A stretch of 64,000 bases of DNA, taken from positions 96,001 to 160,000 of the forward strand of contig JAZQOV010000002.1 in the NCBI GenBank assembly GCA_045628045.1, read 5' to 3'. The position numbers were made by a program, and so were the translations under genes. This document shows, one piece after another, positions 1 to 64,000 of the stretch. The DNA comes from Bacilli bacterium (GTDB lineage: Bacteria; Bacillota_I; Bacilli_A; RFN20; CAG-826). The notes beneath the pieces were generated by a model. It did no database searches. It was not told the DNA's origin and saw nothing but the letters and a program-made list of their open reading frames with translations. Numbering within the stretch: the stretch's first letter is position 1; each line of letters begins with the position of its first letter.

Positions 1-2
1 AT

Positions 3-2252
3 ACACTTGTAATTGTTGCAACACATGATAAAGAATCTGCAGCAAAAATTGCAGATAAGTTTATTGTTTTGGAAAATGAAAAACTACGAATAATTGAGGG
101 AAATTCCCAGGAAAACACCGATATTTCAGTCTTAGTGAAGAGTAATGAAATTAAAAAGAAGCCAAAAGTTACAACAAGATTTAAACTTCGATTTGCATAT
201 CAAAAAATGAAGGCTAAAAAATACAGAAGTTTGATTCTAAACTTGCTTCTTTCTTTGTCTTTGACTGGCGTTGGTTTATCACTTATTTTAACTAATTCTG
301 TTTCTCAAAAAGTTGAGGAAGCATTTGGAGCAATGTTAAACGGAAATCAGATTGTTGTTTCAAGGCGAAATGAAAACGAAAACACGTTCACTAATACTTA
401 TTCAACTTCTTATAAAAACGTTTACAAAATTTATGAGAAATATCAGTACCTTTTAGATGGCATTGGTGTTAATTACATGGTGAATTTTGAAAATTTCTTC
501 AAAGACAATAATGAATTCTATGCTGAAGGTAAGAATAAAAAAATCCCAATTGAGAGCTTATCCGCTAGAAGTATTAATGATTTTAAGTGGATTCCGCCAG
601 ATAGTCTTATGATGATGTATCCATTTTCGTATGACTATATTGATAATGATCAAATCGTTCTTGCATTGTCTTATGAAGACATGGTTAATTTATGTTTTTC
701 ATTACAAATTCAAAGAAATTATACATCATTAGGACATTTCATTTATGAACAAGGACTAATGCTTTCTTTAAATGTTAGAAATAATTTTTGGCAATATGAC
801 GATGAACAAATATTAAATGTTGTTGCTGTTTGCGAATCAAAAGAAACATTTATTATGCATACAAACTTACTTTGGAATGAATATATGTTTGAAGAAATGA
901 TGAGAATACCTTCTGATGATGACGAAGTTCACGAGTTGCCGTGGGAGATGTATAAAATCTATTATCTTCAATCCAAGGAAGATCCATCAGTATTTATTGA
1001 TGCAACTATCATTGATAAAGATATGAGTACCTACGTTTTTGAACGAACGAACTATAAATACAACTCTTTACTTTGTAAAAGTTACGATGTTTGCGATGCT
1101 AAAAAGATTTATGTTTATTCTACAGATAAGAAAACAATTATGGATGAGAATCTTCAAAACTATTTAGATGCAAACAAAGGTTGTTTAGATTTTTATTACA
1201 CCTCTGACTTTGGTTATGCTTCGTATTCTTCTAATTTATTTTCAGGATTTTCAAGAAATGTATTTCTTTCCACAAACAAAGATTCACTTGATATAGCAAT
1301 TGATGCTGATAATAGAATGGAAAGTGAACAAAATTTTACCTTAAATTTACCTGAAGACGTGGTGCAGGGAAATTTCATGTTATCACTCGCTGGAGGGCTG
1401 AGATTTTCAAGTGATATGACTAAGCTTAAGTATGGAAGAAAACCAACAAATTTAAATGAAATTGTCATATCAAAAGGGCTAGCAGAAAAATACGATAAAG
1501 AGTCACTATTAATCGGAAAATATGTGGAAATTGCCGGGGAAATTGAAGAATATTACGATAGTGAAGACCACTTATGCAAAGTCTATAATTCAACAAAATT
1601 ATTGGTTGTTGGAGTGGTGGAAGAAACAGGCAATTATTTATATCATTCTGGATATTGGACAATCTCATTTTTTAGGGACAAATTAGGTGTTTCAAATTTC
1701 TTACTTATCCCAAAATCTGTTGTCATTGAATATCCAACAAAAAGTGACGCCGAAAAAGGTTATCAAGAATTAAAAAATTTGATTACTGATTATAAAGTTA
1801 TTTCACCAATTGACGATCTAAAGAAAAATATCGAGGTTACATTGGATTATGCAAACACGATTTTAGTTATTTTTTCGGCACTTTCTCTTATTATTTCTGT
1901 TTTATTTCTTGGAACAGTCATAATGCTTAATATCTTAGAAAGCAAAAATGATGTGAGTTTATTTACTGTTCTTGGAATAAGAAAACGCCAAATTGACTCA
2001 ATGTTTGTTATTCAATCATTACTTCAAGGATTAATATCTTTTATAGTAAGTTCTATCGAACTTCTTTTTGTAGATATTTTTCTTTCTTTCGCAATAAATA
2101 AGTCTTTAGGAATTGCATTTAAGTTCTCATTTAATTCAAAACCATTTTTGGTAATTTTCATGTGTTCTGTGCTTGTTCCTTTTTTAGTGACAAAAATAAT
2201 GCTTTTGATATTAAGTGGCAAAAAAAGTCCCAATAAATCGAAAATATTTTAA
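3..2252 (+). CDS. MacB-type ABC transporter ATPase-permease fusion, 5' truncated by window
   Basis: Frame is open from base 3 and reads TLVIVATHD (ABC H-switch), then a TM helix, a periplasmic GRKP..NEIVIS motif and an FtsX-like 3-TM C-terminus. Confidence 0.8.
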   Translation, partial: TLVIVATHDKESAAKIADKFIVLENEKLRIIEGNSQENTDISVLVKSNEIKKKPKVTTRFKLRFAYQKMKAKKYRSLILNLLLSLSLTGVGLSLILTNSVSQKVEEAFGAMLNGNQIVVSRRNENENTFTNTYSTSYKNVYKIYEKYQYLLDGIGVNYMVNFENFFKDNNEFYAEGKNKKIPIESLSARSINDFKWIPPDSLMMMYPFSYDYIDNDQIVLALSYEDMVNLCFSLQIQRNYTSLGHFIYEQGLMLSLNVRNNFWQYDDEQILNVVAVCESKETFIMHTNLLWNEYMFEEMMRIPSDDDEVHELPWEMYKIYYLQSKEDPSVFIDATIIDKDMSTYVFERTNYKYNSLLCKSYDVCDAKKIYVYSTDKKTIMDENLQNYLDANKGCLDFYYTSDFGYASYSSNLFSGFSRNVFLSTNKDSLDIAIDADNRMESEQNFTLNLPEDVVQGNFMLSLAGGLRFSSDMTKLKYGRKPTNLNEIVISKGLAEKYDKESLLIGKYVEIAGEIEEYYDSEDHLCKVYNSTKLLVVGVVEETGNYLYHSGYWTISFFRDKLGVSNFLLIPKSVVIEYPTKSDAEKGYQELKNLITDYKVISPIDDLKKNIEVTLDYANTILVIFSALSLIISVLFLGTVIMLNILESKNDVSLFTVLGIRKRQIDSMFVIQSLLQGLISFIVSSIELLFVDIFLSFAINKSLGIAFKFSFNSKPFLVIFMCSVLVPFLVTKIMLLILSGKKSPNKSKIF

Positions 2253-2322
2253 AAAATATTTGTTTTCATCTAAAGTGTGGTATCATATTTATGCTGGTTA
2301 GTTGTAAATTGAAGGAGTCTGT

Positions 2323-2523
2323 ATGAAGGGTAAAGTAATTAGATTCAACAAAAATAAAGGATTCGGCTTTATCAAATCAGAAGACGGAAAAGATGTCTTT
2401 TTCCATTATTCAGCTTTAGTAATGGAAGGATTCAAAGACATTGCCGTTGAGTCTGACGTTGAATTCGATGTTGAAGAAACCGAAAAAGGTTTACGTGCTG
2501 CAAACGTTAAGAAAATTGACTAA
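2323..2523 (+). CDS. cspA: Cold-shock protein
   Basis: KGFGFI (RNP1) and VFFH (RNP2), 66 aa, RBS GAAGGAG. Confidence 0.95.
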   Translation: MKGKVIRFNKNKGFGFIKSEDGKDVFFHYSALVMEGFKDIAVESDVEFDVEETEKGLRAANVKKID

Positions 2524-2546
2524 TCTGCATTGAAAATTAATTAAAG

Positions 2547-2570
2547 AAAAGCCTTTATTGGCTTTTTTCT
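2547..2570 (+). terminator. Intrinsic terminator
   Basis: AAAAGCC-N6-GGCTTTT then T-run after csp. Confidence 0.6.
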
Positions 2571-2621
2571 TTACTTTGAAAAATAATTAATATATTATAT
2601 TAACCTGTTCGAGGTTAGAAA

Positions 2622-3728
2622 ATGTCACTAAAAGCTGGAATTGTCGGATTACCAAATGTTGGAAAATCAACACTATTTAATGCGATTACAAATTCGCATG
2701 TTGAAGCAGCAAATTATCCATTTGCTACTATTTCACCAAACACTGGTGTTGTTAATGTACCTGATGATAGATTAGATTTTTTAACAAATCTTTTTAATCC
2801 AAAAAGAAAAATTCAAGCAACCTTCGAATTCTATGATATTGCCGGTTTAGTCCGTGGTGCCTCCAAAGGAGAAGGCTTAGGAAATCAATTTCTAGGTCAC
2901 ATTCGTGAGTGCGATGCGATTGTTGAAGTAGTTCGTTGTTTTGACTCTAGTGAAATTATTCACGTTGAAGAATCTGTTGATCCAAAGCGTGATATTGAAA
3001 CAATAAATCTTGAACTTGCGATGGCTGACCTTGCCACTGTTGAAAAAAGAATTGTAGCAGTTGAGAACAAAGCAAGAGTTCAAAAAGACAAAGAATCAGT
3101 TTATGAAATGTCTGTATTAAGTCCTCTTAGAGAAATGCTTTCACAAGGTGAACCTGCAAGAAAAGTTCATTTAAAACCAGAAGATTACGAATTTGCTTTT
3201 AAGCAATATCACCTTTTAACTTTAAAACCTATTATTTATGTCGCAAATGTTTCTGATGCTGATTATTCAAATTTAGAAAATTGCAAATATCTCAAGATTG
3301 TTCAAGAAATTGCAGCAGCAGAACATGCTCAAGTAATTCCTATTTCCTGTGAAATAGAATATGAATTATCATCCCTTCCTAAGGAAGAAAGAATGGAATT
3401 CCTTGCAACTTTAGGTGCAACTGAATCAGGATTAGATAAGGTTATTAAATCAGTTTATAAATTATTAAATTTATCAACATTCTTCACATGTGGAGAAGAT
3501 GAATGTAGAGCATGGACATTCAAAAATGGAATGCTCGCACCTCAATGTGCTGGAATTATTCACACGGATTTTGAAAAAGGATTTATTAAAGCTGAGGTCT
3601 ATTCATTTAAAGATATTTTTGAGCTTAAATCAGAACTTGCTGTTAAAGAAGCAGGCAAGTTAAGAATTGAAGGCAAGGAATACACAATGCAAGATGGCGA
3701 TTGCGTATTCTTCAAGTTTAATGTTTAG
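2622..3728 (+). CDS. ychF: Obg-family ATPase YchF
   Basis: GIVGLPNVGKST, ANYPFATI, DIAGLVRGASKGEGLGNQFL, C-terminal TGS domain. Confidence 0.97.
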   Translation: MSLKAGIVGLPNVGKSTLFNAITNSHVEAANYPFATISPNTGVVNVPDDRLDFLTNLFNPKRKIQATFEFYDIAGLVRGASKGEGLGNQFLGHIRECDAIVEVVRCFDSSEIIHVEESVDPKRDIETINLELAMADLATVEKRIVAVENKARVQKDKESVYEMSVLSPLREMLSQGEPARKVHLKPEDYEFAFKQYHLLTLKPIIYVANVSDADYSNLENCKYLKIVQEIAAAEHAQVIPISCEIEYELSSLPKEERMEFLATLGATESGLDKVIKSVYKLLNLSTFFTCGEDECRAWTFKNGMLAPQCAGIIHTDFEKGFIKAEVYSFKDIFELKSELAVKEAGKLRIEGKEYTMQDGDCVFFKFNV

Positions 3729-3737
3729 GAGTTAACT

Positions 3738-4211
3738 ATGTTAAGAATTGGTTTTTCTGAAGATATTCATCAAAAACAAGCTGGACGCAAACTCGTTTTA
3801 GCAGGAATTGAATTTCCTAATGAAACAGGTCTTTTAGGCCATAGTGATGCTGATGTAGTTACTCATGCAGTTGCTGAATCAATTTTAGGAGCTCTAGCTC
3901 TTGGTGATCTTGGCAAATTCTTTCCGGATAATGATCCAAAGCTTGAAGGCATTTGTTCATTAATCATTCTCGACAAGGTTGTAGCAATGATGGAAGAACG
4001 AGGATTTAGAATTGGGAATATTGATGTACAAGTAGCATGCAAATCACCAAAACTTGCAGAAAAAATCGATGAAATGAAAGCTATGCTTTCTAAACATCTT
4101 AAAACAGATGTTGAAAATGTTTCCGTGAAAGCTTGTTCATATAATGGGGTTGGCCCAATTGGAAAAGGGGAAGCAATCAAAGCATCTTCGTATGTTTTGC
4201 TTGAGAAATAA
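3738..4211 (+). CDS. ispF: 2-C-methyl-D-erythritol 2,4-cyclodiphosphate synthase
   Basis: RIG..DIH, GHSDADV..HA, GDLGKFFPD. Confidence 0.95.
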   Translation: MLRIGFSEDIHQKQAGRKLVLAGIEFPNETGLLGHSDADVVTHAVAESILGALALGDLGKFFPDNDPKLEGICSLIILDKVVAMMEERGFRIGNIDVQVACKSPKLAEKIDEMKAMLSKHLKTDVENVSVKACSYNGVGPIGKGEAIKASSYVLLEK

Positions 4212-4264
4212 ATTTCTCCTTGCTTAGAAAGGTTACCGTCTATATAATAGAGCGTTAAAAAATT

Positions 4265-5890
4265 ATGAATATTGAAGAGACACTTAAAATTAAAATACAA
4301 GATTCACTTAAAAGTGAAGGAATTTCTTTAGATGTAAAAGACATCATTATTGAAAATTCAAAAACACCTGAACATGGCGACTATGCTTCAAACGTTGCTT
4401 TAAAGTTTGCAGGTCGTTTTGGGATGGCTCCAAGAGATTTGGCAGAGAAGATTGCAAAAAATATCGATAAAGAAGTTGTTGAAAAGGTAGAAATTGCAGG
4501 CCCGGGTTTTGTTAATTTCTTTGTGAAGAAAAACGCTATTAACTCCATAGTTTCACAAATTATCTCCTTGGGAGATGACTTTGGTCGTGGAGAAAATAAA
4601 AACAAGAAAATCAATGTTGAATTCGTTTCTGCAAACCCAACAGGTGATTTGCATTTAGGTCACGCTAGATGTGCTGCTGTTGGAGATTCAATTTGTAGAT
4701 TATATGAATTTGCAGGTTACCAAGTAACAAGAGAATTCTATGTTAACAACGCTGGTAATCAGATTCATACATTAGGTTTATCTTTAGACATTCGTTTAAG
4801 ACAACTTTTAGGCGAAAAGATTGAACTTCCAGAAGATAGTTATCATGCTCACGATATCATCGATATCGCTAAGTTATATAATGAAAAACATCCAAATGAA
4901 TACAAAGTTGGTGATGAGGAATCATTCAAAAAACTTCAAAAATTTGGAATGGATGAAGAGCTCGAAAAGATCAAAAGAGATCTTGAACTCTTTAGAGTTA
5001 AATTTGATATTTATTCCTTTGAAACAGATGTTCGTGCAAATAATCACGTTCAAGATGTTTTAGAGAACAAATATGGTAAGTACACTTATCAACAAGATGG
5101 TGCAACTTTCCTTAAAACAACAGACTTCTTAGATGATAAGGACAGAGCAGTTGTTAAATCAGATGGTTCATACACCTATTTAATGCCTGATATTGCTTAC
5201 CATCTTATCAAGTTATCAAGAGGCTATGATAATCTTATTGACGTCTTAGGTGCTGATCACCACGGTTATATTAACCGTATGAAGAGTGCTTTAATGATGC
5301 AAGGTTATTCAAAAAACACTCTTGAGGTTGAACTTGTTCAAGTCGTTAGACTTATCAAAGACGGCGAAGAAGTTAAAATGTCCAAACGTACTGGCGCGGG
5401 CGTAACACTTCGCGAGCTTTGTGAAGATGTTGGTGTTGATGCAGTTAGATATTTCTTTACTGCTCGTGCCGCTTCATCACACTTAGACTTTGATCTTAAT
5501 CTTGCACTTGAACAAAGCTCATCAAACCCAGTCTACTATGCACAATATGCACATGCTAGATTGGCTTCAGTCCTTGAATCTGCAAGCGACATCAAAATTG
5601 ATGAAAGCGCCGCAAATTTAAAAGAGGAATCCGAGACTGAATTACTTAAAAAACTTATGGAATTCCCACATATTATTGAGATTTCTGCCGAAAAACGCGC
5701 TCCTCATATGGTCGCAACTTACATCCAAGAATTAGCAGCAGATATTCATTCTTTCTACACAAATTGTAGACTTATCGACCGCGAAAATCTTGATGTAACA
5801 GAATCTCGATTAGCTTTAGCAAAAGCAGCAAAAATTGTTATGAAAAATGCATTAGGTGTTTTAGGAGTTTCTGCTCCTAGCAAAATGTAA
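4265..5890 (+). CDS. argS: Arginine-tRNA ligase
   Basis: VEFVSANPTGDLHLGH, GADHHGY, KMSKR, YAQYAHAR. Confidence 0.97.
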   Translation: MNIEETLKIKIQDSLKSEGISLDVKDIIIENSKTPEHGDYASNVALKFAGRFGMAPRDLAEKIAKNIDKEVVEKVEIAGPGFVNFFVKKNAINSIVSQIISLGDDFGRGENKNKKINVEFVSANPTGDLHLGHARCAAVGDSICRLYEFAGYQVTREFYVNNAGNQIHTLGLSLDIRLRQLLGEKIELPEDSYHAHDIIDIAKLYNEKHPNEYKVGDEESFKKLQKFGMDEELEKIKRDLELFRVKFDIYSFETDVRANNHVQDVLENKYGKYTYQQDGATFLKTTDFLDDKDRAVVKSDGSYTYLMPDIAYHLIKLSRGYDNLIDVLGADHHGYINRMKSALMMQGYSKNTLEVELVQVVRLIKDGEEVKMSKRTGAGVTLRELCEDVGVDAVRYFFTARAASSHLDFDLNLALEQSSSNPVYYAQYAHARLASVLESASDIKIDESAANLKEESETELLKKLMEFPHIIEISAEKRAPHMVATYIQELAADIHSFYTNCRLIDRENLDVTESRLALAKAAKIVMKNALGVLGVSAPSKM

Positions 5891-5906
5891 GAAAGAAGGT
5901 ATTTTT

Positions 5907-6320
5907 ATGAACGAAAAATCATTAATTGACTTTGGATTTGATGTATTAAATGCATCTAAAGATCCAATTAAGTTCATTGATTTGTTCAATGAAGCAGTCA
6001 AGTTAAGTGGACTTGAACTTTCTGAGCAAGAAAAGAAAGTTAAAATGTCAAAATTCTACACTCAACTTTCACTTGATGGACGTTTTATTACTTTAACAGA
6101 TAATTTCTGGGATTTACGTTCAAGACATGTCTTTGAACAAGTTCACCTTGATATGATTGATGCTTACTCAGATGAGGAAGATGAAGTCGACGAGGAAGAA
6201 GAAAAACTCTTACGTCAAGAACTTGGCGAACAAATCGAAGAACCAGAAGAAGAGTCAGATGAATTAGACTTTGACAAAGTCAAAGATGCTGACGAAGATG
6301 ATGAGGACCCTGTCTTTTAA
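5907..6320 (+). CDS. rpoE: RNA polymerase delta subunit
   Basis: FYTQLSLDGRF...WDLRS motif plus acidic tail; follows argS. Confidence 0.9.
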   Translation: MNEKSLIDFGFDVLNASKDPIKFIDLFNEAVKLSGLELSEQEKKVKMSKFYTQLSLDGRFITLTDNFWDLRSRHVFEQVHLDMIDAYSDEEDEVDEEEEKLLRQELGEQIEEPEEESDELDFDKVKDADEDDEDPVF

Positions 6321-7282
6321 TGAATAAAAACATTAAAGAGATTTTTAAACTCATCAAAAAATACGACACCATAACAATTTACGGTCACATAAATCCAGAT
6401 GGTGATTGTTTTGGTTCAAGTTTAGCTTTAAGAGATATTCTTAGAGATACTTTTCCTAAGAAGAAAATTTACTCACTTGCAGGAAATCTTCCTCAATTTA
6501 AGGAAAGACTTGGAGAATGTGATGTAGTTGATGAAGAAACTATTAAAAATAGTTTAGCTATTATCATAGACTGTTCTGAGGTCGAAAGAGTTTCTGACCA
6601 AAGAATCACTCTTGCAAAGCAAATAATCAAAATTGACCACCACATTGAAAGCAAACCATTCTATGGAATTAAATGGGTTGATGAAGATAGCATTGCCTGT
6701 TGCCAAATGATTGCAGAATTTGCTTTCACACTAAAACTTAAGATTTCTAAGAAATCTGCAGAGTTTATGTACTTAGGAATTTGTACAGATTCAGGTAGAT
6801 TTAGATATCATCCTACAAACTCAAAAACTCATAGAATTGTCGCAAAGCTTTTAGACTTAGGCGTTGAGACAAAATCACTTTTTAGTATTCTTTATCTTTC
6901 AGATGAAGCATACGTTAAATATCAAGCCTTAATTATTTCAAAATTCAAACGCACTGAGCATAACGTTATTTATGCCTTTGCAGACTTTCCTGATTATGAT
7001 CAATTTGGTCTTAAATTTGACCAAATTTCTAAGAATGTAAATATTCTTGGAAATATTAAAGGATGTCCAATTTGGGTTTTATTTACACGTTCAAATGAAA
7101 ACTTTATCAGAGTTGAGTTTAGATCGAACGGGATCAATGTCCAAAAAATTGCTAAGAAGTATGGCGGTGGTGGGCACCTTCATGCTGCAGGCGCAAGACT
7201 TGATAATCAATCTGACTTTGCTTTAGCAATGGAAGTTGTTAAAGATTTAGATAAGGCTGCAGCAGAAGCGGAGAAAGCATAA
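6320..7282 (+). CDS. nrnA: DHH-family oligoribonuclease/pAp phosphatase
   Basis: H.NPDGD, IDHH, TDSGRF, GGGGH..AAG. Confidence 0.9.
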   Translation: MNKNIKEIFKLIKKYDTITIYGHINPDGDCFGSSLALRDILRDTFPKKKIYSLAGNLPQFKERLGECDVVDEETIKNSLAIIIDCSEVERVSDQRITLAKQIIKIDHHIESKPFYGIKWVDEDSIACCQMIAEFAFTLKLKISKKSAEFMYLGICTDSGRFRYHPTNSKTHRIVAKLLDLGVETKSLFSILYLSDEAYVKYQALIISKFKRTEHNVIYAFADFPDYDQFGLKFDQISKNVNILGNIKGCPIWVLFTRSNENFIRVEFRSNGINVQKIAKKYGGGGHLHAAGARLDNQSDFALAMEVVKDLDKAAAEAEKA

Positions 7283-8067
7283 TGTACGAACGTGAACTTG
7301 AAATAGCTTTAAATGCAGTAAATTCTGTTCGTGAATTAATTTTAGATATTTATTATTCCGGTGATTTGGGAGTAGAAATTAAAGATGATAATTCTCCTGT
7401 CACCAAAGCTGATAAAGCTTCAGATAAAAAAATAAGAGAAATTTTAGGAAAGGAATTTCCTTCCTATGCTTTTTTAACTGAAGAATCTATTGATGATAAA
7501 AAACGCCTAAAAAACGATTATGTTTGGATTGTAGATCCTGTTGATGGGACTAAAGAATTTGTTGATCATGATGACGAATTCACCGTGAATATTGGCTTAT
7601 CTTACAAACATAAAGCAGTTTTAGGCGTTATTTTAATTCCAGTTACAGGTGAAATTTATTATGGTGTTGAGGGACTTGGTTCTTTCTATAAGAAAGACAA
7701 GAACTCAAAACCTGTAAAAATTCATTGTAATAACAAAACTAAAGACATCACTATTTTGGTTTCGAAATATCATACGAATGATCTTGAGAAAGCAATGATT
7801 GAAAGACACAAAGATGTTATTAAGAACATTGTTTCTTTGGGCGCAACAATTAAGGGATGTAAAATCGCCCAAGGTGAAGCCGAAATGTCTTGTAGATATA
7901 CCTCAAATACAAAAGAATGGGACACTTGTGCTATGCAAGCAATTGTGGAGCAAGCCGGTGGTTTTGTTTTGAAGTTTGATGGTACTCCAATCTGTTATAA
8001 CCGCGAAGATGTTTATAACAGAGATGGATATATTATTTGCAACACGAAAGAAAATTTTTTAATATAA
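7282..8067 (+). CDS. cysQ: 3'(2'),5'-bisphosphate nucleotidase / inositol monophosphatase family
   Basis: K.DNSPVTKAD, TEE, WIVDPVDGTKEF, EWDTCA. Confidence 0.85.
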   Translation: MYERELEIALNAVNSVRELILDIYYSGDLGVEIKDDNSPVTKADKASDKKIREILGKEFPSYAFLTEESIDDKKRLKNDYVWIVDPVDGTKEFVDHDDEFTVNIGLSYKHKAVLGVILIPVTGEIYYGVEGLGSFYKKDKNSKPVKIHCNNKTKDITILVSKYHTNDLEKAMIERHKDVIKNIVSLGATIKGCKIAQGEAEMSCRYTSNTKEWDTCAMQAIVEQAGGFVLKFDGTPICYNREDVYNRDGYIICNTKENFLI

Positions 8068-8083
8068 AAAAGGAGAACAAATT

Positions 8084-9664
8084 ATGAAAAAGAAATTATT
8101 TATCCTTCCTCTTATCTCTTTACTTACATTAAGTGGATGTAAAGACAAAAAGAAAGAACCATTAGTAATTCCTAATGTTGATGTTGAAAACATCACTTTA
8201 AATCTTCCTGAATTACCAACTTATAATACAGGTGATATTAGAAGTGATGGAACTTATGATTACATTGATCTTTATGAATTTTCTGACTTCCATGGTGCAG
8301 TTAACTATGAAGATCACTCAAGTGGAACTTATTTAGGTCTTAAAAAGCTTGCAACTTATCTTGATGAAAAACGTTCACAAAATGAAGGCGGAACTTTAGT
8401 TCTTTCTTCTGGCGATATGTTCCAAGGTTCTGCAGACTCTAACCTAACACGTGGTTACTTAGTAAATTACTGTATGAATTACATGGGATTTGATGCTATG
8501 GCAGTCGGAAACCATGAGTTTGACTGGACTGAAGAATGGCTTAAAAAGAATGCTGAACTTAAGTACAACACTAGCTCAGTTCCATTCCTTGGCGCTAACA
8601 TTAAAAAAGGTGATGCAATGCCAGAATACTTGAAAAAATCCGTGGTTATTGAACGCGGAGAATACAAAATTGGTGTGATTGGAGTCATTGGTTCATCACT
8701 TGAAAGTTCAATTTTAAAGAGTGCTATCGCTGGCTTTGAATTTGTTCCTTATGGCGACATTGTTACTGAAGAAGCAGCACGTCTAAGAGCAGAAGAAGAT
8801 TGTAATGCCGTTGTTTTGCTTGCACATGATCAAGCAGATGCGATTGAATTATTCACTGGTGTTGATGCCATCTTTGGTGGACACGCACACCAAAACTTCC
8901 CAGGCAGTATTCAAAATGGTGCGCCTTCACTTGCAACTAAAAACTATGGACAATCTGTTGCTCATATCGAATTAAAGTTTGATAAGGTTACAAAAGAATG
9001 TAATGTTGATACATATGGACTTGAATCATTTGGACAATCAGATTCTTCAATTGCAGATAATGCTGGGATTTCCAACATTATTGGTCAATATGAACCAGAA
9101 ATTAATAAAATTAAAAACATTAAATTAGGTAGTGCAGATGAAGAACTTGCTTACGATAAAGCATTAAAGAATATCTGCACTGAAACAATGTTTGAATCTG
9201 CTAAAAACTCTGCAGCATCACTTGAGGTTGATGCAAGTAAGATTGTTTGTGCAGTTACAAACTACGAAGGTGGAATTAGAGATAACATCAAAGCAGGTGA
9301 AATCACCTATGGTGATGTTTATAAATGTTTCCCATTTGATAATGAAGTTGTTTTAATTAAAGTTAAAGGTTCATACATTAAGTCTAATTTAACAAAGATT
9401 AATCAACTCGCTATTTACCGTGTCTTTGATAAGAAGTCCTACTTTGTAGATAGCGAAGACTATTACATGGTTACAACCGATTATCTTGCAACCGCAGACC
9501 AATTCGCTCCATTTGGAGTATTTACAGAAGCAGATTTAATCTTCTCTGGAAAAATTGTCCGTGATGAAGTTGCACAAAAAATCTATGATATTGGAAGTAT
9601 TGTTAATAGTAGTTACGATACAGTTCAATTACCGTTTAAACCACTTCCAATGATTTGGTATTAA
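8084..9664 (+). CDS. Lipoprotein 5'-nucleotidase / bifunctional metallophosphatase
   Basis: Lipobox LSGC; DFHG, GD, GNHEFD, GGHAH, GGIR, FPFDN. Confidence 0.9.
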   Translation: MKKKLFILPLISLLTLSGCKDKKKEPLVIPNVDVENITLNLPELPTYNTGDIRSDGTYDYIDLYEFSDFHGAVNYEDHSSGTYLGLKKLATYLDEKRSQNEGGTLVLSSGDMFQGSADSNLTRGYLVNYCMNYMGFDAMAVGNHEFDWTEEWLKKNAELKYNTSSVPFLGANIKKGDAMPEYLKKSVVIERGEYKIGVIGVIGSSLESSILKSAIAGFEFVPYGDIVTEEAARLRAEEDCNAVVLLAHDQADAIELFTGVDAIFGGHAHQNFPGSIQNGAPSLATKNYGQSVAHIELKFDKVTKECNVDTYGLESFGQSDSSIADNAGISNIIGQYEPEINKIKNIKLGSADEELAYDKALKNICTETMFESAKNSAASLEVDASKIVCAVTNYEGGIRDNIKAGEITYGDVYKCFPFDNEVVLIKVKGSYIKSNLTKINQLAIYRVFDKKSYFVDSEDYYMVTTDYLATADQFAPFGVFTEADLIFSGKIVRDEVAQKIYDIGSIVNSSYDTVQLPFKPLPMIWY

Positions 9665-9670
9665 AAAAAT

Positions 9671-9694
9671 AAGCATCCATCTGGATGCTTTTTT
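9671..9694. terminator. Bidirectional terminator between convergent genes
   Basis: AAGCATCCA-TC-TGGATGCTT flanked by A and T runs. Confidence 0.7.
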
Positions 9695-9695
9695 C

Positions 9696-9944
9696 TTATT
9701 TCTTTTCAGGCATTTGGCTTGCGAGTTTAACAGCGATTACGCCTGGAACTTCTTCTTGAAGAATTATTTCAATTCCATCAGAGATTGTATTATCAATCAT
9801 GATACAATCCTCGCACGCGCCTTTCATATTTATATAAACAATTCCATCAATAAAGTCGACAAATTCAACGTCTCCTCCATCTCTTTGGATAAAAGGACGA
9901 ACTTTGTCTAATGTTTCCTTAATTAACTTAATTGTGTCTTCCAT
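9696..9944 (-). CDS. NifU-like (Nfu) Fe-S scaffold
   Basis: VRPFIQRDGGDVE, GACEDC (CxxC). Confidence 0.9.
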   Translation of the reverse strand: MEDTIKLIKETLDKVRPFIQRDGGDVEFVDFIDGIVYINMKGACEDCIMIDNTISDGIEIILQEEVPGVIAVKLASQMPEKK

Positions 9945-10004
9945 AAGCAAGCAATATTATATTCCTTTCATTTATTAAATCAATAAATGTGTTATTATTT
10001 AAAT

Positions 10005-10400
10005 ATGCAAAAAAGACGTAGTAATGAATTTAAATTAACAGTGTCTCATTATAAGATTCTTCAAACTGTTAATGAACTTAATAAAGTTAAGAAATATCCA
10101 ACTGCTAAAGGAATCAATAATATTTTACAAGGTAAACTCGATCCAGAAACTCGTAAATATATTGATTTAAAAACATTTGGAACACTTCTTTCTTATCCAG
10201 GAAGAAGACTTTGTTCTTACATTCTTAACATGGTAAGAAGAGGTTATTTATCTTATATCTATGATAAGGTGAGCGATGATATGTATTTAAGAGTTACCGA
10301 GAAAGGTGAACTTGAAGTGTTTAATTTTGAAAGAAAACACAAGAATGAATACACTCACAAAGAGCCTCACAGAAAAGCTCAGATTGTAGAGATAAAATAA
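10005..10400 (+). CDS. RQC-like winged-helix protein
   Basis: INNILQG...TFGTL...GYL...LRVTEKG resembles the RecQ RQC domain; start placed 6 nt after TATTAT. Confidence 0.55.
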   Translation: MQKRRSNEFKLTVSHYKILQTVNELNKVKKYPTAKGINNILQGKLDPETRKYIDLKTFGTLLSYPGRRLCSYILNMVRRGYLSYIYDKVSDDMYLRVTEKGELEVFNFERKHKNEYTHKEPHRKAQIVEIK

Positions 10401-10425
10401 AAAGTCATCAGTACGATGACTTTTT
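10398..10425. terminator. Bidirectional terminator
   Basis: AAAAAGTCATC-N5-GATGACTTTTT between convergent genes. Confidence 0.7.
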
Positions 10426-10443
10426 ATTTAATTAATTCATTAA

Positions 10444-10980
10444 TTACTTGTGTAAGTAATTGTATGTTGGTCCTTTATTTACTGGAGCTGGATGTTTGAC
10501 TTCGTCTTTCATTCTCTTAACAGCTTCATAAATAAGAAGAAGAGCTGATGCAACGATTAATCCACCAAGTAAATATGGAACAAAGGTATAAGCATAATCA
10601 CCCTTTAAATATTGTGGATAGATCTTTGCCCCTGCGACTGAGATTGTAAAGAATAAGATGGAAACAGTGAGCATTACAAGTCCTGTAACAATTTCAATGA
10701 ATGATGACTTCTTAACGAAGATGCATCCGATAAATGAAACAATCAACATAACAAATATTGCAATGCCTTGTCCACAAACAACTTGTGGTAATTGAGCATG
10801 ATCTTTTACACCAAAGATGAACTCATATCCGCTTAATGCGAATTCGAAGTCTTTACCTTTAATAAGGCTGAACTTAACAAATTGACCTGGAATTGCAAAT
10901 AATCCGAATGATAATGCAATTACAATAAAAGCTAAAACAACGATTTTGTTTTCTTTAAGAAATTTGAATAATTTGCTCAT
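10444..10980 (-). CDS. Hypothetical 4-TM membrane protein
   Basis: Four hydrophobic segments, RBS AAGGAG. Confidence 0.7.
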   Translation of the reverse strand: MSKLFKFLKENKIVVLAFIVIALSFGLFAIPGQFVKFSLIKGKDFEFALSGYEFIFGVKDHAQLPQVVCGQGIAIFVMLIVSFIGCIFVKKSSFIEIVTGLVMLTVSILFFTISVAGAKIYPQYLKGDYAYTFVPYLLGGLIVASALLLIYEAVKRMKDEVKHPAPVNKGPTYNYLHK

Positions 10981-11003
10981 TGTTTCTCTCCTTTTCTAAT
11001 TAG

Positions 11004-11078
11004 TGGTTGGGGCGACTGGGATCGAACCAGTGAATGGCGAGTTCAGAGCCCGCTGCCTTACCGCTTGGCTACGCCCCA
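11004..11078 (-). tRNA. tRNA-Gln(CTG)
   Basis: Reverse complement TGGGGCGTAGCCAAGCGGTAAGGC...CT-CTG-AA...GGTTCGATCC...CCA. Confidence 0.93.
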
Positions 11079-11112
11079 ATTTCTTATTTGTAATATAAAA
11101 GGCGGCGTAAGT

Positions 11113-11200
11113 TGGTGCCCGGGACCGGACTTGAACCGGTATGGATTATTCATCCGAGGGATTTTAAGTCCCTTGCGTCTACCAATTTCGCCACCTGGGC
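11113..11200 (-). tRNA. tRNA-Leu(TAA)
   Basis: GCCCAGGTGGCGAAATTGGTAGACGC, anticodon loop CT-TAA-AA, long variable arm, CCA. Confidence 0.93.
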
Positions 11201-11206
11201 ATTCAA

Positions 11207-11283
11207 TGGTCTCCCGTAGACGATTTGAACGTCCGACCCCTTGATTAAAAGTCGAGTGCTCTAGCCAACTGAGCTAACGGGAG
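11207..11283 (-). tRNA. tRNA-Lys(TTT)
   Basis: CTCCCGTTAGCTCAGTTGG...CT-TTT-AA...GTTCAAAT...CCA. Confidence 0.9.
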
Positions 11284-11404
11284 ATCGATGCATTTTTTTC
11301 AAAATGCTTTAATATTATACACACGTGAAACATATATTCCAACACTTTTTTATTAAAAAAGAAATTTTGATATAAAAAAATCACCTCACTGGTGACTTCT
11401 AAGA

Positions 11405-11479
11405 TGGTTGGGGTGACAGGGATCGGACCTGTGAATGCAAGAGTCAAAGTCTTGTGCCTTACCACTTGGCTACACCCCA
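11405..11479 (-). tRNA. tRNA-Gln(TTG)
   Basis: TGGGGTGTAGCCAAGTGGTAAGGC...CT-TTG-AC...CCA. Confidence 0.9.
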
Positions 11480-11485
11480 ATAAAG

Positions 11486-11569
11486 TGGTGGGCGAGGACA
11501 GATTTGAACTGCCGAACCCGAAGGAATTGATTTACAGTCAACCGCGTTTGGCCACTTCGCTACTCGCCC
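11486..11569 (-). tRNA. tRNA-Tyr(GTA)
   Basis: GGGCGAGTAGCGAAGTGGCCAAACGC...CT-GTA-AA, long variable arm, CCA. Confidence 0.93.
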
Positions 11570-11588
11570 ACAATGGTTTCACGTTAGA

Positions 11589-11664
11589 TGGTGGATGTTA
11601 AGAGGCTCGAACTCCTGACCCCCGCCGTGTAAAGGCGATGCTCTCCCAACTGAGCTAAACATCC
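11589..11664 (-). tRNA. tRNA-Val(TAC)
   Basis: GGATGTTTAGCTCAGTTGGGAGAGC...TT-TAC-AC...GTTCGAGCC...CCA. Confidence 0.93.
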
Positions 11665-11726
11665 ACATTACACACTAAACGTGCTGAATAAATATATCAT
11701 TTAGATATAAGATAGTCAATCAATAA

Positions 11727-13007
11727 TTAATAACCTTTCTTACCAAGAAGGTGGAACATGTTCTTTTTATATACTTCAACACCAGGTTGATTGAAAGGAT
11801 TTACTTTTAGTAAATATGCGCTCATTGCTGCAGATTTTTCAAAGAAATAGAATAATTCACCAATGGTTTCTGCATCAAATTTGTCTACTTCAATAATTGC
11901 ATTAGGAACTTTGGCAGTTTCGAAGTGAGCTTGTAAAACACCTCTGAAAGCTTTTTCTCCAACATCATTTAAAGTTTTGCCTGCTAAATAGTTGAGGTTA
12001 TCTTCATCACCTTTAATTTTTGAAATTTTGACATCATTAATTGGTTCTTTGCTATGCAAAATAGTTTCAAAAAACATTTGTGAACCATCTTGAATAAATT
12101 GACCAATTGAGTGTAAGTCGGTTGAGAAAGTTAAGCTGCATGGGAGAAGAGCTTTATGCTCTTTACCTTCTGATTCTGCGAATAATTGTTTATACCATTC
12201 TCCAAATTGAACAAGACGAGGTTCATAAGAAATTAACATTTCAACTTTCTTGCCTTGTTTGTATTCGAAGTAACGAATTGCTGCATATTTATATGCATTA
12301 TTTTTAAAGATGTCTGGTGAATTAAATTCTTTTTCAGCCTTCTTTGCACCAGAAATAACTTTATCAATATCAATTCCAGCGCAAGCCATTGGGAATAAAC
12401 CAACTGCTGTTAAAACTGAATAACGTCCGCCGATATTTGAAGGTAAACCAAAGGTTACGTAACCATTTTTCTTTGCAATTTCAAGAAGAAGTCCTTTATT
12501 TGGATCAGTTGTAACAAAGATTGCTTTTTTAGCTTCTTTTTCTCCAACAGTCTTAACTAATTCTTCTTTTAATAAACGGAAGGCAATTGCAGTCTCGGTG
12601 GTGGAGCCACTTTTTGAAATTACGTTAACTGCAAATTTCTTACCGTGAATTTCTTCTAAAACGTCGTGAATATAGTCTGCTGAGAAGGTTTGTCCAAGGA
12701 AAAGAATCTTTGGATTTTTGTTATCATTTAAACCTTTAATTGCTTCAATTGCAGCACGTGCTCCAAGATAGGATCCGCCGATACCACAAACAACCAAAAT
12801 CTCATAGTTTTTACGGATATTTTCCGCATTTTCCTTGATTTTTTTGATTTCTTCTTTGCTAATAAAATCAGATAATTTTTCCCAACCTAAGAAGTCAGAA
12901 CCTGCTGAAGTTCTGTCTTTAATTTGTTGGTCTATTTTTGCAATTCTTTTTGCATATGATTTATAAGGTGCTTTTTTGCCTAAAAATTCATCAATTACTT
13001 TAATCAT
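11727..13007 (-). CDS. pgi: Glucose-6-phosphate isomerase
   Basis: GIGGSYLG, ISKSGSTTET, IGGRYSV, QLFAESEGK, NPFNQPGVE.YK. Confidence 0.97.
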   Translation of the reverse strand: MIKVIDEFLGKKAPYKSYAKRIAKIDQQIKDRTSAGSDFLGWEKLSDFISKEEIKKIKENAENIRKNYEILVVCGIGGSYLGARAAIEAIKGLNDNKNPKILFLGQTFSADYIHDVLEEIHGKKFAVNVISKSGSTTETAIAFRLLKEELVKTVGEKEAKKAIFVTTDPNKGLLLEIAKKNGYVTFGLPSNIGGRYSVLTAVGLFPMACAGIDIDKVISGAKKAEKEFNSPDIFKNNAYKYAAIRYFEYKQGKKVEMLISYEPRLVQFGEWYKQLFAESEGKEHKALLPCSLTFSTDLHSIGQFIQDGSQMFFETILHSKEPINDVKISKIKGDEDNLNYLAGKTLNDVGEKAFRGVLQAHFETAKVPNAIIEVDKFDAETIGELFYFFEKSAAMSAYLLKVNPFNQPGVEVYKKNMFHLLGKKGY

Positions 13008-13369
13008 TTTTCTTCCTCTTTTGCATTTTTAATCCATTCAGGAAGTTTTTCCTTAAGGATTGTGTAATCAATAAAATCAGGATCTATTTTTTCTTTATGG
13101 ATTCCGTTATTGTGATACATTTCTTTTTCTTCTTCGGTTATTTTGGACATTGAAAGTTTTAAAAAACCATCTTCTTCAATACCAATAATTTTGACTTGAT
13201 ATGTTTTTCCGATATGAAGATATTTGCGAATGTTGCGAATGTAAACATTAGCGACTTCTGAAATGTGAAGAAGTCCTTTTTTATCATCATCAAAAATCAT
13301 TATCGCCCCAAAATCGCGGATATTTATGATTGTTCCTTCAATGATTTCACCAATTTTATACTCTTTCAT
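13004..13369 (-). CDS. S1 RNA-binding domain protein (YugI-like)
   Basis: FGA...GLLHISEV S1 motif; next to pgi as in Bacilli. Confidence 0.85.
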   Translation of the reverse strand: MKEYKIGEIIEGTIINIRDFGAIMIFDDDKKGLLHISEVANVYIRNIRKYLHIGKTYQVKIIGIEEDGFLKLSMSKITEEEKEMYHNNGIHKEKIDPDFIDYTILKEKLPEWIKNAKEEEK

Positions 13370-14040
13370 TAGTCGATATATCCTTCGAGATATTTGATAT
13401 CTTCTTTGGTTGTAATTTTATGAAGTTTGTTACTTCCAGGGACAAGTTTAACTTTGCCTTTTGCACTTAAGATTAATGAGCAATCATCTGTCGCTAAATT
13501 ACCTTTTGCTTTTGCGTGTGCTTTTATAAGTTCGCTAAATCTAAAAGCTTGAGGAGTTTGAATTAAAGCGACACTGGAACGTTCTACAAACGATTCAACT
13601 TCATTTTTCTTATTCATCTTTGCAACAGTGTCTACTGATTCAATATAAGTTGTTGCAGCGCCACATTCTTTTGCGGCTTTTGCAACACTTATAATAATTT
13701 TTTCATCAACAAGTGGACGAGCTCCATCATGAATAATGACTATGTCATTTGAAGCAAGTTTAGTTGCAGCGAGTCCCTTTTCTACTGATTCTTGTCGAGT
13801 TTCACCACCTAAAACAATTAAAGCCTTAATGTTTTTAGATTTAACATAATCTGAAATTTCAGATTCATTTGTTTTATTAACGACAAGAATAAGTTCGTCT
13901 ATGGATTTTGCATTAGCAAAAGCCTCTATTGAGTAAGAAAAAACACTTTTGCCTTTAAGTAAGCAAAGTTGTTTATTCTTTGGCCCGCCGAATCTAGTAG
14001 AGAGGCCGGCCATTAACACAATAGCGACTAGTTTTTCCAT
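13369..14040 (-). CDS. ispD: 2-C-methyl-D-erythritol 4-phosphate cytidylyltransferase
   Basis: AG.STRF, GGETRQESV, IHDGARP, QTPQAF, TDD, KITT.ED. Confidence 0.93.
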   Translation of the reverse strand: MEKLVAIVLMAGLSTRFGGPKNKQLCLLKGKSVFSYSIEAFANAKSIDELILVVNKTNESEISDYVKSKNIKALIVLGGETRQESVEKGLAATKLASNDIVIIHDGARPLVDEKIIISVAKAAKECGAATTYIESVDTVAKMNKKNEVESFVERSSVALIQTPQAFRFSELIKAHAKAKGNLATDDCSLILSAKGKVKLVPGSNKLHKITTKEDIKYLEGYID

Positions 14041-14879
14041 TCGATGCCTAATTTATGTGCTAATTTTGCGGATTTTTCTTTTAGAAGTGATTCATTTGCA
14101 ATTGATTGAATAATTGCTTGAATAACTCTTTCAAGTTCACTGCCCTCGGAGTAGTCTGCTTTGATGTAGACATTTGTTCTCTTCTCTTTGAGAAGTTTCT
14201 TAAGTGCAGCTTCATCTTTATCACTGTAAAGTGAGATTGAATGTCCGTGGTTATTTTGGACAAGTTGCATACATGGAATATCAGTCATTCCGTCACCAAG
14301 ATAAATCATGTTTGTGTATGGAATTCTAATATCATCAGTCTTAGTGTTGATTGTTGTATCATCAAGTAAGTCTGTAGCACCTTTACGAATACGATAAATG
14401 TATTGTGTCTTTTGGGTGTAGTTAATTGAAAGCTTTGGCCAAACAGGTTCTTTGGTAACTGGATCAAAGTAGAACTCACATCCAAAGATCTCTTTGAAGT
14501 GTTTTGCAATTGAACTTCCTTCAAGAATTTCTTTTGTTCCTGAGGAAATGATGTAGTGTTCAACTTCAACACCTACTGATTTACCAAATTCATTAATACG
14601 TTTGAACCATGTATCAACGCCTTTGAAATATTCAATGTTTTTACCCATGTCATTAAGGGTTTTTCTGGTTAATTTAATGCCTTTTTCTTTGCTTAAAGCA
14701 ACCATTGTGTACATGTAAGATAAAATTCTTTCAACTCCACTTTTGTTTTGGAACTCTCCAGTGGCACCCCAGAATTCATTTGGTTTCATGCCAAGTGCAG
14801 GGATAAATCCATAATCTTGCATGTCACTTTTTGACAACGTTTTATCGAAGTCATACATAATAGCAACAATTGGTTTCAT
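14028..14879 (-). CDS. HAD-superfamily hydrolase
   Basis: YDFDKTL, ISSG, YLGDGMTD. Confidence 0.85.
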   Translation of the reverse strand: MKPIVAIMYDFDKTLSKSDMQDYGFIPALGMKPNEFWGATGEFQNKSGVERILSYMYTMVALSKEKGIKLTRKTLNDMGKNIEYFKGVDTWFKRINEFGKSVGVEVEHYIISSGTKEILEGSSIAKHFKEIFGCEFYFDPVTKEPVWPKLSINYTQKTQYIYRIRKGATDLLDDTTINTKTDDIRIPYTNMIYLGDGMTDIPCMQLVQNNHGHSISLYSDKDEAALKKLLKEKRTNVYIKADYSEGSELERVIQAIIQSIANESLLKEKSAKLAHKLGIEWKN

Positions 14880-15013
14880 AGTAATTACCTCGATAAAACC
14901 TTAACAAATGTTAAGTTAAATGTCAAATTATAACAATTGGCATAATTTATTTGCCAATTACATTTGCGTACGAAGTAACAAAAAAGAGAGGCAAAGCCTC
15001 TCTATATTATCAA

Positions 15014-15098
<85 letters not shown>

Positions 15099-15144
15099 AG
15101 CGATAAATAATATACACTCAAGTTACATTTCTAACAAGTAGAAA

Positions 15145-16581
15145 TTACAAGATTTCAGTAAATAACAAAGCTGCTAATCCAAAATAGATAAGCAAACTTG
15201 AAACGTCAACAATTGTTGTTAAAAGTGGTTGAGAAACAATTGCTGGGTCTTTTTTAATAGCGGCAGCGCCCATTGGAAGAAGTACTGCAACCATCTTTGA
15301 AAGGAAGACTGCAATTCCTAAAGTTCCAGCGACTAAACCAGAAACTTTGAATGCATTTAACGCAAAATCTAAGGTCCAGCAAGATCCATCCCAAATAACA
15401 CCTGGATTTGCAGAACTTTTTACAATGCCAGTGTATTGTTCAATTGTGAACCAAACAAAACCAAATGCAGCAATTGTAACAGCAATTATTAAGGCAGTTA
15501 ACGCCTCTTTTTTAAGAACTTTTAAGAACTCTTTTGGTGAGAATTCTTGCAAAGCAAGACCTCTAATCATAAGTGCAATTGTTTGTCCTCCAGCGTTTCC
15601 ACCTGTATCCATGATTACAGGAATGAATGCTGCGAGAATTGCAAGACTTGATAAGCTTGTTTCAAATGAGGATAAAACAAGTGATGAGAATGTTCCTAAA
15701 ATGAGCAAAATAATGATCCAAGGAACACATTTTTTAACCATTTTTCTAACTGGTGTTTCTAAGTATGAATCTTCAAGTGGTGTGACCATTTGTAACTTAG
15801 AAATATCTTCGGTTTGTTCTTCAACGATAACATCGATAACGTCGTCGACTGTGACAATACCAACAAGTCTTCCATCATTATTTAAAACAGCAATGGCGTT
15901 TAAGTCATAACGTTTAACTATGTTAGCAACTTGTTCTTGGTCATCATTAACATTAACTGTGTTGAAGTCTTTGTTCATGATTTTTGTAATCTTGTCATCA
16001 CCATCTGCAAAGATTAAGTCATCTAAGTCGACAGTTCCAACAAGTTTACGTTTTCTGTCCATTACGAAAATAGTGTAAATTGTTTCTTTATTTTTGCCGG
16101 TTTTACGAATTTGTTTAATTGCTTCATCACAAGTGATGTCATCAAGTAAAATGACAAACTCTGTGGTCATAATAGAACCAGCAGTATCTTCTTTGAAGTT
16201 TAAGAGTTTGTTAATATTTGCACGTTTTTCTTTTGGAACGTTTTTCAAAACTCTGGTAACAACGTTAGCAGGAAGTTCCTCAAGATCATCGACGATATCA
16301 TCGGTGAATTGAGATTCTAGAATCTCTGCTAATTGGTCATCAGAAAGATATTTGACTAATTCTTCTTTAATTTCAGAAGGAAGTTCAGTGAAGAAATCCG
16401 CAGTAAATTCAGATTTGACAGTCTTCAAAATAAAGACAATCTTTTTCACGTCTTCTAAATCTGCACAAGCTTCTGCAATATCGATTTCTGGGACAACCTC
16501 AAAAATATGTCTTAATTCTTTGACATTTTTAGAATCGATTAATTTTTCAATTTTTTGGGTTGAAATTAATTCATTTTCCAT
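15145..16581 (-). CDS. mgtE: Magnesium transporter MgtE
   Basis: N domain, tandem CBS (TAGSIMT, GIVTVDD), GGNAGGQ, DPA..SQPLLTTIVD. Confidence 0.95.
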   Translation of the reverse strand: MENELISTQKIEKLIDSKNVKELRHIFEVVPEIDIAEACADLEDVKKIVFILKTVKSEFTADFFTELPSEIKEELVKYLSDDQLAEILESQFTDDIVDDLEELPANVVTRVLKNVPKEKRANINKLLNFKEDTAGSIMTTEFVILLDDITCDEAIKQIRKTGKNKETIYTIFVMDRKRKLVGTVDLDDLIFADGDDKITKIMNKDFNTVNVNDDQEQVANIVKRYDLNAIAVLNNDGRLVGIVTVDDVIDVIVEEQTEDISKLQMVTPLEDSYLETPVRKMVKKCVPWIIILLILGTFSSLVLSSFETSLSSLAILAAFIPVIMDTGGNAGGQTIALMIRGLALQEFSPKEFLKVLKKEALTALIIAVTIAAFGFVWFTIEQYTGIVKSSANPGVIWDGSCWTLDFALNAFKVSGLVAGTLGIAVFLSKMVAVLLPMGAAAIKKDPAIVSQPLLTTIVDVSSLLIYFGLAALLFTEIL

Positions 16582-16685
16582 TTTTGAAGCTCCCTTCCGC
16601 GTTTAGTTTACATTCTTTATATAAAGAAATAAAGCAAAATGATTTATTTAGTGATACAATACTTTCGCAAAGGATATATTTATAT

Positions 16686-17258
16686 ATGAAAAAAATTATT
16701 GTTGAAACAAGTGCTCGTCACATTCACGTAACTCAAGAAGCTTTAGAGATTTTATGTGGAAAGGGCGCTAAATTAGAAGTTAAAGCTATGCTTTCTCAAC
16801 CAGGACAATTCGTTTCTACTACAAGATTAAATCTTGTTGGCCCAAAGAAATCAATTGAAGGAGTCTCAATCCTTGGTCCAGTTAGAAAAGCAAATCAAGT
16901 AGAAGTTTCCGCTACAGACGCAAGAACTCTTGGCGTTGCAGCACCAGTAAAAGAATCTGGTGATGTCGCAGGTACTCCTGGAATCAAAATTGTTGGTCCA
17001 GCAGGAGAACTTGAAATTAATGAAGGTGTTATTGTTGCAAAACGTCACATCCACATGACACCAGCAGATGCAAAAGAATTTGGTGTTACAAATGGTCAAA
17101 TCGTTAAAATAGCAACTGGAACGGAAGGACGTAAGGTCATCTTTGATGACGTTGTCATTCGTGTTCGTGAAGACTTCGCTCTTGCAATGCACATTGATAC
17201 AGATGAATCAAATGCAGCAATGTGTGGTATGAAATGCGAAGGCGAAATTATTAAATAA
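16686..17258 (+). CDS. pduL: Phosphate propanoyltransferase (PduL-type phosphotransacylase)
   Basis: SARHIH, LSQPGQF, RHIHM, MHIDTDE; start moved to the internal ATG. Confidence 0.93.
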   Translation: MKKIIVETSARHIHVTQEALEILCGKGAKLEVKAMLSQPGQFVSTTRLNLVGPKKSIEGVSILGPVRKANQVEVSATDARTLGVAAPVKESGDVAGTPGIKIVGPAGELEINEGVIVAKRHIHMTPADAKEFGVTNGQIVKIATGTEGRKVIFDDVVIRVREDFALAMHIDTDESNAAMCGMKCEGEIIK

Positions 17259-17300
17259 TTATTGTATTTACTAACTTGTTAGTATAGAATACAAACATAG

Positions 17301-17404
17301 ATCTTATCAAGAACCGTGTATAAGGGAATGAAAAATCACGGTAGCAACTCTCAAATGAGTAAGTGCTCTTCCTTAGCAGTGGCCCACCCACTGAGCGATA
17401 AGAT
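17301..17404 (+). ncRNA. SAM-I-family riboswitch (variant P2)
   Basis: P1 ATCTTATC/GATAAGAT, AAGA J1/2, GCAAC...GTGC P3, P4 CAGTGG/CCACTG; directly upstream of metK. Confidence 0.85.
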
Positions 17405-17421
17405 GGAAATCACATAAATAC

Positions 17422-17459
17422 AAAAGTGACTTTCCTTGAGTGGGAAGTCATTTTTATTT
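17422..17459 (+). terminator. Riboswitch expression-platform terminator
   Basis: GTGACTTTCC/GGGAAGTCAT plus T-run; GGAAATCAC (17405-17413) can pair with the 5' arm as antiterminator. Confidence 0.75.
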
Positions 17460-17477
17460 ATAAATAAGGATACGCGT

Positions 17478-18641
17478 ATGGAAAAGAAAAATTTATTTAC
17501 TTCTGAATCCGTTTCAGAAGGACATCCTGACAAAGTCTGCGATCAAATCGCTGACGCTATTCTCGATGCATGTATTAAAGTTGATCCAACTTCAAGAGTT
17601 GCATGCGAGGTTTTTGTCACCACAAACTATTGTTTGATTGGTGGCGAAATCACTTCAAAAGCACATCCAAATTACAAGAAAATTGCTCGTGAAGTTATTG
17701 AAGATATTGGTTATACCAAGAAAGAATATGGATTTTCTGCAGATAAAGTAAAAATTGATGTTAAAGTCAAAGAGCAATCTAAAGATATCGCAATGGGAGT
17801 TGATGCTTCAAAACCTGAAGAAATTGGTGCAGGTGACCAAGGAATTATGTTTGGTTACGCAACAAACGAAAATGAAGGTTATATGCCACTTCCAATTGCT
17901 ATCGCACACAAGCTTGTTCGTGTTGCAACTTCAAAAAGAAAATCAGGTGAATTTAAGGGTGCAAGACCTGACATGAAATCACAAGTTACAGTTGATTACT
18001 CTAACCCTAAAAAACCAAGAGTTGTCACTGTGCTTATGTCAATTCAACATGACCCAGATATTGATATGAACAAATTCATAGAATTTGTGAAAAATAATAT
18101 TATGATTAATGTTGTTAAATCATTTGGCTTAAATACTGACTTTGAAACACTTATTAATCCAACCGGAAATTTCGTCATTGGCGGACCTGCTGGAGACACT
18201 GGTGTCACAGGACGAAAAATCATTGTTGATACTTATGGTGGCGCTGGTCATCATGGCGGTGGAGCATTCTCTGGAAAAGATCCTACAAAAGTTGATAGAT
18301 CTGCATCATACATGGCCCGTTATATTGCTAAAAACTTAGTTGCAGCAGGAGTTATGGACAAATGTGAAATTCAATTAGGCTATGCAATTGGTAAAAATGA
18401 ACCAGTTTCGTTATTCTGTGAATCATTTGGCACAAGCAAAATTAAAGAAGAAAAACTTCTCGAAATTATTCAAAAAGTCTTTGACTTAAGACCTGGAATG
18501 ATTATTAAAAACTTCTCACTTACAAAGCCAAGTTTTGAATACCACAAACTTACAAACTATGGTCACTTTGGAAGACCTGATCTAGATTTGCCTTGGGAAA
18601 AGCTTGATAAGGTTGAAGAAATTAAGTCTTTACTTAAGTAA
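17478..18641 (+). CDS. metK: S-adenosylmethionine synthetase
   Basis: FTSESVSEGHPDK, GAGDQG, GGGAFSGKD. Confidence 0.98.
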   Translation: MEKKNLFTSESVSEGHPDKVCDQIADAILDACIKVDPTSRVACEVFVTTNYCLIGGEITSKAHPNYKKIAREVIEDIGYTKKEYGFSADKVKIDVKVKEQSKDIAMGVDASKPEEIGAGDQGIMFGYATNENEGYMPLPIAIAHKLVRVATSKRKSGEFKGARPDMKSQVTVDYSNPKKPRVVTVLMSIQHDPDIDMNKFIEFVKNNIMINVVKSFGLNTDFETLINPTGNFVIGGPAGDTGVTGRKIIVDTYGGAGHHGGGAFSGKDPTKVDRSASYMARYIAKNLVAAGVMDKCEIQLGYAIGKNEPVSLFCESFGTSKIKEEKLLEIIQKVFDLRPGMIIKNFSLTKPSFEYHKLTNYGHFGRPDLDLPWEKLDKVEEIKSLLK

Positions 18642-18660
18642 TTTGATATAAATTTTTTAA

Positions 18661-18689
18661 AAAAAGAAGTGGATTTCCGCTTCTTTTTT
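18661..18689 (+). terminator. Intrinsic terminator
   Basis: AAAAAGAAGTGG-ATTT-CCGCTTCTTTTT. Confidence 0.7.
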
Positions 18690-18782
18690 CATTAAAGTAT
18701 GTATTCCTCTTTTAATCTTTTAGATTATTTGCGATAATATAATTGTAATTAGCTACTTACTAATTTGGAAAGGAGATTAATT

Positions 18783-19337
18783 ATGAAGAACCAAATTATT
18801 GGCAAGAACATCGAAGTAACAGAATCAATTAAGGCAGCAGTTGAAAAGAAACTCGCTAGACTTGAAAAGTATTTTGTTATCAATGAAGACGTCTCATGTC
18901 GCGTTGTCGTTAGAAGCTATCCAGTTGGAGCAAAGGTTGAAATTACTATTTTCACACCAATGATGGATCTCAGAGCCGAGGTTTCTGATAACGATTTATA
19001 TGCAGCAGTAGATCTTGCAATCGACAAACTCGAAGGACAAATGAGAAAACTCAAAACCAGAATGGATCGTTCCAATGGTAAGATGTCCTTAGGAAAGGCT
19101 TTAGCCTTAGATTACTTTAAAGACCTCGAAGAAGTTTCTGATGAAGAAGACGAGGTTGTTCGTATCAAGACAAAATATCTTGATCCAATGACAGTAGAAG
19201 AAGCTGTCGCAAGAATGGAAGCAATTGACCACCCATTCTTCCTTTATCTCGATGAAGAAGATGACAAGATTTCAGTCGTCTATAAACGTGATGATGGAGG
19301 CTATGGAATCTTCCAAGCAGAAAACGAATTAAAATAA
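18783..19337 (+). CDS. hpf: Ribosome hibernation promoting factor (long HPF)
   Basis: GKNIEVT, DLYAAVD..DKLE.Q.RK.K, PMTVEEA, VVYKR.DGGYG. Confidence 0.93.
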   Translation: MKNQIIGKNIEVTESIKAAVEKKLARLEKYFVINEDVSCRVVVRSYPVGAKVEITIFTPMMDLRAEVSDNDLYAAVDLAIDKLEGQMRKLKTRMDRSNGKMSLGKALALDYFKDLEEVSDEEDEVVRIKTKYLDPMTVEEAVARMEAIDHPFFLYLDEEDDKISVVYKRDDGGYGIFQAENELK

Positions 19338-19480
19338 CAAAATAGTTCGAAAAATCTAAAGAGGGGATTTATCCTCTCTTTTCTTTTTTCTTGTAAATAT
19401 CGGTCATTTATCATAAGATAATGACGTGCGACAAAAGAGTCGTAACATGTATTCGATACTAAATTAGAAAGGATATAATT

Positions 19481-20344
19481 ATGAATAATTATACAGCCGC
19501 AATTGCAAGCTTTGTAAGATTCGATGTTGTTGTTTTCAATACTCTTGAATACGCAATGAAGAAAGACAAATACGACATTCAAGCATACAAGGCACGTAAA
19601 GAAGTTATTACAACTGAAATTACACAAAACACACCACTTAAGAATTGTTTAGACAACTCTGGTGATGCTGGTAAAAATTTACTCGAAAAAATCAATGCAC
19701 TTTTAGAACTTATCTACTCTGAAAAATCAACCATCGTTAAACTTTCACAAGATGGAAATGAACTCAGAGTTGACTACTCTCAAGCTATTGCTATTTTCGA
19801 AGCAGTTCTTCCAATTCACGAAGAACTCCGCAAAATCATCTTCGCACACGTAAGCGCAGCCGAAAAAGCACAAATGGACGATGAAGCAACCTTCCCAGAT
19901 GTATTGAACAAGGAAGAATACTTCTACCGTGGACTTGTTAACATGTTAATGTTAGAAGAACTTGATCATCAATTTGCAGAATATAATAAAGCAAGACAAG
20001 AAGCAAAAGGCGGAATTACTCCACAATCTAACTTCATTCAAAATGATATTAATCGTTTAGTTAAACTCTTCCATCTTGTAAGAGATGCTGCTTCAGCACG
20101 TAGTGAAGAATACTATGAAGTCATTGATCCATTATTTGCTCTTATTGAAATGACTGGTGGACGTAGAGATCTTCCTAAAGGAAAGAACTTCGCAGATATG
20201 TTCGTTTCTGTTAAGAAGATTGCAAGAGAAAAGACCACAAAATGGGAACTCGAATGGAAGCCAGCTTATGAAGCTTTCATGAAACACTTCACAGAAGAAA
20301 TCGTTAAGATGCAAAACAAAGAAAAGGAAGGAGTTAAGGCATAA
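19481..20344 (+). CDS. Hypothetical helical protein
   Basis: 287-aa ORF with RBS AAAGGA; no motif recognised. Confidence 0.75.
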   Translation: MNNYTAAIASFVRFDVVVFNTLEYAMKKDKYDIQAYKARKEVITTEITQNTPLKNCLDNSGDAGKNLLEKINALLELIYSEKSTIVKLSQDGNELRVDYSQAIAIFEAVLPIHEELRKIIFAHVSAAEKAQMDDEATFPDVLNKEEYFYRGLVNMLMLEELDHQFAEYNKARQEAKGGITPQSNFIQNDINRLVKLFHLVRDAASARSEEYYEVIDPLFALIEMTGGRRDLPKGKNFADMFVSVKKIAREKTTKWELEWKPAYEAFMKHFTEEIVKMQNKEKEGVKA

Positions 20345-20358
20345 TCGCCAAATTGAAT

Positions 20359-20733
20359 ATGAAAAAAGTCACTGTTAAAGAATTTATTTGGTACGCAGGT
20401 TGTGCGTTAGTTGCTGTCCTTGGTCTTATTGCAATTACCTTTGGTATTGTTGGCTACTATATGCCATCAACTGCAGAAACAGGCAACTTTGTTGAAGTCT
20501 TTGAAAATAAGATTCACTTTGAATTAAGATGGGCTGGATTAATCGCAGTTGCGGCAGCAGTTGTTGTCTTCATTATTTGCTTACTTGTTAATGCAAAGAA
20601 AGCAGACAGAGACGTTGAAAAGAAACTTCGTCGTGAACAAAGAATTGCAGCAAGTGCTAATAGCACAATTGAAGTTAAGAAGGCTGTTGAGGTTATTGAA
20701 GAAGCTCCAGCTGAAGAGCAAAAAGCTCAATAA
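20359..20733 (+). CDS. Hypothetical 2-TM membrane protein
   Basis: Two hydrophobic helices and a charged tail. Confidence 0.7.
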   Translation: MKKVTVKEFIWYAGCALVAVLGLIAITFGIVGYYMPSTAETGNFVEVFENKIHFELRWAGLIAVAAAVVVFIICLLVNAKKADRDVEKKLRREQRIAASANSTIEVKKAVEVIEEAPAEEQKAQ

Positions 20734-20755
20734 TTACTTCGAAAAATTAAAAATC

Positions 20756-20780
20756 AAAAAGTGTCAATTTGGCACTTTTT
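20756..20780 (+). terminator. Terminator or operator palindrome upstream of HTH-ugd
   Basis: AAAAAGTGTCA-ATT-TGGCACTTTTT. Confidence 0.55.
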
Positions 20781-20816
20781 CTTTTACTTGCGAATTACCT
20801 TTGGTATAATTCAGTT

Positions 20817-22076
20817 ATGACCTTAAAAGAAGTTCGCAAGTTAAAACATATAACTCAAGAAGAAGCCGCTTCTATTTTAGAGGTTCCTTTAAGAACATAT
20901 AAAAGATACGAGAATGATCCAAAATATTTTGAATCATATAAATATGAGGCTGCAGTTTTAAAACTTAAAAATTATAAAGGTAAAACAAAGAAAACAAGAA
21001 TTAAAATAAATAAAGATAATCTACTTATTGTAGGCGCGGGATTTGTAGGTTCTGCGTGCGGAGAAGTTTATTCAAAAAGATTTGATATTACTTTTGTGGA
21101 TATTGATGAAAATAAGCTTCAATCTCTTAAGGGCAAATATAAAGTCTCAAATAGTATTGAAAAGATAAAAGAAATCTCAAATGTTTTACTTTGCCTTCCT
21201 ACTGATTATGATGAGGAAACAAAAACATATAAGACAGATGCTATTGAAAGCTCAATTGAGTCAGTTTTAAAAGTTAATCCAAACGCATTAATTATTGTTA
21301 AATCTACAGTTGCTGTTGGATACACAAATTACCTTTCAGAAAAGTTCAATCATCCAATTTATTTTATGCCAGAATTTTTAAGAGAAAAATATGCGGTGGA
21401 AGATGCAAAAAGACCGATTAGGTTACTTGTTGGCGCAGACAAAATAACCGGGAATTTACGAAAATTTTCAGAAAATATCGAGAAATCTCTTGATATTCCA
21501 ATGAGGACAAGTTTTGTTTCAAATAAAGAAGCTGAAGCAATTAAATTATTTTCAAATTCGTATCTTGCAATGCGTGTTTCTTTCTTTAATGAATTAGATC
21601 AATTTGCAATGGAAGAAGGCATGAATTCTAAGGCTATTATTTCCTCACTAGGCTTAGATGATAGAATTGGTGATTCTTACAATAATCCAAGCTACTGTTA
21701 TAGTGGTTATTGTCTTCCAAAAGATGTCAAAGTTCTAGGTGGCCAAACTGTTGGCACTCTTCTTAAAGCTATTGATAAATCAAATGCTGATAGGAAGAGG
21801 TCAATTGTAAACAGCATCATTTTTAAAGCTTATGAATTATCAAAAGATCCTGTTATTGGAGTTTATAAAACAGATTTTTCTAAAGAAAGACACATTGATA
21901 GCCTTTCTGAAATTCATGAACTTTTAAAGAAACATAGAATTAAGACATTACTTTATACTGGCAAAGATGAATCTTTAGAGGAGTTCGCTAATAAATCAAC
22001 TCTCATTATTTGTGAGAAAATGTCAAAAGAACTTCTTGAGTATAAAAATAAAGTATACACACGTAACATAAAATAA
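20817..22076 (+). CDS. ugd: XRE-HTH fused UDP-glucose 6-dehydrogenase
   Basis: N-terminal TQEEAA..L.VPLRTYKRYE HTH; GAGFVG, VKSTV, PEFLRE, EAIKLFSN, GYCLPKD with catalytic Cys; short divergent C-domain. Confidence 0.88.
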   Translation: MTLKEVRKLKHITQEEAASILEVPLRTYKRYENDPKYFESYKYEAAVLKLKNYKGKTKKTRIKINKDNLLIVGAGFVGSACGEVYSKRFDITFVDIDENKLQSLKGKYKVSNSIEKIKEISNVLLCLPTDYDEETKTYKTDAIESSIESVLKVNPNALIIVKSTVAVGYTNYLSEKFNHPIYFMPEFLREKYAVEDAKRPIRLLVGADKITGNLRKFSENIEKSLDIPMRTSFVSNKEAEAIKLFSNSYLAMRVSFFNELDQFAMEEGMNSKAIISSLGLDDRIGDSYNNPSYCYSGYCLPKDVKVLGGQTVGTLLKAIDKSNADRKRSIVNSIIFKAYELSKDPVIGVYKTDFSKERHIDSLSEIHELLKKHRIKTLLYTGKDESLEEFANKSTLIICEKMSKELLEYKNKVYTRNIK

Positions 22077-22167
22077 ATTAATAGTTCGACAAAATGTGCA
22101 ATTCTTGCAGTTTTTCTTTACTTTTTTCTTTAATACTATACTATGTATAACAAAGAGAGGTGCAATT

Positions 22168-23361
22168 ATGACATTAAAAGAAACTCGCAAAAATTGCAAA
22201 TTAACACAAGAAGAAGCCGCAAAAGTAGTCGGAACTTCCTTAAGAACTTATGTTGCTTATGAAAAAGATGAAGCAAAAGCTGATCATTTAAAACTCACAA
22301 GAATGATTGAAATCTTAAATGAATATGCAGCAAAAGATACATCAATCTTAAAAGACAAGGTCTTATTAATTACTGGTGGTACCGGTTCATTTGGCCACGC
22401 TGTAGTTGATAGATTCTTAAATACTGAGATTAAAGAAATCAGAATTCTTTCACGTGATGAAAAGAAACAAGATGATATGAGAAAGGCATACAACAATGAA
22501 AAACTTAAATTCTACATTGGTGATGTCCGTAACTTATCAAGCATTGTAGATGCATTCAAGGGTGTTGACTACGTTTTCTCTGCAGCAGCACTTAAACAAG
22601 TTCCATCATGTGAATTCTATCCAATGGAAGCTGTCAGAACTAATGTTATTGGTTCAGATAACGTTATTACTGCATGTGTTCAAAACCATGTTAAGAAAGC
22701 AATCTTCTTATCAACGGATAAGGCAGCATATCCAATTAACGCTATGGGTATTTCAAAAGCTTTAATGGAAAAGAATGTTGTCGCAAGATCAAGACAACTT
22801 CTCAAAGATGATACTGTTTTATGTTTAACACGTTATGGAAACGTTATGGCCTCACGTGGTTCAGTTATTCCTCTATTCCTTCAACAAATTCATGATGGAA
22901 AACCAATCACAATCACAAATCCAGAAATGACAAGATTTATGATGACACTCGATGATGCTGTCGATTTAGTCCTTTACGCCTTTGAACACGGTGAACAAGG
23001 TGACTTATTCGTCCAAAAGGCTCCTGCTGCCACAATTGAAACACTTGCTAAAGCAGTTATTAATTTAACAGGATCAAAAACTGGTATTTCATATATTGGA
23101 ACACGTCATGGTGAAAAGTTATATGAAACTTTAGTCACTCAAGAAGAAATGTTACGTGCAGAAGACATGGGTAACTTCTTTAGAGTGTGCGCAGATAATA
23201 GAAACCTTAACTACGATAAATACTTTACCAAAGGTAATAAGAAGTTAAATATTGGTGATTCATACACATCACATAACACTGGTAGACTTGATGTTAAAGG
23301 AATGGAAAAACTCCTTAAGAAACTTGAACTTTTTGGTGGACCAGTTAAACAACACGAATAA
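22168..23361 (+). CDS. fnlA: XRE-HTH fused UDP-GlcNAc 4,6-dehydratase/epimerase (FnlA/CapE)
   Basis: HTH TQEEAA..VGTSLRTY..YE; TGGTGSFG, SRDEKKQ, AAALKQVPSCEF, STDKA.YP.NAMG.SK, RYGNVMASRGSV. Confidence 0.92.
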   Translation: MTLKETRKNCKLTQEEAAKVVGTSLRTYVAYEKDEAKADHLKLTRMIEILNEYAAKDTSILKDKVLLITGGTGSFGHAVVDRFLNTEIKEIRILSRDEKKQDDMRKAYNNEKLKFYIGDVRNLSSIVDAFKGVDYVFSAAALKQVPSCEFYPMEAVRTNVIGSDNVITACVQNHVKKAIFLSTDKAAYPINAMGISKALMEKNVVARSRQLLKDDTVLCLTRYGNVMASRGSVIPLFLQQIHDGKPITITNPEMTRFMMTLDDAVDLVLYAFEHGEQGDLFVQKAPAATIETLAKAVINLTGSKTGISYIGTRHGEKLYETLVTQEEMLRAEDMGNFFRVCADNRNLNYDKYFTKGNKKLNIGDSYTSHNTGRLDVKGMEKLLKKLELFGGPVKQHE

Positions 23362-23424
23362 AATTCGAAAATCAAAATACGAAAAATTTGCGTATTAAAA
23401 AATGAAAAAGCGCAAAATAAGATT

Positions 23425-24525
23425 ATGAAAGTTTTAGTTACAGGATCAAATGGTTTTATTGGAAAACACATGACCAAAGCCTTATTAAAGGCTGGTTATG
23501 AGGTTTTCCCATACGATATTGATAAAACAGAAGAAGACTTAGTTAATTATATTAATGAGACTGATTTTGTTGTTCATTTAGCAGGTATTAATCGACCACT
23601 TACTACTGAAGAATTTTATAATGGGAACACTAACTTCACTAAAAAGGTAGTGGATTTAATAAAAGAAAGTGGTCGAAATACTCCTATAATCATGTCTAGC
23701 TCTATTCAAGCAGCATTAGATAATGATTATGGAAAATCTAAAAAGATGGGAGAAGACTTCTTATTTAAGTCTGGACTTCCTGTCTTTGTATTTAGACTTG
23801 CTAATGTATTCGGAAAGTGGTGTAGACCAAACTACAATAGCGCGGCTGCTACATTTATGTATAACATAGCGCACAATCTTCCTATTGAGATTAGAGATAG
23901 AAATTACGTTGTCCATTATAACTATGTCATTGACATTGTTAATACATTCTTAGAATGCATAAAAGGAAACATTAAGCCTTCAAAAGAAGTGTTATCTGTT
24001 TCTCCAGTTCACGATTGTTCACTTGGCACTTTAGCGGACACTCTTACCTACTTTAAAAACACTGTGGAATCAGATGAACACTTACCTCTTATTAAAAATG
24101 AGTTTGAGTTTAAGTTATTTGTCTCTTTCATGGATTATCTTTCTGAGGAAGGCTATTCCTTTAACTTCGCGGAAGATGCACGTGGATCATTTGAAGAAAT
24201 ATATAAATCAAAAAAATATGGTCAAATTTCACTAAATACATCTTTCCCTGGAATCACTAAAGGTGGTCATTATCACACTTACAAAAATGAAATATTCATG
24301 ACCGTTAAAGGTGATTGTGTTACAAGACTTAGAAAGATTGGAACCTCCGAAATACTTGAATATCCTCAACATGGAAAAGATTCAACAAGGGTTAAAATCA
24401 TTCCAGAATACACTCACGATATTAAAAATGTTGGAAGTGAAGAATCAGTTACTATAATGTGGATTTCTGAAGTTTACTCTGATAAGACTCCAGACACATT
24501 TAGAGAAGACGTCGATATTAAATAA
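23425..24525 (+). CDS. fnlB: FnlB/CapF SDR plus cupin (UDP-L-FucNAc pathway)
   Basis: TGSNGFIG, HLAGINRP, YGKSK, NVFGKWCRPNYNS, cupin D.RGSF and KGGHYH. Confidence 0.92.
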   Translation: MKVLVTGSNGFIGKHMTKALLKAGYEVFPYDIDKTEEDLVNYINETDFVVHLAGINRPLTTEEFYNGNTNFTKKVVDLIKESGRNTPIIMSSSIQAALDNDYGKSKKMGEDFLFKSGLPVFVFRLANVFGKWCRPNYNSAAATFMYNIAHNLPIEIRDRNYVVHYNYVIDIVNTFLECIKGNIKPSKEVLSVSPVHDCSLGTLADTLTYFKNTVESDEHLPLIKNEFEFKLFVSFMDYLSEEGYSFNFAEDARGSFEEIYKSKKYGQISLNTSFPGITKGGHYHTYKNEIFMTVKGDCVTRLRKIGTSEILEYPQHGKDSTRVKIIPEYTHDIKNVGSEESVTIMWISEVYSDKTPDTFREDVDIK

Positions 24526-24544
24526 TAAATATAGGAAAAAGATA

Positions 24545-24571
24545 AAAGCACTGGGAATTCCCGGTGTTTTT
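24545..24571 (+). terminator. Terminator after fnlB
   Basis: AAAGCACTGGG-AATT-CCCGGTGTTTT. Confidence 0.65.
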
Positions 24572-24706
24572 CATAATCTTTTGCCTATATTTACATAATT
24601 TTCTCGTATTACAAAATGTGTTGACTCTTCTAAATAATATAGTTGTCCCTAGTAGATAGAGCTCATCTATTAGGAACACTTAATATTAAGAAAGGAAAAT
24701 CAAATT

Positions 24707-24916
24707 ATGTTTGTATTACTTAAACTTATGGGATGCGTAGTATGGATCACTGCAATTATTCTTGCATTTGTCTTTATTGGAAAATCTGTTAGCGCATTTC
24801 GTAATGAAGATACTACTGGTTCAAAAGTAGGATGGATCTTGGCAACAATTGCTAACTTAATAATTGGTGCTGGTATTGGATTACTTTTCTACCAAGTAGC
24901 AGCACTTATTAAGTAG
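24707..24916 (+). CDS. Small 2-TM membrane protein
   Basis: 69 aa, two hydrophobic helices, strong RBS AGAAAGGAAA. Confidence 0.7.
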   Translation: MFVLLKLMGCVVWITAIILAFVFIGKSVSAFRNEDTTGSKVGWILATIANLIIGAGIGLLFYQVAALIK

Positions 24917-24943
24917 TTATAAAACTTTTGGAGGTAAGAAAAT

Positions 24944-25186
24944 ATGAAAACAGCCAGAAGATTTTATAAAGCGATTGCTTGCATTGTGGCTATGTTATTT
25001 ATCGCAACACTAGTGTTATACATAATCTTAATGATTAGGTCATTCACAAGAGGTGTTGATGGACTAACTGCAGGCTTTCTAGTAGTTGGTATTATCGCAT
25101 TACTTATCGTTGTGCCTACACTTGCTAACTTTTTTATGGGAAGAGGCTGCAAGTGCGATAAATACCATCTAAATCAAAAAGAATAA
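24944..25186 (+). CDS. Small 2-TM membrane protein
   Basis: 80 aa, RBS GGAGG, followed by a GGACAC/GTGTCC terminator. Confidence 0.7.
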   Translation: MKTARRFYKAIACIVAMLFIATLVLYIILMIRSFTRGVDGLTAGFLVVGIIALLIVVPTLANFFMGRGCKCDKYHLNQKE

Positions 25187-25365
25187 CTCACCCTCCCGAG
25201 TTTATCTTATGGACACATCCGTGTGTCCTTTTCTTTTGTTTTTGTCGCATTTGTCGCAACAATTTGAAGTATTACTAATACGAAAATTTAATCATGTCGT
25301 ATAAATTGCGACACAAAACAACAGAAAATATTGCAAAATTATGACAAATGCCATAAACTTTAGGC

Positions 25366-26688
25366 ATGGAAAAATTAATATCACAAAGAAAAGACCTTGG
25401 ACTTACTCAAGGCGAAGCCGCAAAGGCACTTGGAGTTTCACTTCGTACATATCAAAGATATGAGAGTGAAGGAACTCTTGATGAAACAAAATTAAATAAG
25501 ATCTGTGCGGATCTAAAAATGAAATGTGGCAAAGTCACATATAAAGGATTTTTAGACAATGGAAAACTCAAACTTTTAATTATTGTTGGAACAAGACCAG
25601 AAATCATTCGTCTTGCTGCAGTAATAAATAAATGTAGAGATTACTTTGATGTCATTTTAGCGCATACAGGTCAAAACTATGATTACAATCTTAATGGTGT
25701 TTTCTTTAAAGACCTTGGAATCAAAGATCCAGATGTTTACTTAAACGCAGTTGGAAAAGATCTTGGGGAAACCATGGGAAATATCATTGCAAGATCATAT
25801 GAGCTTATGGTGGAGATTAAACCAGACGCAGTTTTGGTTCTTGGAGACACAAATTCATGTCTTTCAGTAATTGGAGCAAAACGTCTTCATATTCCAATCT
25901 TCCATATGGAAGCTGGAAATAGATGCAAAGATGAATGTCTTCCAGAAGAAACAAACAGAAGAATTGTTGATATTATCTCTGATGTTAACCTCGCATATTC
26001 TGAGCATGCACGCAGATATCTCGCGGATACAGGACTTCCAAAAGAAAGAACTTATGTTACAGGTTCACCAATGGCGGAAGTTCTCACCAATAACATTAAA
26101 CAAATTGAATCAAGTGATATTTTGACTCGCTTGAATCTAAAAAAAGGAAAATACATTCTTCTTTCCGCACATCGTGAGGAAAATATTGATACAGAGAAAA
26201 ACTTCTTGTCCTTGTTTAACGCTATTAACAAGATGGCAGAGATTTACGATATGCCAATCTTGTATTCATGCCATCCAAGAAGTAAGAAAAGACTTGAATC
26301 ATCAAAGTTTAAACTTGATGAAAGAGTCATCATGCATGAACCACTTGGATTCCATGATTACAATAACTTACAAATGAATGCTTTCTGTGTTGTATCTGAT
26401 TCAGGTACTCTTCCAGAAGAATCAAGCTTCTACGCAAGTATTGGTAAGCCAATTGCGGCAGTTTGTATTAGAACATCCACTGAAAGACCAGAAGCTTTAG
26501 ATGATGCTTGCTTCGTTTTAGCGGGTATTGATGAAAAGAATCTTCTTCAAGCAGTGGAAGTAGCAATCAAAAACAAAGCTGGATGTCATCCAGTAGATAA
26601 TTACGTAGACACGAACGTATCAGACAAAGTTGTTAAGTTAATACAATCTTATGTTGGTGTTGTTAATAAAATGGTGTGGAGAAAATAA
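25366..26688 (+). CDS. fnlC: XRE-HTH fused UDP-sugar 2-epimerase (FnlC/CapG)
   Basis: HTH TQGEAA..LGVSLRTYQRYE; GTRPEIIRL, HTGQNYD, LGDTNS, HMEAGNR, PEETNR, HREEN, SDSG. Confidence 0.92.
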   Translation: MEKLISQRKDLGLTQGEAAKALGVSLRTYQRYESEGTLDETKLNKICADLKMKCGKVTYKGFLDNGKLKLLIIVGTRPEIIRLAAVINKCRDYFDVILAHTGQNYDYNLNGVFFKDLGIKDPDVYLNAVGKDLGETMGNIIARSYELMVEIKPDAVLVLGDTNSCLSVIGAKRLHIPIFHMEAGNRCKDECLPEETNRRIVDIISDVNLAYSEHARRYLADTGLPKERTYVTGSPMAEVLTNNIKQIESSDILTRLNLKKGKYILLSAHREENIDTEKNFLSLFNAINKMAEIYDMPILYSCHPRSKKRLESSKFKLDERVIMHEPLGFHDYNNLQMNAFCVVSDSGTLPEESSFYASIGKPIAAVCIRTSTERPEALDDACFVLAGIDEKNLLQAVEVAIKNKAGCHPVDNYVDTNVSDKVVKLIQSYVGVVNKMVWRK

Positions 26689-26819
26689 TCCACACCTTTT
26701 TTATAATGTTGAAATAGTTTTTTGCCAATAGACCGAATAGGTTGTATTGGTGAATTTTAATAAAACTCTTTCATATTATGAATACATATGCTATCATATG
26801 TTTGCAAAAGGAATCAGTT

Positions 26820-27275
26820 ATGGCATTTAATCAAAGAGAATACACAAACGATTACAACAAAAATACATATAAAATGTATCCTTTTAGGGTGAAGCAAAAC
26901 TCTACCTCAGTTATTGAGAAGCTTAAATCTGTGCCAAGTATGAACGCATATGTTCTCTCACTAATTGAAAATGACATTAATCCAGGTGTATTAACTCTTA
27001 AGATGATAAAAGATCGTATTTTGCCTGTGTTAAATAAGCATAACATTAACGAGGTTTATTTGTTTGGGAGCTATGCTCGTGGAGAAGCAAATAGGGATAG
27101 CGATTTAGATATATATTGTGAAAAAGGTGATATAAAGTCATTCATTGATCAAGAAATGCTTGAAGATGAGCTTAAAAACGCATTAGGGAAGGATGTTGAT
27201 ATTGTTTTTATTGGATCCAAGATGGATGATTTCTTTAAATCACAATTAGAAGGAGATAAAATTAGAATATGTTAA
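26820..27275 (+). CDS. Minimal nucleotidyltransferase antitoxin (MntA-like) with N-terminal extension
   Basis: LFGSYARGE..DSDLDI, VDIV; ACATATG-N4-CATATGT palindrome at 26784-26801 over the promoter. Confidence 0.88.
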   Translation: MAFNQREYTNDYNKNTYKMYPFRVKQNSTSVIEKLKSVPSMNAYVLSLIENDINPGVLTLKMIKDRILPVLNKHNINEVYLFGSYARGEANRDSDLDIYCEKGDIKSFIDQEMLEDELKNALGKDVDIVFIGSKMDDFFKSQLEGDKIRIC

Positions 27276-27613
27276 CAATTAAAGAACAAGGCTTATTGCT
27301 CGGAATAATAAAACACTGTGATAAAATTCTTGAAAAGATTAATAGAATTACAAGAGTTCAATTTGATGAAGACGAGGATGTTATTCAGATTGTCTGCTTT
27401 AATATTTTGCAAATTGGAGAACTTGTAAAACATTTTGATGTTTCTTTCACAAGCAAATTTAATGAAGTCCCATGGAGTTTAATTGCACGCATGAGAGATA
27501 AAGTCGCTCATGGATATGGAACAATTGATATTGATATAGTGTGGGGAACCGCAACAAAAGATATATCTTCTTTAAAAGCCTATTGTGAAAAGATTCTTAA
27601 GGAAAATATATAA
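27269..27613 (+). CDS. HEPN/DUF86 ribonuclease toxin (HepT-like)
   Basis: QIGE, PW..IARMRDKVAHGY (RX4HXY); overlaps the MNT gene. Confidence 0.9.
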   Translation: MLTIKEQGLLLGIIKHCDKILEKINRITRVQFDEDEDVIQIVCFNILQIGELVKHFDVSFTSKFNEVPWSLIARMRDKVAHGYGTIDIDIVWGTATKDISSLKAYCEKILKENI

Positions 27614-27621
27614 TACTTAAT

Positions 27622-27688
27622 AAAAGATAACACCTCTAATCTAAAGCATCGAACGTAATTTATAAGTGAAATACTAGTGTTTTCTTTT
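27622..27688 (+). repeat. Repeat A copy 1
   Basis: AAAGATAACACCT..AAGCATCGAACGTAATTTATAAGTGAAATACTAGTGTTTTCTTTT, a few nt after the HEPN stop. Confidence 0.9.
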
Positions 27689-27690
27689 AT

Positions 27691-27749
27691 CTCTTTTGCA
27701 TATTCTATATGCGAGCGTACTTAAGTAGTGAACTTCATTTGCAAAAGAG
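27691..27749 (+). repeat. Hairpin module C
   Basis: CTCTTTTGCA...GCGAGCGTACTTAAGTAGTGAAC...TGCAAAAGAG; recurs at 39424, 42425, 45970. Confidence 0.85.
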
Positions 27750-27884
27750 CTGCTAGAGGATGATAACACAGTAAAATTGAATTGCATAATAAGTATGATG
27801 TGTTAAAATAGCACTAGAAAATTTGAATAACTAAGTTAAATAAATTTGCAAAATTAAAATGATATATTATTGCAATTAGAGAAA

Positions 27885-28664
27885 ATGAATAGAAAAACAT
27901 TCGAAGGATCAATTACTATTGAACATGAAGGCATAACTTATTATGTTTCAGATCTTTCCTATACAATTTGGGAAGATGATTCTTTTGAATTCGTGTTTAC
28001 TCCTAATTATTTTGTTATTGATTTACTTCCAACAAGCGTTTTTCAAGGAATTCCTGGATTAAATCTTGATGAAAGAAAAGAAAAGTATGTTCGCAAAAAC
28101 ATAATGCCGACATTTATTTCTGAAAGAGTTCCTCAAAAAAATAGGGAAGATTTCTTTGAACTTCTAGAAGAAGCTGGTATGGACTATTTAAATCCAATTG
28201 AATATTTGCTAAAAACAAAAAAACAATATAGCGGTGATCCTCTCAAACTTAAAGAAAAGAACGTTAAAACATTAGTGAACATAAACGAATTAGCAGTTAA
28301 AAACAACACATTTGGATTAACAAAAATAATTTTGGATAATCTCGCTAAAGGAAATGATGTTTTCTATGAGGGATCAATTATTGATAACACTAATAGAAAA
28401 GCATTCTTTAATGTTCTTCATGCTTTATATGTAAAAACTTTAAAGGGAAGAGAAGCTACTAGAAATGCAGGAATAGAAAAAGCAAGACAATCTGGTAAAT
28501 ATAAAGGAAGAAAACCAGTTCAAGTTGATATGGTTTTATTTAATGAATCACTCAAAGATATTTCTAATGGAGTAATTAGTGTTTCAGAAGCATGTAAAAG
28601 ACTTAATATCTCCGTGGATAAATTCTATCGTGTTAGAAAAATAGTTAATAAAGAATCTAAGTAA
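27885..28664 (+). CDS. Hypothetical: HipA-N-like domain plus resolvase-type C-terminal arm/HTH
   Basis: FISERVP..NRE...LL...G; C-terminal AGIEKAR..GKYKGRKP..ACKRLNIS..FYR; no YxRxS catalytic domain. Confidence 0.55.
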   Translation: MNRKTFEGSITIEHEGITYYVSDLSYTIWEDDSFEFVFTPNYFVIDLLPTSVFQGIPGLNLDERKEKYVRKNIMPTFISERVPQKNREDFFELLEEAGMDYLNPIEYLLKTKKQYSGDPLKLKEKNVKTLVNINELAVKNNTFGLTKIILDNLAKGNDVFYEGSIIDNTNRKAFFNVLHALYVKTLKGREATRNAGIEKARQSGKYKGRKPVQVDMVLFNESLKDISNGVISVSEACKRLNISVDKFYRVRKIVNKESK

Positions 28665-28773
28665 AGATAACACCTCTTAAGCATTGAACGTAATTTATAA
28701 GTGAAATGCTAGGTGTTTTCTTTTATTCTTTTCTCATTAGAGAAGCGTATCAAGTTCTTGCAGGTCAAGAAAA
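28663..28773 (+). repeat. Repeat A copy 2 plus module B
   Basis: Starts inside the upstream stop codon; followed by TTTTCT..TAGAGAAGCGTATCAAGTTCTTG..CAAGAAAA. Confidence 0.92.
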
Positions 28774-28826
28774 ACGCAAAATAATAACCATTTGCTAATC
28801 AAAGCAAAGCAAAATGTTAGTTTAAG

Positions 28827-28865
28827 AAGGTAGATGTTGACAATGTACCTTCCGAAACTTACAAT
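28827..28865 (+). promoter_or_regulatory. Sigma-A promoter with overlapping inverted repeat (candidate AbiEi operator)
   Basis: TTGACA-17-TACAAT-6-ATG; AAGGTA.AT...AT.TACCTT spans the -35. Confidence 0.7.
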
Positions 28866-28871
28866 ATAGTC

Positions 28872-29423
28872 ATGATTTACACAACGAAACAACTTCTTAA
28901 AAAACACAAAAACAACACAAGTATTAACAGAATGGAGAAATCCGGAAAACTTTTTAGGGTTGCTCAGGGTGTTTATTCTGACGAACAAACTAATGTTGCG
29001 GATTTAGAAAGCATATTTCTTGTGTATAAAAATGCTATTTTAACTAACGAAAGTGCATTTGCCTTTTATGAATTAACCGACAACATTCCTGAAAAGTACT
29101 CAATAGTAACTCCACTTAAGTCACATAGAATTAGCTTTAAAGGTGTTGAGCAAAGCTATATGCAAGATTCAATTTTAAAAATTGGATTAACTAAAGCAAA
29201 AACAGAGTATGGATATATTAATATATATGACAAAGAAAGATTACTTGTTGAATTGTTTAGACTCCGCAACAAGTTTTCTTATGAGCTTTACAAAGAAGTA
29301 GTGGCAAATTATAGAAAACTTGCTATAGAAAATAAAATAGATTTTCTTAAGGTTTTTAAATATTGCGATAAGTTCGCATATGGCAAGACGATAAGAAAGA
29401 TTATTGAGGAGGTAATCATATGA
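28872..29423 (+). CDS. abiEi: Type IV TA antitoxin AbiEi
   Basis: G.L.RV..GVY, SAF.FYELTD.IP, IYDKERLLVE. Confidence 0.85.
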   Translation: MIYTTKQLLKKHKNNTSINRMEKSGKLFRVAQGVYSDEQTNVADLESIFLVYKNAILTNESAFAFYELTDNIPEKYSIVTPLKSHRISFKGVEQSYMQDSILKIGLTKAKTEYGYINIYDKERLLVELFRLRNKFSYELYKEVVANYRKLAIENKIDFLKVFKYCDKFAYGKTIRKIIEEVII

Positions 29424-30226
29424 AAACAATCAGTGAACTTGTAAAAGATAAAATAAATCTTTTTAATATGAATAGAGTTGAGGCAGAGAGCTATGTTTGC
29501 CAAGAAATTATAATCAATAAAATTGCCAAATCTGAGCTTGTTGATAGAACATTCCTAAAGGGTGGTGTTGTGTTGTTTAACATGTCAAAGAATGAACGCC
29601 GCACAACAAGAGATATTGATTTTGATTTAGCACACTACGATATATCCACAGAAGAATCTATGAAAAACTTGGTTTACATGTTAAATAAAAGAGACTCTGA
29701 ATACGTTGTTACCTACATTAAAAGTGATCAGCTACATCAAGACGATTATAAAGGCAGAAGACTTTATCTCAAAGTGTCTGATAAAAGTGCTACATTAAAA
29801 ATTACGATTGATGTGGGTGTTCACACTTTATTTGCAATTAATCAACTTGATTCAATTTTTACATTTAATAATGACAATAACAAAGTAGTGGTTAAAGTGA
29901 ACCCACCTGAGCAAATGATAGCAGAGAAACTTTATTCTTTAGCAAAACACACTATAGTGTCACAAAGATATCGTGATCTTTATGATGTATATTACCTTCT
30001 AAAGAACACTAAAGTTGAAAAGAAGGTAGTTCGTCAATGTTTTGAATTGCTTTTAATTAATAATATGCATGGTTTTAATGATTTGAGTGATGTTATCTCT
30101 AGAATTGATGAAACCCTCTCAAATGAAGTGTTTAAAGAAAGAACTGAAAATGCTTCTAAGAAATGGATTGATATTGACTATCTTACTTTAAAAGAAACAA
30201 TTCTCAATTTGTTATATAACATCTAA
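29420..30226 (+). CDS. abiEii: Type IV TA toxin AbiEii nucleotidyltransferase
   Basis: LKGG, RRTTRDIDF, IAEKL, RYRDLYD. Confidence 0.9.
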   Translation: MKTISELVKDKINLFNMNRVEAESYVCQEIIINKIAKSELVDRTFLKGGVVLFNMSKNERRTTRDIDFDLAHYDISTEESMKNLVYMLNKRDSEYVVTYIKSDQLHQDDYKGRRLYLKVSDKSATLKITIDVGVHTLFAINQLDSIFTFNNDNNKVVVKVNPPEQMIAEKLYSLAKHTIVSQRYRDLYDVYYLLKNTKVEKKVVRQCFELLLINNMHGFNDLSDVISRIDETLSNEVFKERTENASKKWIDIDYLTLKETILNLLYNI

Positions 30227-30233
30227 TAACTTT

Positions 30234-30347
30234 AAAGATAACACCTCTTAAGCATTGAACGTAAGTTATAAGTGAAATGCTAAGGTGTTTTCTTTTATCT
30301 CTTTTCTTGATAGAGAAGCGTAGCAATTTCTCGTATGACAAGAAAAG
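30234..30347 (+). repeat. Repeat A copy 3 plus module B
   Basis: Near-identical to copy 2, a few nt after the abiEii stop. Confidence 0.92.
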
Positions 30348-30615
30348 CCTCAATTTAATATATAGAAATTTATTTACTTAATGAAGACGTTTGTTAATGT
30401 AAGTATAGAGTTCACCCATGATAGTTAATGACTTCGCCTAGTGGGAACTTTTTTATTTACTATTTAGTTTTTTCAAATATAATGTAAATAGCAGGACATG
30501 AGCGAATTAAGTTTCGAGGGGCCTGCTTTTAATTTACTTTATTTCCGATATTTTCCGTTTTTTGTCTGTTTTTGAAAGAGAAACATTAGCAAATTCTCGT
30601 ATAACAAAAAAGATG

Positions 30616-31425
30616 TTAAATTTTGATTCCTGAAATGTCTAAGAAATTATCGATTGAGAATCCTGGCATGTAATTACATGTGGATATGTCCGTTCCAAGT
30701 TTGTTAAACGACTCCCCAAAATGATATGCCTTATCATCAACAAACAAATATCTATCGTGAAACTTATCAACCTTTATTACCTTATATTTGTCTGATTCAA
30801 ATGATTCGTTCTTTGGATGAGTAATTACCACAACCTTTGCTGGGCTGTGTAATAAAATTTCATCAAATGTGTGATCAAAATAGTTATCAATGATTACTAT
30901 TAATTTTTTAGCACTTTTCAATATTTCTTCTAACATAAACAAGGCATCAATACGATTGGCTTCTTTTAGTGTTAAGGATTTGTTTTGGAAATCTTTAATT
31001 TCGTAAATTTGATTTTGAAGATCAATAATTTTTTCTTTGCATTCTAAGCAAGAAAAGTTGGGTTTTGCAAAAATGTATTGTTTTAAAACATAATTTGCCC
31101 ATTGTCTAAATAACGTTCCTCTCTTTCCGTTCACTCTATAGCCCACAGATAAGATAACATCCAGGTTATAAAGGTCAATTTCTCTAGAGACGTTTCTTTC
31201 ACCTTCTAATTGAACAGTTGCATTTTTTGCAACAGTTGAAATTCTTAATAGTTCGTTGCTGTTATAAATATTATTTATGTGTCTAGAAATTGTTGATTTA
31301 TTCTTTTCGAAAAGAGCAGCAATATCATTCAATGAAAGCCATACAGTATCTTCCGTTGGAGAAACATTAACTGGCAATGAAAAGTCTCCATCTTTGAATG
31401 TTAAGATTTCAAATTTTTTGTCCAT
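30616..31425 (-). CDS. RhuM/virulence-family DNA-binding protein with PLD-like C-terminal domain
   Basis: TVWLS...IA.LF..TISRHI.NI, YNLDVILSVGYRV..RG..FRQWA; IIDNY..FHDRYL..YHFGES. Confidence 0.8.
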   Translation of the reverse strand: MDKKFEILTFKDGDFSLPVNVSPTEDTVWLSLNDIAALFEKNKSTISRHINNIYNSNELLRISTVAKNATVQLEGERNVSREIDLYNLDVILSVGYRVNGKRGTLFRQWANYVLKQYIFAKPNFSCLECKEKIIDLQNQIYEIKDFQNKSLTLKEANRIDALFMLEEILKSAKKLIVIIDNYFDHTFDEILLHSPAKVVVITHPKNESFESDKYKVIKVDKFHDRYLFVDDKAYHFGESFNKLGTDISTCNYMPGFSIDNFLDISGIKI

Positions 31426-31598
31426 TTTAGGTTCCTCCTTATATTAAAAATAACAATCTTTTAATCGAACAAGATTGATGCGGTTTTTGCATCTGTGTAA
31501 ATTATAATATGCACGCATTGAAAAGACAAGCATAAATTGAAAATATTTTATTTATTTTTTGCATAATGTTAAAATGATGCAGTAAGGGGAAAATAGGT

Positions 31599-31931
31599 AT
31601 GGATAAATTAGAGGAAGAAATTTCAGAACGTATTAAAGAAATGATGGAAAAGCGTAAGGTCACTCAAAGTGATCTTGCTAGTGAGCTTGGAGTGCACCAA
31701 TATGACATTTCACGCATGTTAAACGGCAAGCCTTTTCCATCTATTTCTCAATTAAAATTGATAGCGAACTATCTTGATTGTTCTTTGTATTATCTAATTG
31801 GAATACAAGAAGAATCATATCGTGAGCTATCACCTGAAACTAGAAAGATAGCTAATGCATATCAATGCGCTAATGAAACCATTAAAGCAGTAGTAGATCT
31901 GGTACTCACAAATAAAAAGATAAGTAAATAA
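31599..31931 (+). CDS. XRE-family transcriptional regulator
   Basis: TQSDLA..LGV....ISR..NG..PS...L..IA..L. Confidence 0.9.
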   Translation: MDKLEEEISERIKEMMEKRKVTQSDLASELGVHQYDISRMLNGKPFPSISQLKLIANYLDCSLYYLIGIQEESYRELSPETRKIANAYQCANETIKAVVDLVLTNKKISK

Positions 31932-31932
31932 A

Positions 31933-31996
31933 AAAGATAACACCTGATTAAGCATTGAACGTAATTTATAAGTGAAATGCTAAGGTGTTTTCTTTT
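31933..31996 (+). repeat. Repeat A copy 4
   Basis: Immediately after the HTH stop; CACCTGATTAAGCATT variant. Confidence 0.92.
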
Positions 31997-32053
31997 GCTA
32001 TATATGATAAAAGTTATAATATATTTATAATTTAGTAAAGGCACTTTATTAAT

Positions 32054-33238
32054 ATGGTTAATTTAATTAGAAGAATATTTATTAAGAATTACAAAGACAT
32101 TAATGATCCTATTGTACGTGAGAAGCACGGCACAGTAGCATCAATATTTGGAATGGTAATGAATGTTATCTTATTTGCGATTAAATTTGTTATTGGTTTA
32201 ATTGCTTCATCAATGTCAATTATTTCTGATGCTTTAAATAACTTAACAGACCTTTTTAGCAACATCGCTAGTCTGGTTGGTTTTAAAATTGCAAATAAAC
32301 CTGCAGATAAAAAACATCCTTATGGTCATGAAAGAGTGGAATACATTACTGGAATGATAATTTCATTCATCATCATTGCTGTTGGTATTGTGCTTGGATA
32401 CACTGCAGTGAACAAATTAATCACCAAAGATGTCGTAACTACATTCTCTATTTGGTCATTTGTCATTCTTGGCGTATCAATATTTGGCAAGATCTTGCTT
32501 GGATTATTTAACAAAGGAATGGGAAAAGCAATTAACTCAGTTTCTTTAAAAGCAAGTATGCAAGATTCATTTAATGACGCAATATCGACATCACTTGTTT
32601 TAATTGCCGCTATTATTTCCTACTTTGTAGGTGAATCAGTGTGGTGGCTTGATCCTGTTATATCAATAGCAATTGGTGGTTTTATTGTTTATTCGGGAAT
32701 TAAGCTCGTTTTTGAAACAGCTTCTCCATTAATTGGACTTTCTCCAGACACTGACTTTGTTAAAGCGGTGGTGAATGATGTACTTTCATTTAAAGGAGCA
32801 CTTGGAATTCATGATATCGTGTGTCACTCATATGGCCCTACTAAGAAGTTCATAACACTTCATGTCGAGGTTGATGGATATGAAGATGTTATGAAACTTC
32901 ACGATATGATTGATAACATTGAAGAATGCATCGCTAAAAAATATAACTGTGAAATCACAATTCACATGGATCCAATAGACACTAAAAATAAAGAAATCCC
33001 TGTTTTAAAAGAAAAAATAGAAGATATTCTTAAACATATCTCACAGGAGATAACATTCCATGACTTACGCCTTGTGAATGGCCCAAGTCACACGAATGTG
33101 TTATTTGATATCGTTATACCTCCGGTTAAAGACATTAATAAAGATGAAGTCATTAATGCTTTAATTAAAGGCGTTAAAGAAATAAACCCTAAATATAACT
33201 TAGTGATTAAAGTAGATAACTCATACACCCATGGATAA
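32054..33238 (+). CDS. Cation diffusion facilitator transporter
   Basis: SDALNNLTD, PADKKHPYGHERVEY, HD...YG, HVEV, IHMDP. Confidence 0.93.
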   Translation: MVNLIRRIFIKNYKDINDPIVREKHGTVASIFGMVMNVILFAIKFVIGLIASSMSIISDALNNLTDLFSNIASLVGFKIANKPADKKHPYGHERVEYITGMIISFIIIAVGIVLGYTAVNKLITKDVVTTFSIWSFVILGVSIFGKILLGLFNKGMGKAINSVSLKASMQDSFNDAISTSLVLIAAIISYFVGESVWWLDPVISIAIGGFIVYSGIKLVFETASPLIGLSPDTDFVKAVVNDVLSFKGALGIHDIVCHSYGPTKKFITLHVEVDGYEDVMKLHDMIDNIEECIAKKYNCEITIHMDPIDTKNKEIPVLKEKIEDILKHISQEITFHDLRLVNGPSHTNVLFDIVIPPVKDINKDEVINALIKGVKEINPKYNLVIKVDNSYTHG

Positions 33239-33239
33239 C

Positions 33240-33352
33240 AAGAAAACACCTCTAAAGCATTAAACAAAATTCATAAGTGAAATGCTAGGTGTTTTCTTTT
33301 ATCTTTTTTCTTGATAGAGAAGCGTAGCAAGTTCTCGTAGATCGAGAAAAGC
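33240..33352 (+). repeat. Repeat A copy 5 plus module B
   Basis: AGAAAACACCTCTAAAGCATT...AATGCTAGGTGTTTTCT right after the CDF stop. Confidence 0.9.
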
Positions 33353-33560
33353 CGACATTTAGTAGCCTTATATAGGGAATATTTCAAAATAACTTGTTGT
33401 TATAGGTTTTTTCCTATATTCAACATCATGTTTTGTTATTTTATTTTTTTCTTATTGGAACGAACAATATAGGTGAGGAAGGGAAGTAAAATGTTGTTAG
33501 ACTTCTCGTGAAGAATTGCTTCTCTCTCCTCACTTAAAAAAGAAAGGAAAATAACAATAA

Positions 33561-33977
33561 ATGAAATTCTTAAGATGTAAGAAATGTGGTCAGATCGTCG
33601 GTGTTGTAAAAGACACGGGGGTCCCAGTTATTTGCTGTGGTGAGACAATGGAAGAACTCATCCCTCATGTTGATGAAAAGGGATTAAGTGAGAAACACAT
33701 TCCAGTGTACGCAGTAAAGAAAGGCAAATGCATCGCCAAAATAGGTATGATCCCTCACCCAATGACAGATGATCACTATATTGAATGGGTCGCACTCGTC
33801 ACAAACAAGGGGAACCAAAGAAAAGAACTTGAACCTGGTAAATCCCCTCGCGCAGAATTTTCTCTCGATGAAGACGAGGTTGTAGAGGAAATCTACGCGT
33901 ATTGCAATCTCCATCAGCTTTGGAAACTTGATTTAAAGAAAAACAAAGACTGTGGATGCAATATCAAAACAAAATAG
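33561..33977 (+). CDS. dfx: Desulfoferrodoxin / superoxide reductase
   Basis: CKKCG..CCG, EKH.P, HPM...HYIEW, YCNLH. Confidence 0.93.
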   Translation: MKFLRCKKCGQIVGVVKDTGVPVICCGETMEELIPHVDEKGLSEKHIPVYAVKKGKCIAKIGMIPHPMTDDHYIEWVALVTNKGNQRKELEPGKSPRAEFSLDEDEVVEEIYAYCNLHQLWKLDLKKNKDCGCNIKTK

Positions 33978-34153
33978 TTCAAGTTTTATATACATAGATT
34001 TTCTCTCCTTAAGTGAACCGTTCCTCTTATCTATTACCCTCGTAGGAGGACGGTTCACCTAGGAGATAAGTGGTGAAAACTAACCAGAGTGAACGTACAT
34101 CGTAGTGAACTCACATACTTCACCACCTGACAAAAAGGAAAGGAAGATAACTC

Positions 34154-35188
34154 ATGAAAAGAAACGTAATTAAAGCATTAGTATATGACTCCAAAGGATT
34201 CGTTGAAGAATTTTTCGAGATTGCTAACAAAGGAAGAATTAAGTTTAGTTACACTAGTGATAAGCTCAATGCTAACACTGTTAAAACAGCAGAAAGCTAC
34301 GACACGATTGTGGCATTTGTTAACGACACTATAGACAAAAGCGTAATAGACGCACTAGTAAAACAAGGAAAGAAAGCAATCTTCTTGAGAAGCAGCGGAT
34401 TTAATAATGTTGATCTTAATTACATTGATGGGAAATTTAAAGTATTTAGAGTTCCTGCCTATTCACCAGAAGCAGTAGCGGAACACGCCTTTGCGCTAAT
34501 ACAAACTTCAAATAGAAGGATACATAAAGCTTATATTAGAACTAGAGAGTTCAATTTCTCCTTAGACGGGTTGATAGGGAATAATCTAAATAATAAAACC
34601 ATCGGAATTATTGGAACTGGGAAAATAGGGCGAGTCATGATTGATATCGCTAATGGATATAAAATGAATGTAATTGCCTATGATCCATACCCAGTTCCTG
34701 ATCCAACTAACCTTAGTTACGTTTCTCTTCCTGAGTTACTTTCTAGAAGTGACATTATTTCACTACATTGTCCTTTAATTAGTGACACCAAGTACTTGTT
34801 AAATAAGGAAACCTTAGCGCTCACTAAGAAAGGCGTAATGATTGTGAACACTTCTAGAGGAGGCCTTATTGATTCTAGAGCGCTCCTAGATGCGATCAAA
34901 TCTCGTCATGTTTCGAGTGCATGTTTAGATGTCTACGAAGAAGAAACAAATATCTTTTTTGAAGATAAGTCAAATCACATTCTAGATGATGAAGTACTGA
35001 GAGATTTAATTTCCATGCCAAATGTGATTGTAACTTCTCATCAAGGCTTCCTAACTCATGAAGCTTTAGAAAATATTGCTAACACTGTTATTAGTAACAT
35101 CATCAGTTTCTTTGATGGTACCCCTAGAACTGAAAATGAAGTTATTTTAAGTGGTAGTAGCAAACAAAATGAAAGGAAATCAAAATGA
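34154..35188 (+). CDS. ldhA: D-lactate / D-2-hydroxyacid dehydrogenase
   Basis: RVPAYSP.AVAEH, GTGKIG, SLHCPL, NTSRGGL, LDVYEEE, TSHQ. Confidence 0.9.
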   Translation: MKRNVIKALVYDSKGFVEEFFEIANKGRIKFSYTSDKLNANTVKTAESYDTIVAFVNDTIDKSVIDALVKQGKKAIFLRSSGFNNVDLNYIDGKFKVFRVPAYSPEAVAEHAFALIQTSNRRIHKAYIRTREFNFSLDGLIGNNLNNKTIGIIGTGKIGRVMIDIANGYKMNVIAYDPYPVPDPTNLSYVSLPELLSRSDIISLHCPLISDTKYLLNKETLALTKKGVMIVNTSRGGLIDSRALLDAIKSRHVSSACLDVYEEETNIFFEDKSNHILDDEVLRDLISMPNVIVTSHQGFLTHEALENIANTVISNIISFFDGTPRTENEVILSGSSKQNERKSK

Positions 35189-35427
35189 GTAAAAGACAAA
35201 GAGCAAGGTATTTTAGATTTATGGGGTTTGTAACATGCATTGTATCAATCGCTATGATTGTTGGTCTTGTGATCACCATTGTTGGTCAATTCAAAGATGC
35301 TGTAAAAGCATGGCCAATCATCGCTAACTTCTTAAATATCTTAGCAGTACTTGGAGTAGGCTTAGGACTTACTAACTTATTCTATTCTCATGCTTGTGTA
35401 TTAGATGATGAATACTGTGCTAGATAA
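35185..35427 (+). CDS. Small 2-TM membrane protein
   Basis: 80 aa, RBS GAAAGGAAA; resembles the ORFs at 24707 and 24944. Confidence 0.7.
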   Translation: MSKRQRARYFRFMGFVTCIVSIAMIVGLVITIVGQFKDAVKAWPIIANFLNILAVLGVGLGLTNLFYSHACVLDDEYCAR

Positions 35428-35474
35428 TTACCTATGTGATCCAGATGAAGATTCACATGAATTAGATTATTAAT

Positions 35475-35587
35475 AAAGAGAACACCTCTTCAGCATTGAA
35501 CGTAATTTATAAGTGAAATGCTAGGTGTTTTCTTTTATCTCCTTTCTTGATAGAGAAGTGTTGCAAGTTCTCGTATAGCAAGAAAAG
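35475..35587 (+). repeat. Repeat A copy 6 plus module B
   Basis: AAAGAGAACACCTCTTCAGCATTGAACGTAATTTATAAGTGAAATGCTAGGTGTTTTC. Confidence 0.92.
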
Positions 35588-35609
35588 TGCCGCTGGAATA
35601 GGGTATATA

Positions 35610-35663
35610 TGAGACTATTGATATACGTCTCAATGTGAAGTCTATTTAGTCATACGACTTCAC
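35610..35663. repeat. Hairpin modules D and E
   Basis: GAGAC..GTCTC and GTGAAGTC..GACTTCAC; related copies near 37838, 42520 and 45910. Confidence 0.8.
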
Positions 35664-35723
35664 TTGTATATTGTTGAGAATTATAGAATAAAAGGTAGAA
35701 TATAGGTAGAAAAGAGGCTGCTT

Positions 35724-37673
35724 ATGATAATATCGAATGAACTTATTAAATCTTATATAGAAATTATTAACAATCACAAAAGTAAAGTTGAGAGCATTGC
35801 AAACATGTTTGCTTCAAGTTCGTCTGAATTTAAGACTTTATTGCAAGAATATAACGATATTTGCAAACCCGATCCAAATTTTATTAATTTTAATTTTGAA
35901 AGATATCTTATTTTTTCTGAAAAAGTAAAAGATTTCAGTAAATATGTTTTAAACTTAAGTACATTTAATGAGATTATTGGTAGACTTGCTGAAACTGATC
36001 TTAGTAATGCTTATTACAAATTGATTAAGCATTTCATTGAAACTTTAAAATCTAATGATTTTGATTACTGTTATGAGAATTCACTTAATTATAAAGCAGC
36101 TTCTGACACTGTCACAAAATTAAATTGCATACTTAATTCTTTTAACAATAATATGACCGATTTTATTACCAATAATCAGAAAAATTTAGAACCAATATTT
36201 CTTTTTTACGATTTAAAAGAAATCAAAAACAATATAACTTTAATTGGAACTAATGGTTCTGGAAAAAGTAGGTTTTCTAGACAATTGTTAACGTTTAGTG
36301 ACAATCCAAATTTCGTTGTTATTGCCGCCCAACATTTTTTGGGTTTTGAATTAGATGGAAAAGTAGATTTGAATGCTGGTGGAATTAATTTAGATGGTTA
36401 TCAGAAAAGTGACAAGCTTAGCGTTAGTGCAAGCGATCAATTCTATCAAAAAGAATTTGGCGTTTTAATGAACAAACTGAGAAGCGAACATATTAGAGAA
36501 AGGTATACAAAAGGGGTCGTATCAACAATTTTTAACAAAGTTAAAGAATTGTTTCATGAGTTAATACCAGCAAGAGAAATAGAATATGATTTTGACACTT
36601 CGAAGTTTTATGCTGTCCCACCCAATGGTATTAAATATGATGTTAATAATATGAGTGATGGTGAAAAAAGCATTCTATTTTATATTCTTCATATTATATT
36701 TTCTGATGAGCATTCCTTTATAATTGTTGATGAACCTGAAAATCATCTTCATTCAGATATTTGCACAAGATTGTGGGATAAACTTGAAGAAATCAGACCA
36801 GACTCTATTTTTATTTACCTGTCTCATAATATAGATTTTATTGCATCGCGCAAAAATTCAACGATTATTTGGAACAAAAAGTTCGATTATCCACAAAAAT
36901 GGGATTTCGAATTACTAAAAGACAATGAATTGCCAAAACAACTTTATTTAGAAATACTTGGAACAACGCCGCCTGTTTTGCTTTGCGAAGGCTGCAAGAA
37001 TTCTAAAGACATTAAAGTATATGAGGAGTTATTTAGTGACTATAAAATTAGACCATGTTCAAGTTGCAACGATGTTAAAGAATATGTAAAAACAATAAAA
37101 AGATTAGATGTTTTTAAAAATAAAACAGTGAATGGAATTATTGACTTAGATACACGAAACGAAAAAGAAGTTGAACATTGCGTTAGGGATGGAGTTTTTG
37201 TTTTGAATGTAGTTGAAATTGAAAATCTTCTTTTTGTGCCAGAATTATTAGACAAAATATTTGATAAGTATTCTAGTGATGAACAGAAAAATAATTTTTT
37301 TGATTCCTTTTATAGTAAAGCAAGTGAAGAATTGCCAAGGATGGTAAATAGAACTTTAAAAGATTATTTCGTTAAGGATGTTCAAAGCAATGATAGGGAC
37401 TCTTTTGCTGAACAGGTTAACACCAAATATAAAGCAATAAGTTTTGCTGACCAGGTAAGCGCGAAGAAAACTGAGCTTGAAAACGAATTTAGAGAGATTA
37501 TTGAAACTAGAAATTATGATTGCGCGTTAAAGAAATTCGATTTCAAAAATCAACTCTATTATATAGGCGAATCAATTATAAGAGATTATTTAGAGAAAGC
37601 GGTCGATATTCTTCACTCTGATAAGGCTTTAGCTGATTTAATAAAAGCAAAGTATATCAGAACAAATATTTAA
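35724..37673 (+). CDS. ABC-type ATPase fused to DUF4435/TOPRIM-like domain (fused PARIS/OLD-like defence protein)
   Basis: GTNGSGKS, MSDGEK, IIVDEPENHLH, SH; then LLCEG...D, GIIDLD, EIEN. Confidence 0.75.
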   Translation: MIISNELIKSYIEIINNHKSKVESIANMFASSSSEFKTLLQEYNDICKPDPNFINFNFERYLIFSEKVKDFSKYVLNLSTFNEIIGRLAETDLSNAYYKLIKHFIETLKSNDFDYCYENSLNYKAASDTVTKLNCILNSFNNNMTDFITNNQKNLEPIFLFYDLKEIKNNITLIGTNGSGKSRFSRQLLTFSDNPNFVVIAAQHFLGFELDGKVDLNAGGINLDGYQKSDKLSVSASDQFYQKEFGVLMNKLRSEHIRERYTKGVVSTIFNKVKELFHELIPAREIEYDFDTSKFYAVPPNGIKYDVNNMSDGEKSILFYILHIIFSDEHSFIIVDEPENHLHSDICTRLWDKLEEIRPDSIFIYLSHNIDFIASRKNSTIIWNKKFDYPQKWDFELLKDNELPKQLYLEILGTTPPVLLCEGCKNSKDIKVYEELFSDYKIRPCSSCNDVKEYVKTIKRLDVFKNKTVNGIIDLDTRNEKEVEHCVRDGVFVLNVVEIENLLFVPELLDKIFDKYSSDEQKNNFFDSFYSKASEELPRMVNRTLKDYFVKDVQSNDRDSFAEQVNTKYKAISFADQVSAKKTELENEFREIIETRNYDCALKKFDFKNQLYYIGESIIRDYLEKAVDILHSDKALADLIKAKYIRTNI

Positions 37674-37907
37674 TTATTAGATATTATTTCCTTTAGTGGT
37701 TAATTATATTTGATATAAATATTGGTAGAGCCTGTTATTTAAATACTTAGAGATTAAGCACCATTTACATATGGTGCTTTATTTTCTCTTTTGCAAAAGA
37801 GTCGGTAATTAATGCTATTTCATTACGTATTTATGAAGTGGCTATCTAGGTGAGATACGCCACATTGGTGAAGTCTATTTATTGCTCGTGTATCCACTAG
37901 CGAGCAA
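37669..37907 (+). repeat. Repeat F copy 1 with hairpin modules
   Basis: TAATTATTAGATATTATTTCCTTTAGTGGTTAATTATATTTGATATAAATATTGGTAGAGCCTG overlapping the upstream stop. Confidence 0.9.
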
Positions 37908-37981
37908 CAATACGAATTCACCCCACTGGGTAGGGTAATATATGGTGTTTAATGAAATGAATTATGGTGTATAATAAAGAA

Positions 37982-39136
37982 ATGACTAATTCAATTTTAA
38001 TAATTGGAAACGGCTTCGACCTAGCTTGTAACTTAAAGTCAAAATTTTCAAATTTTTTAACTGATGAAAAACTTGAACAATTACGTGCTAATCCATACTC
38101 TTGTGAAAATTTCTGGTATTTATTATCTGCATTAAAATTCAATAAAAATGCTGACAACGAAGAAAATCATATATTCCCCATTCTTGCAAAAGACGATTAT
38201 CTTTGGATGGATATTGAATCTTTGATTAAAGAAGTTTCAACTTCTAAATTACCAAGGTATTACGCACAATTTTTCAAAGAAAATAATTATTTAGCGCTTT
38301 TCACTTCCGCTTTTGTGAATAGAAATAATAATATGTTTTTGGCTAAAGATAATGAATTTTCTTACTTACGAATGTTTTTTATAAAAAGATTTCCCAATAT
38401 TTTTGAGCAAACAATCAATATAATTGATTTCTTGAAATTAGAATTAGAAAAATTTGAAAGAACATTTGCTGCATATTTAATTGAGTCAATTAGAACAACT
38501 GATAATTATTACGAAAAAGCATATGAACTTTTTGGTTTTTTGGGTTGCACTGGAGTGAATCCTGATTTTTTGATTGATTTTAATTACACACACGATGACG
38601 AAAAATTTAATGAATTATTTGGAAACGATAATAGAATTTTTATTCATGGTTCGGTTAAAAATAAGCCTATTATCGGATTCGATTCTTCTAATATTTCTAG
38701 TGATGCACCCGTGTTATTGAGTAAAGCATGGCAGAAAATGTCATCAAATATTAGTGGTGTAAAGCTGCCACAATTTGACGAAGAATTTGAGATTAAATTT
38801 TTCGGTCATTCACTTGGTGAACAAGATTACTCATATTTTCATGCATTATTTGATCGCTATGATATTTATAATAAAAAGGTTTCTCTCTGTTTTATCTATA
38901 GCCGATATAAGGATGATGAAAAAGAGAATGATGAAATAACAAAAACATATTGTAATGATGTTTATAAATTATTAAATGATTATGCATTGAGAAGTGGAAA
39001 AGAAAGTAATTACAGAACATTAATTAGTAGATTACAAATAGAAAACAGGTTACACATTTATGAATTAAAAGAGTATGTAAAAAGTCATTCTTTTTCCGAA
39101 CAATTCAAAGAAATAAAAGCAAAAGGAAATGAATAA
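37982..39136 (+). CDS. AbiH-family abortive infection protein
   Basis: IIGNGFDL, W.DIE, FNYT, IHG, GHSL..D..YF. Confidence 0.85.
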   Translation: MTNSILIIGNGFDLACNLKSKFSNFLTDEKLEQLRANPYSCENFWYLLSALKFNKNADNEENHIFPILAKDDYLWMDIESLIKEVSTSKLPRYYAQFFKENNYLALFTSAFVNRNNNMFLAKDNEFSYLRMFFIKRFPNIFEQTINIIDFLKLELEKFERTFAAYLIESIRTTDNYYEKAYELFGFLGCTGVNPDFLIDFNYTHDDEKFNELFGNDNRIFIHGSVKNKPIIGFDSSNISSDAPVLLSKAWQKMSSNISGVKLPQFDEEFEIKFFGHSLGEQDYSYFHALFDRYDIYNKKVSLCFIYSRYKDDEKENDEITKTYCNDVYKLLNDYALRSGKESNYRTLISRLQIENRLHIYELKEYVKSHSFSEQFKEIKAKGNE

Positions 39137-39242
39137 AGACACTATGAATCGCCTAATAGATTTAATTGATTTAGATAAATATAATGATGAACCTGAGTAT
39201 AAGGCTACTTTAGAGGAATTCTTTTCTTCTTTAGATGATTAA
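39129..39242 (+). CDS. Putative 37-aa acidic peptide
   Basis: AAAGGA RBS, ATG overlaps the end of abiH; MNKDTMNRLIDLIDLDKYNDEPEYKATLEEFFSSLDD. Confidence 0.4.
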   Translation: MNKDTMNRLIDLIDLDKYNDEPEYKATLEEFFSSLDD

Positions 39243-39289
39243 TACTTTTTGAAATATTAAATATAATTAACTTCTAATTTATATCTATT

Positions 39290-39481
39290 ATATTAGGAAC
39301 CTTATGGTTCCTTTTATTTTAATTATTAGATATTATTTCCTTTAGTGTTCAATTATATTTAATATAAATATAAGATAAGGTAAATAAGAATTAATAGGTA
39401 GCAATTATTGCTACATTTTTAATCTTTTTTGCAATTAATAAATGTGAGCGTAGTTTACTAGTGAACAGATTTGCAAAAGAG
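39290..39481 (+). repeat. Repeat F copy 2 plus module C
   Basis: AGGAACC-TTAT-GGTTCCT-TTTATTTT then the F body; C at 39424-39481. Confidence 0.88.
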
Positions 39482-39575
39482 CCGGCGGTGGTAGCCTTAT
39501 ATATCGTTTTCAATATATTGAAATGAGGTACACGATAAAAATATGCCGAAATTAATTTATAAGTTTTTCTCTTAG

Positions 39576-39765
39576 AGAATATAAGAAGAGTCATATCGTG
39601 AACTAGCACCCGAGACTAGAAAGATAGCTAATACATATCAATCTACTAATGATGCAGTCAAACGAGTTATTAACTTAGTACTATTGAATAAAGACTCAAT
39701 CAATTGATAATGATAACAGCCGATTAAGCACTAATAAAATTTGAAAATGGATGCAAGTGTTGTTT
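39576..39765 (+). pseudogene. Remnant of XRE regulator 3' half plus decayed repeat A
   Basis: Translates I*EESYRELAPETRKIANTYQ...LVLLNK versus IQEESYRELSPETRKIANAYQ...LVLTNK of 31599-31931. Confidence 0.88.
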
Positions 39766-39920
39766 GAACAAACGAAATTTATTAACATAAAGTGATAATT
39801 ACAGGGAATTTCCTTTATAAGGAGGAGTGTTTCAAATTTTAGTCCTTTTTCAATTTTGTGAAAAAAACTTGCACAAAAATGAATAATCGTGTAATCTTTA
39901 GATAATATCGAGGTAAACAC

Positions 39921-41180
39921 ATGATTGGTTCGTTAACATTTAATAACTTTCGTTTCTTTGAACAGTTTCAAACAATGTCGTTTTTTGCTGATTTAAGAAC
40001 TAGAAAGTTGGTCTCCAATTCTCTTAAAATTTCAAATAAGAATGTTTTAAAAACAACAGCAATTTACGGTTCTAATAATTCTGGCAAATCTAATGTTGTT
40101 GATCTTTTTTATAGATTAAAAATGGTGTTAGAAGGAAAAGATGTTGATTTTAACACAAAAGCGTTAGGCGATAGTGAAACCGTTGAATTAAGCATTACTT
40201 TCAATAATAATGACGGGGATGGTTGGTTTTGTTATTCGTTTAGTTTTAATCATGAAAAAAGATCCTTTCTTAAAGAAAAATTCTCATCTATTTCTTATTA
40301 TGATGAAGGCGCCCCCTTTGAAAAAGTAATTTTTGAGAAGGATGTTGAATCTTTAAGATTAATGATTCTTGGTGAGGAAAAATCTGAATTATTAAATGTT
40401 ATTACATCAAATAAACCTTTGCTGTATACTTTAAATTTAGAAAAAGGAAATTTTTCTGAATTATCAATTTTTTTAGAAAAAATTAAAAAATTATCTGACT
40501 CCATCATTGTTTTAAGGATGTTTAATATTCCTATTCAAAATACAATCAATGCTCTAAAAGGTTCTGACAATAACAAAAAGAACTTTATTAAAGAATTCGT
40601 TAAAAATGCTGATTTAACAATCGATGATTTTGATTATACTCAAAAACAACTTGTAAATTTTGAAAAACCAAAAACGGTAAACGAAGACGCTTTAAAAGAA
40701 ATTGCACAACTTGAGGAAGCGTTACATTTAGGAACAAAGTATAAAAATAAATTTGTTCCTTCTATTTTGTTCGATTCTTCGGGAACAAAGAAGATTCAAG
40801 CAATTGCGTCTTTTATCTATGATTCTATTTTTGAAGGAAAAACTCTTATTATTGATGAATTAGATAATGGTCTTCATTATAAACTTAGCAGAGCAGTTGT
40901 AAGTGCATTTAACAATTTAGCAAATAAATCTGGACAATTGATTTTTACAGCACATGATTTACTTTTAATCAGCAATAATAATTTGATGAGAAAAGACCAA
41001 ATTTATTTTGTTTCTAGAGAAAATTTGAATTCTAGATTGGTTTGGCTTAGAGATTTAACCGTGGCATCCGGCGGGCCAAGAGATATGGAAGTATTAGTTA
41101 AACGTTATAACCATGGTGATTTTGTTCGTACTCCTTCCCCGTCTTTTATTGATAATATTTTCGATATTAAAGCTAGGTAA
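39921..41180 (+). CDS. RloA-like AAA_21 ABC ATPase
   Basis: IYGSNNSGKSN, SSGTKK, LIIDELDNGLH, QLIFTAHD, MRKDQIYFV. Confidence 0.85.
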   Translation: MIGSLTFNNFRFFEQFQTMSFFADLRTRKLVSNSLKISNKNVLKTTAIYGSNNSGKSNVVDLFYRLKMVLEGKDVDFNTKALGDSETVELSITFNNNDGDGWFCYSFSFNHEKRSFLKEKFSSISYYDEGAPFEKVIFEKDVESLRLMILGEEKSELLNVITSNKPLLYTLNLEKGNFSELSIFLEKIKKLSDSIIVLRMFNIPIQNTINALKGSDNNKKNFIKEFVKNADLTIDDFDYTQKQLVNFEKPKTVNEDALKEIAQLEEALHLGTKYKNKFVPSILFDSSGTKKIQAIASFIYDSIFEGKTLIIDELDNGLHYKLSRAVVSAFNNLANKSGQLIFTAHDLLLISNNNLMRKDQIYFVSRENLNSRLVWLRDLTVASGGPRDMEVLVKRYNHGDFVRTPSPSFIDNIFDIKAR

Positions 41181-41185
41181 TTAAA

Positions 41186-41884
41186 ATGGAAGAAAAGTAC
41201 TGTGTTCATTTAATAGTTGAAGGATTTGAAGAAGAAAAGTTTTTCGAAGTTGTTCGAGCTTTTGGAGTAAATGAAAATATTAAATTAACAGTACAAAATG
41301 CCGATGGAGCACATAAGATTGGCGGAAAATATCAGGACGCAATTTCTAATGATGAGTATGATATTGTGCTTTGTGTTTATGATGTCGATTATAAATATAG
41401 TATAAAAGATTCAGCATTTAATTACGTAATGAATGAACTTGTTGAGATTACTGGTTGTAGCTTAGATGCTATGAAGATTAGTTATTGTAATAACCCAAAT
41501 ATTTTAATTTGGTTTTTAGTAGGGACTGAAAAGGTTTCCGACATGGAATTTGTATACGCTTCAAAACCAAAAAACACAAAAGCATTGCATAACCATTGGG
41601 AAGAAATTGGAAAAGGCATAGAAAAGGACACAACTTATAAGACCTATGAAGCTCGTGATTATCAATTAAATATTATGAGAGATTCATATTTATATGGTCA
41701 TTATAGTTATGACAAAATTTTAAGTAATGGAGTAGAATTTGATACCGATTTAAAAAGTAGCTCTATGTCTTCAACAATGTATAAATTATTAGAAGCACTA
41801 AAAATTGGTGATAAGAAATATTTTGAAAGTTTAAAGGAGAAAAATAATGACAAACCTAACACTTCAAGAAAAAGAAAAAATTAA
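41186..41884 (+). CDS. RloB-like TOPRIM-fold partner
   Basis: VEG.EE..F, CVYDVD, NNP...WFL; downstream of the RloA-like ATPase. Confidence 0.7.
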   Translation: MEEKYCVHLIVEGFEEEKFFEVVRAFGVNENIKLTVQNADGAHKIGGKYQDAISNDEYDIVLCVYDVDYKYSIKDSAFNYVMNELVEITGCSLDAMKISYCNNPNILIWFLVGTEKVSDMEFVYASKPKNTKALHNHWEEIGKGIEKDTTYKTYEARDYQLNIMRDSYLYGHYSYDKILSNGVEFDTDLKSSSMSSTMYKLLEALKIGDKKYFESLKEKNNDKPNTSRKRKN

Positions 41885-42062
41885 AAGTATCTTAAATTAT
41901 GGTTTAAATTTAAATCCCAATCTTAATTTCGCTTACTTTCTTAATGCGATTAAACAAACAAACGACACCGTTTCAGGATTGGATTCAAAATTAAACACGA
42001 TTATTTATAATCAAAAGATTATTGATCAAAAATTAGATAGAATTATTAATTCAATTAAGTAA
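41847..42062 (+). CDS. Small hypothetical coiled-coil protein
   Basis: AAAGGAG RBS, 71 aa, heptad-like C-terminus. Confidence 0.55.
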   Translation: MTNLTLQEKEKIKSILNYGLNLNPNLNFAYFLNAIKQTNDTVSGLDSKLNTIIYNQKIIDQKLDRIINSIK

Positions 42063-42149
42063 TGAATTTATTGTAGAGTGTGTGAACGGGCGGCTAAGCT
42101 CATTGTTTCTTTTTAACCAATTGAAAATAAAGATAGAAATGGTTAGTTT

Positions 42150-42248
42150 ATGAATTTTTTTAATTTGTTTCCAGTCGGTTAAGACTTGTTTTATGCCGGT
42201 TTATTAAGCAACAGCAATTATTCATTTGTTTATGATTGCGGATTATAA
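42150..42248 (+). pseudogene. N-terminal remnant of an MBL-fold hydrolase
   Basis: MNFFNLFPVG*DLFYAG...FVYDCG matches the PVGQGLF...VYDCG start of MBL-fold proteins. Confidence 0.55.
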
Positions 42249-42282
42249 AATCAAATTTAATTAACACGCAAGTATATCTTTT

Positions 42283-42562
42283 TATTAGGAACCTTAGGTT
42301 CCTTTTATTTTAATTTTTAGATATTATTTCCTTTAATGGTTAATTATATTTGATATAAATATTGGTAGAGCCTGCCACTTAAATACGCAGGACTCAAGCA
42401 CCTTCTTTGTATGTTGCTTTTTTTCTCTTTCGCAATCCATATAAGCGAACGTACTGAAGTAGTGAACTTCATTTGCAAAAGAGTTGGTAATTAATGCTAT
42501 TTCATTACGCATTTATGAAGTGGCTATCTAGGCGAGATACACCATATTGGTGAAGTCTATTT
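42283..42562 (+). repeat. Repeat F copy 3 with modules C, D and partial E
   Basis: Colinear with copy 1 at 37669-37880. Confidence 0.9.
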
Positions 42563-42797
42563 TCTCGCATACATAGTGTGCCAAACAAAGATTCCATTGA
42601 TTTTTGTTGGATTAAAAATTAACTATTAAAAAAGGCGCAATACAATGCGCCATTGATTTCAAAACATAATTAACCTAATAATATAGCTTCGAAACCCTTC
42701 TAATTGTCTATATTATATACAACAATCATAAAAAGAGTCAAATTTTTTATTAAACATTTTTATATTTATTAAATATTTTAGTAGTAAAAGGGGTGGG

Positions 42798-44819
42798 TTA
42801 TTCATTTTCGTTTGAATTTGAAAAGTAGTGTTTTTTATCTTTTTTTACAAAAACCGATTTGATTCCAAGTAATTTTACTAAATTAGCATTTTTAAATCTT
42901 GTTGAAGGCGTTCTTAACCAATAATATAGCATTACTAATAATACATTTATTAAAACAATCGAACCAACAAACCAGAATTTTGGAGTAGTAATTGCATCGA
43001 ACATTAAGCCGCCAATAGACATAGGCGGTTTATTAAAGTAAGTGATATCGTTAACTTTATAGCCATCAATAAATATTTTAGATATCATTCCAAACCCAAA
43101 CATTGTTACTGCTAAACTAGCAACTGTGAAAGATATGTTTACCCAATGGTAAAATCTATCGTTTGATATGTTTGTTTCACGCCACGAAAATTTGTTTTGA
43201 TTTTCTAAATCTTCAACAATAGTATCAATGTTTAATTTTTTGAAGACGGTTTTAGAGAGATCAAAATTATTTTTGAAACCATAATAGATTATAGAATACT
43301 TTCTTTCAATTTCGGAAAATAAATACGAAATTATTTTATTCTTTTTTCTAATGCCGCCATATTTTCTATTATATTCAGAAGACAATATTTTAATGTAGGC
43401 TAGTAAAGAAGCATAACTACAGCATTGACAAATGTATTCATAATCCCACAAAACATAGTAGCGAAATTTGTGTGATGCCGGTTCAATAAGCTTCATTCGC
43501 GTGTTAACATCAGTTTGAATATTAAGAGCCTGTTCAGCTAGATTGATTACAGTGTATGTGAATTGACCATCTTCATAAAATAGATGTTGTGTGTTTTGGT
43601 TAATCAAATCAAAATTTTTGATATTAGCCTTTCTTCCTTTAAATAAAGTATATGGGTCATAGTTATGATGATTACCTACGAGTAAACTTAAATAGTTAAA
43701 GAAAGTAGTTCCTAATTTTTTCTTTTTGTGAGCTTCTAAAATATAGAAATTTAAATATAAACATTTCCATACTTTAATTTGTTTATTATAATTTTCAATT
43801 AAGTTTAGAATTTGAGTGTCTTTTGCATCAAGCTTTGGGCATAATTCAAATGAATTAAAAGGCTCATGATTGTTTTTGTTGTCAGATTTTTTATCAAAAA
43901 TATTTTTATAAATGATTACCTTTCCATTAAAATTTAAGAATGAATTTAAATCAATAACAGAGAATATTTTTGGCAATTTGTTCATATAAGAATTAATGTT
44001 ATCGGCAGTTTTAACCGCTAAAGGAACATAGTTTAAAATGTTCTTTTTTATATCCAACTTAAATAAGCATGAATCATTTTGTTGGTTATTATTTTGTTTC
44101 CCAGATTGGATTTTTTTGCTCGACACAACAGAAAAATTTAAAAGACCATCGCAAGAAACAAGAATTAATGCTTTTGCATCATTCGCCAAACAATCGCTCA
44201 AATCGCAAACCGAATCCATACTCTTTGCTTCTTTTATAATTTTTTCCAATTGCAACGCTAGTTTATTGTTTGTTTTTTCATTATTATCATTTCTGATTCT
44301 TTGCCAATACTTAATCCTATTTCTAATGTTCTTATTAAACTTTTTTATTTTATTAACATTAGAACAATTTGCATTATAAATCTTTTTTAGCTTATCAATA
44401 CCATCAACAACCCTTAAATACTTCTTATTACATTCAGAATATGTAAAATCTGATTTAAAATAGTCGAAATATTCGAAAATCAATTTATATTTTTCTTTTA
44501 AGAAATCGTCCCTTTTCTTTTTGTCAGATTCCTTTTTGCACATATTATCAATACTGTATTCAAACAATACAAAATCATTTTTAGCCAATTCTTTAATGCT
44601 ATAGTTATCGCCTTTACTATATCTGAGAACTTGTTTTCCGGAAGCTATTTCGTCATCAAAATATTTGGTAATAAACTCATTAATAAGCAAGTTATTTTTA
44701 GACCCTAATGGACCAGCATTTTCCATACACTTAGCTAAAATTTCCTCATACTTACAAGTATAAATAAATGTTTTAGTGCAAAAATATATTGGTTCTATTT
44801 TTAATTTTACATACGCCAT
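42798..44819 (-). CDS. Large hypothetical protein with CorA-like C-terminal 2-TM segment
   Basis: Helical stalk, then TM1 ending TMFGFGMI (GMN-like) and TM2; very AT-rich. Confidence 0.5.
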   Translation of the reverse strand: MAYVKLKIEPIYFCTKTFIYTCKYEEILAKCMENAGPLGSKNNLLINEFITKYFDDEIASGKQVLRYSKGDNYSIKELAKNDFVLFEYSIDNMCKKESDKKKRDDFLKEKYKLIFEYFDYFKSDFTYSECNKKYLRVVDGIDKLKKIYNANCSNVNKIKKFNKNIRNRIKYWQRIRNDNNEKTNNKLALQLEKIIKEAKSMDSVCDLSDCLANDAKALILVSCDGLLNFSVVSSKKIQSGKQNNNQQNDSCLFKLDIKKNILNYVPLAVKTADNINSYMNKLPKIFSVIDLNSFLNFNGKVIIYKNIFDKKSDNKNNHEPFNSFELCPKLDAKDTQILNLIENYNKQIKVWKCLYLNFYILEAHKKKKLGTTFFNYLSLLVGNHHNYDPYTLFKGRKANIKNFDLINQNTQHLFYEDGQFTYTVINLAEQALNIQTDVNTRMKLIEPASHKFRYYVLWDYEYICQCCSYASLLAYIKILSSEYNRKYGGIRKKNKIISYLFSEIERKYSIIYYGFKNNFDLSKTVFKKLNIDTIVEDLENQNKFSWRETNISNDRFYHWVNISFTVASLAVTMFGFGMISKIFIDGYKVNDITYFNKPPMSIGGLMFDAITTPKFWFVGSIVLINVLLVMLYYWLRTPSTRFKNANLVKLLGIKSVFVKKDKKHYFSNSNENE

Positions 44820-44832
44820 AAATATAACACCC

Positions 44833-45453
44833 TTATAAAATTTCTATTTTAATATTATCATTACCAATTTCACTAGTAAGATCGTAATGGTTAATAGTGT
44901 CATAAAATAAACCAAATTTCAAACTTTTACTATTAGATAACAATGTGTAATCATCTTTATTTATTTTTACTTTGCGATTTACATTATTTTCATCGTCCAA
45001 AAAATTGAAATAGTAATCAGTCCCATCTGTTGAAAAATAATTTAAATTTTTTAAATTATTACATTCGAACTCAATATAATGCGTCTTTCTAAAAGGATTA
45101 ATGAATTTAATTGAATCAAATATACATAAAATGGAACTCTTTAGTTTTTCTTCAATAACATGATAGTCAGTAATTTCCATTGTTACATTGAATTGCATAT
45201 CATGAATCATGCTTTCTGTGTAAAAAGATAACTTATCTGAATCCTTTTCTCCGCAGGAATCTGGAATATTAATTTTAAGATTTTTTGAATTCTTTTCATT
45301 TGGGTTTGGAGCATAAAAATAATTATCACCGTATTTAAAAAGTATATCTGAATAACTAAAATTAAAATGTTCTTTAATGTGTGTTTTTGTGTTATCGTGA
45401 CAGTTGTTAACTAAAGTAGATGTAAAGATTATGAACCAAGTTTTAAATTTCAT
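44833..45453 (-). CDS. Hypothetical protein
   Basis: AT-rich ORF just upstream of the CorA-like gene; start uncertain. Confidence 0.5.
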   Translation of the reverse strand: MKFKTWFIIFTSTLVNNCHDNTKTHIKEHFNFSYSDILFKYGDNYFYAPNPNEKNSKNLKINIPDSCGEKDSDKLSFYTESMIHDMQFNVTMEITDYHVIEEKLKSSILCIFDSIKFINPFRKTHYIEFECNNLKNLNYFSTDGTDYYFNFLDDENNVNRKVKINKDDYTLLSNSKSLKFGLFYDTINHYDLTSEIGNDNIKIEIL

Positions 45454-45792
45454 ACATTCTAATATACTTATTAACAATTACTTTGTAAACAATATTTCTT
45501 TTATTAATTAAAAAAATTCTAATTTCCAAGAATCTTTCCGTTGATCCTATTTATGCGTGTTAATTTTTGTGAATGAAGTACACTTACGTTTGTTAAGTTG
45601 CTTATGACGGGCAAATCTAAACCTACATTCGAGATATCGCACAAGAATTCAAACATCGCTTTTGCAATAGACACTACATATTATTAAACCGTTATTAATA
45701 AATAATATTACTTATAATAATATTTATGTATAGAATAGAGACACTATAAAGAAATATAAGATTAGTTACACAACTGGAGTATATGACTTATT

Positions 45793-46026
45793 ATATTAGG
45801 AACCTTAAGGTTCCTTTTATTTTAATTATTGGATATTATTTCCTTTAGTGGTTAATTATATTTGATATAAATATTGGTTGAGCCTGCTATTAAAATACAC
45901 AGAACTCAAGTGGCTAATTGATACGCCACTATGTGAAGTCGATTAGTTTATACGACTTCACTTTTTATTCTCTTTTGCATGTTTATAAGTGAACGTACTT
46001 AGTAGTGAACTTCATTTGCAGAAGAG
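45793..46026 (+). repeat. Repeat F copy 4 with modules D, E, C
   Basis: AGGAACCTTAAGGTTCCT, F body, GTGGC/GCCAC, GTGAAGTC/GACTTCAC, C hairpin. Confidence 0.9.
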
Positions 46027-46137
46027 CCGATGCTGATAGTTATTTTGAGATTATTTTTGCAGGAGAAACTTATGGTGATTTATGGTAAAATTTTTAGTAT
46101 AATTTAAATATAATATTTAATTTAATAGGAGAAATGT

Positions 46138-47190
46138 ATGGACAAAAGACTCGAAAATGTAAACCTTATCAAAATAATACTAATGGTACTAATCGTAATT
46201 TCCCATTCTATTATTTTTCTAAATGGTTCTTGGTATCCATATGGAACTATTGAAAAAGTAAATGTTATTTCTTATGTTGTTGATTGGCTAGGATCATTTC
46301 ATATCTTTGCTTTTACTTTAGTTTCAGGCTATATTTTTTACTACCAAAAATATGAGATTTCTGCATATCCAAAATACTCATCATTCATTCTGAAAAAAGT
46401 TAAAAGACTAATTGTACCGTTTTTATTCTTATCACTATTTTGGGTAATTCCAGTTAACTGGATAATTGGCGGTTTCAATTTAGAAAGATTTGCTAAAATT
46501 TTAATTGGAGTTAGATCCGAACAGCTTTGGTTTTTACTAATGCTTTTCTTTGTTTTTGCATTATGTTACCCATTATCTAATTTTTTTAAGAAAAGAGGGT
46601 TATTAGGAGCTTTTGTTTCATTAGCATGTTATGGTGTTGGATTTATTGGAGCATATTTTTTACCGGACGTTCTACAAATTTTTACTGCTTTAAAATTTAT
46701 ACCATTTTTCTTTCTTGGCTTTAAAATGAGACAAGGTTGGGATAAATATATTTCTAAAATCCCCTTTTACATTTACATAATTATTGATGTTCTTATTTTT
46801 GGAGCATTGATATTTATACAAGCAAGAGACGGAATGGTTTTTAAACTATTGTCTGTAGCTGTTGGTTTTATCTTAAATGTTATTGGCTCTATTATGGTTT
46901 GGACAACGTTGCAAACAATTGGCAACCGTTACGAATGGAAAAATTCAAAATTGCTCTCATTTCTTAGCGACAAAACTTTTATTTTATATTTGCTACATCA
47001 TCAAATTATTTATCTTGTAATATATTTATTCTTAGGAAAAATTAATATTTATTTAATTTTGATTTTGAATCTTGTGATATCTTTTGGATTATCCACATTA
47101 TTGTCAATATTAATTTTAAAATTTAATTGGCTCAGATTTTTATTTGGAGAAAAATCAAAAAAACGCTTGTTTAAAAATGTTCATAATTAG
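46138..47190 (+). CDS. Acyltransferase-3 family O-acyltransferase
   Basis: K...LIVISH, F..VSGY, KKVKRLIVP, LWFL, YLLH; about 10 TM. Confidence 0.88.
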   Translation: MDKRLENVNLIKIILMVLIVISHSIIFLNGSWYPYGTIEKVNVISYVVDWLGSFHIFAFTLVSGYIFYYQKYEISAYPKYSSFILKKVKRLIVPFLFLSLFWVIPVNWIIGGFNLERFAKILIGVRSEQLWFLLMLFFVFALCYPLSNFFKKRGLLGAFVSLACYGVGFIGAYFLPDVLQIFTALKFIPFFFLGFKMRQGWDKYISKIPFYIYIIIDVLIFGALIFIQARDGMVFKLLSVAVGFILNVIGSIMVWTTLQTIGNRYEWKNSKLLSFLSDKTFILYLLHHQIIYLVIYLFLGKINIYLILILNLVISFGLSTLLSILILKFNWLRFLFGEKSKKRLFKNVHN

Positions 47191-47209
47191 GAATCAAATT
47201 TAGGAATTT

Positions 47210-47935
47210 ATGAATCAAAATGAAATAGGCAAGTTAATAGCTAAAAAACGTATAGAAAGAGGATTAACCCAGAAACAATTAGCAGAGTGCCTTTTTGTCA
47301 CAGATAAAGCAGTTTCTAAATGGGAAAGAGGCATTTCAATGCCTGATCTAAATTCGATAGCAAAATTAGCCTCTCTTATTGATATTGATGCTGAAGCTTT
47401 TATACCCGTATCATTAAAACCTGAAGAATGGGTTGGAATTATTTGTGTTAACGAAAAAGACGACATTTTTAAAAGAAACCTTTGTGGGCAAACAGTATTT
47501 GAGTATTTGGTTAGTTATTTTTTGCTTTTTGGTATTAAGCACGTCTTTATTAAATGTTCCGATGAAGAATTTATAGAAAACTTGAATTTGACTAAATATG
47601 GTTTTGTAATTCATTTAAATGAATCCATTTTAAATAAAAAGAGTATTTGCATAAGCGATAATCTTTTATTGATTGGCGCAAATCTAACAAGAAAATTTCA
47701 AAACTTTATGGCGTTAGAGACAAACGTTGATATCATTTTTAATGATAGAAAAATTCCAATTTCACTAGAGGGTTTTGATAAGAAAAGTCAAAAATTTCTT
47801 GGCAACGGTTATATTTGTAGGGTCATAAATTCCAAAAATTTTGATGAAATTTCTAATTTTGTCGAATTTTTTAACAAAGACAGCAACTTTAAATTAAACA
47901 ATTTATTACAAATTAAGATAAATAGAGAAAAGTAA
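47210..47935 (+). CDS. XRE-HTH fused to degenerate RmlA-like nucleotidyltransferase domain
   Basis: TQKQLA..LFVTDKAVSKWERG; remainder aligns by eye to RmlA but lacks GxGTRL. Confidence 0.7.
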   Translation: MNQNEIGKLIAKKRIERGLTQKQLAECLFVTDKAVSKWERGISMPDLNSIAKLASLIDIDAEAFIPVSLKPEEWVGIICVNEKDDIFKRNLCGQTVFEYLVSYFLLFGIKHVFIKCSDEEFIENLNLTKYGFVIHLNESILNKKSICISDNLLLIGANLTRKFQNFMALETNVDIIFNDRKIPISLEGFDKKSQKFLGNGYICRVINSKNFDEISNFVEFFNKDSNFKLNNLLQIKINREK

Positions 47936-47982
47936 ACTTTTAGTAGATTTTTATAGTAAATCTATGTTTATATAATATAATC

Positions 47983-49254
47983 ATGGATATTTTTAAAAAT
48001 AAAAAATTATTAATACTTGGTGGGGCAGAGATTCACTCAAAAGTCGTTAGAGCAGCAAAGGAAATGGGCATCTATACGATTGTTATTGATAACCTCGATG
48101 TTAGTAAATCACCAGCAAAACAAATAGCAGATGAGCATCATTTAATTGATATTTTTGATGTTGAAGAAATTATTAAATTTTGCAAGGAGAATTTAATTGA
48201 TGGAGTAATTAACACATCATTAGATCCATGTCAAATTACGCAATCGAAAGTTTGTGATGCTTTAAATCTACCTTGTTATGGAACTAAAGATCAGTATTTA
48301 ACAATGACCAACAAAACATTGTTTAAACAATTTTGTGTTAAAAATCACATTGATGTTATTAAAGGATATTCAAAAAACGAAGTTTTAACTGGCAATGCGA
48401 ATTTTCCTATTTTTATAAAACCTGTTGATAGCAGAGGATCAAGAGGACAATCAATCTGTAATAATATCGAGGAAGCAAAGGAAGGAATTAGAATTGCTGA
48501 ATCTATTTCAACTAATGGCGATGTTTTAATTGAACAATATCTGGAAAACAAGCAAGATTTTATGCTCTGCTATATCGTTATTAATTCTGAGCCACATCTT
48601 GTTAGGGTTTGCGATAGATTTGAAGGCAAACCATCAGATGGGCTCGACAAGGTTGGAGCCCTTGCATTAAATCCTTCCAGATTTACAACGATGTATGTTA
48701 ATAAAATTAATGAAAAAGTTATAAAAATGATTAAAAATTTGGGTATAAAATATGGACCAATTTTTCTTCAAGGATTTGTTGATGGTGAGACAGTCAGAAT
48801 GTATGATCCCGGATTAAGACTTCCTGGCGGAAATTATGAGAATTTATTCAAACATATCTTTGGTGTTGATATCATTAAAATGTTAATCGAATTCTCGTTA
48901 TCGGGAAGAATAAGCGATTCTTACGGAATCCTCGAGAACAATTGTTATCTTTTGAATGGGAAATACGTTGCAAATTTATTTCCTATGATGAAACCTGGAA
49001 AAATACACAAAATCGAAGGTTTTGATTTAATCAAAAAGCAACCGTTCATTATTAGTGCGGCGCTCAGGCATGGCGTTAATGATGTGGTTGAAGAAACGCA
49101 TACTGTTTCGCAACGTATTGGCGAATTTAATATTGCTACAGACTCGTTTAATGATATGAAAAAGGCAATTAGTTTTGTTTATGAGAATTTAAAGATATAT
49201 GATGAACAAGGAAAATTATTAAATTGTTCATACTTAAATTTAGAAAATATTTAA
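47983..49254 (+). CDS. ATP-grasp carboxylate-amine ligase
   Basis: LLILGG, SPAK.IAD, K..FK, IKPVDSRGSRG, IEQYL, RLPG. Confidence 0.85.
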   Translation: MDIFKNKKLLILGGAEIHSKVVRAAKEMGIYTIVIDNLDVSKSPAKQIADEHHLIDIFDVEEIIKFCKENLIDGVINTSLDPCQITQSKVCDALNLPCYGTKDQYLTMTNKTLFKQFCVKNHIDVIKGYSKNEVLTGNANFPIFIKPVDSRGSRGQSICNNIEEAKEGIRIAESISTNGDVLIEQYLENKQDFMLCYIVINSEPHLVRVCDRFEGKPSDGLDKVGALALNPSRFTTMYVNKINEKVIKMIKNLGIKYGPIFLQGFVDGETVRMYDPGLRLPGGNYENLFKHIFGVDIIKMLIEFSLSGRISDSYGILENNCYLLNGKYVANLFPMMKPGKIHKIEGFDLIKKQPFIISAALRHGVNDVVEETHTVSQRIGEFNIATDSFNDMKKAISFVYENLKIYDEQGKLLNCSYLNLENI

Positions 49255-49271
49255 TAGAGGTCGAAACTCAG

Positions 49272-50366
49272 ATGAAAATTAATGTAACAAGATCATCAAT
49301 GCCTTCTTATGAAGAGTATTGCAAAGAAATTAAAGATATTTGGGAAACTCATTGGCTAACAAATAGAGGACCAAAGCACAATTTATTAGAAGAAAAGCTT
49401 TCCGATTATTTAGAGGTTAAAAAAACAACTTTATTTGCTAATGGGCATTTAGCTTTAGAAACTGCTATTGCAAGCTTCGGCTTTGAAAAAGGAAGCGAGG
49501 TTATTACAACCCCATTTACTTTTGTTTCTACCACAAACTCAATTGTTAGAAACGGCTTAATCCCAATTTTTTGTGATATTAACAAAGAAGATTACACAAT
49601 TGATGTAAACAAAATTGAAGAACTAATTACTGATAAAACAGTTGCTATTTGTGCAGTTCATGTGTACGGCAACATTTGCGATGTTGAAGCCATTGAAAAA
49701 ATTGCTAAAAAGCACAATTTAAAAGTCATTTATGATGCCGCTCACGCATTTGGCGTTGAATATAAAGGCAAAGGAATTTGTAATTGGGGCGATGCTTCAA
49801 TGCTTTCTTTCCATGCAACAAAAGTTTTTAACACAATTGAAGGCGGTGCTATTGCTTATAATAATGATTTGCTTGAAGACAAATATAATATAATGAAAAA
49901 TTTTGGGCTTTCATCCGAAGAAGAATGTGCTTATTGTGGCGGAAATGCCAAGATGAATGAATTTCAAGCATCGATGGGTCTTTGCAATTTAAGGCATATT
50001 GATGAATATATTTCTCAAAGAGAAAAAGCTTATAAACAATATGTAAAACGTTTAAGTGGTGTTAAGGGAATTAAACTTTGCGTTCCTCAAAAGGATGTTA
50101 TGATGAATTATGCTTATTTCCCGGTTTTATTCGATGGATTCAAACTTTCTCGCGATGAAGTAAAAGCCAAATTAGCTGAACACGATATTGCTGCACGAAA
50201 GTACTTTTATCCATGCACTAATGATTTTGAATGTTACAAAAATAGGCAAAATAACCCAACTCCAATAGCTAAAGAAATTTCTAAAAAGATACTTTGTCTT
50301 CCAATGTATCATGAATTAACTGAAAGTGATATTGATAAGATTTGTGATATTATTTTAGGAGAGTAA
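49272..50366 (+). CDS. vioA: DegT/DnrJ aminotransferase, VioA-like (dTDP-4-amino-4,6-dideoxyglucose)
   Basis: WLTN.GP, NGHLAL, TTPFTF, YDAAHAFG, SFHATKVFNTIEGG, NAKMNEF, RKYFYP. Confidence 0.8.
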   Translation: MKINVTRSSMPSYEEYCKEIKDIWETHWLTNRGPKHNLLEEKLSDYLEVKKTTLFANGHLALETAIASFGFEKGSEVITTPFTFVSTTNSIVRNGLIPIFCDINKEDYTIDVNKIEELITDKTVAICAVHVYGNICDVEAIEKIAKKHNLKVIYDAAHAFGVEYKGKGICNWGDASMLSFHATKVFNTIEGGAIAYNNDLLEDKYNIMKNFGLSSEEECAYCGGNAKMNEFQASMGLCNLRHIDEYISQREKAYKQYVKRLSGVKGIKLCVPQKDVMMNYAYFPVLFDGFKLSRDEVKAKLAEHDIAARKYFYPCTNDFECYKNRQNNPTPIAKEISKKILCLPMYHELTESDIDKICDIILGE

Positions 50367-50369
50367 TTT

Positions 50370-51395
50370 ATGGAAAAGAAAATTTTAATTACCGGATCTT
50401 GCGGATTTATTGGGTCCCAAATGGTTAGACTTCTTTTAGAAGAAAGACCAGAATGGAAAATTATTGGGGTTGATGCTTTAACATATGCTGCAAATCCATC
50501 AACCATGAAAGAGGATTTGGAAAATCCTAATTTTAAATTTTACAAAGAAGATATCAGAAATAGAGATGGTATTTTTAAAATTTTTGAGGAAGAAAAACCT
50601 GATATTGTAATAAATTTTGCAGCTGAATCACATGTTGATAGAAGTATTGAAAATCCAGGCATTTTCCTTGAGACAAATATTCTTGGAACTCAAGTTATGA
50701 TGGATGCTTGTAGAAAATATGGAGTTGAAAGATATCATCAAGTTGGAACTGACGAAGTTTATGGTGATTTACCACTTGATAGACCAGATTTATTTTTTCA
50801 CGAGGACACTCCAATACATACATCTAGTCCATATTCGACTTCAAAGGCTTCAGCTGATTTATTAGCTCTAGCTTATCACAGAACTTATGGACTTCCTGTT
50901 ACCGTTTCGAGATGTTCGAATAACTATGGTCCATATCAATTCCCAGAAAAGCTCATTCCTTTAATGATAAATAACGCTTCTCATGACGTTCCTCTTCCTG
51001 TTTATGGAGAAGGTTTAAACGTACGCGATTGGTTATATGTTAAAGATCATTGTTATGGAATCCTTGCAGTCATCGAAAAAGGAAAAATTGGTGAAGTCTA
51101 TAATTTGGGTGGTCACAACGAAAAAACTAACATAGATATTGTCAAAATAATTCTTAAAGAATTAGGTAAACCAGAATCACTAATAACTCACGTTGCAGAT
51201 CGCAAAGGTCATGATAGAAGATATGCTATTGATCCTGCTAAAGCAATGAGAGATCTTGGATGGAAACCAACTACAATGTTTAAAGATGGTATTAAGCTTA
51301 CAATTGATTGGTATAAAAAGAATCAATGGTGGCTTGATGAATGCACGTCTGGTGAGTATTTGAAATATTACGAAAAAATGTATAAGGATAGATAG
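50370..51395 (+). CDS. rmlB: dTDP-glucose 4,6-dehydratase
   Basis: GFIGS, DALTYA, AAESHVDRSI, TDEVYG, PYSTSKA, NNYGPYQFPEKLIP, DRKGHDRRY. Confidence 0.96.
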   Translation: MEKKILITGSCGFIGSQMVRLLLEERPEWKIIGVDALTYAANPSTMKEDLENPNFKFYKEDIRNRDGIFKIFEEEKPDIVINFAAESHVDRSIENPGIFLETNILGTQVMMDACRKYGVERYHQVGTDEVYGDLPLDRPDLFFHEDTPIHTSSPYSTSKASADLLALAYHRTYGLPVTVSRCSNNYGPYQFPEKLIPLMINNASHDVPLPVYGEGLNVRDWLYVKDHCYGILAVIEKGKIGEVYNLGGHNEKTNIDIVKIILKELGKPESLITHVADRKGHDRRYAIDPAKAMRDLGWKPTTMFKDGIKLTIDWYKKNQWWLDECTSGEYLKYYEKMYKDR

Positions 51396-51398
51396 AGT

Positions 51399-52493
51399 AT
51401 GAATTTAACTTTTACAAACGAAGAAAAAGAAATGATTAATCAAGCTAAATGCATAATCAATGAGAAGAAACAGATTTATAATTCAAAAATTGTTGATGAA
51501 ATTAAACAAAGTTTAGCCCACCATTTTAATAATGCATCAAAATCTGAATTAGAAGATCATTTTTACAAAAGTATATATAACTATTGGGCATATGGTTGTT
51601 CGGTGGATGAATATTTTTACTTAAACTTTTATAAACTATTGCATTCAGAAAAAGTAAAGTATATTACACACAAGAAAAGACTAAATTTAATCTATCAAGT
51701 TAACGACTTTAATAAAAGATATATTTGTGATGACAAGTATGAAACATACAAAATTTATGAACCATTTTATCTGAGGGAAATGATTTCTATTTCAGGGAAG
51801 GAAGATTTTGAAAAATTTCAATCTTTTGCACAAAAACACAAAGAATTTGTTGTAAAACAGAATAATTCTTGTTGCGCAATTGGTGTTTTTAAAGTCTCCG
51901 TTAAAGATGATAAAGATATTGAAAAAGTTTTTAAAGAACTAATAACCGATAAAGATTTATTGAACAAGGGTAATATCATTATTGAAGAACTGATTATTCA
52001 GGATAATTCCATTGGCGTATTTCATCCGACATCAATCAATGGAATTAGAGTTACCACAATGCGAAAAAAACACAAAGTACGCATTATTCATCCATGGATA
52101 AAAATAGGCGCTAATGGTACATTTGTTGCCTCTGCTGTAATGGGCGGTGTTGATGTTGGCATAAATGCTCGAAATGGCAAGATAATCACAAATGGCTTTG
52201 GAGAATTGGGAGAAGAATATACTGAACATCCAAATTCAAAAGTAAAATTTTTAGGTTATAAAATACCTCATTGGAGCGAATTGAGGAAGCTTTCTAGAAA
52301 ATTAGCTTTAATTATGCCAACTGGCATTAATTATATCGGATGGGATTTTGTGTTAACGCCAAAAGGATGGTGTGTAATGGAAGCTAACTTTTCGGGAGAT
52401 TCGATGTGGCAACTTTTTCTTAAAAAGCCATGTTTGAACGAATTTGAGCGTCAATTAGGATGTAAAGTTAATAAACAATTTTGGTGGGAATAA
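51399..52493 (+). CDS. Sugar-transfer-associated ATP-grasp protein
   Basis: DKYETY, IIEELIIQ, SINGIRV.T, HP...F.G.KIP.W, YIGWD......W...EAN. Confidence 0.8.
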   Translation: MNLTFTNEEKEMINQAKCIINEKKQIYNSKIVDEIKQSLAHHFNNASKSELEDHFYKSIYNYWAYGCSVDEYFYLNFYKLLHSEKVKYITHKKRLNLIYQVNDFNKRYICDDKYETYKIYEPFYLREMISISGKEDFEKFQSFAQKHKEFVVKQNNSCCAIGVFKVSVKDDKDIEKVFKELITDKDLLNKGNIIIEELIIQDNSIGVFHPTSINGIRVTTMRKKHKVRIIHPWIKIGANGTFVASAVMGGVDVGINARNGKIITNGFGELGEEYTEHPNSKVKFLGYKIPHWSELRKLSRKLALIMPTGINYIGWDFVLTPKGWCVMEANFSGDSMWQLFLKKPCLNEFERQLGCKVNKQFWWE

Positions 52494-53899
52494 TGAAGAA
52501 AAAACTTAATTTTTTTGATTTACTTGTTGTAGCATTTGGAGCCATGATAGGTTGGGGCTGGGTTGTTTCATCCGGATCATGGATTCAAAGTGGTGGAGTT
52601 TTAGGAACCGTAATAGGCTTTTTGATTGCAGGTTTTATGATTTTTCTTGTTGGTTTAGTTTATTCTGAACTAACAACAGCGATTCCGGTGACTGGCGGAG
52701 AACGTGTCTTTTCATTAAGGGCTTTTGGCCCAACAGGTTCATTTATTTGTACATGGGCATTAATTTTGTCTTATATTGGAGTAGTTTGTTACGAAGCCGT
52801 TTCTTTGCCAACGATTCTTCAGTATATTTTTCCATCTATTGGCAATAATGTCATATATACTATTGCAGGATTTGACATTTCTTTGCCGTGGCTTTCAATT
52901 TCTATTTCATTTTCAATTTTAGTTGGGCTTGTTAATATTTTCGGAATTAAAAAAGCTGCCTTTTTGCAAAAAATTTTAACAATACTAATAGCATTAATTG
53001 GTCTAATTCTAATTATTTCTTCATTTTTTACTGGAAGTTTCTCAAACATTTCTAGCCAGTTATTTGTGGGCGAAAAGACTGGAGAAAATATATCTGGTAT
53101 ATTGAAAATAACTGTAGTTGCCCCTTTCTTTCTTTTTGGCTTTGATGTTATTCCTCAAACAAGTGGTGAAATGAACGTTCCACTTAGAAAAATTGGAATC
53201 GTTATGTTATCTTCAATTATTTTGGCAGTGTTGTTTTATTCTGGCGTAACTCTTGCAATTGGTAGAATTTTCAATTCTGGAGAAATAGCTTCAAGTCTTT
53301 CTGGATCTGGGCTAGTAACTGCTGATGCTATGGCTAAATCATTAAATAGTCAAAAGGCTTCAATAATCTTAATTTTTGGAGGTCTTTGTGGAATATTAAC
53401 ATCATGGAATTCATTTTTGATTGGCGGTAGCAGAGCTATTTATTCTATGAGTGATGCAAATCTTATACCAGGTCGTTTTTCTGCAGTTCATAAAAAATAT
53501 GATTCACCTTATCTTTCAATAATTTTTGTTACTGTAATTTCAATTGTTTCTGCATTTTTTGGTAAAACAATGTTAACTTGGATAGTAAATTCTGCAACCT
53601 TTTCGTGTTCCATTGCTTACCTAATTGTTGTTATTTCATTCATGATTTTAAGAAAAAAAGAACCGAATTTAGAGCGACCTTTTAAAATTAAACACCCATT
53701 ATTGGTTGGAATTTTAGCTGCGATTATGTGTTTGCTAATTATTTCGCTCTATATTATTCCTAATACTGGAGCATCATTATGTTGGCAGGAATGGATTATA
53801 GTGGGAATTTGGGGCTTACTTGGTCTTTTATTCTACTTTATTTCTCGTTTTAAGAAAAAAGAAAAGTTCGGATATTCACCAACAGATATCATAAAATAG
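52493..53899 (+). CDS. APC-family amino acid permease
   Basis: GAMIGWG, YSEL..AIP.TGG, FGFD, SRAIYSM, RPFK; about 12 TM. Confidence 0.9.
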   Translation: MKKKLNFFDLLVVAFGAMIGWGWVVSSGSWIQSGGVLGTVIGFLIAGFMIFLVGLVYSELTTAIPVTGGERVFSLRAFGPTGSFICTWALILSYIGVVCYEAVSLPTILQYIFPSIGNNVIYTIAGFDISLPWLSISISFSILVGLVNIFGIKKAAFLQKILTILIALIGLILIISSFFTGSFSNISSQLFVGEKTGENISGILKITVVAPFFLFGFDVIPQTSGEMNVPLRKIGIVMLSSIILAVLFYSGVTLAIGRIFNSGEIASSLSGSGLVTADAMAKSLNSQKASIILIFGGLCGILTSWNSFLIGGSRAIYSMSDANLIPGRFSAVHKKYDSPYLSIIFVTVISIVSAFFGKTMLTWIVNSATFSCSIAYLIVVISFMILRKKEPNLERPFKIKHPLLVGILAAIMCLLIISLYIIPNTGASLCWQEWIIVGIWGLLGLLFYFISRFKKKEKFGYSPTDIIK

Positions 53900-53987
53900 T
53901 TTTATTTAAAATAAACGTTACTACATTATAATTGCAAAGTGGTAGCGTTTTTTATATTATATAAAAGTAACAAGGGAGGGGATAATT

Positions 53988-54848
53988 ATGAAAGGAATAA
54001 TATTGGCTGGTGGTAAAGGAACAAGACTTTATCCAATGACAAAAGCAGTTTCAAAACAATTACTTCCTATTTATGATAAACCGTTAATTTATTATCCTTT
54101 ATCTATTTTGATGCTTGCATCAATTAGAGAAGTTTTAATTATTTCCACTCCTTATGATATTGAAGACTATAAGACCCTTTTAGGAGATGGTTCTAAAATT
54201 GGCATGCACTTTGAGTACGCAATACAAGAACAGCCAAAAGGTTTAGCAGAAGCGTTCATTATTGGCGAAAAATTTATCGGAAAAGATTCAGTATGTTTGA
54301 TTCTTGGAGATAATGTTTTCTATGGGCCAAATATGACCAGATTATTAAGGAATGCTATTGAAGAAAACGAAGGAGCAACAATTTTCGGTTATCCAGTAAA
54401 AGACGCAAGATCATTCGGTGTTGTTGAATTTGATAAAGATCACAATGTTGTTTCGCTAGAAGAAAAGCCAGAACATCCAAAATCAAATTATGCAATTCCT
54501 GGTTTATATTTTTACAATAATGATGTTGTTGAAATTGCTAAAAACGTTAAGCCATCTGCTCGTGGAGAAATTGAAATTACTTCTATTAACAATGAGTATT
54601 TAAGAAGAAAACAACTAAAAGTTAAGACTTTTGAACGTGGTTTTGCATGGCTTGATACTGGCACGCCTGAAGGAATGCTTAAAGCTTCAAGTTTTGTTCA
54701 AACTGTTCAAGATAGACAAGGAATGTATGTTTCTTGTATTGAAGAAATTGCATGGAGACGAGGATTTATTTTAATTGATCAATTACAAAGGTTAGGCAAC
54801 GAATTAAAAACAACTGAATACGGTCAGTATTTATTATCACTTAAGTAA
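53988..54848 (+). CDS. rmlA: Glucose-1-phosphate thymidylyltransferase
   Basis: [39 protein letters not shown]. Confidence 0.97.
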
Positions 54849-54851
54849 ACT

Positions 54852-56345
54852 ATGGAAGAGAACGAAAAGAAGAAAGAAGACAATCAACCAGCGAATATAA
54901 CTGGTAAAAAAGTTGTTTCCAATATGATTTGGAGATTTTTAGAGCGTTTTGGTGCTTATATTGTTTCTTTCATTGTTTCTTTAGTCTTAGCAAGGATTTT
55001 TGCCGATAATCGCGGAGTGTATGGTTCTATAGCTGTTGTAACTGCTATCACTGCAATTCTACAAGTTTTTGTTGATTCTGGTTTAGGCAATGCGTTAATA
55101 CAAAAAAAGGAAACCGATAACATTGATTTTTCAAGCGTGTTTTGGTTCAACATTGTTGCATGTTTAGTGTTATATACAGCACTTTTCTTTTTTGCACCGC
55201 TTATTTCTAAGGGATATAAAGGCGAAGATTTGACCTGGGTAATTAGAATCTTGGGCTTAACAGTTGTTGTTTCTGGTATTAAAAATGTTCTACAAGCTTA
55301 CGTGTCACGTAACTTAATGTTTAAAAAATTCTTTTTTGCAACTTTAGGTGGGACTATTGCCGCCGCAGTTGTTGGAATTGTCATGGCCTTAAAAGGTTTT
55401 GGGGTTTGGGCATTAGTAGCTCAGCACTTAGTAAACCTAACAATAGATACATTAATTATTTGGTTAACTGTAAGATGGAAACCTCAGTTTGTTTTTTCTT
55501 TTGAAAGGTTCAAAATTCTTTTCAAATATGGATATAAACTTTTACTATCGGCATTGCTTGATACCGGTTATAAAGAACTACGCACATTTATTATTGGTTT
55601 CAGATATTCCGATCTTGATTTAGCAGATTACAATCGTGGAAAACAGTTCCCTGAGGTTGTTGTTAACAATGTTAATACAGCTATTGATTCAGTTTTACTT
55701 CCAACAATGTCTAAGGTACAAAATAACAAGGAAAAAGTTAGAGAAATGACAAGAAAATCGATAAAAGTTTCCACTTACATAATGATGCCAATGATGGTTG
55801 GATTAGCAGTTTGCGCAAAACCTATAGTTTCATTGATATTAACTGATGCCTGGTTAGATTGCGTCCCATATCTGCAAATTTTCTGTGTTACATTTGCTTT
55901 TTATCCAATTCATACTGCAAATCTTAATGCAATCAAAGCAATGGGGAGAAGCGACTTATTCTTACTTTTGGAAGTGATTAAGAAAGCTTTGGGGATTGGA
56001 GCAATTGTAGCTGCTATGTTTTTTGGGCCTTTATGGCTTGCAATTGTTGGAATACCTCTTTCTATTTGCTCTCAAATTATTAATTCTTTCCCAAACAGAA
56101 AGTTATTAAATTATAAATATGAAAGACAAATTTTAGATATGCTTCCGCAGATGCTTTTAGCAATATTTATGGGCGGTTGTGTCTTTGCTTTTGGGTTAAT
56201 TCCAATGAATAGAATTTTTTCATTAGTGTGTCAAATTCTGTTAGGGGTTGGTATTTATTTAGCGGGATCAGTGATTTTTAAATTTGATTCTTTTAAATAT
56301 TTATCTAGCGTATTAAAAACATTATTTTCAAAGAAAGCTGAGTAA
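54852..56345 (+). CDS. wzx: Wzx flippase (WzxC-like)
   Basis: LAR, DSGLGNALIQ, FKKFF, GVWALV.Q, WKP; multi-TM. Confidence 0.9.
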   Translation: MEENEKKKEDNQPANITGKKVVSNMIWRFLERFGAYIVSFIVSLVLARIFADNRGVYGSIAVVTAITAILQVFVDSGLGNALIQKKETDNIDFSSVFWFNIVACLVLYTALFFFAPLISKGYKGEDLTWVIRILGLTVVVSGIKNVLQAYVSRNLMFKKFFFATLGGTIAAAVVGIVMALKGFGVWALVAQHLVNLTIDTLIIWLTVRWKPQFVFSFERFKILFKYGYKLLLSALLDTGYKELRTFIIGFRYSDLDLADYNRGKQFPEVVVNNVNTAIDSVLLPTMSKVQNNKEKVREMTRKSIKVSTYIMMPMMVGLAVCAKPIVSLILTDAWLDCVPYLQIFCVTFAFYPIHTANLNAIKAMGRSDLFLLLEVIKKALGIGAIVAAMFFGPLWLAIVGIPLSICSQIINSFPNRKLLNYKYERQILDMLPQMLLAIFMGGCVFAFGLIPMNRIFSLVCQILLGVGIYLAGSVIFKFDSFKYLSSVLKTLFSKKAE

Positions 56346-56347
56346 AT

Positions 56348-58558
56348 ATGAAGAGTAAAGTTGTTAATAAACATTCAGACACTAAAATCAATGTATATCC
56401 TGTTGCTCAGGCTTTCAAAAAGAAAAATCCAGTGACAGTATCAATAATTTGTACAGCGTATAATCATGAAAAAACTATTACGAAATGCATTGAAAGTTTT
56501 TTAATGCAAGAAGTAAATTTTAATGTTGAGATTGTGATTCACGACGATGCTTCAACAGATAGGACCGCATCTATAATTCATGATTTTGAAAGAAAATATC
56601 CTAATGTAATTAAAGCTTTCTATGAAACAGAAAATCAATATCAAAAGCATGACGGAACAATAACTAGAATTCAACGTTCAATGGCATTAGGAAAATATAT
56701 TGCTTTTTGCGAAGGTGATGACTATTGGACAGATAAAAGCAAATTATTTAAACAAGTATCGTTTTTAGAAAACAATTCAGAATATAGCTGTTGTACACAT
56801 AATTCATATTTGGTTTTGAATGATACGCGAAGCCTATATTGCGATATTGAAAATGAGTGTGATATTGATCTAAAAGATATTATTGAATGGAAATTAGGAA
56901 AAATTCCACACTATAATTCAATTCTTTGTAAAAGAGAAGTTTTTATTGAAAATGCAAAAATTTCAAGAGGATTTGCAAAATTAACTGGTGATAGGGCAAG
57001 ACTTTTAGATTCAATGGCTAATGGTAAGGTTCACTATTTTCCAGAAGTCATGTCGGTTTATGTGATGAATAGTTCACCTGATTCTTTTACAAATAGGCGT
57101 GAAAAAGACATCACTTATCAAGCTAATATTATGAAAAATACAAGCGAAATTTTATCTGGTGCTAAGCAATTTTTTGGAATAGAGTTTCATCCAGTTTTTG
57201 ACAACGAAATTAGAAAAGCGAATACTTTGTATTATTTTTATAGTGGCGATTATAGGGGAATTTTACTAGACCGTAAACAAACAAATTTTAAAGCTCTTAA
57301 TCTTAAGCAAAAAATTATTTCATTGCTTGGATTTATTTTCCCAAAAATTATGTTCAATGGCATCAGAAGTGCCAAACTAAATAAATCGAATTTATCGAAA
57401 AAGAATAAAATTTTAAGCCTTATATTGGTGTCTTTTGCTATCTTATTTTGTGTACCAATCTCTGTTTTTTCTGTTAAAGCAAACGGCGTGAAAAATAATT
57501 CTAATATCTACTCTTTTTTACGCTGTATCGAAGATAATAATCCATCGAATTATGTTATCAGAGCTTCTTTTAGTAACGAAGAAGAATTTAATGATGTGAT
57601 GAAAAAAATTAAATCAACCATTATCGGTGAAATTGATCCTGATTTTTTATGGATGGGAAATGCAACTGCTTGTGTTACAATTGACCCTTCAGAATTTTCT
57701 ATAGAATCTATTTCATTGGTGGATAAGGAAATGATTACAGGAGTTAATATAAATCATTTTTCTTCAGCCCAAACATATTACAATACAACAAACGGAGAAA
57801 TTTTAGGGCCAAAGCTCAAAGTAAAATACGACATTAGTAAAGGCGGGTGGCTTCAAGCTGGTTATGTGTACATTCCTGAAACCATTGCCGATTTATTAAC
57901 TGAAAAATACGATATTGATGAATATAGTCTTTTGGGAAAAGAATTAACTATTAATGGTCACAATGAGACATATACTTATAAAATAAAAAATATTTATAGA
58001 AACAAATCACTAACTGATCCTATTCCTTTGTTTTATTCAACATATTTTGAAAATGGTATCATTTTTTCCGATACAACTACCGAATCAGATTTATATAGAA
58101 AACACAAACCTGTTTTATGTTTTAACTCAAAAGCCGATCAAAGAAATCTTGATGATATGATTTATTACTTAAAAAATAAAGAAGTGTCCAATATCTCTAT
58201 TGAATACTATGATTCTGAAAATGGGTGGACTTATTCTAACTATACTGATTTTTTTAATTCATCTGAAAACAATGCAAATATTTATGATAGATTAGTTTTG
58301 ATTTTTACAATTGGTGGAATAATATGTTTTGTGGTCTTTGTCGAAATACTATTTAAACACAAGTATTTTTATAATCGTGCAGCGGTTTTGTACTTATTTG
58401 TGGGATTTATTTTTCTATTATTTATATCAATACTTTATACTTTCTTGTTTAACTTAATAAATTTACTCAATATTTTCAGTGTGTATTTGTCAGCTTATTT
58501 ATCGTTGACATTTTTCTACTTGTTCTTTAGGTGTATTATTGGCGGAAGAAACAAATAA
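56348..58558 (+). CDS. GT2 glycosyltransferase with C-terminal membrane/extracellular extension
   Basis: AYNHE, HDDASTD, YIAFCEGDDYW.D..KL.KQ; then a TM helix, a soluble domain and 3 TMs. Confidence 0.8.
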   Translation: MKSKVVNKHSDTKINVYPVAQAFKKKNPVTVSIICTAYNHEKTITKCIESFLMQEVNFNVEIVIHDDASTDRTASIIHDFERKYPNVIKAFYETENQYQKHDGTITRIQRSMALGKYIAFCEGDDYWTDKSKLFKQVSFLENNSEYSCCTHNSYLVLNDTRSLYCDIENECDIDLKDIIEWKLGKIPHYNSILCKREVFIENAKISRGFAKLTGDRARLLDSMANGKVHYFPEVMSVYVMNSSPDSFTNRREKDITYQANIMKNTSEILSGAKQFFGIEFHPVFDNEIRKANTLYYFYSGDYRGILLDRKQTNFKALNLKQKIISLLGFIFPKIMFNGIRSAKLNKSNLSKKNKILSLILVSFAILFCVPISVFSVKANGVKNNSNIYSFLRCIEDNNPSNYVIRASFSNEEEFNDVMKKIKSTIIGEIDPDFLWMGNATACVTIDPSEFSIESISLVDKEMITGVNINHFSSAQTYYNTTNGEILGPKLKVKYDISKGGWLQAGYVYIPETIADLLTEKYDIDEYSLLGKELTINGHNETYTYKIKNIYRNKSLTDPIPLFYSTYFENGIIFSDTTTESDLYRKHKPVLCFNSKADQRNLDDMIYYLKNKEVSNISIEYYDSENGWTYSNYTDFFNSSENNANIYDRLVLIFTIGGIICFVVFVEILFKHKYFYNRAAVLYLFVGFIFLLFISILYTFLFNLINLLNIFSVYLSAYLSLTFFYLFFRCIIGGRNK

Positions 58559-58560
58559 AT

Positions 58561-59871
58561 ATGAAAAGATTTCTCAATTTTTTTAAACTGGATGAACGTA
58601 AACTCGACATTTTATTGTTCATTCTTTATGGAGCTTATATATTTACTAATAATTATTTTTATCGTTCTGGATTTTCAAAAATTCCTAATGGGTTGTTAGT
58701 TATAGTTTTGCTTGTTGCTATATTTAAAACATTTTATTGCAAAATACATTATATTAATGTATGCAGTGTATTTTTTGGTATTCTTGCAATTTTTGTTTTG
58801 ATATCAAATCTAATTCAAGGAATATTTTCATATGATTTTATTCTTTTGTTTGCTGTCTGTTATACAGCTTTTATACTATTTTGTAAGAAAAAGACTGACT
58901 ATATTATTCCGTTTATGGCGTTAAATATAATCCCTAAATTTTTAGCCATGAGCCTTATATGTTTGCATTATTTCCGTACTGGGATGTTGTTCACATCCAA
59001 ATTTGGCGCTGATAACTTTTTTATGAACAGAGATGCCCTTGGCTATTTAGGTGGATCTACAATTGGCTATTGCTTATGCTATTTTTTCTGTGTTAAAAAG
59101 GAAAATTTTAAAAATAAACCAATTTTATATATTCTTCTCACTTCTATTGCAATTGTCACAATTCCACTTGGTGCATTTGTGGCGTTAAGAACGGAGAGAC
59201 TTGGTTCAATTATTTCTGTCTTTATTTTCTTATTTGTACTTGTTATTTATACCTTAATTAAAAAAAGAAAATTTGTGTTATTGAGTATATTTGCAGTTGC
59301 TACTTTAGCAATTTTTGGATTTATAATTTTTGGTCCAATTGAAAATATTTCTGTTTTAAATAGGATTCGTCTTTCAATAATGCAAATTGTTTACCCTCAT
59401 CATTATTATGACAATTCGGTAAAAGAACGCTTTTACTTGCTAATTAGAGATTTTAAATATATGTTCCAAGGCCCTATTTTTGGTTTGGGATATAACTCAT
59501 ATTATAACTTTAATGTAATGACCGGACACAACGGGTTTGGTTCCGCGTCAAATCATTATGGTATGTTTTATATTGTTTTATTGATTTTGATGTATTGTTT
59601 TATCGTTAAGAAAATTCATGAAAGTACAGAAAAAAGAAAAGTGGTGGCCTTATTTTTAATTTTTAGTATTTTGTTTTCAATGTTTTATGCAATGCCATTT
59701 ACATCAAGAGGCACCTTCTTTAGCTTAGGTTATCTAATGGGCTGCTATTTAGATGAATATTCAACTGCACGAATTGTTTTTAAGAAAAGAATTAGGCGAA
59801 GAAGAAAATTCGCGTTTGAAATCTCTCAACCAGAGATGAAGATTAAAAAATATAGTGAAGTTAATATTTAG
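58561..59871 (+). CDS. wzy: Wzy-like polymerase / O-antigen ligase family
   Basis: Multi-TM; N.N..G, T..R, S..ER, PIFGLG, HN. Confidence 0.75.
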   Translation: MKRFLNFFKLDERKLDILLFILYGAYIFTNNYFYRSGFSKIPNGLLVIVLLVAIFKTFYCKIHYINVCSVFFGILAIFVLISNLIQGIFSYDFILLFAVCYTAFILFCKKKTDYIIPFMALNIIPKFLAMSLICLHYFRTGMLFTSKFGADNFFMNRDALGYLGGSTIGYCLCYFFCVKKENFKNKPILYILLTSIAIVTIPLGAFVALRTERLGSIISVFIFLFVLVIYTLIKKRKFVLLSIFAVATLAIFGFIIFGPIENISVLNRIRLSIMQIVYPHHYYDNSVKERFYLLIRDFKYMFQGPIFGLGYNSYYNFNVMTGHNGFGSASNHYGMFYIVLLILMYCFIVKKIHESTEKRKVVALFLIFSILFSMFYAMPFTSRGTFFSLGYLMGCYLDEYSTARIVFKKRIRRRRKFAFEISQPEMKIKKYSEVNI

Positions 59872-59882
59872 AGGATTGTTTT

Positions 59883-60944
59883 ATGAAAATTGTTCAAATT
59901 ATTAATACTTTAAGATATAGAGGTGGAGCAGAAGTATTTACTGTTTCACTTTGTGAAGAATTATCCAAAAGAAACGATGTTGATTTGACTTTAGTTTGCC
60001 TTCATTCAAACATTCATCCTTCTTTTCAAAAAGTCATTGATGAAGCAAAAATTAAATTGATAACTATTGATAGAAAGAATAAATTTGATTTTAAGAGCAT
60101 TAGAAGGTTTAAAAACATACTAACAAGTTTAAAACCTGATGTTGTAAATTCGCATTTAGCAATTCCATTAACATATTATTTTGCATTCAAATGTAAAAAA
60201 CAGAACTGGAAGTATTTTCATACAATGCACAATATTGCTAAGTTTGAGTCTAATAAACTTGGAATTTTCGCCTTGAAAAGGCTTAATAAAAAGCAACGCG
60301 TACATTTTATTGGCATATCTGATGATATCTCGAAATCAATCAATGATTTATATGGTAAATGTGAATTGGTCACCATAAATAATGGTGTTAAATTTTTGCA
60401 GGTAAATTCTCAAACGGCGAAACAATATGATCTAATTTGTGTTGCTGGATTTAGACCTCAAAAAAATCACAAACTTCTTTTTGATGCTTTTGAAGAATTA
60501 TATAAAGAAAATAATTCACTACGCTTACTTTGTTTGGGAGACGGAGAACTTTTCAATTATTATCAAAACTACATTAATTCCTTAGCGTGCAAAAACAATA
60601 TTGAAATGCCTGGCGCAGTTGATAGCGTAGGTGAATACTTAGCAAAATCAAAAATTTTCACGTTGACTAGTTATTTCGAAGGAAATCCAATATCAATATT
60701 AGAAGCCTTAAATTTAGGTTTACCAGTGGTTGCTCCTAATGTAGGGGGTATACCTAATATCATTAAAAATGGTAGAAATGGTTTTTTATTTGAAGTTGAT
60801 AACAAACGTGAGCTTGTTTCATGCTTTAAAAAATTATTAGATAATTATTCTTTAGTTAAAGAAATTCAATTAAATAATTTGAAAGATTGCAAAATGTATT
60901 CGATTGAAGAATGCTGCAATCATTATTTAAAATCATATAAGTAA
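59883..60944 (+). CDS. GT4 glycosyltransferase
   Basis: GGAE, HTMHN, R.QKNH, S.FEG.P.SILEA, VGGI. Confidence 0.9.
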   Translation: MKIVQIINTLRYRGGAEVFTVSLCEELSKRNDVDLTLVCLHSNIHPSFQKVIDEAKIKLITIDRKNKFDFKSIRRFKNILTSLKPDVVNSHLAIPLTYYFAFKCKKQNWKYFHTMHNIAKFESNKLGIFALKRLNKKQRVHFIGISDDISKSINDLYGKCELVTINNGVKFLQVNSQTAKQYDLICVAGFRPQKNHKLLFDAFEELYKENNSLRLLCLGDGELFNYYQNYINSLACKNNIEMPGAVDSVGEYLAKSKIFTLTSYFEGNPISILEALNLGLPVVAPNVGGIPNIIKNGRNGFLFEVDNKRELVSCFKKLLDNYSLVKEIQLNNLKDCKMYSIEECCNHYLKSYK

Positions 60945-60953
60945 GGCGCAAAA

Positions 60954-62156
60954 ATGAAAATATTACTTTTGTCTTTAATATTTGAACCAGATGTATGTTC
61001 CGGATCATACATATTTTCTGACTTAGCTACAGAATTTGTCAAAATGGGACACGAGGTTAAGGTCATTACCACGACACCTCATTATGATGAAAAAAACGCG
61101 TTTGAAAAAAGAAAATTATTAACAAAAACAAAATATAAATGGCTATACAAATCAAATTATAATGGTGCCGAGGTTTTTCATATCAATGTTAAGCCAAAAA
61201 AAGGAAATATAATTGACAGATTTGTAACTTTTTATAAGTTACAAACAAAGGCTTTGAAAATAGCTAAGAAATTAAAACTTGATGCTGATGTTATATATTC
61301 TCAAACTCCTCCGATGACTATTGGGATGTATGCAAACAAAATTGCTAGATTAATTGGTTGCAAGAGTGTTAATATTTTGCAAGATTTATGGGTGGATGCT
61401 GTTTATCGTAAGAAGAAAATTTCTAAGTTTTTATATAGAATTTTGTTAAAAATTGAAAAGAAAATACTATTGAAATCTAGTGTTATTACAACTCTTTCTG
61501 ATGAAATGAAACAAGTTGTAGATAGTAAAACAAGCCATAAAAAGGCGGCATTTGTCATTCCTAATTTTGTTAATACAAGTATCTATAAGCCATTAACAAA
61601 AAATTATAGAAGAGAATTTGGCTTTACAGACGAAGATTTTATAATAAGCTACGTCGGAAATATTGGGAAAGCCCAAGACTTAACACCTTTATTAGATATT
61701 GCTAAAATTGATCAGAAAATAAAAATAGTAATTGCTGGCAACGGCGCTTTAGAAAATTATTATAAAGAAATTTGCAAAAACGAATCAATAAAGAATGTTA
61801 AATTTTTAGGTTATGTTTCTAGAGATGAATCTGTAAAGATTAATTCAATTAGCGATATGTGTTCGATAATGCTTGCCAATCACGTAACTTCAACAAGTTT
61901 TCCATCTAAAGTTTATACAATTATGGCATGTGGCAAGCCTATTTTGCTTTCCTGTAATCAAGAATCATCAATTGCTAATTTTGTCAAAAACAATCAAATT
62001 GGAATGTTATTTGACAAAGAGGAATTATTGAAAATTTTTAAAAGCAGGGACTATAGCAAACTTTATAAATATGGACAAAATGGCCTAAAACTTTCTGCTG
62101 AGAAATATACATGTAGTGTTGTCGCAAAACAATATTTGGATGTGGTCAGATTATGA
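60954..62156 (+). CDS. GT4 glycosyltransferase (WbuB-like)
   Basis: GHEV.V.T..PHY, QDLW.D, YVGNIGKAQDL, FPSK....MACGKPI. Confidence 0.85.
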   Translation: MKILLLSLIFEPDVCSGSYIFSDLATEFVKMGHEVKVITTTPHYDEKNAFEKRKLLTKTKYKWLYKSNYNGAEVFHINVKPKKGNIIDRFVTFYKLQTKALKIAKKLKLDADVIYSQTPPMTIGMYANKIARLIGCKSVNILQDLWVDAVYRKKKISKFLYRILLKIEKKILLKSSVITTLSDEMKQVVDSKTSHKKAAFVIPNFVNTSIYKPLTKNYRREFGFTDEDFIISYVGNIGKAQDLTPLLDIAKIDQKIKIVIAGNGALENYYKEICKNESIKNVKFLGYVSRDESVKINSISDMCSIMLANHVTSTSFPSKVYTIMACGKPILLSCNQESSIANFVKNNQIGMLFDKEELLKIFKSRDYSKLYKYGQNGLKLSAEKYTCSVVAKQYLDVVRL

Positions 62157-63277
62157 AAAAAAACATTTTAGAAACAAAAGGCTGCAAATTCATTTCTAAA
62201 AGGCTAAAACCTTTATGTTTTAATAAATCTTTCTCTTATTTTTATAAAAAAGGAAAGATTTTTACTTTTGACAAAGATAATAAATTTCAATTCTTAACAA
62301 AAATTCCGTTAACTTTAAAAGAAAGAGTTTTTAGTAAATTCAGAATCACAGAACGTTTTTTTAGATTAGAACCACAGAGCGCAGTAGTTGCATTCGATTG
62401 TTTGTTTATTGCTCTTCATAAAGGCATATTTTGTTACGATAAAAAAACCAGTACAACAAAATTATTTAAATTTAGAAAGAAATATATTCATACAAGCGAG
62501 CTAACAGTAATTAAAAACATTAAAGGCTTTGATGATTGTGTTGTTTTCGGTGAATACTATTATAATGAAAACCGCGAAAACGTTTGCATTTTTGCTCTTA
62601 AAGATATGGAAAAAGGTTTTGAAAAAGTTTATGAATTTCCTGCGGGAACCATTAGACATATACATTGCGTTAAAGCAAATAAAGAAAATAATTGTCTCTA
62701 TGCTTTAACTGGCGATGAATCGGCAGAATCTGGTATTTTTGAAATCTCGAATAATTTTAAAATTATTAATCCGCTTGCAGTTGGCAGTCAAAAATATAGA
62801 GCGGTAATTATGTTTTTTGACAAAACATTCGCCTATTATGCTACTGACTTTCCTTCATCAATCAACCAATTGTGTGTGTTAAATTTATTGACTGGATCTA
62901 TGACTGAACTTGAACCTCTTTGTGGTCCGTGTACGGTTGGCGCGCAATTGACCAGAGGGTTCCTTTTTTCCTCTAGTGTAGAAACTGTTGAACCTAAAAA
63001 CCACACAAAAATAGAAAAAATTAAGTATTTGTTTTCACACAAAATTGCTCCTGGTATTTTCGATAATAAATCGAGGTTATACTACTTTAATGGTTCATTA
63101 AAAGTCATATCTGAATTTAAAAAAGATATTTTTTCTGCTGGAGCATTTAGGTTTGGAAGAATAATTCCGTATTTTGATAATTACCGCAAAATAATATATC
63201 TTTATTGTTGTTGTTTAAAAAGAATAGATGGCAAACTTTATGCTATTAAAGAAGAGGATTTATTAAAAAATGAGTAA
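62153..63277 (+). CDS. Hypothetical, probable beta-propeller protein of polysaccharide loci
   Basis: FGEY..N, F..GTIRHIH, TGD..ESG, GSQKYRAV, YATD. Confidence 0.6.
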   Translation: MKKNILETKGCKFISKRLKPLCFNKSFSYFYKKGKIFTFDKDNKFQFLTKIPLTLKERVFSKFRITERFFRLEPQSAVVAFDCLFIALHKGIFCYDKKTSTTKLFKFRKKYIHTSELTVIKNIKGFDDCVVFGEYYYNENRENVCIFALKDMEKGFEKVYEFPAGTIRHIHCVKANKENNCLYALTGDESAESGIFEISNNFKIINPLAVGSQKYRAVIMFFDKTFAYYATDFPSSINQLCVLNLLTGSMTELEPLCGPCTVGAQLTRGFLFSSSVETVEPKNHTKIEKIKYLFSHKIAPGIFDNKSRLYYFNGSLKVISEFKKDIFSAGAFRFGRIIPYFDNYRKIIYLYCCCLKRIDGKLYAIKEEDLLKNE

Positions 63278-64000
63278 TGTGTTGTTTGTAACTCCTGTTC
63301 CATCTGATAGAGGTGGTATTGGTGTTTGGATTAAACAGATCGTGAATAATAAAACTCTTTTTGGCAATTTTAACATTTTTAATGTTTATACTTTTGAATA
63401 TAAAAATATTGGTACGAAACATTCTTTTTTTGACAGGTTTGTTCGTAATTTTTTTGACATAAAAAGGGTCAAAAAAGAAATTATCAACCAGATAAGAAAA
63501 AATAAAATTGATATCATTCATATTTCTGTTACAGGAGATTTTAGTTTAATTAGAGATTTTGAAATTTTAAAACTTGCTAAAAAACAGAATATAAAAACTA
63601 TAATGCATCTTCATTTCGGAAAACTTCCTATTATGAAGGAAAAAAATAATTTAAAATTTAAACTTTTTAAAAAATGTTATAAATTAGCAAGTTCAGTTTG
63701 GTGTTTAGATAAAAATAGTTATGAAACTTGCAATTCAATTTCTTTAAAAAGAAATTTTGTTGTTCCAAATTTTATTAATACTAAAGAATTTTTAGTCGAA
63801 AAAAATAAAAGAGATTCAATTTGTTTTATTGGGTGGGTTGTTAAAACAAAGGGTGTTGAAGAACTGTTGCGAGCATGGTCTAAATTAAACAAAGAATTTG
63901 TCAATTTGAAATTAGAATTAATTGGCCCATATGAAGAATCATACAAAGAATATCTTAAGAATAATTTCGATACTAAAAATGTCATTTTTTCTGGAAGACT
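63270..64000 (+). CDS. GT4 glycosyltransferase, 3' truncated by window
   Basis: Not in the ORF track (no stop in window): MSNVLFVTP..RGGIG.W, DIIHI, HLHFG, VPN, FIG....KGVEELL.A. Confidence 0.85.
   Translation, partial: MSNVLFVTPVPSDRGGIGVWIKQIVNNKTLFGNFNIFNVYTFEYKNIGTKHSFFDRFVRNFFDIKRVKKEIINQIRKNKIDIIHISVTGDFSLIRDFEILKLAKKQNIKTIMHLHFGKLPIMKEKNNLKFKLFKKCYKLASSVWCLDKNSYETCNSISLKRNFVVPNFINTKEFLVEKNKRDSICFIGWVVKTKGVEELLRAWSKLNKEFVNLKLELIGPYEESYKEYLKNNFDTKNVIFSGR

Follow-up and report, generated by a model that had tools for sequence, protein, structure and literature searches.

Antitoxin-type XRE heads on Ugd, FnlA and FnlC of a gut Bacilli lineage likely bind sites at their own promoters

BirA, NadR and PutA are bifunctional enzyme-regulators. 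C proteins carry a fifth, dimerisation helix and are linked to a restriction-modification system; they have short palindromes, centred on 3 bp, next to the -35 and leaderless transcripts, features also predicted at the locus analysed here. In RbkR, as proposed for the proteins described below, a DNA-binding domain is fused to an enzyme whose gene is preceded by a palindromic operator (PMC5397151), and another study describes an MNT antitoxin that represses its own promoter (PMC4621449). Staphylococcus aureus CapE is a hexamer (PMC3699295) and is tuned by tyrosine phosphorylation (PMC6441080) rather than through a fused head.

In the window, the whole 64,000-nucleotide stretch of DNA that was analysed, Ugd, FnlA and FnlC are conserved fusions to heads of one XRE subfamily. 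Two points are new here: by sequence, this is the subfamily that tops the HTH-MNT antitoxins of HEPN/MNT pairs, and each head likely has its own predicted 14-15-bp operator, the one for FnlC being weaker. The heads on the three enzymes likely bind these sites and repress their own genes. Listings and abstract openings from the openly licensed literature described neither these fusions nor MNT antitoxins with an XRE head.

Three fused enzymes

The genes and their surroundings are as follows.
20817..22076, + strand: HTH-Ugd, ATG 20817, 419 aa; head at about residues 1-51, linker, UDP-glucose 6-dehydrogenase
22168..23361, + strand: HTH-FnlA, ATG 22168, 397 aa, with a Shine-Dalgarno; leads the fnlA-fnlB unit
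23425..24525, + strand: FnlB, CapF/WbjC-like reductase, no head
24544..24571, + strand: predicted terminator ending the (ugd)-fnlA-fnlB transcript
24707..25186, + strand: small hydrophobic ORFs of 69 and 80 aa in the interval from fnlB to fnlC
25366..26688, + strand: HTH-FnlC, CapG/WbjD-like 2-epimerase, ATG 25366, 440 aa; own transcription unit

The N-termini of Ugd (24.8 bits), FnlA (29 bits) and FnlC (32 bits) match Pfam HTH_3 at scores over the curated threshold, and the matches are in frame with UDPG_MGDP_dh, Polysacc_synt_2 and Epimerase_2, respectively. The predicted head structure has the four helices of the HTH fold (pLDDT 91), and profile and fold together place the heads in the XRE/HTH_3 family. 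The first-pass annotation had proposed these in-frame heads, the lack of one on FnlB (Pfam detects none) and the presence of the enzyme motifs that it quoted, and all three points hold in the translations. The DNA similarity that it saw between the ugd and fnlA 5' ends is real and modest, with 63% identity over 102 nt and 53% and 55% for the other two pairs. The two small ORFs match no Pfam family above cut-off, have homologues in loci L024, L026 and L027 (38-55%) and are followed by a terminator-like hairpin at 25211-25228.

The fusions are not an assembly artefact, because an independent 10,822-nt contig (X1, from a different public run) crosses 20300-26750 with 128 substitutions and two gaps, both intergenic. 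It has no frameshifts, and the fusions recur in relatives, which also disposes of split genes. Translation starts downstream of the heads find no support. Codons 2-80 of ugd contain no ATG, GTG or TTG, and the single internal ATGs of fnlA (codon 46) and fnlC (codon 52) are without a clear Shine-Dalgarno; the fnlA codon is not conserved, being Ile in 16/33.

HTH-FnlA is a CapE/WbjB-like UDP-GlcNAc 4,6-dehydratase/5-epimerase with TGxxGxxG, MxxxK, a Polysacc_syn_2C tail and linkage to fnlB and fnlC. TIGR04130 is by far its best model at 533 bits, short of the equivalog cut-off of 730. The fusion occurs in 33/36 congeners, and 70 of the 150 family matches listed cover the head. Pooled dN/dS is 0.20 for the head and 0.064 for the enzyme, and head residues R7, Q14, R26, Y31 and E32 are invariant in 33/33; by these measures the head is under purifying selection. 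Among the best 120 Ugd matches, 70 carry fused heads. FnlC/CapG scores 230 bits with TIGR00236 (cut-off 210), keeps GTRPE and EAGNR and is closest to CapG 7ya2 (E 5.7e-138). It is headed in 7/7 loci where about 66-179 nt separate it from the upstream gene and in 0/29 others, 27 of which abut that gene, and by this survey it is headed only where it starts its own transcript. A homologue search with the FnlC head returned only the window protein and one with identical first 70 residues, and the seven fused fnlC genes are probably one event.

Predicted operators and head-site matching

The following elements lie upstream of the three genes.
20756-20780: predicted terminator hairpin of the gene upstream of ugd, containing the ugd operator
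20761..20775, + strand: predicted operator for the Ugd head, 6-N3-6 palindrome, Arg class, inside the terminator hairpin
20783..20810, + strand: predicted ugd promoter with extended -10 (consensus scan 10/12 with TG; a consensus match, start not mapped)
22096..22110, + strand: non-Arg-class 6-N3-6 palindrome 72 nt upstream of the ATG, predicted operator for the FnlA head
25243..25313, + strand: four half-sites of the FnlC-type word upstream of fnlC
25331..25359, + strand: predicted leaderless fnlC promoter, picked by eye (8/12, below the scan threshold)
25341-25354: 6-N2-6 palindrome, predicted FnlC site, in the fnlC promoter spacer

Matrices were trained solely on 45 MNT antitoxin promoters, and the operator class was called from one recognition-helix residue. 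The call was correct for 43/45 antitoxins in leave-one-out, 14/14 Ugd, 32/32 FnlA and 67/67 held-out loci, the locus searches having selected for the Ugd-type helix. The link between residue and site draws on few independent events, with four changes on the tree and, on starred branches, one independent pair. In a Ugd whose recognition helix differs (L246), GCGC-type half-sites are present and the Ugd site is missing.

The window ugd operator is the best-scoring site of the 1.07-Mb genome (24.6 bits), and an Arg-class site is present in 27/27 fused ugd loci versus 0/15 unfused. Window ugd is predicted to be leaderless, its promoter ending 6 nt before the ATG, and a -10-like hexamer lies just before the ATG in 25/27 fused loci, with an SD-like element in 3/27. 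Fused fnlA sites exceed the shuffled 99th percentile in 28/32 and 19/20 loci and unfused ones in 0/20; the window FnlA site ranks only 6th genome-wide. A conserved predicted operator that tracks the fused domain, as expected of a trigger enzyme, is thus found for Ugd and FnlA. The FnlC site is weaker and shorter-spaced. The antitoxin-trained matrices at N3 spacing gave the correct class in 2/7 fnlC loci, 0/7 above null, and the window site lies outside the genome-wide top 12. Half-site clusters occur in 4/7 fused fnlC loci (shuffle p <= 0.005), an N2 site lies exactly at -25 in 4/7, and the right half-site is at -17 in 6/7 by score, the window having a variant there. Picking palindromes without a matrix missed many FnlA sites and all FnlC sites, and HTH-GlnA and most HTH-AAA loci showed no clear site. 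The comparative evidence for sequence-specific binding at the own promoter is strong for Ugd and FnlA and weaker for FnlC.

The first-pass annotation had cast the proteins as enzyme-repressors that tie capsule precursors to transcription. Comparative evidence supports that proposal in part, as regards sequence-specific binding at the own promoters; regulation of capsule genes gains no support. No operator was found upstream of seven other window genes, four of them from the glycan cluster, or beyond the enzymes' own units in a genome scan, searches that weak sites could escape. A capsule-wide regulon was rejected on this basis, and the missing glycan-cluster operators therefore point to self-regulation.

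Each enzyme likely switches off its own gene, because a head-matched predicted site lies at its own predicted promoter: the head would bind its palindrome or half-sites and repress transcription. The modelled head has no fifth dimerisation helix, so the enzyme oligomer would present the heads in pairs. The three window heads have three different predicted sites, and since they would read different words, they would form three parallel feedback loops. The default output would be protein-level homeostasis, and the head may be retained on genes that lie apart from the main glycan cluster and begin a transcript.

Head origin and competing readings

The heads of the enzymes and of the HTH-MNT proteins belong to the same subfamily and share an operator grammar. 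The genus has 21 HTH-MNT proteins with this head, and many more occur in Clostridia and other Bacilli; for the one tested, NCBIfam MntA was the best model, just under its cut-off. Each window head scores higher against its best MNT head than against the best heads of the other two enzymes, with 126 versus 96 and 90, 114 versus 89 and 78, and 146 versus 128 and 91 in a best-of-many comparison in which the MNT set is the largest. A recent 5'-end duplication among the three genes is accordingly not supported. Quick trees of 54 columns, with rows thinned by identity and five long or odd rows omitted from the second, put the enzyme heads apart; an AU test did not reject a single, older clade for all enzyme heads (p 0.59, the constrained tree being 6.4 log units better), and the head tree cannot separate one capture from several. 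Promoter, operator and head may have arrived together as a portable 5' unit, probably derived from the widespread antitoxins. Among 1.84 billion representatives, a profile search mainly recovered multi-HTH repeat proteins and short proteins, and a fold search with the head gave no match at E <= 0.001, C proteins being among the top matches and HppE among the fold neighbours.

Self-repression could extend to true trigger enzymes, in which binding of substrate, product or cofactor (a UDP-sugar or NAD(P)) switches DNA binding. This is a tentative possibility that is compatible with self-repression. The head recurs on three enzymes of one pathway kind, catalytic motifs are kept in FnlA (33/33), FnlC (36/36 rows) and the Ugd core (70/70), and the FnlA linker length is fixed, since all 33 of 33 full-length copies have exactly 397 aa. 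The CapE subunit interfaces change on ligand turnover (PMC3699295). Against a ligand switch, MNT antitoxins, an AAA_14 ATPase and glutamine synthetase (GlnA) carry this head too, sites are absent before the glycan-cluster genes tested, and model confidence at the head-enzyme junction of Ugd is lowest in the linker (pLDDT 69), which varies in length. With unrelated cargo, and no operator found before the seven window genes, a portable self-regulation module is no poorer an explanation than an evolved metabolite sensor. It is rather doubtful that the full scheme holds, in which gut and rumen Bacilli repeatedly bolted antitoxin promoter-operator-head modules onto oligomeric nucleotide-sugar enzymes, yielding orthogonal ligand-tuned enzyme-repressors with a two-residue recognition-helix code, three of them in a 6-kb locus and Ugd partway to a pure sensor.

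That HTH-Ugd is becoming a dedicated sensor-regulator or a weakened enzyme is unlikely. The window protein has the NAD-binding and catalytic residues (GxGxxG, KST, PEFLRE, KLxxN and CLPKD), so the claim that Ugd keeps its catalytic motifs stands for the core and fails for a fully canonical enzyme. CYSGYC replaces GYGGYC, SDNxR is absent, the NAD-binding domain is short of about 20 residues, and the eroded C-terminal UDP-binding domain has no Pfam PF03720 match, although it folds in the predicted model. The contact roles of the C-terminal Lys and the SDNxR Arg are those of Streptococcus pyogenes HasB. Across the family, SDNxR is kept in 27/70 fused Ugd versus 49/50 unfused, a difference that also weighs against trigger enzymes; GYGGYC is kept in 37/70, and 9/70 (328-343 aa) have no C-terminal domain. 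Window Ugd is 44-46% identical to its three closest congeners, FnlA 92-93%. Set against this drift, the positions of the catalytic Cys, Lys, Asn, Thr, Glu and Asp show little or no variation, no regulon was found beyond the own promoter, and the fused gene is the sole Ugd match in 15/15 genomes checked; window Ugd is the only match in its genome.

An activator or C-protein-like switch, in which a first site activates through polymerase contact and further sites repress at higher protein levels, is improbable. For fnlA, most MNT genes and window ugd, about 7 nt separate the end of the full site from the predicted -35 downstream of it; a half-site often occupies the spacer or ribosome-binding site, another full site often lies about 33 nt farther upstream, and C proteins are among the sub-threshold fold matches. 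However, in 17/27 fused ugd loci the site starts 35-39 nt before the leaderless ATG and covers the -35 region, the fnlC site lies in the spacer, and the C-protein dimer helix is missing from the model. Structural or vestigial heads beside terminator or chance palindromes are very improbable: the window ugd site lies within a terminator-like hairpin, and the fold neighbour HppE is an epoxidase whose XRE domain is a structural or vestigial precedent, but three congeners have this site downstream of a hairpin that is distinct from it, and the site is kept across different upstream genes and gone where the head is absent.

Comparison with known systems

If self-repression by these heads is correct, nucleotide-sugar enzymes join the enzyme-regulators, capture of a self-repression module from mobile toxin-antitoxin genes becomes a concrete route to such proteins, and surface-glycan precursor genes of an abundant uncultured gut lineage would be under feedback control. 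The roughly 160 distinct heads with upstream DNA would offer a testable two-residue recognition code and possibly a small orthogonal repressor kit.

The best solved homologues are 4j2o and CapE for FnlA, CapG 7ya2 for FnlC and 3phl/1dli for Ugd. CapE/CapF/CapG (FnlABC) of S. aureus and HasB-type Ugd are thus the nearest known enzymes; the MxxxK motif is present, and the matches begin after the head. C.EcoT38I, C.Kpn2I, C.BclI and HipB share the XRE fold with the heads as weak matches only. Unlike C proteins and HipB, which are stand-alone dimers with a fifth helix, the heads are four-helix in the model, fused, and paired with different site words; restriction-modification genes are absent beside the ugd and fnl genes, and the heads fall outside the restriction-modification controllers. 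The HTH-MNT antitoxins found in this analysis have heads of the enzymes' subfamily and the same operator layout. The passages on SO_3165 name no helix-turn-helix (0 occurrences), and the enzymes here are without an MNT domain or paired toxin (PMC4621449). RbkR, BirA, NadR and PutA have demonstrated ligand control and usually a regulon, whereas the proteins here have an XRE head and predicted own-promoter sites only. In contrast to those four, one head type here serves several unrelated enzymes.

Fused genes at the locus and in relatives

The Ugd, FnlA and FnlC open reading frames (ORFs) are as the first-pass annotation described them, and FnlB, said there to lack an HTH, was not matched by HTH_3 in the Pfam search.

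20817-22076: HTH-Ugd, N-terminal Pfam HTH_3 domain (the head) above cut-off
22168-23361: HTH-FnlA, N-terminal Pfam HTH_3 above cut-off
25366-26688: HTH-FnlC, N-terminal Pfam HTH_3 above cut-off
60954-62156: WcaI-family GT4, candidate L-FucNAc user

The fusions are real. A contig from another public run spans 20300-26750 unbroken, with 128 substitutions and two gaps, both intergenic, and no usable internal start, the alternative raised at first pass, was found downstream of the heads in ugd, fnlA or fnlC. All three share one locus of a 1.07-Mb genome (96% complete), with three different predicted operator words.

Among 36 congeners, 33 encode HTH-FnlA; of the other three, two are truncated by contig ends and one lacks a full match. 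FnlA was found in 151 of 251 family genomes, and the head is covered in 70 of the 150 matches listed (counted by hand). Purifying selection acts on the FnlA head (pooled dN/dS 0.20 versus 0.064 for the enzyme part, with synonymous sites near saturation). HTH-FnlC occurs at 7 of 36 loci having fnlC, the window included. All seven fused copies have ~66-179 nt of free space upstream, and 27 of 29 unfused copies start within ~14 nt of the preceding gene. HTH-Ugd is present in 5 of 37 genomes of the genus, and 70 of the best 120 database matches to Ugd bear the head. Its neighbourhoods are diverse and adjoin fnl genes several times. The closest named records bearing the Ugd fusion carry titles of uncultured Bacilli of ruminant and equine guts; one of them, titled Candidatus Fiminaster equi, shares the order metK-hpf-orf-orf-ugd.

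The kept-motif claim holds for FnlA and FnlC, whose motifs are intact in every copy examined and whose best matches are CapE and CapG, respectively. For Ugd it holds for the catalytic core (70/70 fused copies). SDNxR, by contrast, is kept in only 27/70 (49/50 in unfused Ugd); with the C-terminal domain missing from 9/70, fused Ugd shows erosion. The fused gene is the sole Ugd match in 15/15 genomes checked, several of them incomplete. Relatives at loci L111, L171 and L172 encode HTH-Ugd of 328-330 aa that stops short of the C-terminal domain in the interior of long contigs; at L171 and L172 it is the genome's only Ugd match.

The head and its predicted operators

A head profile search of the window's genome matched Ugd, FnlA and FnlC only. 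In congeners the same profile found 152-167-aa proteins joining the head to a nucleotidyltransferase, often with HEPN genes downstream; these proteins are HTH-MNT antitoxins. These extend to Clostridia and other groups; the enzyme fusions found bore Bacilli-type titles. The predicted head structure has four helices (pLDDT 91), with C proteins, HipB, PezA and phage repressors as neighbours, all weak. Quick trees place FnlC, Ugd and FnlA heads at three separate positions among antitoxin heads, the FnlC heads adjoining antitoxin heads of the same genomes. Because the AU test did not reject a single clade of all enzyme heads (p 0.59), we only infer, from breadth and similarity, that the heads derive from antitoxins. 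Further cargo includes an AAA_14 ATPase, in a ~575-aa family (L137, L152, L205, L216 and others) with GCGC-type palindromes at -69 before some genes, and a glutamine synthetase directly behind an fnl operon (L045:12948-14498). In the trees the head of the latter joins those of FnlA (support 99 and 95), no clear operator was found upstream, and it looks like a recent copying of the head onto new cargo.

A 15-bp 6-N3-6 palindrome upstream of headed genes reaches a blind score of at least 8 in 54% of 102 loci versus 3% of shuffles. The recognition helix has the motif R-T/S-Y-x-X-Y-E. Arg at X pairs with GYCA-N3-TGRC; every other residue there pairs with GCAA-N3-TTGC. Residue x tracks the outer two bases of the half-site: GT for Lys (115/124), AC/GC for Gln (24/28 half-sites), AG for Arg (8/10 half-sites), and AT or GT for Val or Ile. 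Matrices trained on 45 antitoxin promoters alone were correct in 43/45 leave-one-out cases, 14/14 Ugd, 32/32 FnlA and 2/7 FnlC loci, and in 67/67 new non-duplicate loci; in this last set, gathered by a search biased towards the Ugd-type helix, several AAA scores are weak. Fixed patterns, drawn up after data inspection, found one site class in 125/163 loci (125/125 agreeing) and none in 38; related loci are not independent, and the tree shows just 4 changes of the residue, its starred branches yielding 1 independent pair. Among 20 fused and 20 unfused fnlA genes of other genera, hand-picked among the family matches listed, 19/20 fused and 0/20 unfused exceed the 9.9-bit null threshold, and the site is absent from 15/15 unfused ugd upstream regions checked. 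The FnlC evidence is suggestive only: half-sites of the expected word with a 2-bp centre lie at exactly -25 in 4/7 fused loci, a half-site lies at -17 in 6/7 by score, and half-sites cluster in 4/7.

HTH-Ugd at L246:2262-3692 has a different recognition helix, GCGC-type half-sites upstream and an unfused fnlA in front, a natural test of the predicted site following the head. In many, not all, relatives the fnlA ribosome-binding region (22160-22165) shares bases with a half-site of the predicted FnlA operator. In genome G017, an HTH-MNT antitoxin and an HTH-FnlC (L104 and L024) have identical recognition helices and site spacings of N3 versus N2; cross-talk between the toxin-antitoxin pair and fnlC is possible there.

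Reach of the proposed regulation and neighbouring genes

The predicted ugd site, at 24.6 bits, heads the genome scan, ahead of a runner-up at 20.7. The fnlA site comes 6th, with 9 of the top 12 matches within ORFs, and the fnlC site is outside the top 12. Of the remaining window genes, seven were scored, including four from the glycan cluster, and none has a convincing site upstream, the highest score around them being 11.3 bits. The evidence thus favours self-regulation. The 11.3-bit palindrome-like word (23379-23393) lies in the 64-nt fnlA-fnlB gap, resembles sites before HTH-AAA genes and is possibly a relic; the gap is absent from related contigs of run X4. The second-best Ugd-type site (G000:C2:85592, 20.7 bits), outside the window, is 166 nt upstream of a 525-aa ORF with a hydrophobic N-terminal stretch and may be chance.

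A -10-like hexamer directly 5' of the ATG in 25/27 ugd and 7/7 fnlC genes makes these transcripts look leaderless; fnlA has a Shine-Dalgarno sequence in 32/34. Terminator prediction called none between ugd and fnlA, so the Ugd head may influence fnlAB too, through read-through.

Two small hydrophobic ORFs (24707-25186) separate fnlB and fnlC and are kept in three relatives, which also hold 685-694-aa and 510-524-aa genes ahead of fnlC. Directly downstream of fnlC is an MNT-HEPN pair (26778-27613), whose antitoxin has an N-terminal extension different from the XRE head and for which an operator of neither class was found. A defence-like block follows (27870-31931; a 264-aa ORF with a C-terminal HTH, AbiEi/AbiEii at 28872-30226, a RhuM-family gene and a stand-alone XRE gene). 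The low-GC block at 35724-41884 holds ATPase-like and unknown genes, with nothing above cut-off in the NCBIfam search. The glycan cluster (46138-63277), ~20 kb from the fnl genes, encodes a 241-aa protein with an XRE head of a different subfamily, an aminotransferase, rmlB, rmlA, a flippase, a 736-aa GT2 with a long C-terminal part, a putative polymerase and two GT4 enzymes. The WcaI-family GT4 plausibly uses L-FucNAc.

Proposed mechanism and known systems

Fusion, conservation and head-matched sites at the genes' own predicted promoters are established at the level of sequence. Self-regulation through DNA binding is very probable for Ugd and FnlA and somewhat probable for FnlC. Paired heads would be presented by the enzyme's own oligomer. 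Ugd and the 2-epimerase are dimers. CapE forms a hexamer whose interfaces are altered by ligand (PMC3699295). Head binding would repress the gene: the site lies over the -35 region in 17/27 ugd loci, and self-repression by an MNT antitoxin offers a precedent (PMC4621449). Wherever self-regulation operates, repression is its likely main effect, a step less certain than self-regulation itself. Three distinct words would hold the three feedback loops apart. The head would be retained where a gene opens its own transcript; for FnlC it occurs only on copies with an upstream gap. Ligand control of DNA binding is a tentative proposal, somewhat doubtful at present.

No description of these fusions was found in searches of the open-licence literature. 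BirA, NadR and PutA are enzyme-regulators, and the headed enzymes would function similarly. In their manner of working, the headed enzymes and RbkR (PMC5397151) would be alike. Membership of the enzyme-regulator class demands ligand control, and the headed enzymes are candidate members.

What the first reader, a model, noticed from the sequence alone, without database searches (positions are those of the whole stretch)
27622..46026. Repeat-delimited gene-cassette array with no visible integrase
Seen: nearly every accessory unit ends in a conserved, same-orientation repeat. Repeat A (about 62 nt imperfect hairpin) lies at 27622, 28663, 30234, 31933, 33240, 35475 and decayed at 39711; repeat F lies at 37669, 39290, 42283, 45793. 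Several start within or just after the upstream stop codon. Units hold 1-3 unrelated genes, many with their own promoter. I saw no copies in the housekeeping or core capsule zones. Accessory hairpins B, C, D, E occur in different orders (A-C, A-B, A-B-D-E, F-C-D-E, F-D-E-C). Known: integron arrays show gene-plus-attC periodicity, but these repeats lack the RYYYAAC/GTTRRRY ends and no IntI, HUH or DDE gene is in the window. Inference: a non-integron cassette capture/shuffling system, acting by homologous recombination between repeats or by a trans-encoded recombinase. Best candidate for an undescribed system.
Basis: partly seen in the sequence, partly recalled or inferred. Interest (0 to 1): 0.88.

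Follow-up and report, generated by a model that had tools for sequence, protein, structure and literature searches.

The report
Hairpin-bounded, integrase-free defence cassette stack
Behind a capsule gene of an uncultured gut bacterium, predicted anti-phage and toxin-antitoxin genes are stacked between repeated hairpin sequences and have different neighbours in different strains; the stack likely grows and reshuffles by ordinary homologous recombination with incoming DNA, not by a dedicated integrase.

Summary
The repeats are real, at the stated places, and almost confined to this locus. Related strains in public assemblies carry the same units with other neighbours, and most of the joints shown fall at the repeats, so shuffling is supported.

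This is not an integron: no IntI, no attC ends, and no recombinase shared by the three carrier genomes beyond XerC/D (five families searched). Two congeners explain the layout. Their array is wecB-C-cargo-A followed by a displaced copy of the wecB 3' end, repeated. These copies differ mostly at synonymous sites, so each was likely once a working allele. F is an imported terminator plus likely promoter region. The same genome shows displaced gene ends at other loci without these hairpins.

Best reading (0.6): insertion with long target duplication, then RecA-type exchange between repeats (PeSL-like), probably through natural transformation. Unexplained: new cargo joins within a few bases of the hairpin feet (9 distinct flanks among 11 C copies; 8 among 8 B). 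That leaves room for a hairpin-reading enzyme (0.2). This scan has reported displaced-gene-end arrays on other DNA before; the hairpin modules and the strain evidence are what this case adds.

The parts
25366..26688 (+). wecB-type UDP-GlcNAc 2-epimerase with N-terminal HTH; anchor gene of the array; its 3' end is duplicated between cassettes in two congeners
26673..26702 (+). predicted wecB terminator
26724..26755 (+). hairpin J; strains X1 and X7 leave the window sequence at its 3' foot (26750); a related hairpin lies at C11:22954
26778..27613 (+). cargo: MNT-HEPN toxin-antitoxin pair
27622..27750 (+). repeat A followed by repeat C
27870..28664 (+). cargo: 264-aa protein, weak PADLOC PDC-M03B and HTH hits (HipA-N-like by eye, recalled)
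28663..28774 (+). repeat A and repeat B
28872..30226 (+). cargo: AbiEi-AbiEii
30234..30347 (+). repeat A and repeat B
30551..30612 (+). worn B copy (B'); the 266 nt between B and B' are missing in strain X1, with the joint inside the repeats
30616..31425 (-). cargo: RhuM-family (PDC-S05) protein
31599..31997 (+). Xre HTH gene with repeat A (31933); the RhuM-Xre-A module recurs in other contexts in G017 and twice in L020/L021
32054..33238 (+). cargo: cation-efflux transporter
33240..33351 (+). repeat A and repeat B
33561..35427 (+). cargo: superoxide reductase, D-2-hydroxyacid dehydrogenase, small membrane protein; homologues of the first two sit upstream of the capsule genes, without repeats, in G017 and G042; a C-type core lies at 34088-34112
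35475..35665 (+). repeats A, B, D, E
35724..37673 (+). cargo: PARIS AriAB-like ATPase fusion
   Evidence: E 1e-92
37669..37910 (+). F core, hairpin G, a further hairpin, loopless C, D, half E, hairpin H
37964..39136 (+). cargo: AbiH
39143..39384 (+). imported 242-nt piece: likely gene-end fragment, terminator and AT-rich F; 95% identical to a stretch just before a capsule IspD-like gene in G289 (another genus)
39424..39482 (+). repeat C
39577..39790 (+). displaced 3' end of the Xre gene with a worn A
39921..41884 (+). cargo: AbiLi ATPase and AbiLii/RloB
42283..42562 (+). F, G, hairpin, C, D, half E
42798..45477 (-). cargo: two ORFs (673 and 214 aa) with no Pfam, NCBIfam or PADLOC hit
45793..46027 (+). 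F, G, D, E, C; end of the array before the capsule acyltransferase

Best explanation
This is a strain-variable stack of accessory genes behind wecB, bounded by repeated hairpins, that likely grows by insertion with target duplication and likely reshuffles by RecA-type recombination between the repeats, with no dedicated integrase found. Inferred step 1: incoming DNA, probably taken up by natural competence, pairs by homology with the end of a resident gene and joins illegitimately at its other end. It supplies a new gene end and terminator and pushes the old end downstream. Inferred step 2: the pushed ends, terminators and hairpins (A, B, C, D/E, F, J) pile up as 50-370-nt direct repeats. These then serve as homology arms for deleting, adding and swapping whole units between strains. 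Inferred step 3: in this species the wecB-derived spacer has been lost between T-rich microhomologies, leaving A-C and A-B. The weakest step: hairpins would fix where illegitimate joints fall, for example by stopping exonuclease trimming or fork slippage on single-stranded DNA.
For: Shown. (1) G017 and L020/L021 carry wecB-C-cargo-A-[wecB 3' end about 220 nt]-C-other cargo-A-[wecB 3' end]-C. (2) Among these 6 wecB ends, 12 of 16 variable columns are synonymous where 42 of 195 sites are (rough binomial p 7e-6; columns are not independent). The 4 non-synonymous changes are all in displaced copies of L020: 1 in the second copy, 3 in the third. 9 of 36 column pairs show four gametes. (3) A second locus in G000 (C13) has the same build without A-F: three copies of a gene end plus terminator, 4 synonymous and 0 non-synonymous differences. 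Of 7 relatives fetched there, 2 have a displaced, decayed end (G016, G017) and 5 have a single end; G042 shows the empty site. (4) Displaced 5' ends also occur: the capsule ABC gene in G017 and two places on G000 C6. The targets share no sequence that I could see. (5) Strain X1 joins wecB-J through 508 other letters to A-B-RhuM, lacks the 266 nt between B and B', and holds the AbiE and 264-aa units on other contigs at similar depth (36-40x); 7 of the 9 X1 joints shown touch a repeat. X7, X14 and X15 show other neighbours again. In X7 the C copy before the 264-aa gene has 8 listed substitutions and 2 gaps in 65 nt, against 10 differences in 638 nt of that gene. (6) RecA in 4 of 4 genomes, ComEC in 2 of 4 including G000. 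(7) Precedent: PMC2853133, PMC5361080, PMC2839356.
Against: Junctions are sharper than random illegitimate joining predicts. By eye, there are 9 distinct 3' flanks among 11 C copies, 8 among 8 B copies, and 7 different genes upstream of 11 A copies, nearly all diverging within about 5 nt of the hairpin foot. At C13 two unrelated cargos join the target within 1-2 nt of each other, which hints at site preference. Repeats of 50-120 nt at about 80-95% identity are short for RecA (general knowledge). The origin of B, C and D/E is unknown, and B and C are not followed by T-runs, so they are not ordinary terminators. ComEC was not found in G017 (93% complete) or G016 (62%). No excised circle was seen. 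2 of the 9 X1 joints shown are not at a repeat, and both joint tables were cut (15 of 71 and 15 of 34 shown).
Confidence: 0.6

Rival explanations
1. An unidentified trans-acting enzyme (HUH-like, Ssn-like GIY-YIG, or a tyrosine recombinase acting on folded single strands) recognises the hairpins, cuts at their feet and captures or moves cargo. A would be the right end and B or C the left end of non-autonomous cassettes.
For: Flanks diverge at the hairpin feet in nearly all copies. A and C share an inner motif (GAACGTA...AGTGAA; 10 of 16 genome matches lie in array modules, against 2-8 in shuffles). A B-H-J-Fic unit with a probable A stub lies on another contig. The AAC/GTT pair of A is invariant in 11 copies. 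Ssn nucleases cut single-stranded DNA near hairpin repeats (PMC11893778, passages). A 301-aa Xer-like recombinase is shared by G000 and G017 at 94%.
Against: That recombinase was not found in G042, which has the array, and is present in G003, which has no match to A or C. Y1 transposase 0 of 4 genomes; resolvase only in G042; reverse transcriptase not in G000; no small hairpin-flanked GIY-YIG gene seen in the two short GIY-YIG loci read. Sequences after A are heterogeneous and microhomology-like. A shows no compensatory pair; C shows one, reached by 91 of 500 shuffles. The same scars form at loci without these hairpins. I searched only five recombinase or nuclease families plus reverse transcriptase, not every one.
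Confidence: 0.2
2. The units are decayed integrative elements (CIME-type tandem accretion). Integrase-bearing elements entered the wecB 3' end, restored it, and later lost their mobility genes.
For: The polarity fits: the incoming DNA supplies the working 3' end and the old end decays downstream. An earlier unchecked note proposes serine-recombinase ends behind tRNA genes in this genome (e1-4709624).
Against: No integrase remnant in the cargo ORFs of the window, nor by eye in the two congener arrays. The duplicated pieces come from at least five unrelated genes and include 5' ends. The junction centre differs between the A side and native wecB, whereas tyrosine integrases need identical overlaps (general knowledge).
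Confidence: 0.12
3. B, C and D/E are REP- or MITE-like elements that insert behind terminators on their own, and the cassette look is a passive by-product of a variable capsule and defence hotspot.
For: Intact C copies follow a hairpin and T-run, including a single C behind the adhE terminator in G016. Independent insertion would give sharp borders on both sides. The mosaics resemble BIMEs (recalled).
Against: No genome-wide spread: one B outside the array in G000; C in 0 of 150 other genomes of the order; B pattern in 0 of 300 family genomes (an exact pattern that also misses the G017 copy). No RAYT/Y1 gene. No target-site duplication seen. Whole units change neighbours between strains at the repeats.
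Confidence: 0.08

Closest known systems
Insertion with long target duplication (Furuta et al. 2010, PMC2853133, passages read; Nobusato et al. 2000 seen only as its reference 37)
   Same: Insert flanked by long, variable direct repeats with no mobility gene; repeats span a start or stop codon; empty site in a related genome; mostly in naturally competent species.
   Different: Described for single restriction-modification inserts. Here the events are stacked about ten deep, carry toxin-antitoxin, Abi, PARIS-like and metabolic genes, and leave reusable hairpin modules.
PeSL cassettes of T4-type phages (PMC2839356 passages; PMC4122927 abstract)
   Same: Short repeated terminator/promoter modules between accessory genes; strain differences map to them; no dedicated recombinase identified.
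   Different: PeSLs are one conserved promoter-plus-stem-loop family in phage genomes, with mini-circles shown by experiment. Here the setting is a bacterial chromosome, several unrelated modules are used, only F looks promoter-bearing, and circles were not shown.
Displacement arrays at Vibrio T6SS effector-immunity loci (PMC5361080, passages)
   Same: Array proposed to grow by homology-facilitated illegitimate recombination anchored in an upstream gene, pushing older modules downstream; mosaic alleles; no evidence of an integrase.
   Different: There the anchor is the effector gene and the cargo is one functional class. Here the anchor is a capsule enzyme and its terminator, and the cargo is unrelated.
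Integron cassette arrays / CALIN (PMC4889954, passages)
   Same: Gene-plus-hairpin periodicity, same orientation, defence and toxin-antitoxin cargo.
   Different: No IntI, no RYYYAAC/GTTRRRY ends, cargo with predicted promoters of its own, and several repeat types. That survey found no complete integrons in Firmicutes or Tenericutes, though it found CALIN in Firmicutes.
IncN CUP repeats (PMC5371602, passages); CIMEs (search listing only; details recalled)
   Same: Repeats or att scars that delimit integrase-free accessory units.
   Different: CUPs are promoter repeats at operon 5' ends on plasmids. CIMEs need a shared att core and an integrase in trans.

Membership tests
Integron / CALIN | IntI integrase in the genome | tested here: not met
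   Three tyrosine recombinases score 104-144 bits on TIGR02249 (cut-off 265); best hits are XerC/XerD. The genome is 96% complete.
Integron / CALIN | attC ends RYYYAAC ... GTTRRRY | tested here: not met
   None of the 8 pattern matches falls on a repeat. Only the AAC/GTT triplets of A agree.
Integron / CALIN | match to the IntegronFinder attC covariance model | not testable with these tools
   Model not held. Rfam gave only 3 chance snoRNA hits far below their cut-offs.
Insertion with long target duplication | direct repeat longer than 30 bp, of variable length, flanking the insert | tested here: met
   About 220-290 nt at wecB, about 150 nt at C13, about 90 nt in G017.
Insertion with long target duplication | no mobility gene in the insert | tested here: met
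   (window); by eye for congeners
Insertion with long target duplication | empty site with one repeat copy in a relative | tested here: met
   G042 at the C13-type locus; B/B' in strain X1. Not shown for every window unit.
Insertion with long target duplication | restriction and modification genes as cargo (criterion of the 2010 survey) | tested here: not met
   Window cargo is toxin-antitoxin, Abi, PARIS-like and metabolic. It works like this class without meeting the RM criterion.
PeSL-type shuffling | repeated composite promoter plus terminator | tested here: inconclusive
   The F hairpin is terminator-like in 3 of 4 copies; promoter matches are not above shuffles (116 against 117.5). A, B and C are not flagged by that scan, whose loop limit is 8 nt.
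PeSL-type shuffling | strain differences map to the repeats | tested here: met
   7 of 9 X1 joints shown; most X7 joints shown
PeSL-type shuffling | excised mini-circles | not testable with these tools
   All 8 runs laid are assembled contigs, which drop rare forms.
REP/REPIN-RAYT, BIME | genome-wide dispersal and a Y1/RAYT transposase | tested here: not met
pdif (XerC/D) modules | 28-bp dif-like sites with a fixed 6-bp spacer | tested here: not met
   The best dif-like site is C3:11509 and none of the 11 loose matches lies in the array (consensus recalled); the loop of A varies in length.
CIME / tandem islands | shared att core and a cognate integrase in some relative | tested here: inconclusive
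   No shared core seen at the junctions. Integrase families were checked in only 4 genomes.

The most novel reading that the evidence does not exclude
A gene-capture platform of reduced-genome Bacilli in which folded single-strand hairpins (A as right end, B or C as left end, sharing a tandem-GA core) are read by a so far unrecognised enzyme that joins foreign defence genes exactly at the hairpin feet: an integron analogue built from different parts.
Probability: 0.2. Interest if true: 0.82.

Novelty: new variant of a known kind. Interest (0 to 1): 0.47.

Why it matters
On the best reading, this is a chromosomal counterpart of phage PeSL shuffling. It shows how a 1-Mb genome can keep an integron-like, fast-turning bank of predicted defence genes with housekeeping recombination only. 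The mostly synonymous, position-ordered gene-end copies record the order and the donors of past acquisitions. The cargo slots are also a short list for finding new defence genes (the 673-, 214- and 264-aa proteins). If the hairpins are enzyme sites, it would be a new gene-capture machinery.

Tried and rejected
Metagenome pattern scan for A: 2 hits, both chance matches inside nuoL of an unrelated genome. Viral-contig scans for A, C and B: 0 each. Plasmid and phage BLAST: none. Rfam: nothing at the repeats. C model on 150 other genomes of the order: 0. C core pattern in 60 other genomes of the class: 0. A model in the genus: strong hits in 3 of 37; 7 more genomes had weak hits (E 7e-4 to 0.045) that I did not inspect and treat as generic hairpins. 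The G018 hit is noise.

Strand-specific folding is inconclusive. The top strand folds better in 8/11 A, 10/11 C and 5/8 B copies as RNA, and in 7/11, 4/11 and 6/8 as DNA. Covariation gives no support. Fold-back joining: the right arm of A pairs with the wecB junction better than with all but one other site in 1.3 kb, but the two C13 junctions show no such pairing (9 and 5 better sites), so I dropped it as a general mechanism. An apparent serine-recombinase start at 37877 is better read as hairpin H. Resemblances to pC194 nick sites, primosome sites, K-turns and RPE repeats are recalled and untested. Bins without cover in the laid runs (MNT-HEPN, AriAB, AbiH, AbiL in X1) are not counted as absence.


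Full report
1. Observation. The window is C2:96001-160000 of a 1.07-Mb, 14-contig, 96%-complete genome. Two matching public records are titled as Bacilli, and laid runs labelled gut metagenome hold long pieces at 98-99% identity. Between a wecB-type epimerase (25366-26688) and the main capsule genes (from 46138) lie about ten units: MNT-HEPN, a 264-aa protein, AbiE, RhuM with an Xre gene, a cation-efflux transporter, superoxide reductase with a dehydrogenase, a PARIS AriAB-like protein, AbiH, AbiL and two unknown ORFs. Outside the array the genome has one B copy at C11:22780. It is followed by hairpins H and J, a Fic-type gene (named by eye) and a probable 16-nt stub of A that occurs once in the genome. 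The array holds the two 10-kb bins richest in short repeat pairs.

2. Anatomy of the repeats. A is a hairpin of about 62 nt (z -4.0 to -5.4 for two copies) that ends in a T-run and starts at or just after a stop codon. I infer a terminator role. The pattern scan did not flag it, but its loop limit is 8 nt. B (z -3.2) and C (z -1.0, -1.5) have outer stems of about 10 bp, follow T-runs and are not followed by one. A and C share an inner core with a predicted tandem G-A pair: 10 of 16 genome matches to a loose core pattern lie in array modules, against 2-8 in shuffles. D, E, G and H share a related bulged stem (partly by eye). Covariation does not support the folds: A has 0 pairs changed on both sides, C has 1 (91 of 500 shuffles). 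Strand preference is inconclusive. F is different. Window 39143-39384 is 95% identical to a stretch that lies once, just before a capsule IspD-like gene, in G289 of another genus, and its first hairpin is terminator-like. Window 39577-39790 is a displaced 3' end of the Xre gene with a worn A.

3. Distribution. A gives strong hits in 3 of 37 species of the genus (G000, G017, G042), each time behind wecB. The exact-pattern scan of 185,579 species returned two other records. C occurs in these three and once in G016, behind the adhE terminator, and in 0 of 150 other genomes of the order. Nothing was found in viral contigs, plasmids, phages or Rfam.

4. What the congeners show. G017 and L020/L021 read wecB-terminator-C-[ATPase, SWIM]-A-[last about 220 nt of wecB]-terminator-C-[RhuM, Xre]-A-[wecB end]-C-[other cargo]. 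L020/L021 has a second RhuM-Xre-A unit between two copies of a 288-nt piece that begins with the displaced 5' start of the capsule ABC-transporter gene and ends in E and B. Among the six wecB ends, 12 of 16 variable columns are synonymous, where 42 of 195 sites are (rough p 7e-6, columns not independent). The three G017 copies differ only synonymously. The four amino-acid changes lie in the displaced L020 copies, one in the nearer and three in the farther. Nine of 36 column pairs show four gametes. I infer that each displaced copy was a working allele until it was pushed out or came from another strain, and that the copies recombine. The A-C junction of the window can be derived from A-wecB-C by a deletion between two 8-nt T-rich matches (inference).

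5. The same scars without these hairpins. On G000 C13 the last about 150 nt of a conserved gene with its terminator stand three times, each before different cargo (an ATPase and two toxin-antitoxin pairs, named by eye), with 4 synonymous and 0 non-synonymous differences. Eight of 37 genomes matched that peptide and I fetched all 7 relatives. G017 and G016 each have one decayed displaced end behind other cargo. G042, G003, G008, G021 (only 1.5 kb held) and G024 have one end, and G042 runs straight into the next core gene. In G017 the displaced end keeps a terminator like that of G042 and the working end has a foreign one (by eye), so the incoming DNA likely supplied the new end. Two displaced 5' ends were found among 914 ORFs of G000. 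The targets share no sequence that I could see, which argues for a general process over one site-specific enzyme.

6. Strain variation. I laid 8 of 24 listed runs (5 studies); all are assembled contigs, and the tables were cut. In X1 (36-40x) one contig runs wecB-J to 26750, then 508 other letters, then A-B, and skips the 266 nt between B and B' with 9 letters fitting both sides. The AbiE and 264-aa units lie on other contigs with other upstream sequence. 7 of the 9 X1 joints shown touch a repeat; 2 (30522 and 30536) do not. X7 (52x) joins J towards A, and the small membrane gene towards F instead of A-B. X14 has MNT-HEPN with A on both sides. X14 and X15 show A joined to the wecB end and to part of F; X3 shows A joined to the F core. 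In X7 the C before the 264-aa gene differs by 8 substitutions and 2 gaps in 65 nt while the gene differs by 10 in 638 nt, which suggests exchange among repeat copies. Caveats: contigs break at repeats, so order is read from junction-bearing pieces; deep samples mix species; joints inside cargo genes in X2 probably come from diverged homologues; circles cannot be seen in such data.

7. Enzymes. G000 encodes XerC, XerD and a 301-aa Xer-like protein, all far below the integron-integrase cut-off. The third is in G017 (94%) and G003 (71%, no repeats) but was not found in G042. Y1 transposase 0 of 4; resolvase only G042; reverse transcriptase only G017 and G042; no Ssn-like gene seen in the loci read. 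RecA is in 4 of 4, ComEC in G000 and G042; ComEA and DprA were named by eye in G000. The best dif-like site is on C3, not in the array.

8. Mechanism. Shown: repeats, cargo, displaced gene ends with mostly synonymous divergence, empty sites, changed neighbours between strains, no shared recombinase among the families searched. Inferred: anchor-and-join insertion that duplicates a gene end, then exchange between the accumulated repeats, probably by transformation (0.6). Unexplained: nearly every new flank starts within about 5 nt of a hairpin foot (by eye 9 distinct of 11 for C, 8 of 8 for B, 7 genes for 11 A; the script counted 10, 8 and 9 because of indels), and two cargos join the C13 target 1-2 nt apart. 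Folded single strands acting as trimming or slippage stops would explain this. The + strand of C2 is G-rich throughout and so is probably the lagging-strand template. A hairpin-reading enzyme (0.2), decayed integrative elements (0.12) and free REP-like hairpins (0.08) remain as rivals.

9. Literature. Insertion with long target duplication: long, variable repeats spanning start or stop codons, no mobile genes, mostly competent species (PMC2853133, passages). PeSL shuffling with mini-circles (PMC2839356, passages; PMC4122927, abstract). Displacement arrays by homology-facilitated illegitimate recombination (PMC5361080; PMC2884548; passages). Transformation-driven duplication between repeats (PMC3784515, abstract). 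CALIN (PMC4889954), Ssn (PMC11893778) and CUP (PMC5371602), all passages; no supplements read. Four searches listed no description of this locus or these hairpins; the library lacks most subscription papers. This scan has noted displaced-gene-end arrays in several other genomes (unchecked AI notes, one of which gave me the long-target-duplication lead).

10. Verdict. A real, actively varying defence-cassette stack; a new variant of known integrase-free mechanisms, with one open feature, the precision of the joints at hairpin feet. Interest 0.47.

Noticed in passing
G000 C13:117-2523 (also C13:3196-9199 and C2:1-260): Second integrase-free stack: three copies of a conserved gene's last ~150 nt plus terminator with ATPase and toxin-antitoxin cargo, then surface-protein genes sharing C-termini and terminators.
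   Followed up: yes
L017:7385-9160 (G000 C11:22384-24160): SAM riboswitch (RF00162) before a 107-aa ORF, then B-H-J, a Fic-type gene and an A stub; a duplicated promoter with a structured leader lies just upstream (C11:21462-21927).
   Followed up: partly
window 20769-22076, 22096-23361, 25366-26688, 47210-47935: Nucleotide-sugar or capsule genes with N-terminal Xre HTH domains (Pfam HTH_3 on three of them; the fourth by eye); noted earlier by this scan in other genomes.
   Followed up: no
G000 C6:195000-207600 (L016): Island with the 301-aa Xer-like recombinase, TIR-like and radical-SAM genes with a Cys-rich small ORF (named by eye), and a displaced TIR 5' end at 202337-202524.
   Followed up: partly
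G000 C6:57303-57496 versus 63145-63338: Promoter and first 20 codons of an ABC-transporter gene duplicated 5.8 kb away.
   Followed up: partly
G000 C3:93317-96197 and C6:58923: tRNA-3'-like repeats with triple boxes bounding a restriction-modification islet; covered by earlier notes of this scan.
   Followed up: no
G000 C6:71545, C7:13045, C7:67106, C14:35231: A 65-95-nt promoter-region repeat at four loci, including upstream of dprA and comEA; possibly a competence-regulon box (inference).
   Followed up: no
G000 C3:11509: Likely chromosomal dif site.
   Followed up: no
L069:5495-6303 (G024): The window's MNT-HEPN pair with its upstream region (79% identical) sits at another locus in a congener that lacks strong A or C matches.
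   Followed up: no
window 42798-45477: 673-aa and 214-aa ORFs with no family hit, shared with strain X1; candidates for new defence genes.
   Followed up: no
L014:11700-12900 (G017 C34:69700-70912): Broken IS110-like transposase gene (named by eye) next to a B copy; not seen at the window array.
   Followed up: no

Follow-up and report, generated by a model that had tools for sequence, protein, structure and literature searches.

The locus and the question

Uncultured gut Bacilli carry a strain-variable row of anti-phage and toxin-antitoxin genes with imperfect hairpin modules at its joints, and the question raised by this locus is what the hairpins are for and whether a single protein reads them. 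The array lies within the window analysed here, a stretch of 64,000 nt (JAZQOV010000002.1:96001-160000, GCA_045628045.1) from a 1.07-Mb genome (G000). The original prediction held that hairpins of different modules converge on one bulged-G motif, C[G]TA/TAG, and that one protein recognises them as folded single strands, whether of DNA or of RNA; on inspection of the sequence the modules, 50-70 nt long, are present as it drew them. The reading that we prefer, to which we give an even chance, is that the hairpins, folded from single-stranded DNA, mark the ends of cassettes in an accretion system and are served by an enzyme acting in trans.

Organization of the array

The array is anchored by a gene for an HTH-fused UDP-GlcNAc 2-epimerase (wecB-like, Pfam PF02350; 25366..26688) and starts with module J, seen in the sequence as a hairpin with a T[G]TA/TAG bulge on its 3′ arm (26724..26751); these and the features below are on the plus strand except where another strand is named. 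A hairpin related to J is found on contig C11, and strain X1 departs from the window sequence at 26750. An MNT-HepT toxin-antitoxin cassette (26778..27613; PF18765, PF01934) is followed by module A1, which has a terminator-like outer stem and a GA/GA core with a G.A mismatch (27622..27688), module C1 (27691..27749), a 264-aa gene with a C-terminal HTH and a weak PADLOC match to PDC-M03B (27870..28664), modules A2 and B1, the latter degenerate (28663..28774), an AbiEi-AbiEii cassette (28872..30226), modules A3 and B2 (30234..30347) and the degenerate module B5 (30565..30611). Beyond B5 lie a RhuM-like gene on the minus strand and an XRE HTH gene on the plus strand (30616..31931), a pair seen again in the arrays of two relatives, G017 and G033.

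Module A4 (31932..31996), a cation-efflux transporter cassette (32054..33238) and modules A5 and B3 (33240..33351) precede a desulfoferrodoxin gene, a 2-hydroxyacid dehydrogenase gene and an 80-aa gene (33561..35427), the first two of which lie outside the array in G033; module C2 (34070..34126) has its C core within the leader hairpin of the dehydrogenase gene. Modules A6 and B4 (35475..35587) and module D, two tandem hairpins (D-I and D-II) with the motif on the minus strand (35611..35664), stand ahead of an AAA ATPase fusion whose best PADLOC match is AriAB (35724..37673). The promoter-like repeat H, hairpin F with its terminator and a collapsed C0 reduced to the outer stem occupy 37669..37801, and a complete module C is present at the C0 position in other strains. 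These are followed by D0, D-I and a truncated D-II (37811..37878, minus), module E with T[G]TA/TAG (37882..37907), an AbiH cassette (37964..39136), a stack of terminator G, repeat H, a terminator-like hairpin and module C3 (39295..39481), the 3′-end remnant of the HTH gene and then a decayed A (39577..39770), an AbiLi/AbiLii (RloA/RloB-like) cassette (39921..41884), G, H, F and module C4 (42287..42483), and again D0, D-I and a truncated D-II (42493..42560, minus). Two minus-strand genes of 673 and 214 aa have no Pfam or PADLOC match (42798..45477); past them are G, H and a shortened F (45798..45907), D-I and D-II (45910..45961, minus) and module C5 (45970..46026), the final module ahead of the capsule genes.

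A bulged purine in different stems

The core drawn for module C, AAGT-GA-AC[G]TAC...GTA-GT-GA-ACTT, is present at 45987, and its variants GAGT/ACTC, inside a different outer stem, and TGT/ACA with TAG/CTA are found at 34087 and 39443. The drawn core rests on covariation, since DNA folding at minimum energy gives a different structure (z about -1.4). Repeat A, said to share the C core, does have the GA/GA element; its bulge is usually replaced by a G.A mismatch, and module A fails the motif because the G usually stands opposite A (3′ arm TAAG, not TAG). The pairing of ATAGAGAA with TTCTC[G]TAT proposed for module B is seen in B2 and B4, B1, B3 and B5 being degenerate, and the GCGNAGC loop is confined to B2 and B3 among the B copies, the loop in most copies of relatives and population contigs being GCGTAAGC. 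The three minus-strand D hairpins occur with their bulge as described, as does the E hairpin at 37882-37907, where the closing pair is T.G. The bulged base is not G throughout, being A in some D and N copies: D hairpins of G017, G033 and population variants show a plus-strand C>T change (minus-strand G>A), and 4 of the 12 N copies have A. This tolerance of a bulged A in D and N, and the missing bulge of module A, are counterpoints to common recognition.

Further families (J, K, M and N) bear the motif, and both strands and both arm orders are represented; the strand of the G-bulge is plus for A, B and C and minus for D and M. The distance from bulge to tail varies from about 6 nt in K through 12-14 in B and M to about 35 in C, which together with the two arm orders is awkward for one recombinase geometry.

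Enrichment and covariation

The original prediction proposed that the motif be counted against background and that covariation be sought in a larger alignment. C[G]TA/TAG has 9 matches in the 6.3 kb of array spacers and 3 in 124 kb elsewhere, which places it top of 36 bulge contexts. Among single-bulge hairpins, the C[G]TA context accounts for 8 of 54 in array spacers and 5 of 769 outside (Fisher p 2e-7, with copies that are not independent). The GA/GA-plus-bulge core occurs seven times in the genome, each time within the array.

Covariation was claimed for the modules generally and is borne out in C and D, not in A or B. For module C it was not significant with 10 copies (87/500 shuffles) and became so with 14 copies from 7 genomes (0/500 shuffles), where 98.6% of 210 cells are paired and 7 two-sided changes fall in 2 pairs; these compensatory changes flank both sides of the unchanged bulge. 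Module D gave 2/500 shuffles, module B a non-significant 50/500, and module A has zero compensatory changes across 11 copies.

The modules might instead be ordinary terminators and duplicated spacers that share a bulge by common ancestry plus chance. A, F and G do show terminator anatomy, and M, B and N look related, as D0, D-I and D-II may also be, a kinship that implies fewer independent origins of the motif. The strong enrichment of the bulge context in the array, the compensatory changes in C around a constant bulge, and the lack of a U-run after B, C and K make this explanation highly improbable, and chance sharing of the bulge in ordinary spacers is largely refuted by context enrichment and covariation.

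Variation between strains, joints and tails

The same locus in G017 and G033 has different cargo and the same modules, gene content and order varying by strain and species. In sequencing run X1, a 10.8-kb contig carries wecB, module J, 508 other bases, A-B and the RhuM gene, and a 32-kb contig has 42283-45746 in different surroundings. Of the 15 X1 joints listed, from 56 in all, 10 touch a module, joints at repeats in contig data being possible mapping artefacts. Sequence becomes variable just beyond an A-run plus YSG tail, the breakpoints being sharp where modules end. In a survey that captured 21 of the 24 known B/C stems, the base after the stem is a pyrimidine in 21/21 and the third base G in 14/21, and a T-run lies within 16 nt upstream in 19/21 with no single fixed word. 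Of the 14 copies of module M, which is carried on the opposite strand, 11 finish with AAAA-CC, and the flank beyond is variable.

Adjacent end-to-end sites are seen as A-B, A-C, D-C and M-terminator-N. Seven of the 401 family genomes have module C after terminators that differ from one another, twice ahead of a related metallophosphoesterase gene, and M-terminator-N is found ahead of one 191-aa gene in four different upstream contexts. About 200 nt of the wecB 3′ end are duplicated between cassettes of G017 and G033 and not in the window's strain. Their junctions lie at an AAAGA microhomology resembling the C foot, and the copies differ from the resident gene in 23 synonymous and 4 non-synonymous codons, from which it follows that each duplicate likely derives from a working allele. 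Strand composition, measured at seven loci, places A, B and C on the strand with a weak excess of G, expected to be the lagging-strand template. Most genes also have this strand as their sense strand.

Beyond the array, no modules were found at the wecB loci of 19 other congeneric genomes, nor in the flanks examined of the HTH gene's resident relatives in 9 other family genomes. RhuM-like genes do not track the array, since they are present in 21 of 37 congeneric genomes. A narrow A pattern had 0 matches in GTDB, its gap being too short for relatives; the sole match of a metagenome scan, in a GC-rich gene, was taken as chance. Viral contigs gave 54 single matches to a loose pattern, 4 further matches judged to be chance and 0 to three specific patterns, and a pattern scan of plasmids and phages returned nothing meaningful. 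Model R3, run on 149 genomes of the class, found 4 weak matches in 3 other genomes, all without the core. A match of the M pattern inside a gene (G257) and an N-like match (G412) were dropped.

DNA or RNA

RNA-binding proteins typically recognise an internal bulge in either arm order, and the occurrence of the internal bulge in both orders here would suit an RNA element, bound by protein in read-through or antisense transcripts and acting in antitermination across the capsule and defence locus, in RNase processing or as a protein sponge. The tandem triplets D0/D-I/D-II and N/N′/N2 would then be multivalent sites, the common B loop includes a GNRA-type tetraloop, C2 sits in a gene leader, A overlaps terminators, and where only one side of a C pair has changed, 6 cells become G.U-type pairs and 3 are left unpaired (the asymmetry of G.T and A.C shows no clear strand preference outside module C). 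Such an element would leave the breakpoints at the tails unexplained. Rfam yielded no match at the gathering score; relaxing the threshold to E up to 5 brought no more than 3 snoRNA matches, attributed to chance, and no family. We consider the RNA explanation quite unlikely.

The folded strand would more probably be recognised as DNA than as RNA, because B, C, K and N have a terminator U-run directly 5′ of them and the next promoter region downstream, and because module orientation tracks the array and not the adjoining gene, B5 and C staying in plus orientation beside minus-strand genes. The position of C2 in a likely transcribed leader is a counterpoint to a DNA site. Contigs from two RNA runs come from relatives, with none over 35466-35740, and have no bearing on transcription here.

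Comparison with known systems and the search for an enzyme

The attC and REP/IS200-end analogies drawn in the original prediction do not extend to membership. attC sites are imperfect hairpins alike in structure rather than in sequence, and they have an extrahelical base and an unpaired spacer (PMC8946536), and mobile integrons are reported to carry defence cargo (10.1101/2024.07.02.601719); to that extent the variable, defence-rich genes parted by imperfect hairpins with an extrahelical base resemble an integron. The differences are that IntI is absent, which a CALIN does not require, that only A has the TAAC...GTT box, that there are several unrelated site families, with sites on either strand and with the arms in either order, and that the cassettes have their own promoters and either gene orientation and recruit host gene 3′ ends. 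Another comparison is with the rAID arrays of Bacteroidales, which likewise combine defence-type genes and conserved intergenic motifs with no integron integrase (10.1101/2025.05.03.651265). Here no tyrosine recombinase heads the array, genes are not all co-oriented, and host class and cargo differ.

A CALIN (an integron lacking its integrase) or an rAID-like array, in which a Xer-like enzyme (host XerC/XerD or a third tyrosine recombinase) recombines A, B and C as unusual attC sites, would fit the defence-rich cargo, the three tyrosine recombinases of G000, and module A, which starts ...TAAC by stop codons, ends GTT... and has an attC-like outer stem, unpaired spacer, inner stem and variable tip. 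It is nonetheless very unlikely: the IntI profile TIGR02249 stayed below cut-off in 5/5 genomes, the AAC/GTT box is missing from B, C, D, K, M and N, sites are on both strands with genes in both orientations, and the third recombinase does not follow the array. All three recombinases are on other contigs than the array, and the third was set aside as a candidate enzyme, having no close orthologue among the G033 recombinase loci examined and being present in G003, where modules A, B and C were not found.

IS200/IS605 ends are strand-specific hairpins with T-rich sequence 5′ of the left hairpin, a lagging-strand-template bias and end-to-end junctions (PMC5027513), features that have a likeness here. 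The feature of both ends on one strand holds for C or B with A and not for D or M, and there is no single fixed tetranucleotide. REP/BIME elements are short palindromes, some with bulged stems, stacked into composites (PMC6006769), again as here; the feet of B and C read CTCTTTT and not GTAG/GTGG, no Y1 enzyme was found, and the stems are AT-rich and clustered at cassette joints, not genome-wide.

Enzymes were sought family by family in G000, a genome of roughly 900 proteins, with assemblies 93-96% complete. Y1 transposase (PF01797) was found in none of G000, G017 and G033 and is present in 3 other congeneric genomes; TnpA loci from three congeneric genomes have no such motif alongside. G000 gave no match to resolvase (PF00239), IS110 (PF01548), reverse transcriptase (PF00078) or large serine recombinase (PF07508), and there are no recombinase genes within the window. 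Y2 transposase (PF04986) had no match in G000 nor in any control genome and is hence uninformative. MOBP relaxase (PF03432) and Rep_trans (PF02486), the two families that made up the relaxase search, are absent from 5/5 genomes, G000 included; these bear on a comparison with oriT mimics, which the short tail conserved after the hairpins invites.

Tiny selfish palindromes, REP- or MITE-like, might once have inserted behind terminators, the array now varying only via RecA or phage annealing proteins acting on the repeats. C copies that stand alone after a terminator, no partner end having been found in their vicinity, several modules stacked without an intervening gene, the collapsed C0 with other decayed copies, and a candidate RecT-like gene on contig C5 are in keeping with this. 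The copies are not genome-wide, however; a second such motif hairpin is missing from 83 kb of spacers in G028, modules move together with neighbouring genes, and the TnpA family is absent from the three array genomes named above, so we regard selfish palindromes as unlikely.

Integrative elements can rebuild the 3′ end of the gene they target and accumulate in tandem, as e14 does at icd, and the duplicated anchor-gene 3′ ends between inserts in G017 and G033 are reminiscent of this. The inserts differ in having no integrase, the window's strain has no duplicates, and the boundaries are hairpins, not core and arm sites. The hairpins bear some likeness to dif, the pC194/pT181 nick sites, MOBQ nic, the ssoA CS-6 box, the sarcin-ricin loop and K-turns, none of which fits in spacing or context. 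A literature search, which covered few subscription journals, listed no publication on these modules.

A possible cassette platform

In the preferred reading, of DNA end sites served in trans, a predicted enzyme would bind the bulged C[G]TA/TAG duplex of the folded hairpin and cut near the A-run/YSG tail at its foot. Cassettes would depart in circular form, probably from DNA that is single-stranded because it is at the fork or being taken up, and may enter at another hairpin foot, or, where they carry a piece of wecB, by homologous recombination; such entry would build tandem arrays and leave the end-to-end sites. An HUH-type enzyme (relaxase or TnpA-like) would suit a strand-specific cut 3′ of the hairpin somewhat better than a tyrosine recombinase would. 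That one protein reads these strands is supported by the common motif, the different stems and the compensatory changes in C and D, and stays an inference because no such protein was found.

More tentatively, low-GC Bacilli may possess a gene-cassette platform of a new class. A single enzyme would read a minimal bulged-purine duplex shared by many unrelated ssDNA hairpins, whichever their strand or the order of their arms; it would dock cassettes after terminators and take in host genes as well as gene ends, as a functional counterpart of integrons with a different recombinase. Hairpin-bounded cassette arrays are known mainly from integrons; if the proposal is true, Bacilli would have an independent way to stockpile and reshuffle anti-phage genes beside a capsule locus, and an enzyme that reads DNA shape, not sequence. 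With the motif, the variants it tolerates and the breakpoints defined, pull-down could reveal the enzyme and long reads could probe the mechanism. RecA acting on the 60-110-nt repeats could account for part of the shuffling.

The array and its hairpins

In the G000 assembly (1.07 Mb, 96% complete), which holds the window, short gene blocks fill the 19 kb that separate an HTH-fused wecB-like gene (25366-26688) from several consecutive capsule genes. The blocks encode, in order, MNT-HepT, a 264-aa HTH protein, AbiEi-AbiEii, a RhuM-like protein with an XRE HTH protein, a cation exporter, desulfoferrodoxin with a dehydrogenase, an AriAB-like ATPase, AbiH, AbiLi/AbiLii and two unknown genes. Every gap between blocks contains one or more repeated hairpins of 50-70 nt, which have no family match in Rfam and are grouped here into modules A to E and J.

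Several features of the gene content can be recorded separately. Two minus-strand genes at 42798-45477 (673 and 214 aa) have no Pfam or PADLOC match, are also present in a different context in X1, a sequencing run with contigs from another strain of the population, and form a candidate unknown defence system. The protein encoded at 27870-28664 has a C-terminal tail that we take to be a resolvase-type HTH, the serine recombinase catalytic domain being absent. Three nucleotide-sugar enzymes (20769-23361 and 25366-26688) have apparent N-terminal XRE-type HTH segments, two of them with a Pfam HTH_3 match. A long imperfect hairpin lacking the bulge motif lies 3′ of a 366-aa epimerase gene (24526-24593), and similar GGGAATTCC-centred hairpins occur in the related genome G028. 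The promoter-like repeat H (37669-37779, 39318-39371, 42309-42420 and 45821-45907) places an extended -10-like TGATATAAAT directly ahead of hairpin F and a terminator, and H-F is a possible cassette-borne gene for a small RNA.

The bulged motif

All sequences quoted in the original prediction were recovered at their positions, and the C[G]TA/TAG motif, in which the bracketed base is extrahelical, is in excess in the array. A structural scan of 4,588 nt of array spacers yielded 12 motif hairpins, against a mean of 0.77 and a maximum of 5 in 500 shuffles; three of them, AT-rich matches of the T[G]TA type, are regarded as chance. In a fairer control, single-bulge hairpins were compared by the context of their bulge, which is C[G]TA for 8 of 54 within the array versus 5 of 769 elsewhere (p = 2e-7, which exaggerates the significance since hairpin copies are related). 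Among 36 X[G]YZ contexts C[G]TA ranks first (9 matches in 6,288 nt of array versus 3 in 124,349 nt elsewhere). The motif is shared by at least four groups with different stems (C, B/K/M/N, D and E/J), and a merely coincidental shared bulge is given very little credence.

Some details of the motif require revision. The bulge is usually G, as proposed, yet D hairpins of the related genomes G017 and G033 and of population contigs at 35626 have A on the minus strand (T on the plus), and the bulge of N is G in eight copies and A in four of 12; the motif is better described as a bulged purine, usually G. Module A, proposed to carry the same bulged-G core, has its G mostly opposite an A and does not share it. 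The GCGNAGC loop attributed to B needs qualifying, as the majority B loop is instead GCGTAAGC, and the C core as drawn is not the best fold under standard energy models.

The predicted covariation holds for C and D-I and falls short for B and A. With 10 C copies from three genomes the pairing signal was not significant (matched in 87 of 500 shuffles), whereas with 14 copies 98.6% of 210 cells are paired and none of 500 shuffles reached as high, a control that takes no account of relatedness among copies. With the four added copies (G016, G028, G422 and G489), the pairing next to the GA loop changes from AC/GT to GC/GC, and the third pair beyond the bulge is C-G, G-C or T-A. Three of them were found by a pattern demanding CGTA, which in part imposes a constant G but does not fix the pairing partners; when all 37 congeneric genomes were searched with a model, no C copy lacking CGTA came up. 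Two pairs covary in D-I (2 of 500 shuffles), B is not significant (50 of 500), and no compensatory change was seen in A.

Distribution and placement

The motif is also borne by J (26724-26751), by D0 (37811 and 42493) and, in relatives, by the families K, M and N. N corresponds to B with swapped arms, and in M the motif is on the minus strand, with an end similar to B read backwards. Retention of the motif duplex on both strands and in both arm orders argues for recognition of a fold and not of a spaced double-stranded site. M was found in 5 of 311 family genomes (one in-gene match excluded), C in 7 of 401, and A together with B, among the genomes searched, in G000, G017 and G033 only. A second small cluster (G000:C11:22790-25520) contains B, E-like and J-like motif hairpins followed by a likely Fic gene and a toxin-antitoxin pair, the gene names being our own reading.

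Of the 21 B and C copies captured (24 are known), 19 have a T-run upstream, which usually belongs to a terminator; the base directly after the copies is a pyrimidine in all 21 and the third base is G in 14. The same type of end is seen on the opposite strand in 11 of 14 M copies. Solitary C modules lie behind the terminators of an adhE-like gene, a desulfoferrodoxin gene and tRNA-Met (names again our reading), in two cases with a related phosphoesterase gene downstream. Because modules sit just past terminators in an orientation independent of the neighbouring gene, action as DNA is favoured over action as RNA. That the hairpins are RNA sites bound by a protein is judged distinctly unlikely; the exception to this placement is C2, inside the dehydrogenase leader.

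Comparison of this leader (34070-34126) with L019:3191-3280, a locus in a relative, suggests that the C core was inserted into the loop of the hairpin there, as the G033 hairpin lacks the C core and has the same dehydrogenase gene downstream. A C-type module also follows an islet of three genes at L199 (G489:C46); the islet is flanked by tRNA-Met on one side and a duplicate of the tRNA 3′ end on the other, and the original terminator stands between that duplicate and the module.

Rearrangement of the array

At this locus G017 and G033 carry the same modules, which there flank different genes. On one X1 contig, wecB and J are followed by 508 bases of other sequence and by A-B, which leads directly into the RhuM gene, and another carries 42283-45746 in different surroundings. 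At loose ends, A is followed by H, by the spacer known from G033 or by other sequence. Among the joints displayed, 10 of 15 touch a module, some possibly being mapping artefacts of repeats. The rival reading, relic palindromic mini-elements with shuffling driven by RecA, is considered unlikely. About 200 nt of the wecB 3′ end stand between A and the C that follows it in G017 and G033. These pieces join at AAAGA, a mimic of the C foot, and differ from the resident gene by 23 synonymous and 4 non-synonymous codons. Functional alleles in other strains are their likely source, which would be expected if circles with wecB ends integrate in tandem.

Proposed mechanism and known systems

We give roughly even chances to a mechanism in which the hairpins would fold in single-stranded DNA and serve as end sites, a predicted enzyme acting in trans would cut 3′ of the hairpin, and cassettes would accrete in tandem behind terminators. 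It is weakest in that no cognate enzyme was found among the families searched and that the spacing between the bulge and the AAAA(G)-YSG tail varies. Integron arrays work similarly, but the present array fails attC and IntI tests (PMC8946536), and an unusual CALIN is considered highly improbable. IS200/IS605 ends share the strand logic whereas the present system has no TnpA (PMC5027513), the foot of REP is absent from the hairpins (PMC6006769), and the recombinase of rAID is absent from the array (10.1101/2025.05.03.651265). No description of these modules was found in the literature searched, and the system could conceivably, if doubtfully, represent a new class of cassette platform.

Candidate enzymes

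Searches of G000, made family by family, gave no match to Y1 transposase (PF01797), PF00239, PF01548, PF00078, PF07508, PF03432 or PF02486, plasmids and prophages often being absent from such assemblies. None of the three G000 tyrosine recombinases passes the IntI cut-off; two look like XerC and XerD, and the third was rejected as the array enzyme since its distribution does not follow the array. No intact recombinase gene adjoins module-bearing loci in the relatives examined, on our reading of the ORFs, and in G017 a disrupted IS110 lies behind one B copy. Farther along the capsule locus of G017, a reverse transcriptase gene with no link to the modules lies in a group of defence-like genes (G017:C34:31340-31951). 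An Xer-like tyrosine recombinase, divergent from another gene, stands at the border of a separate defence-like gene island (G000:C6:196000-207600; G017:C34:808-1257), with an identity of 94% in G017 and 71% in the related genome G003.
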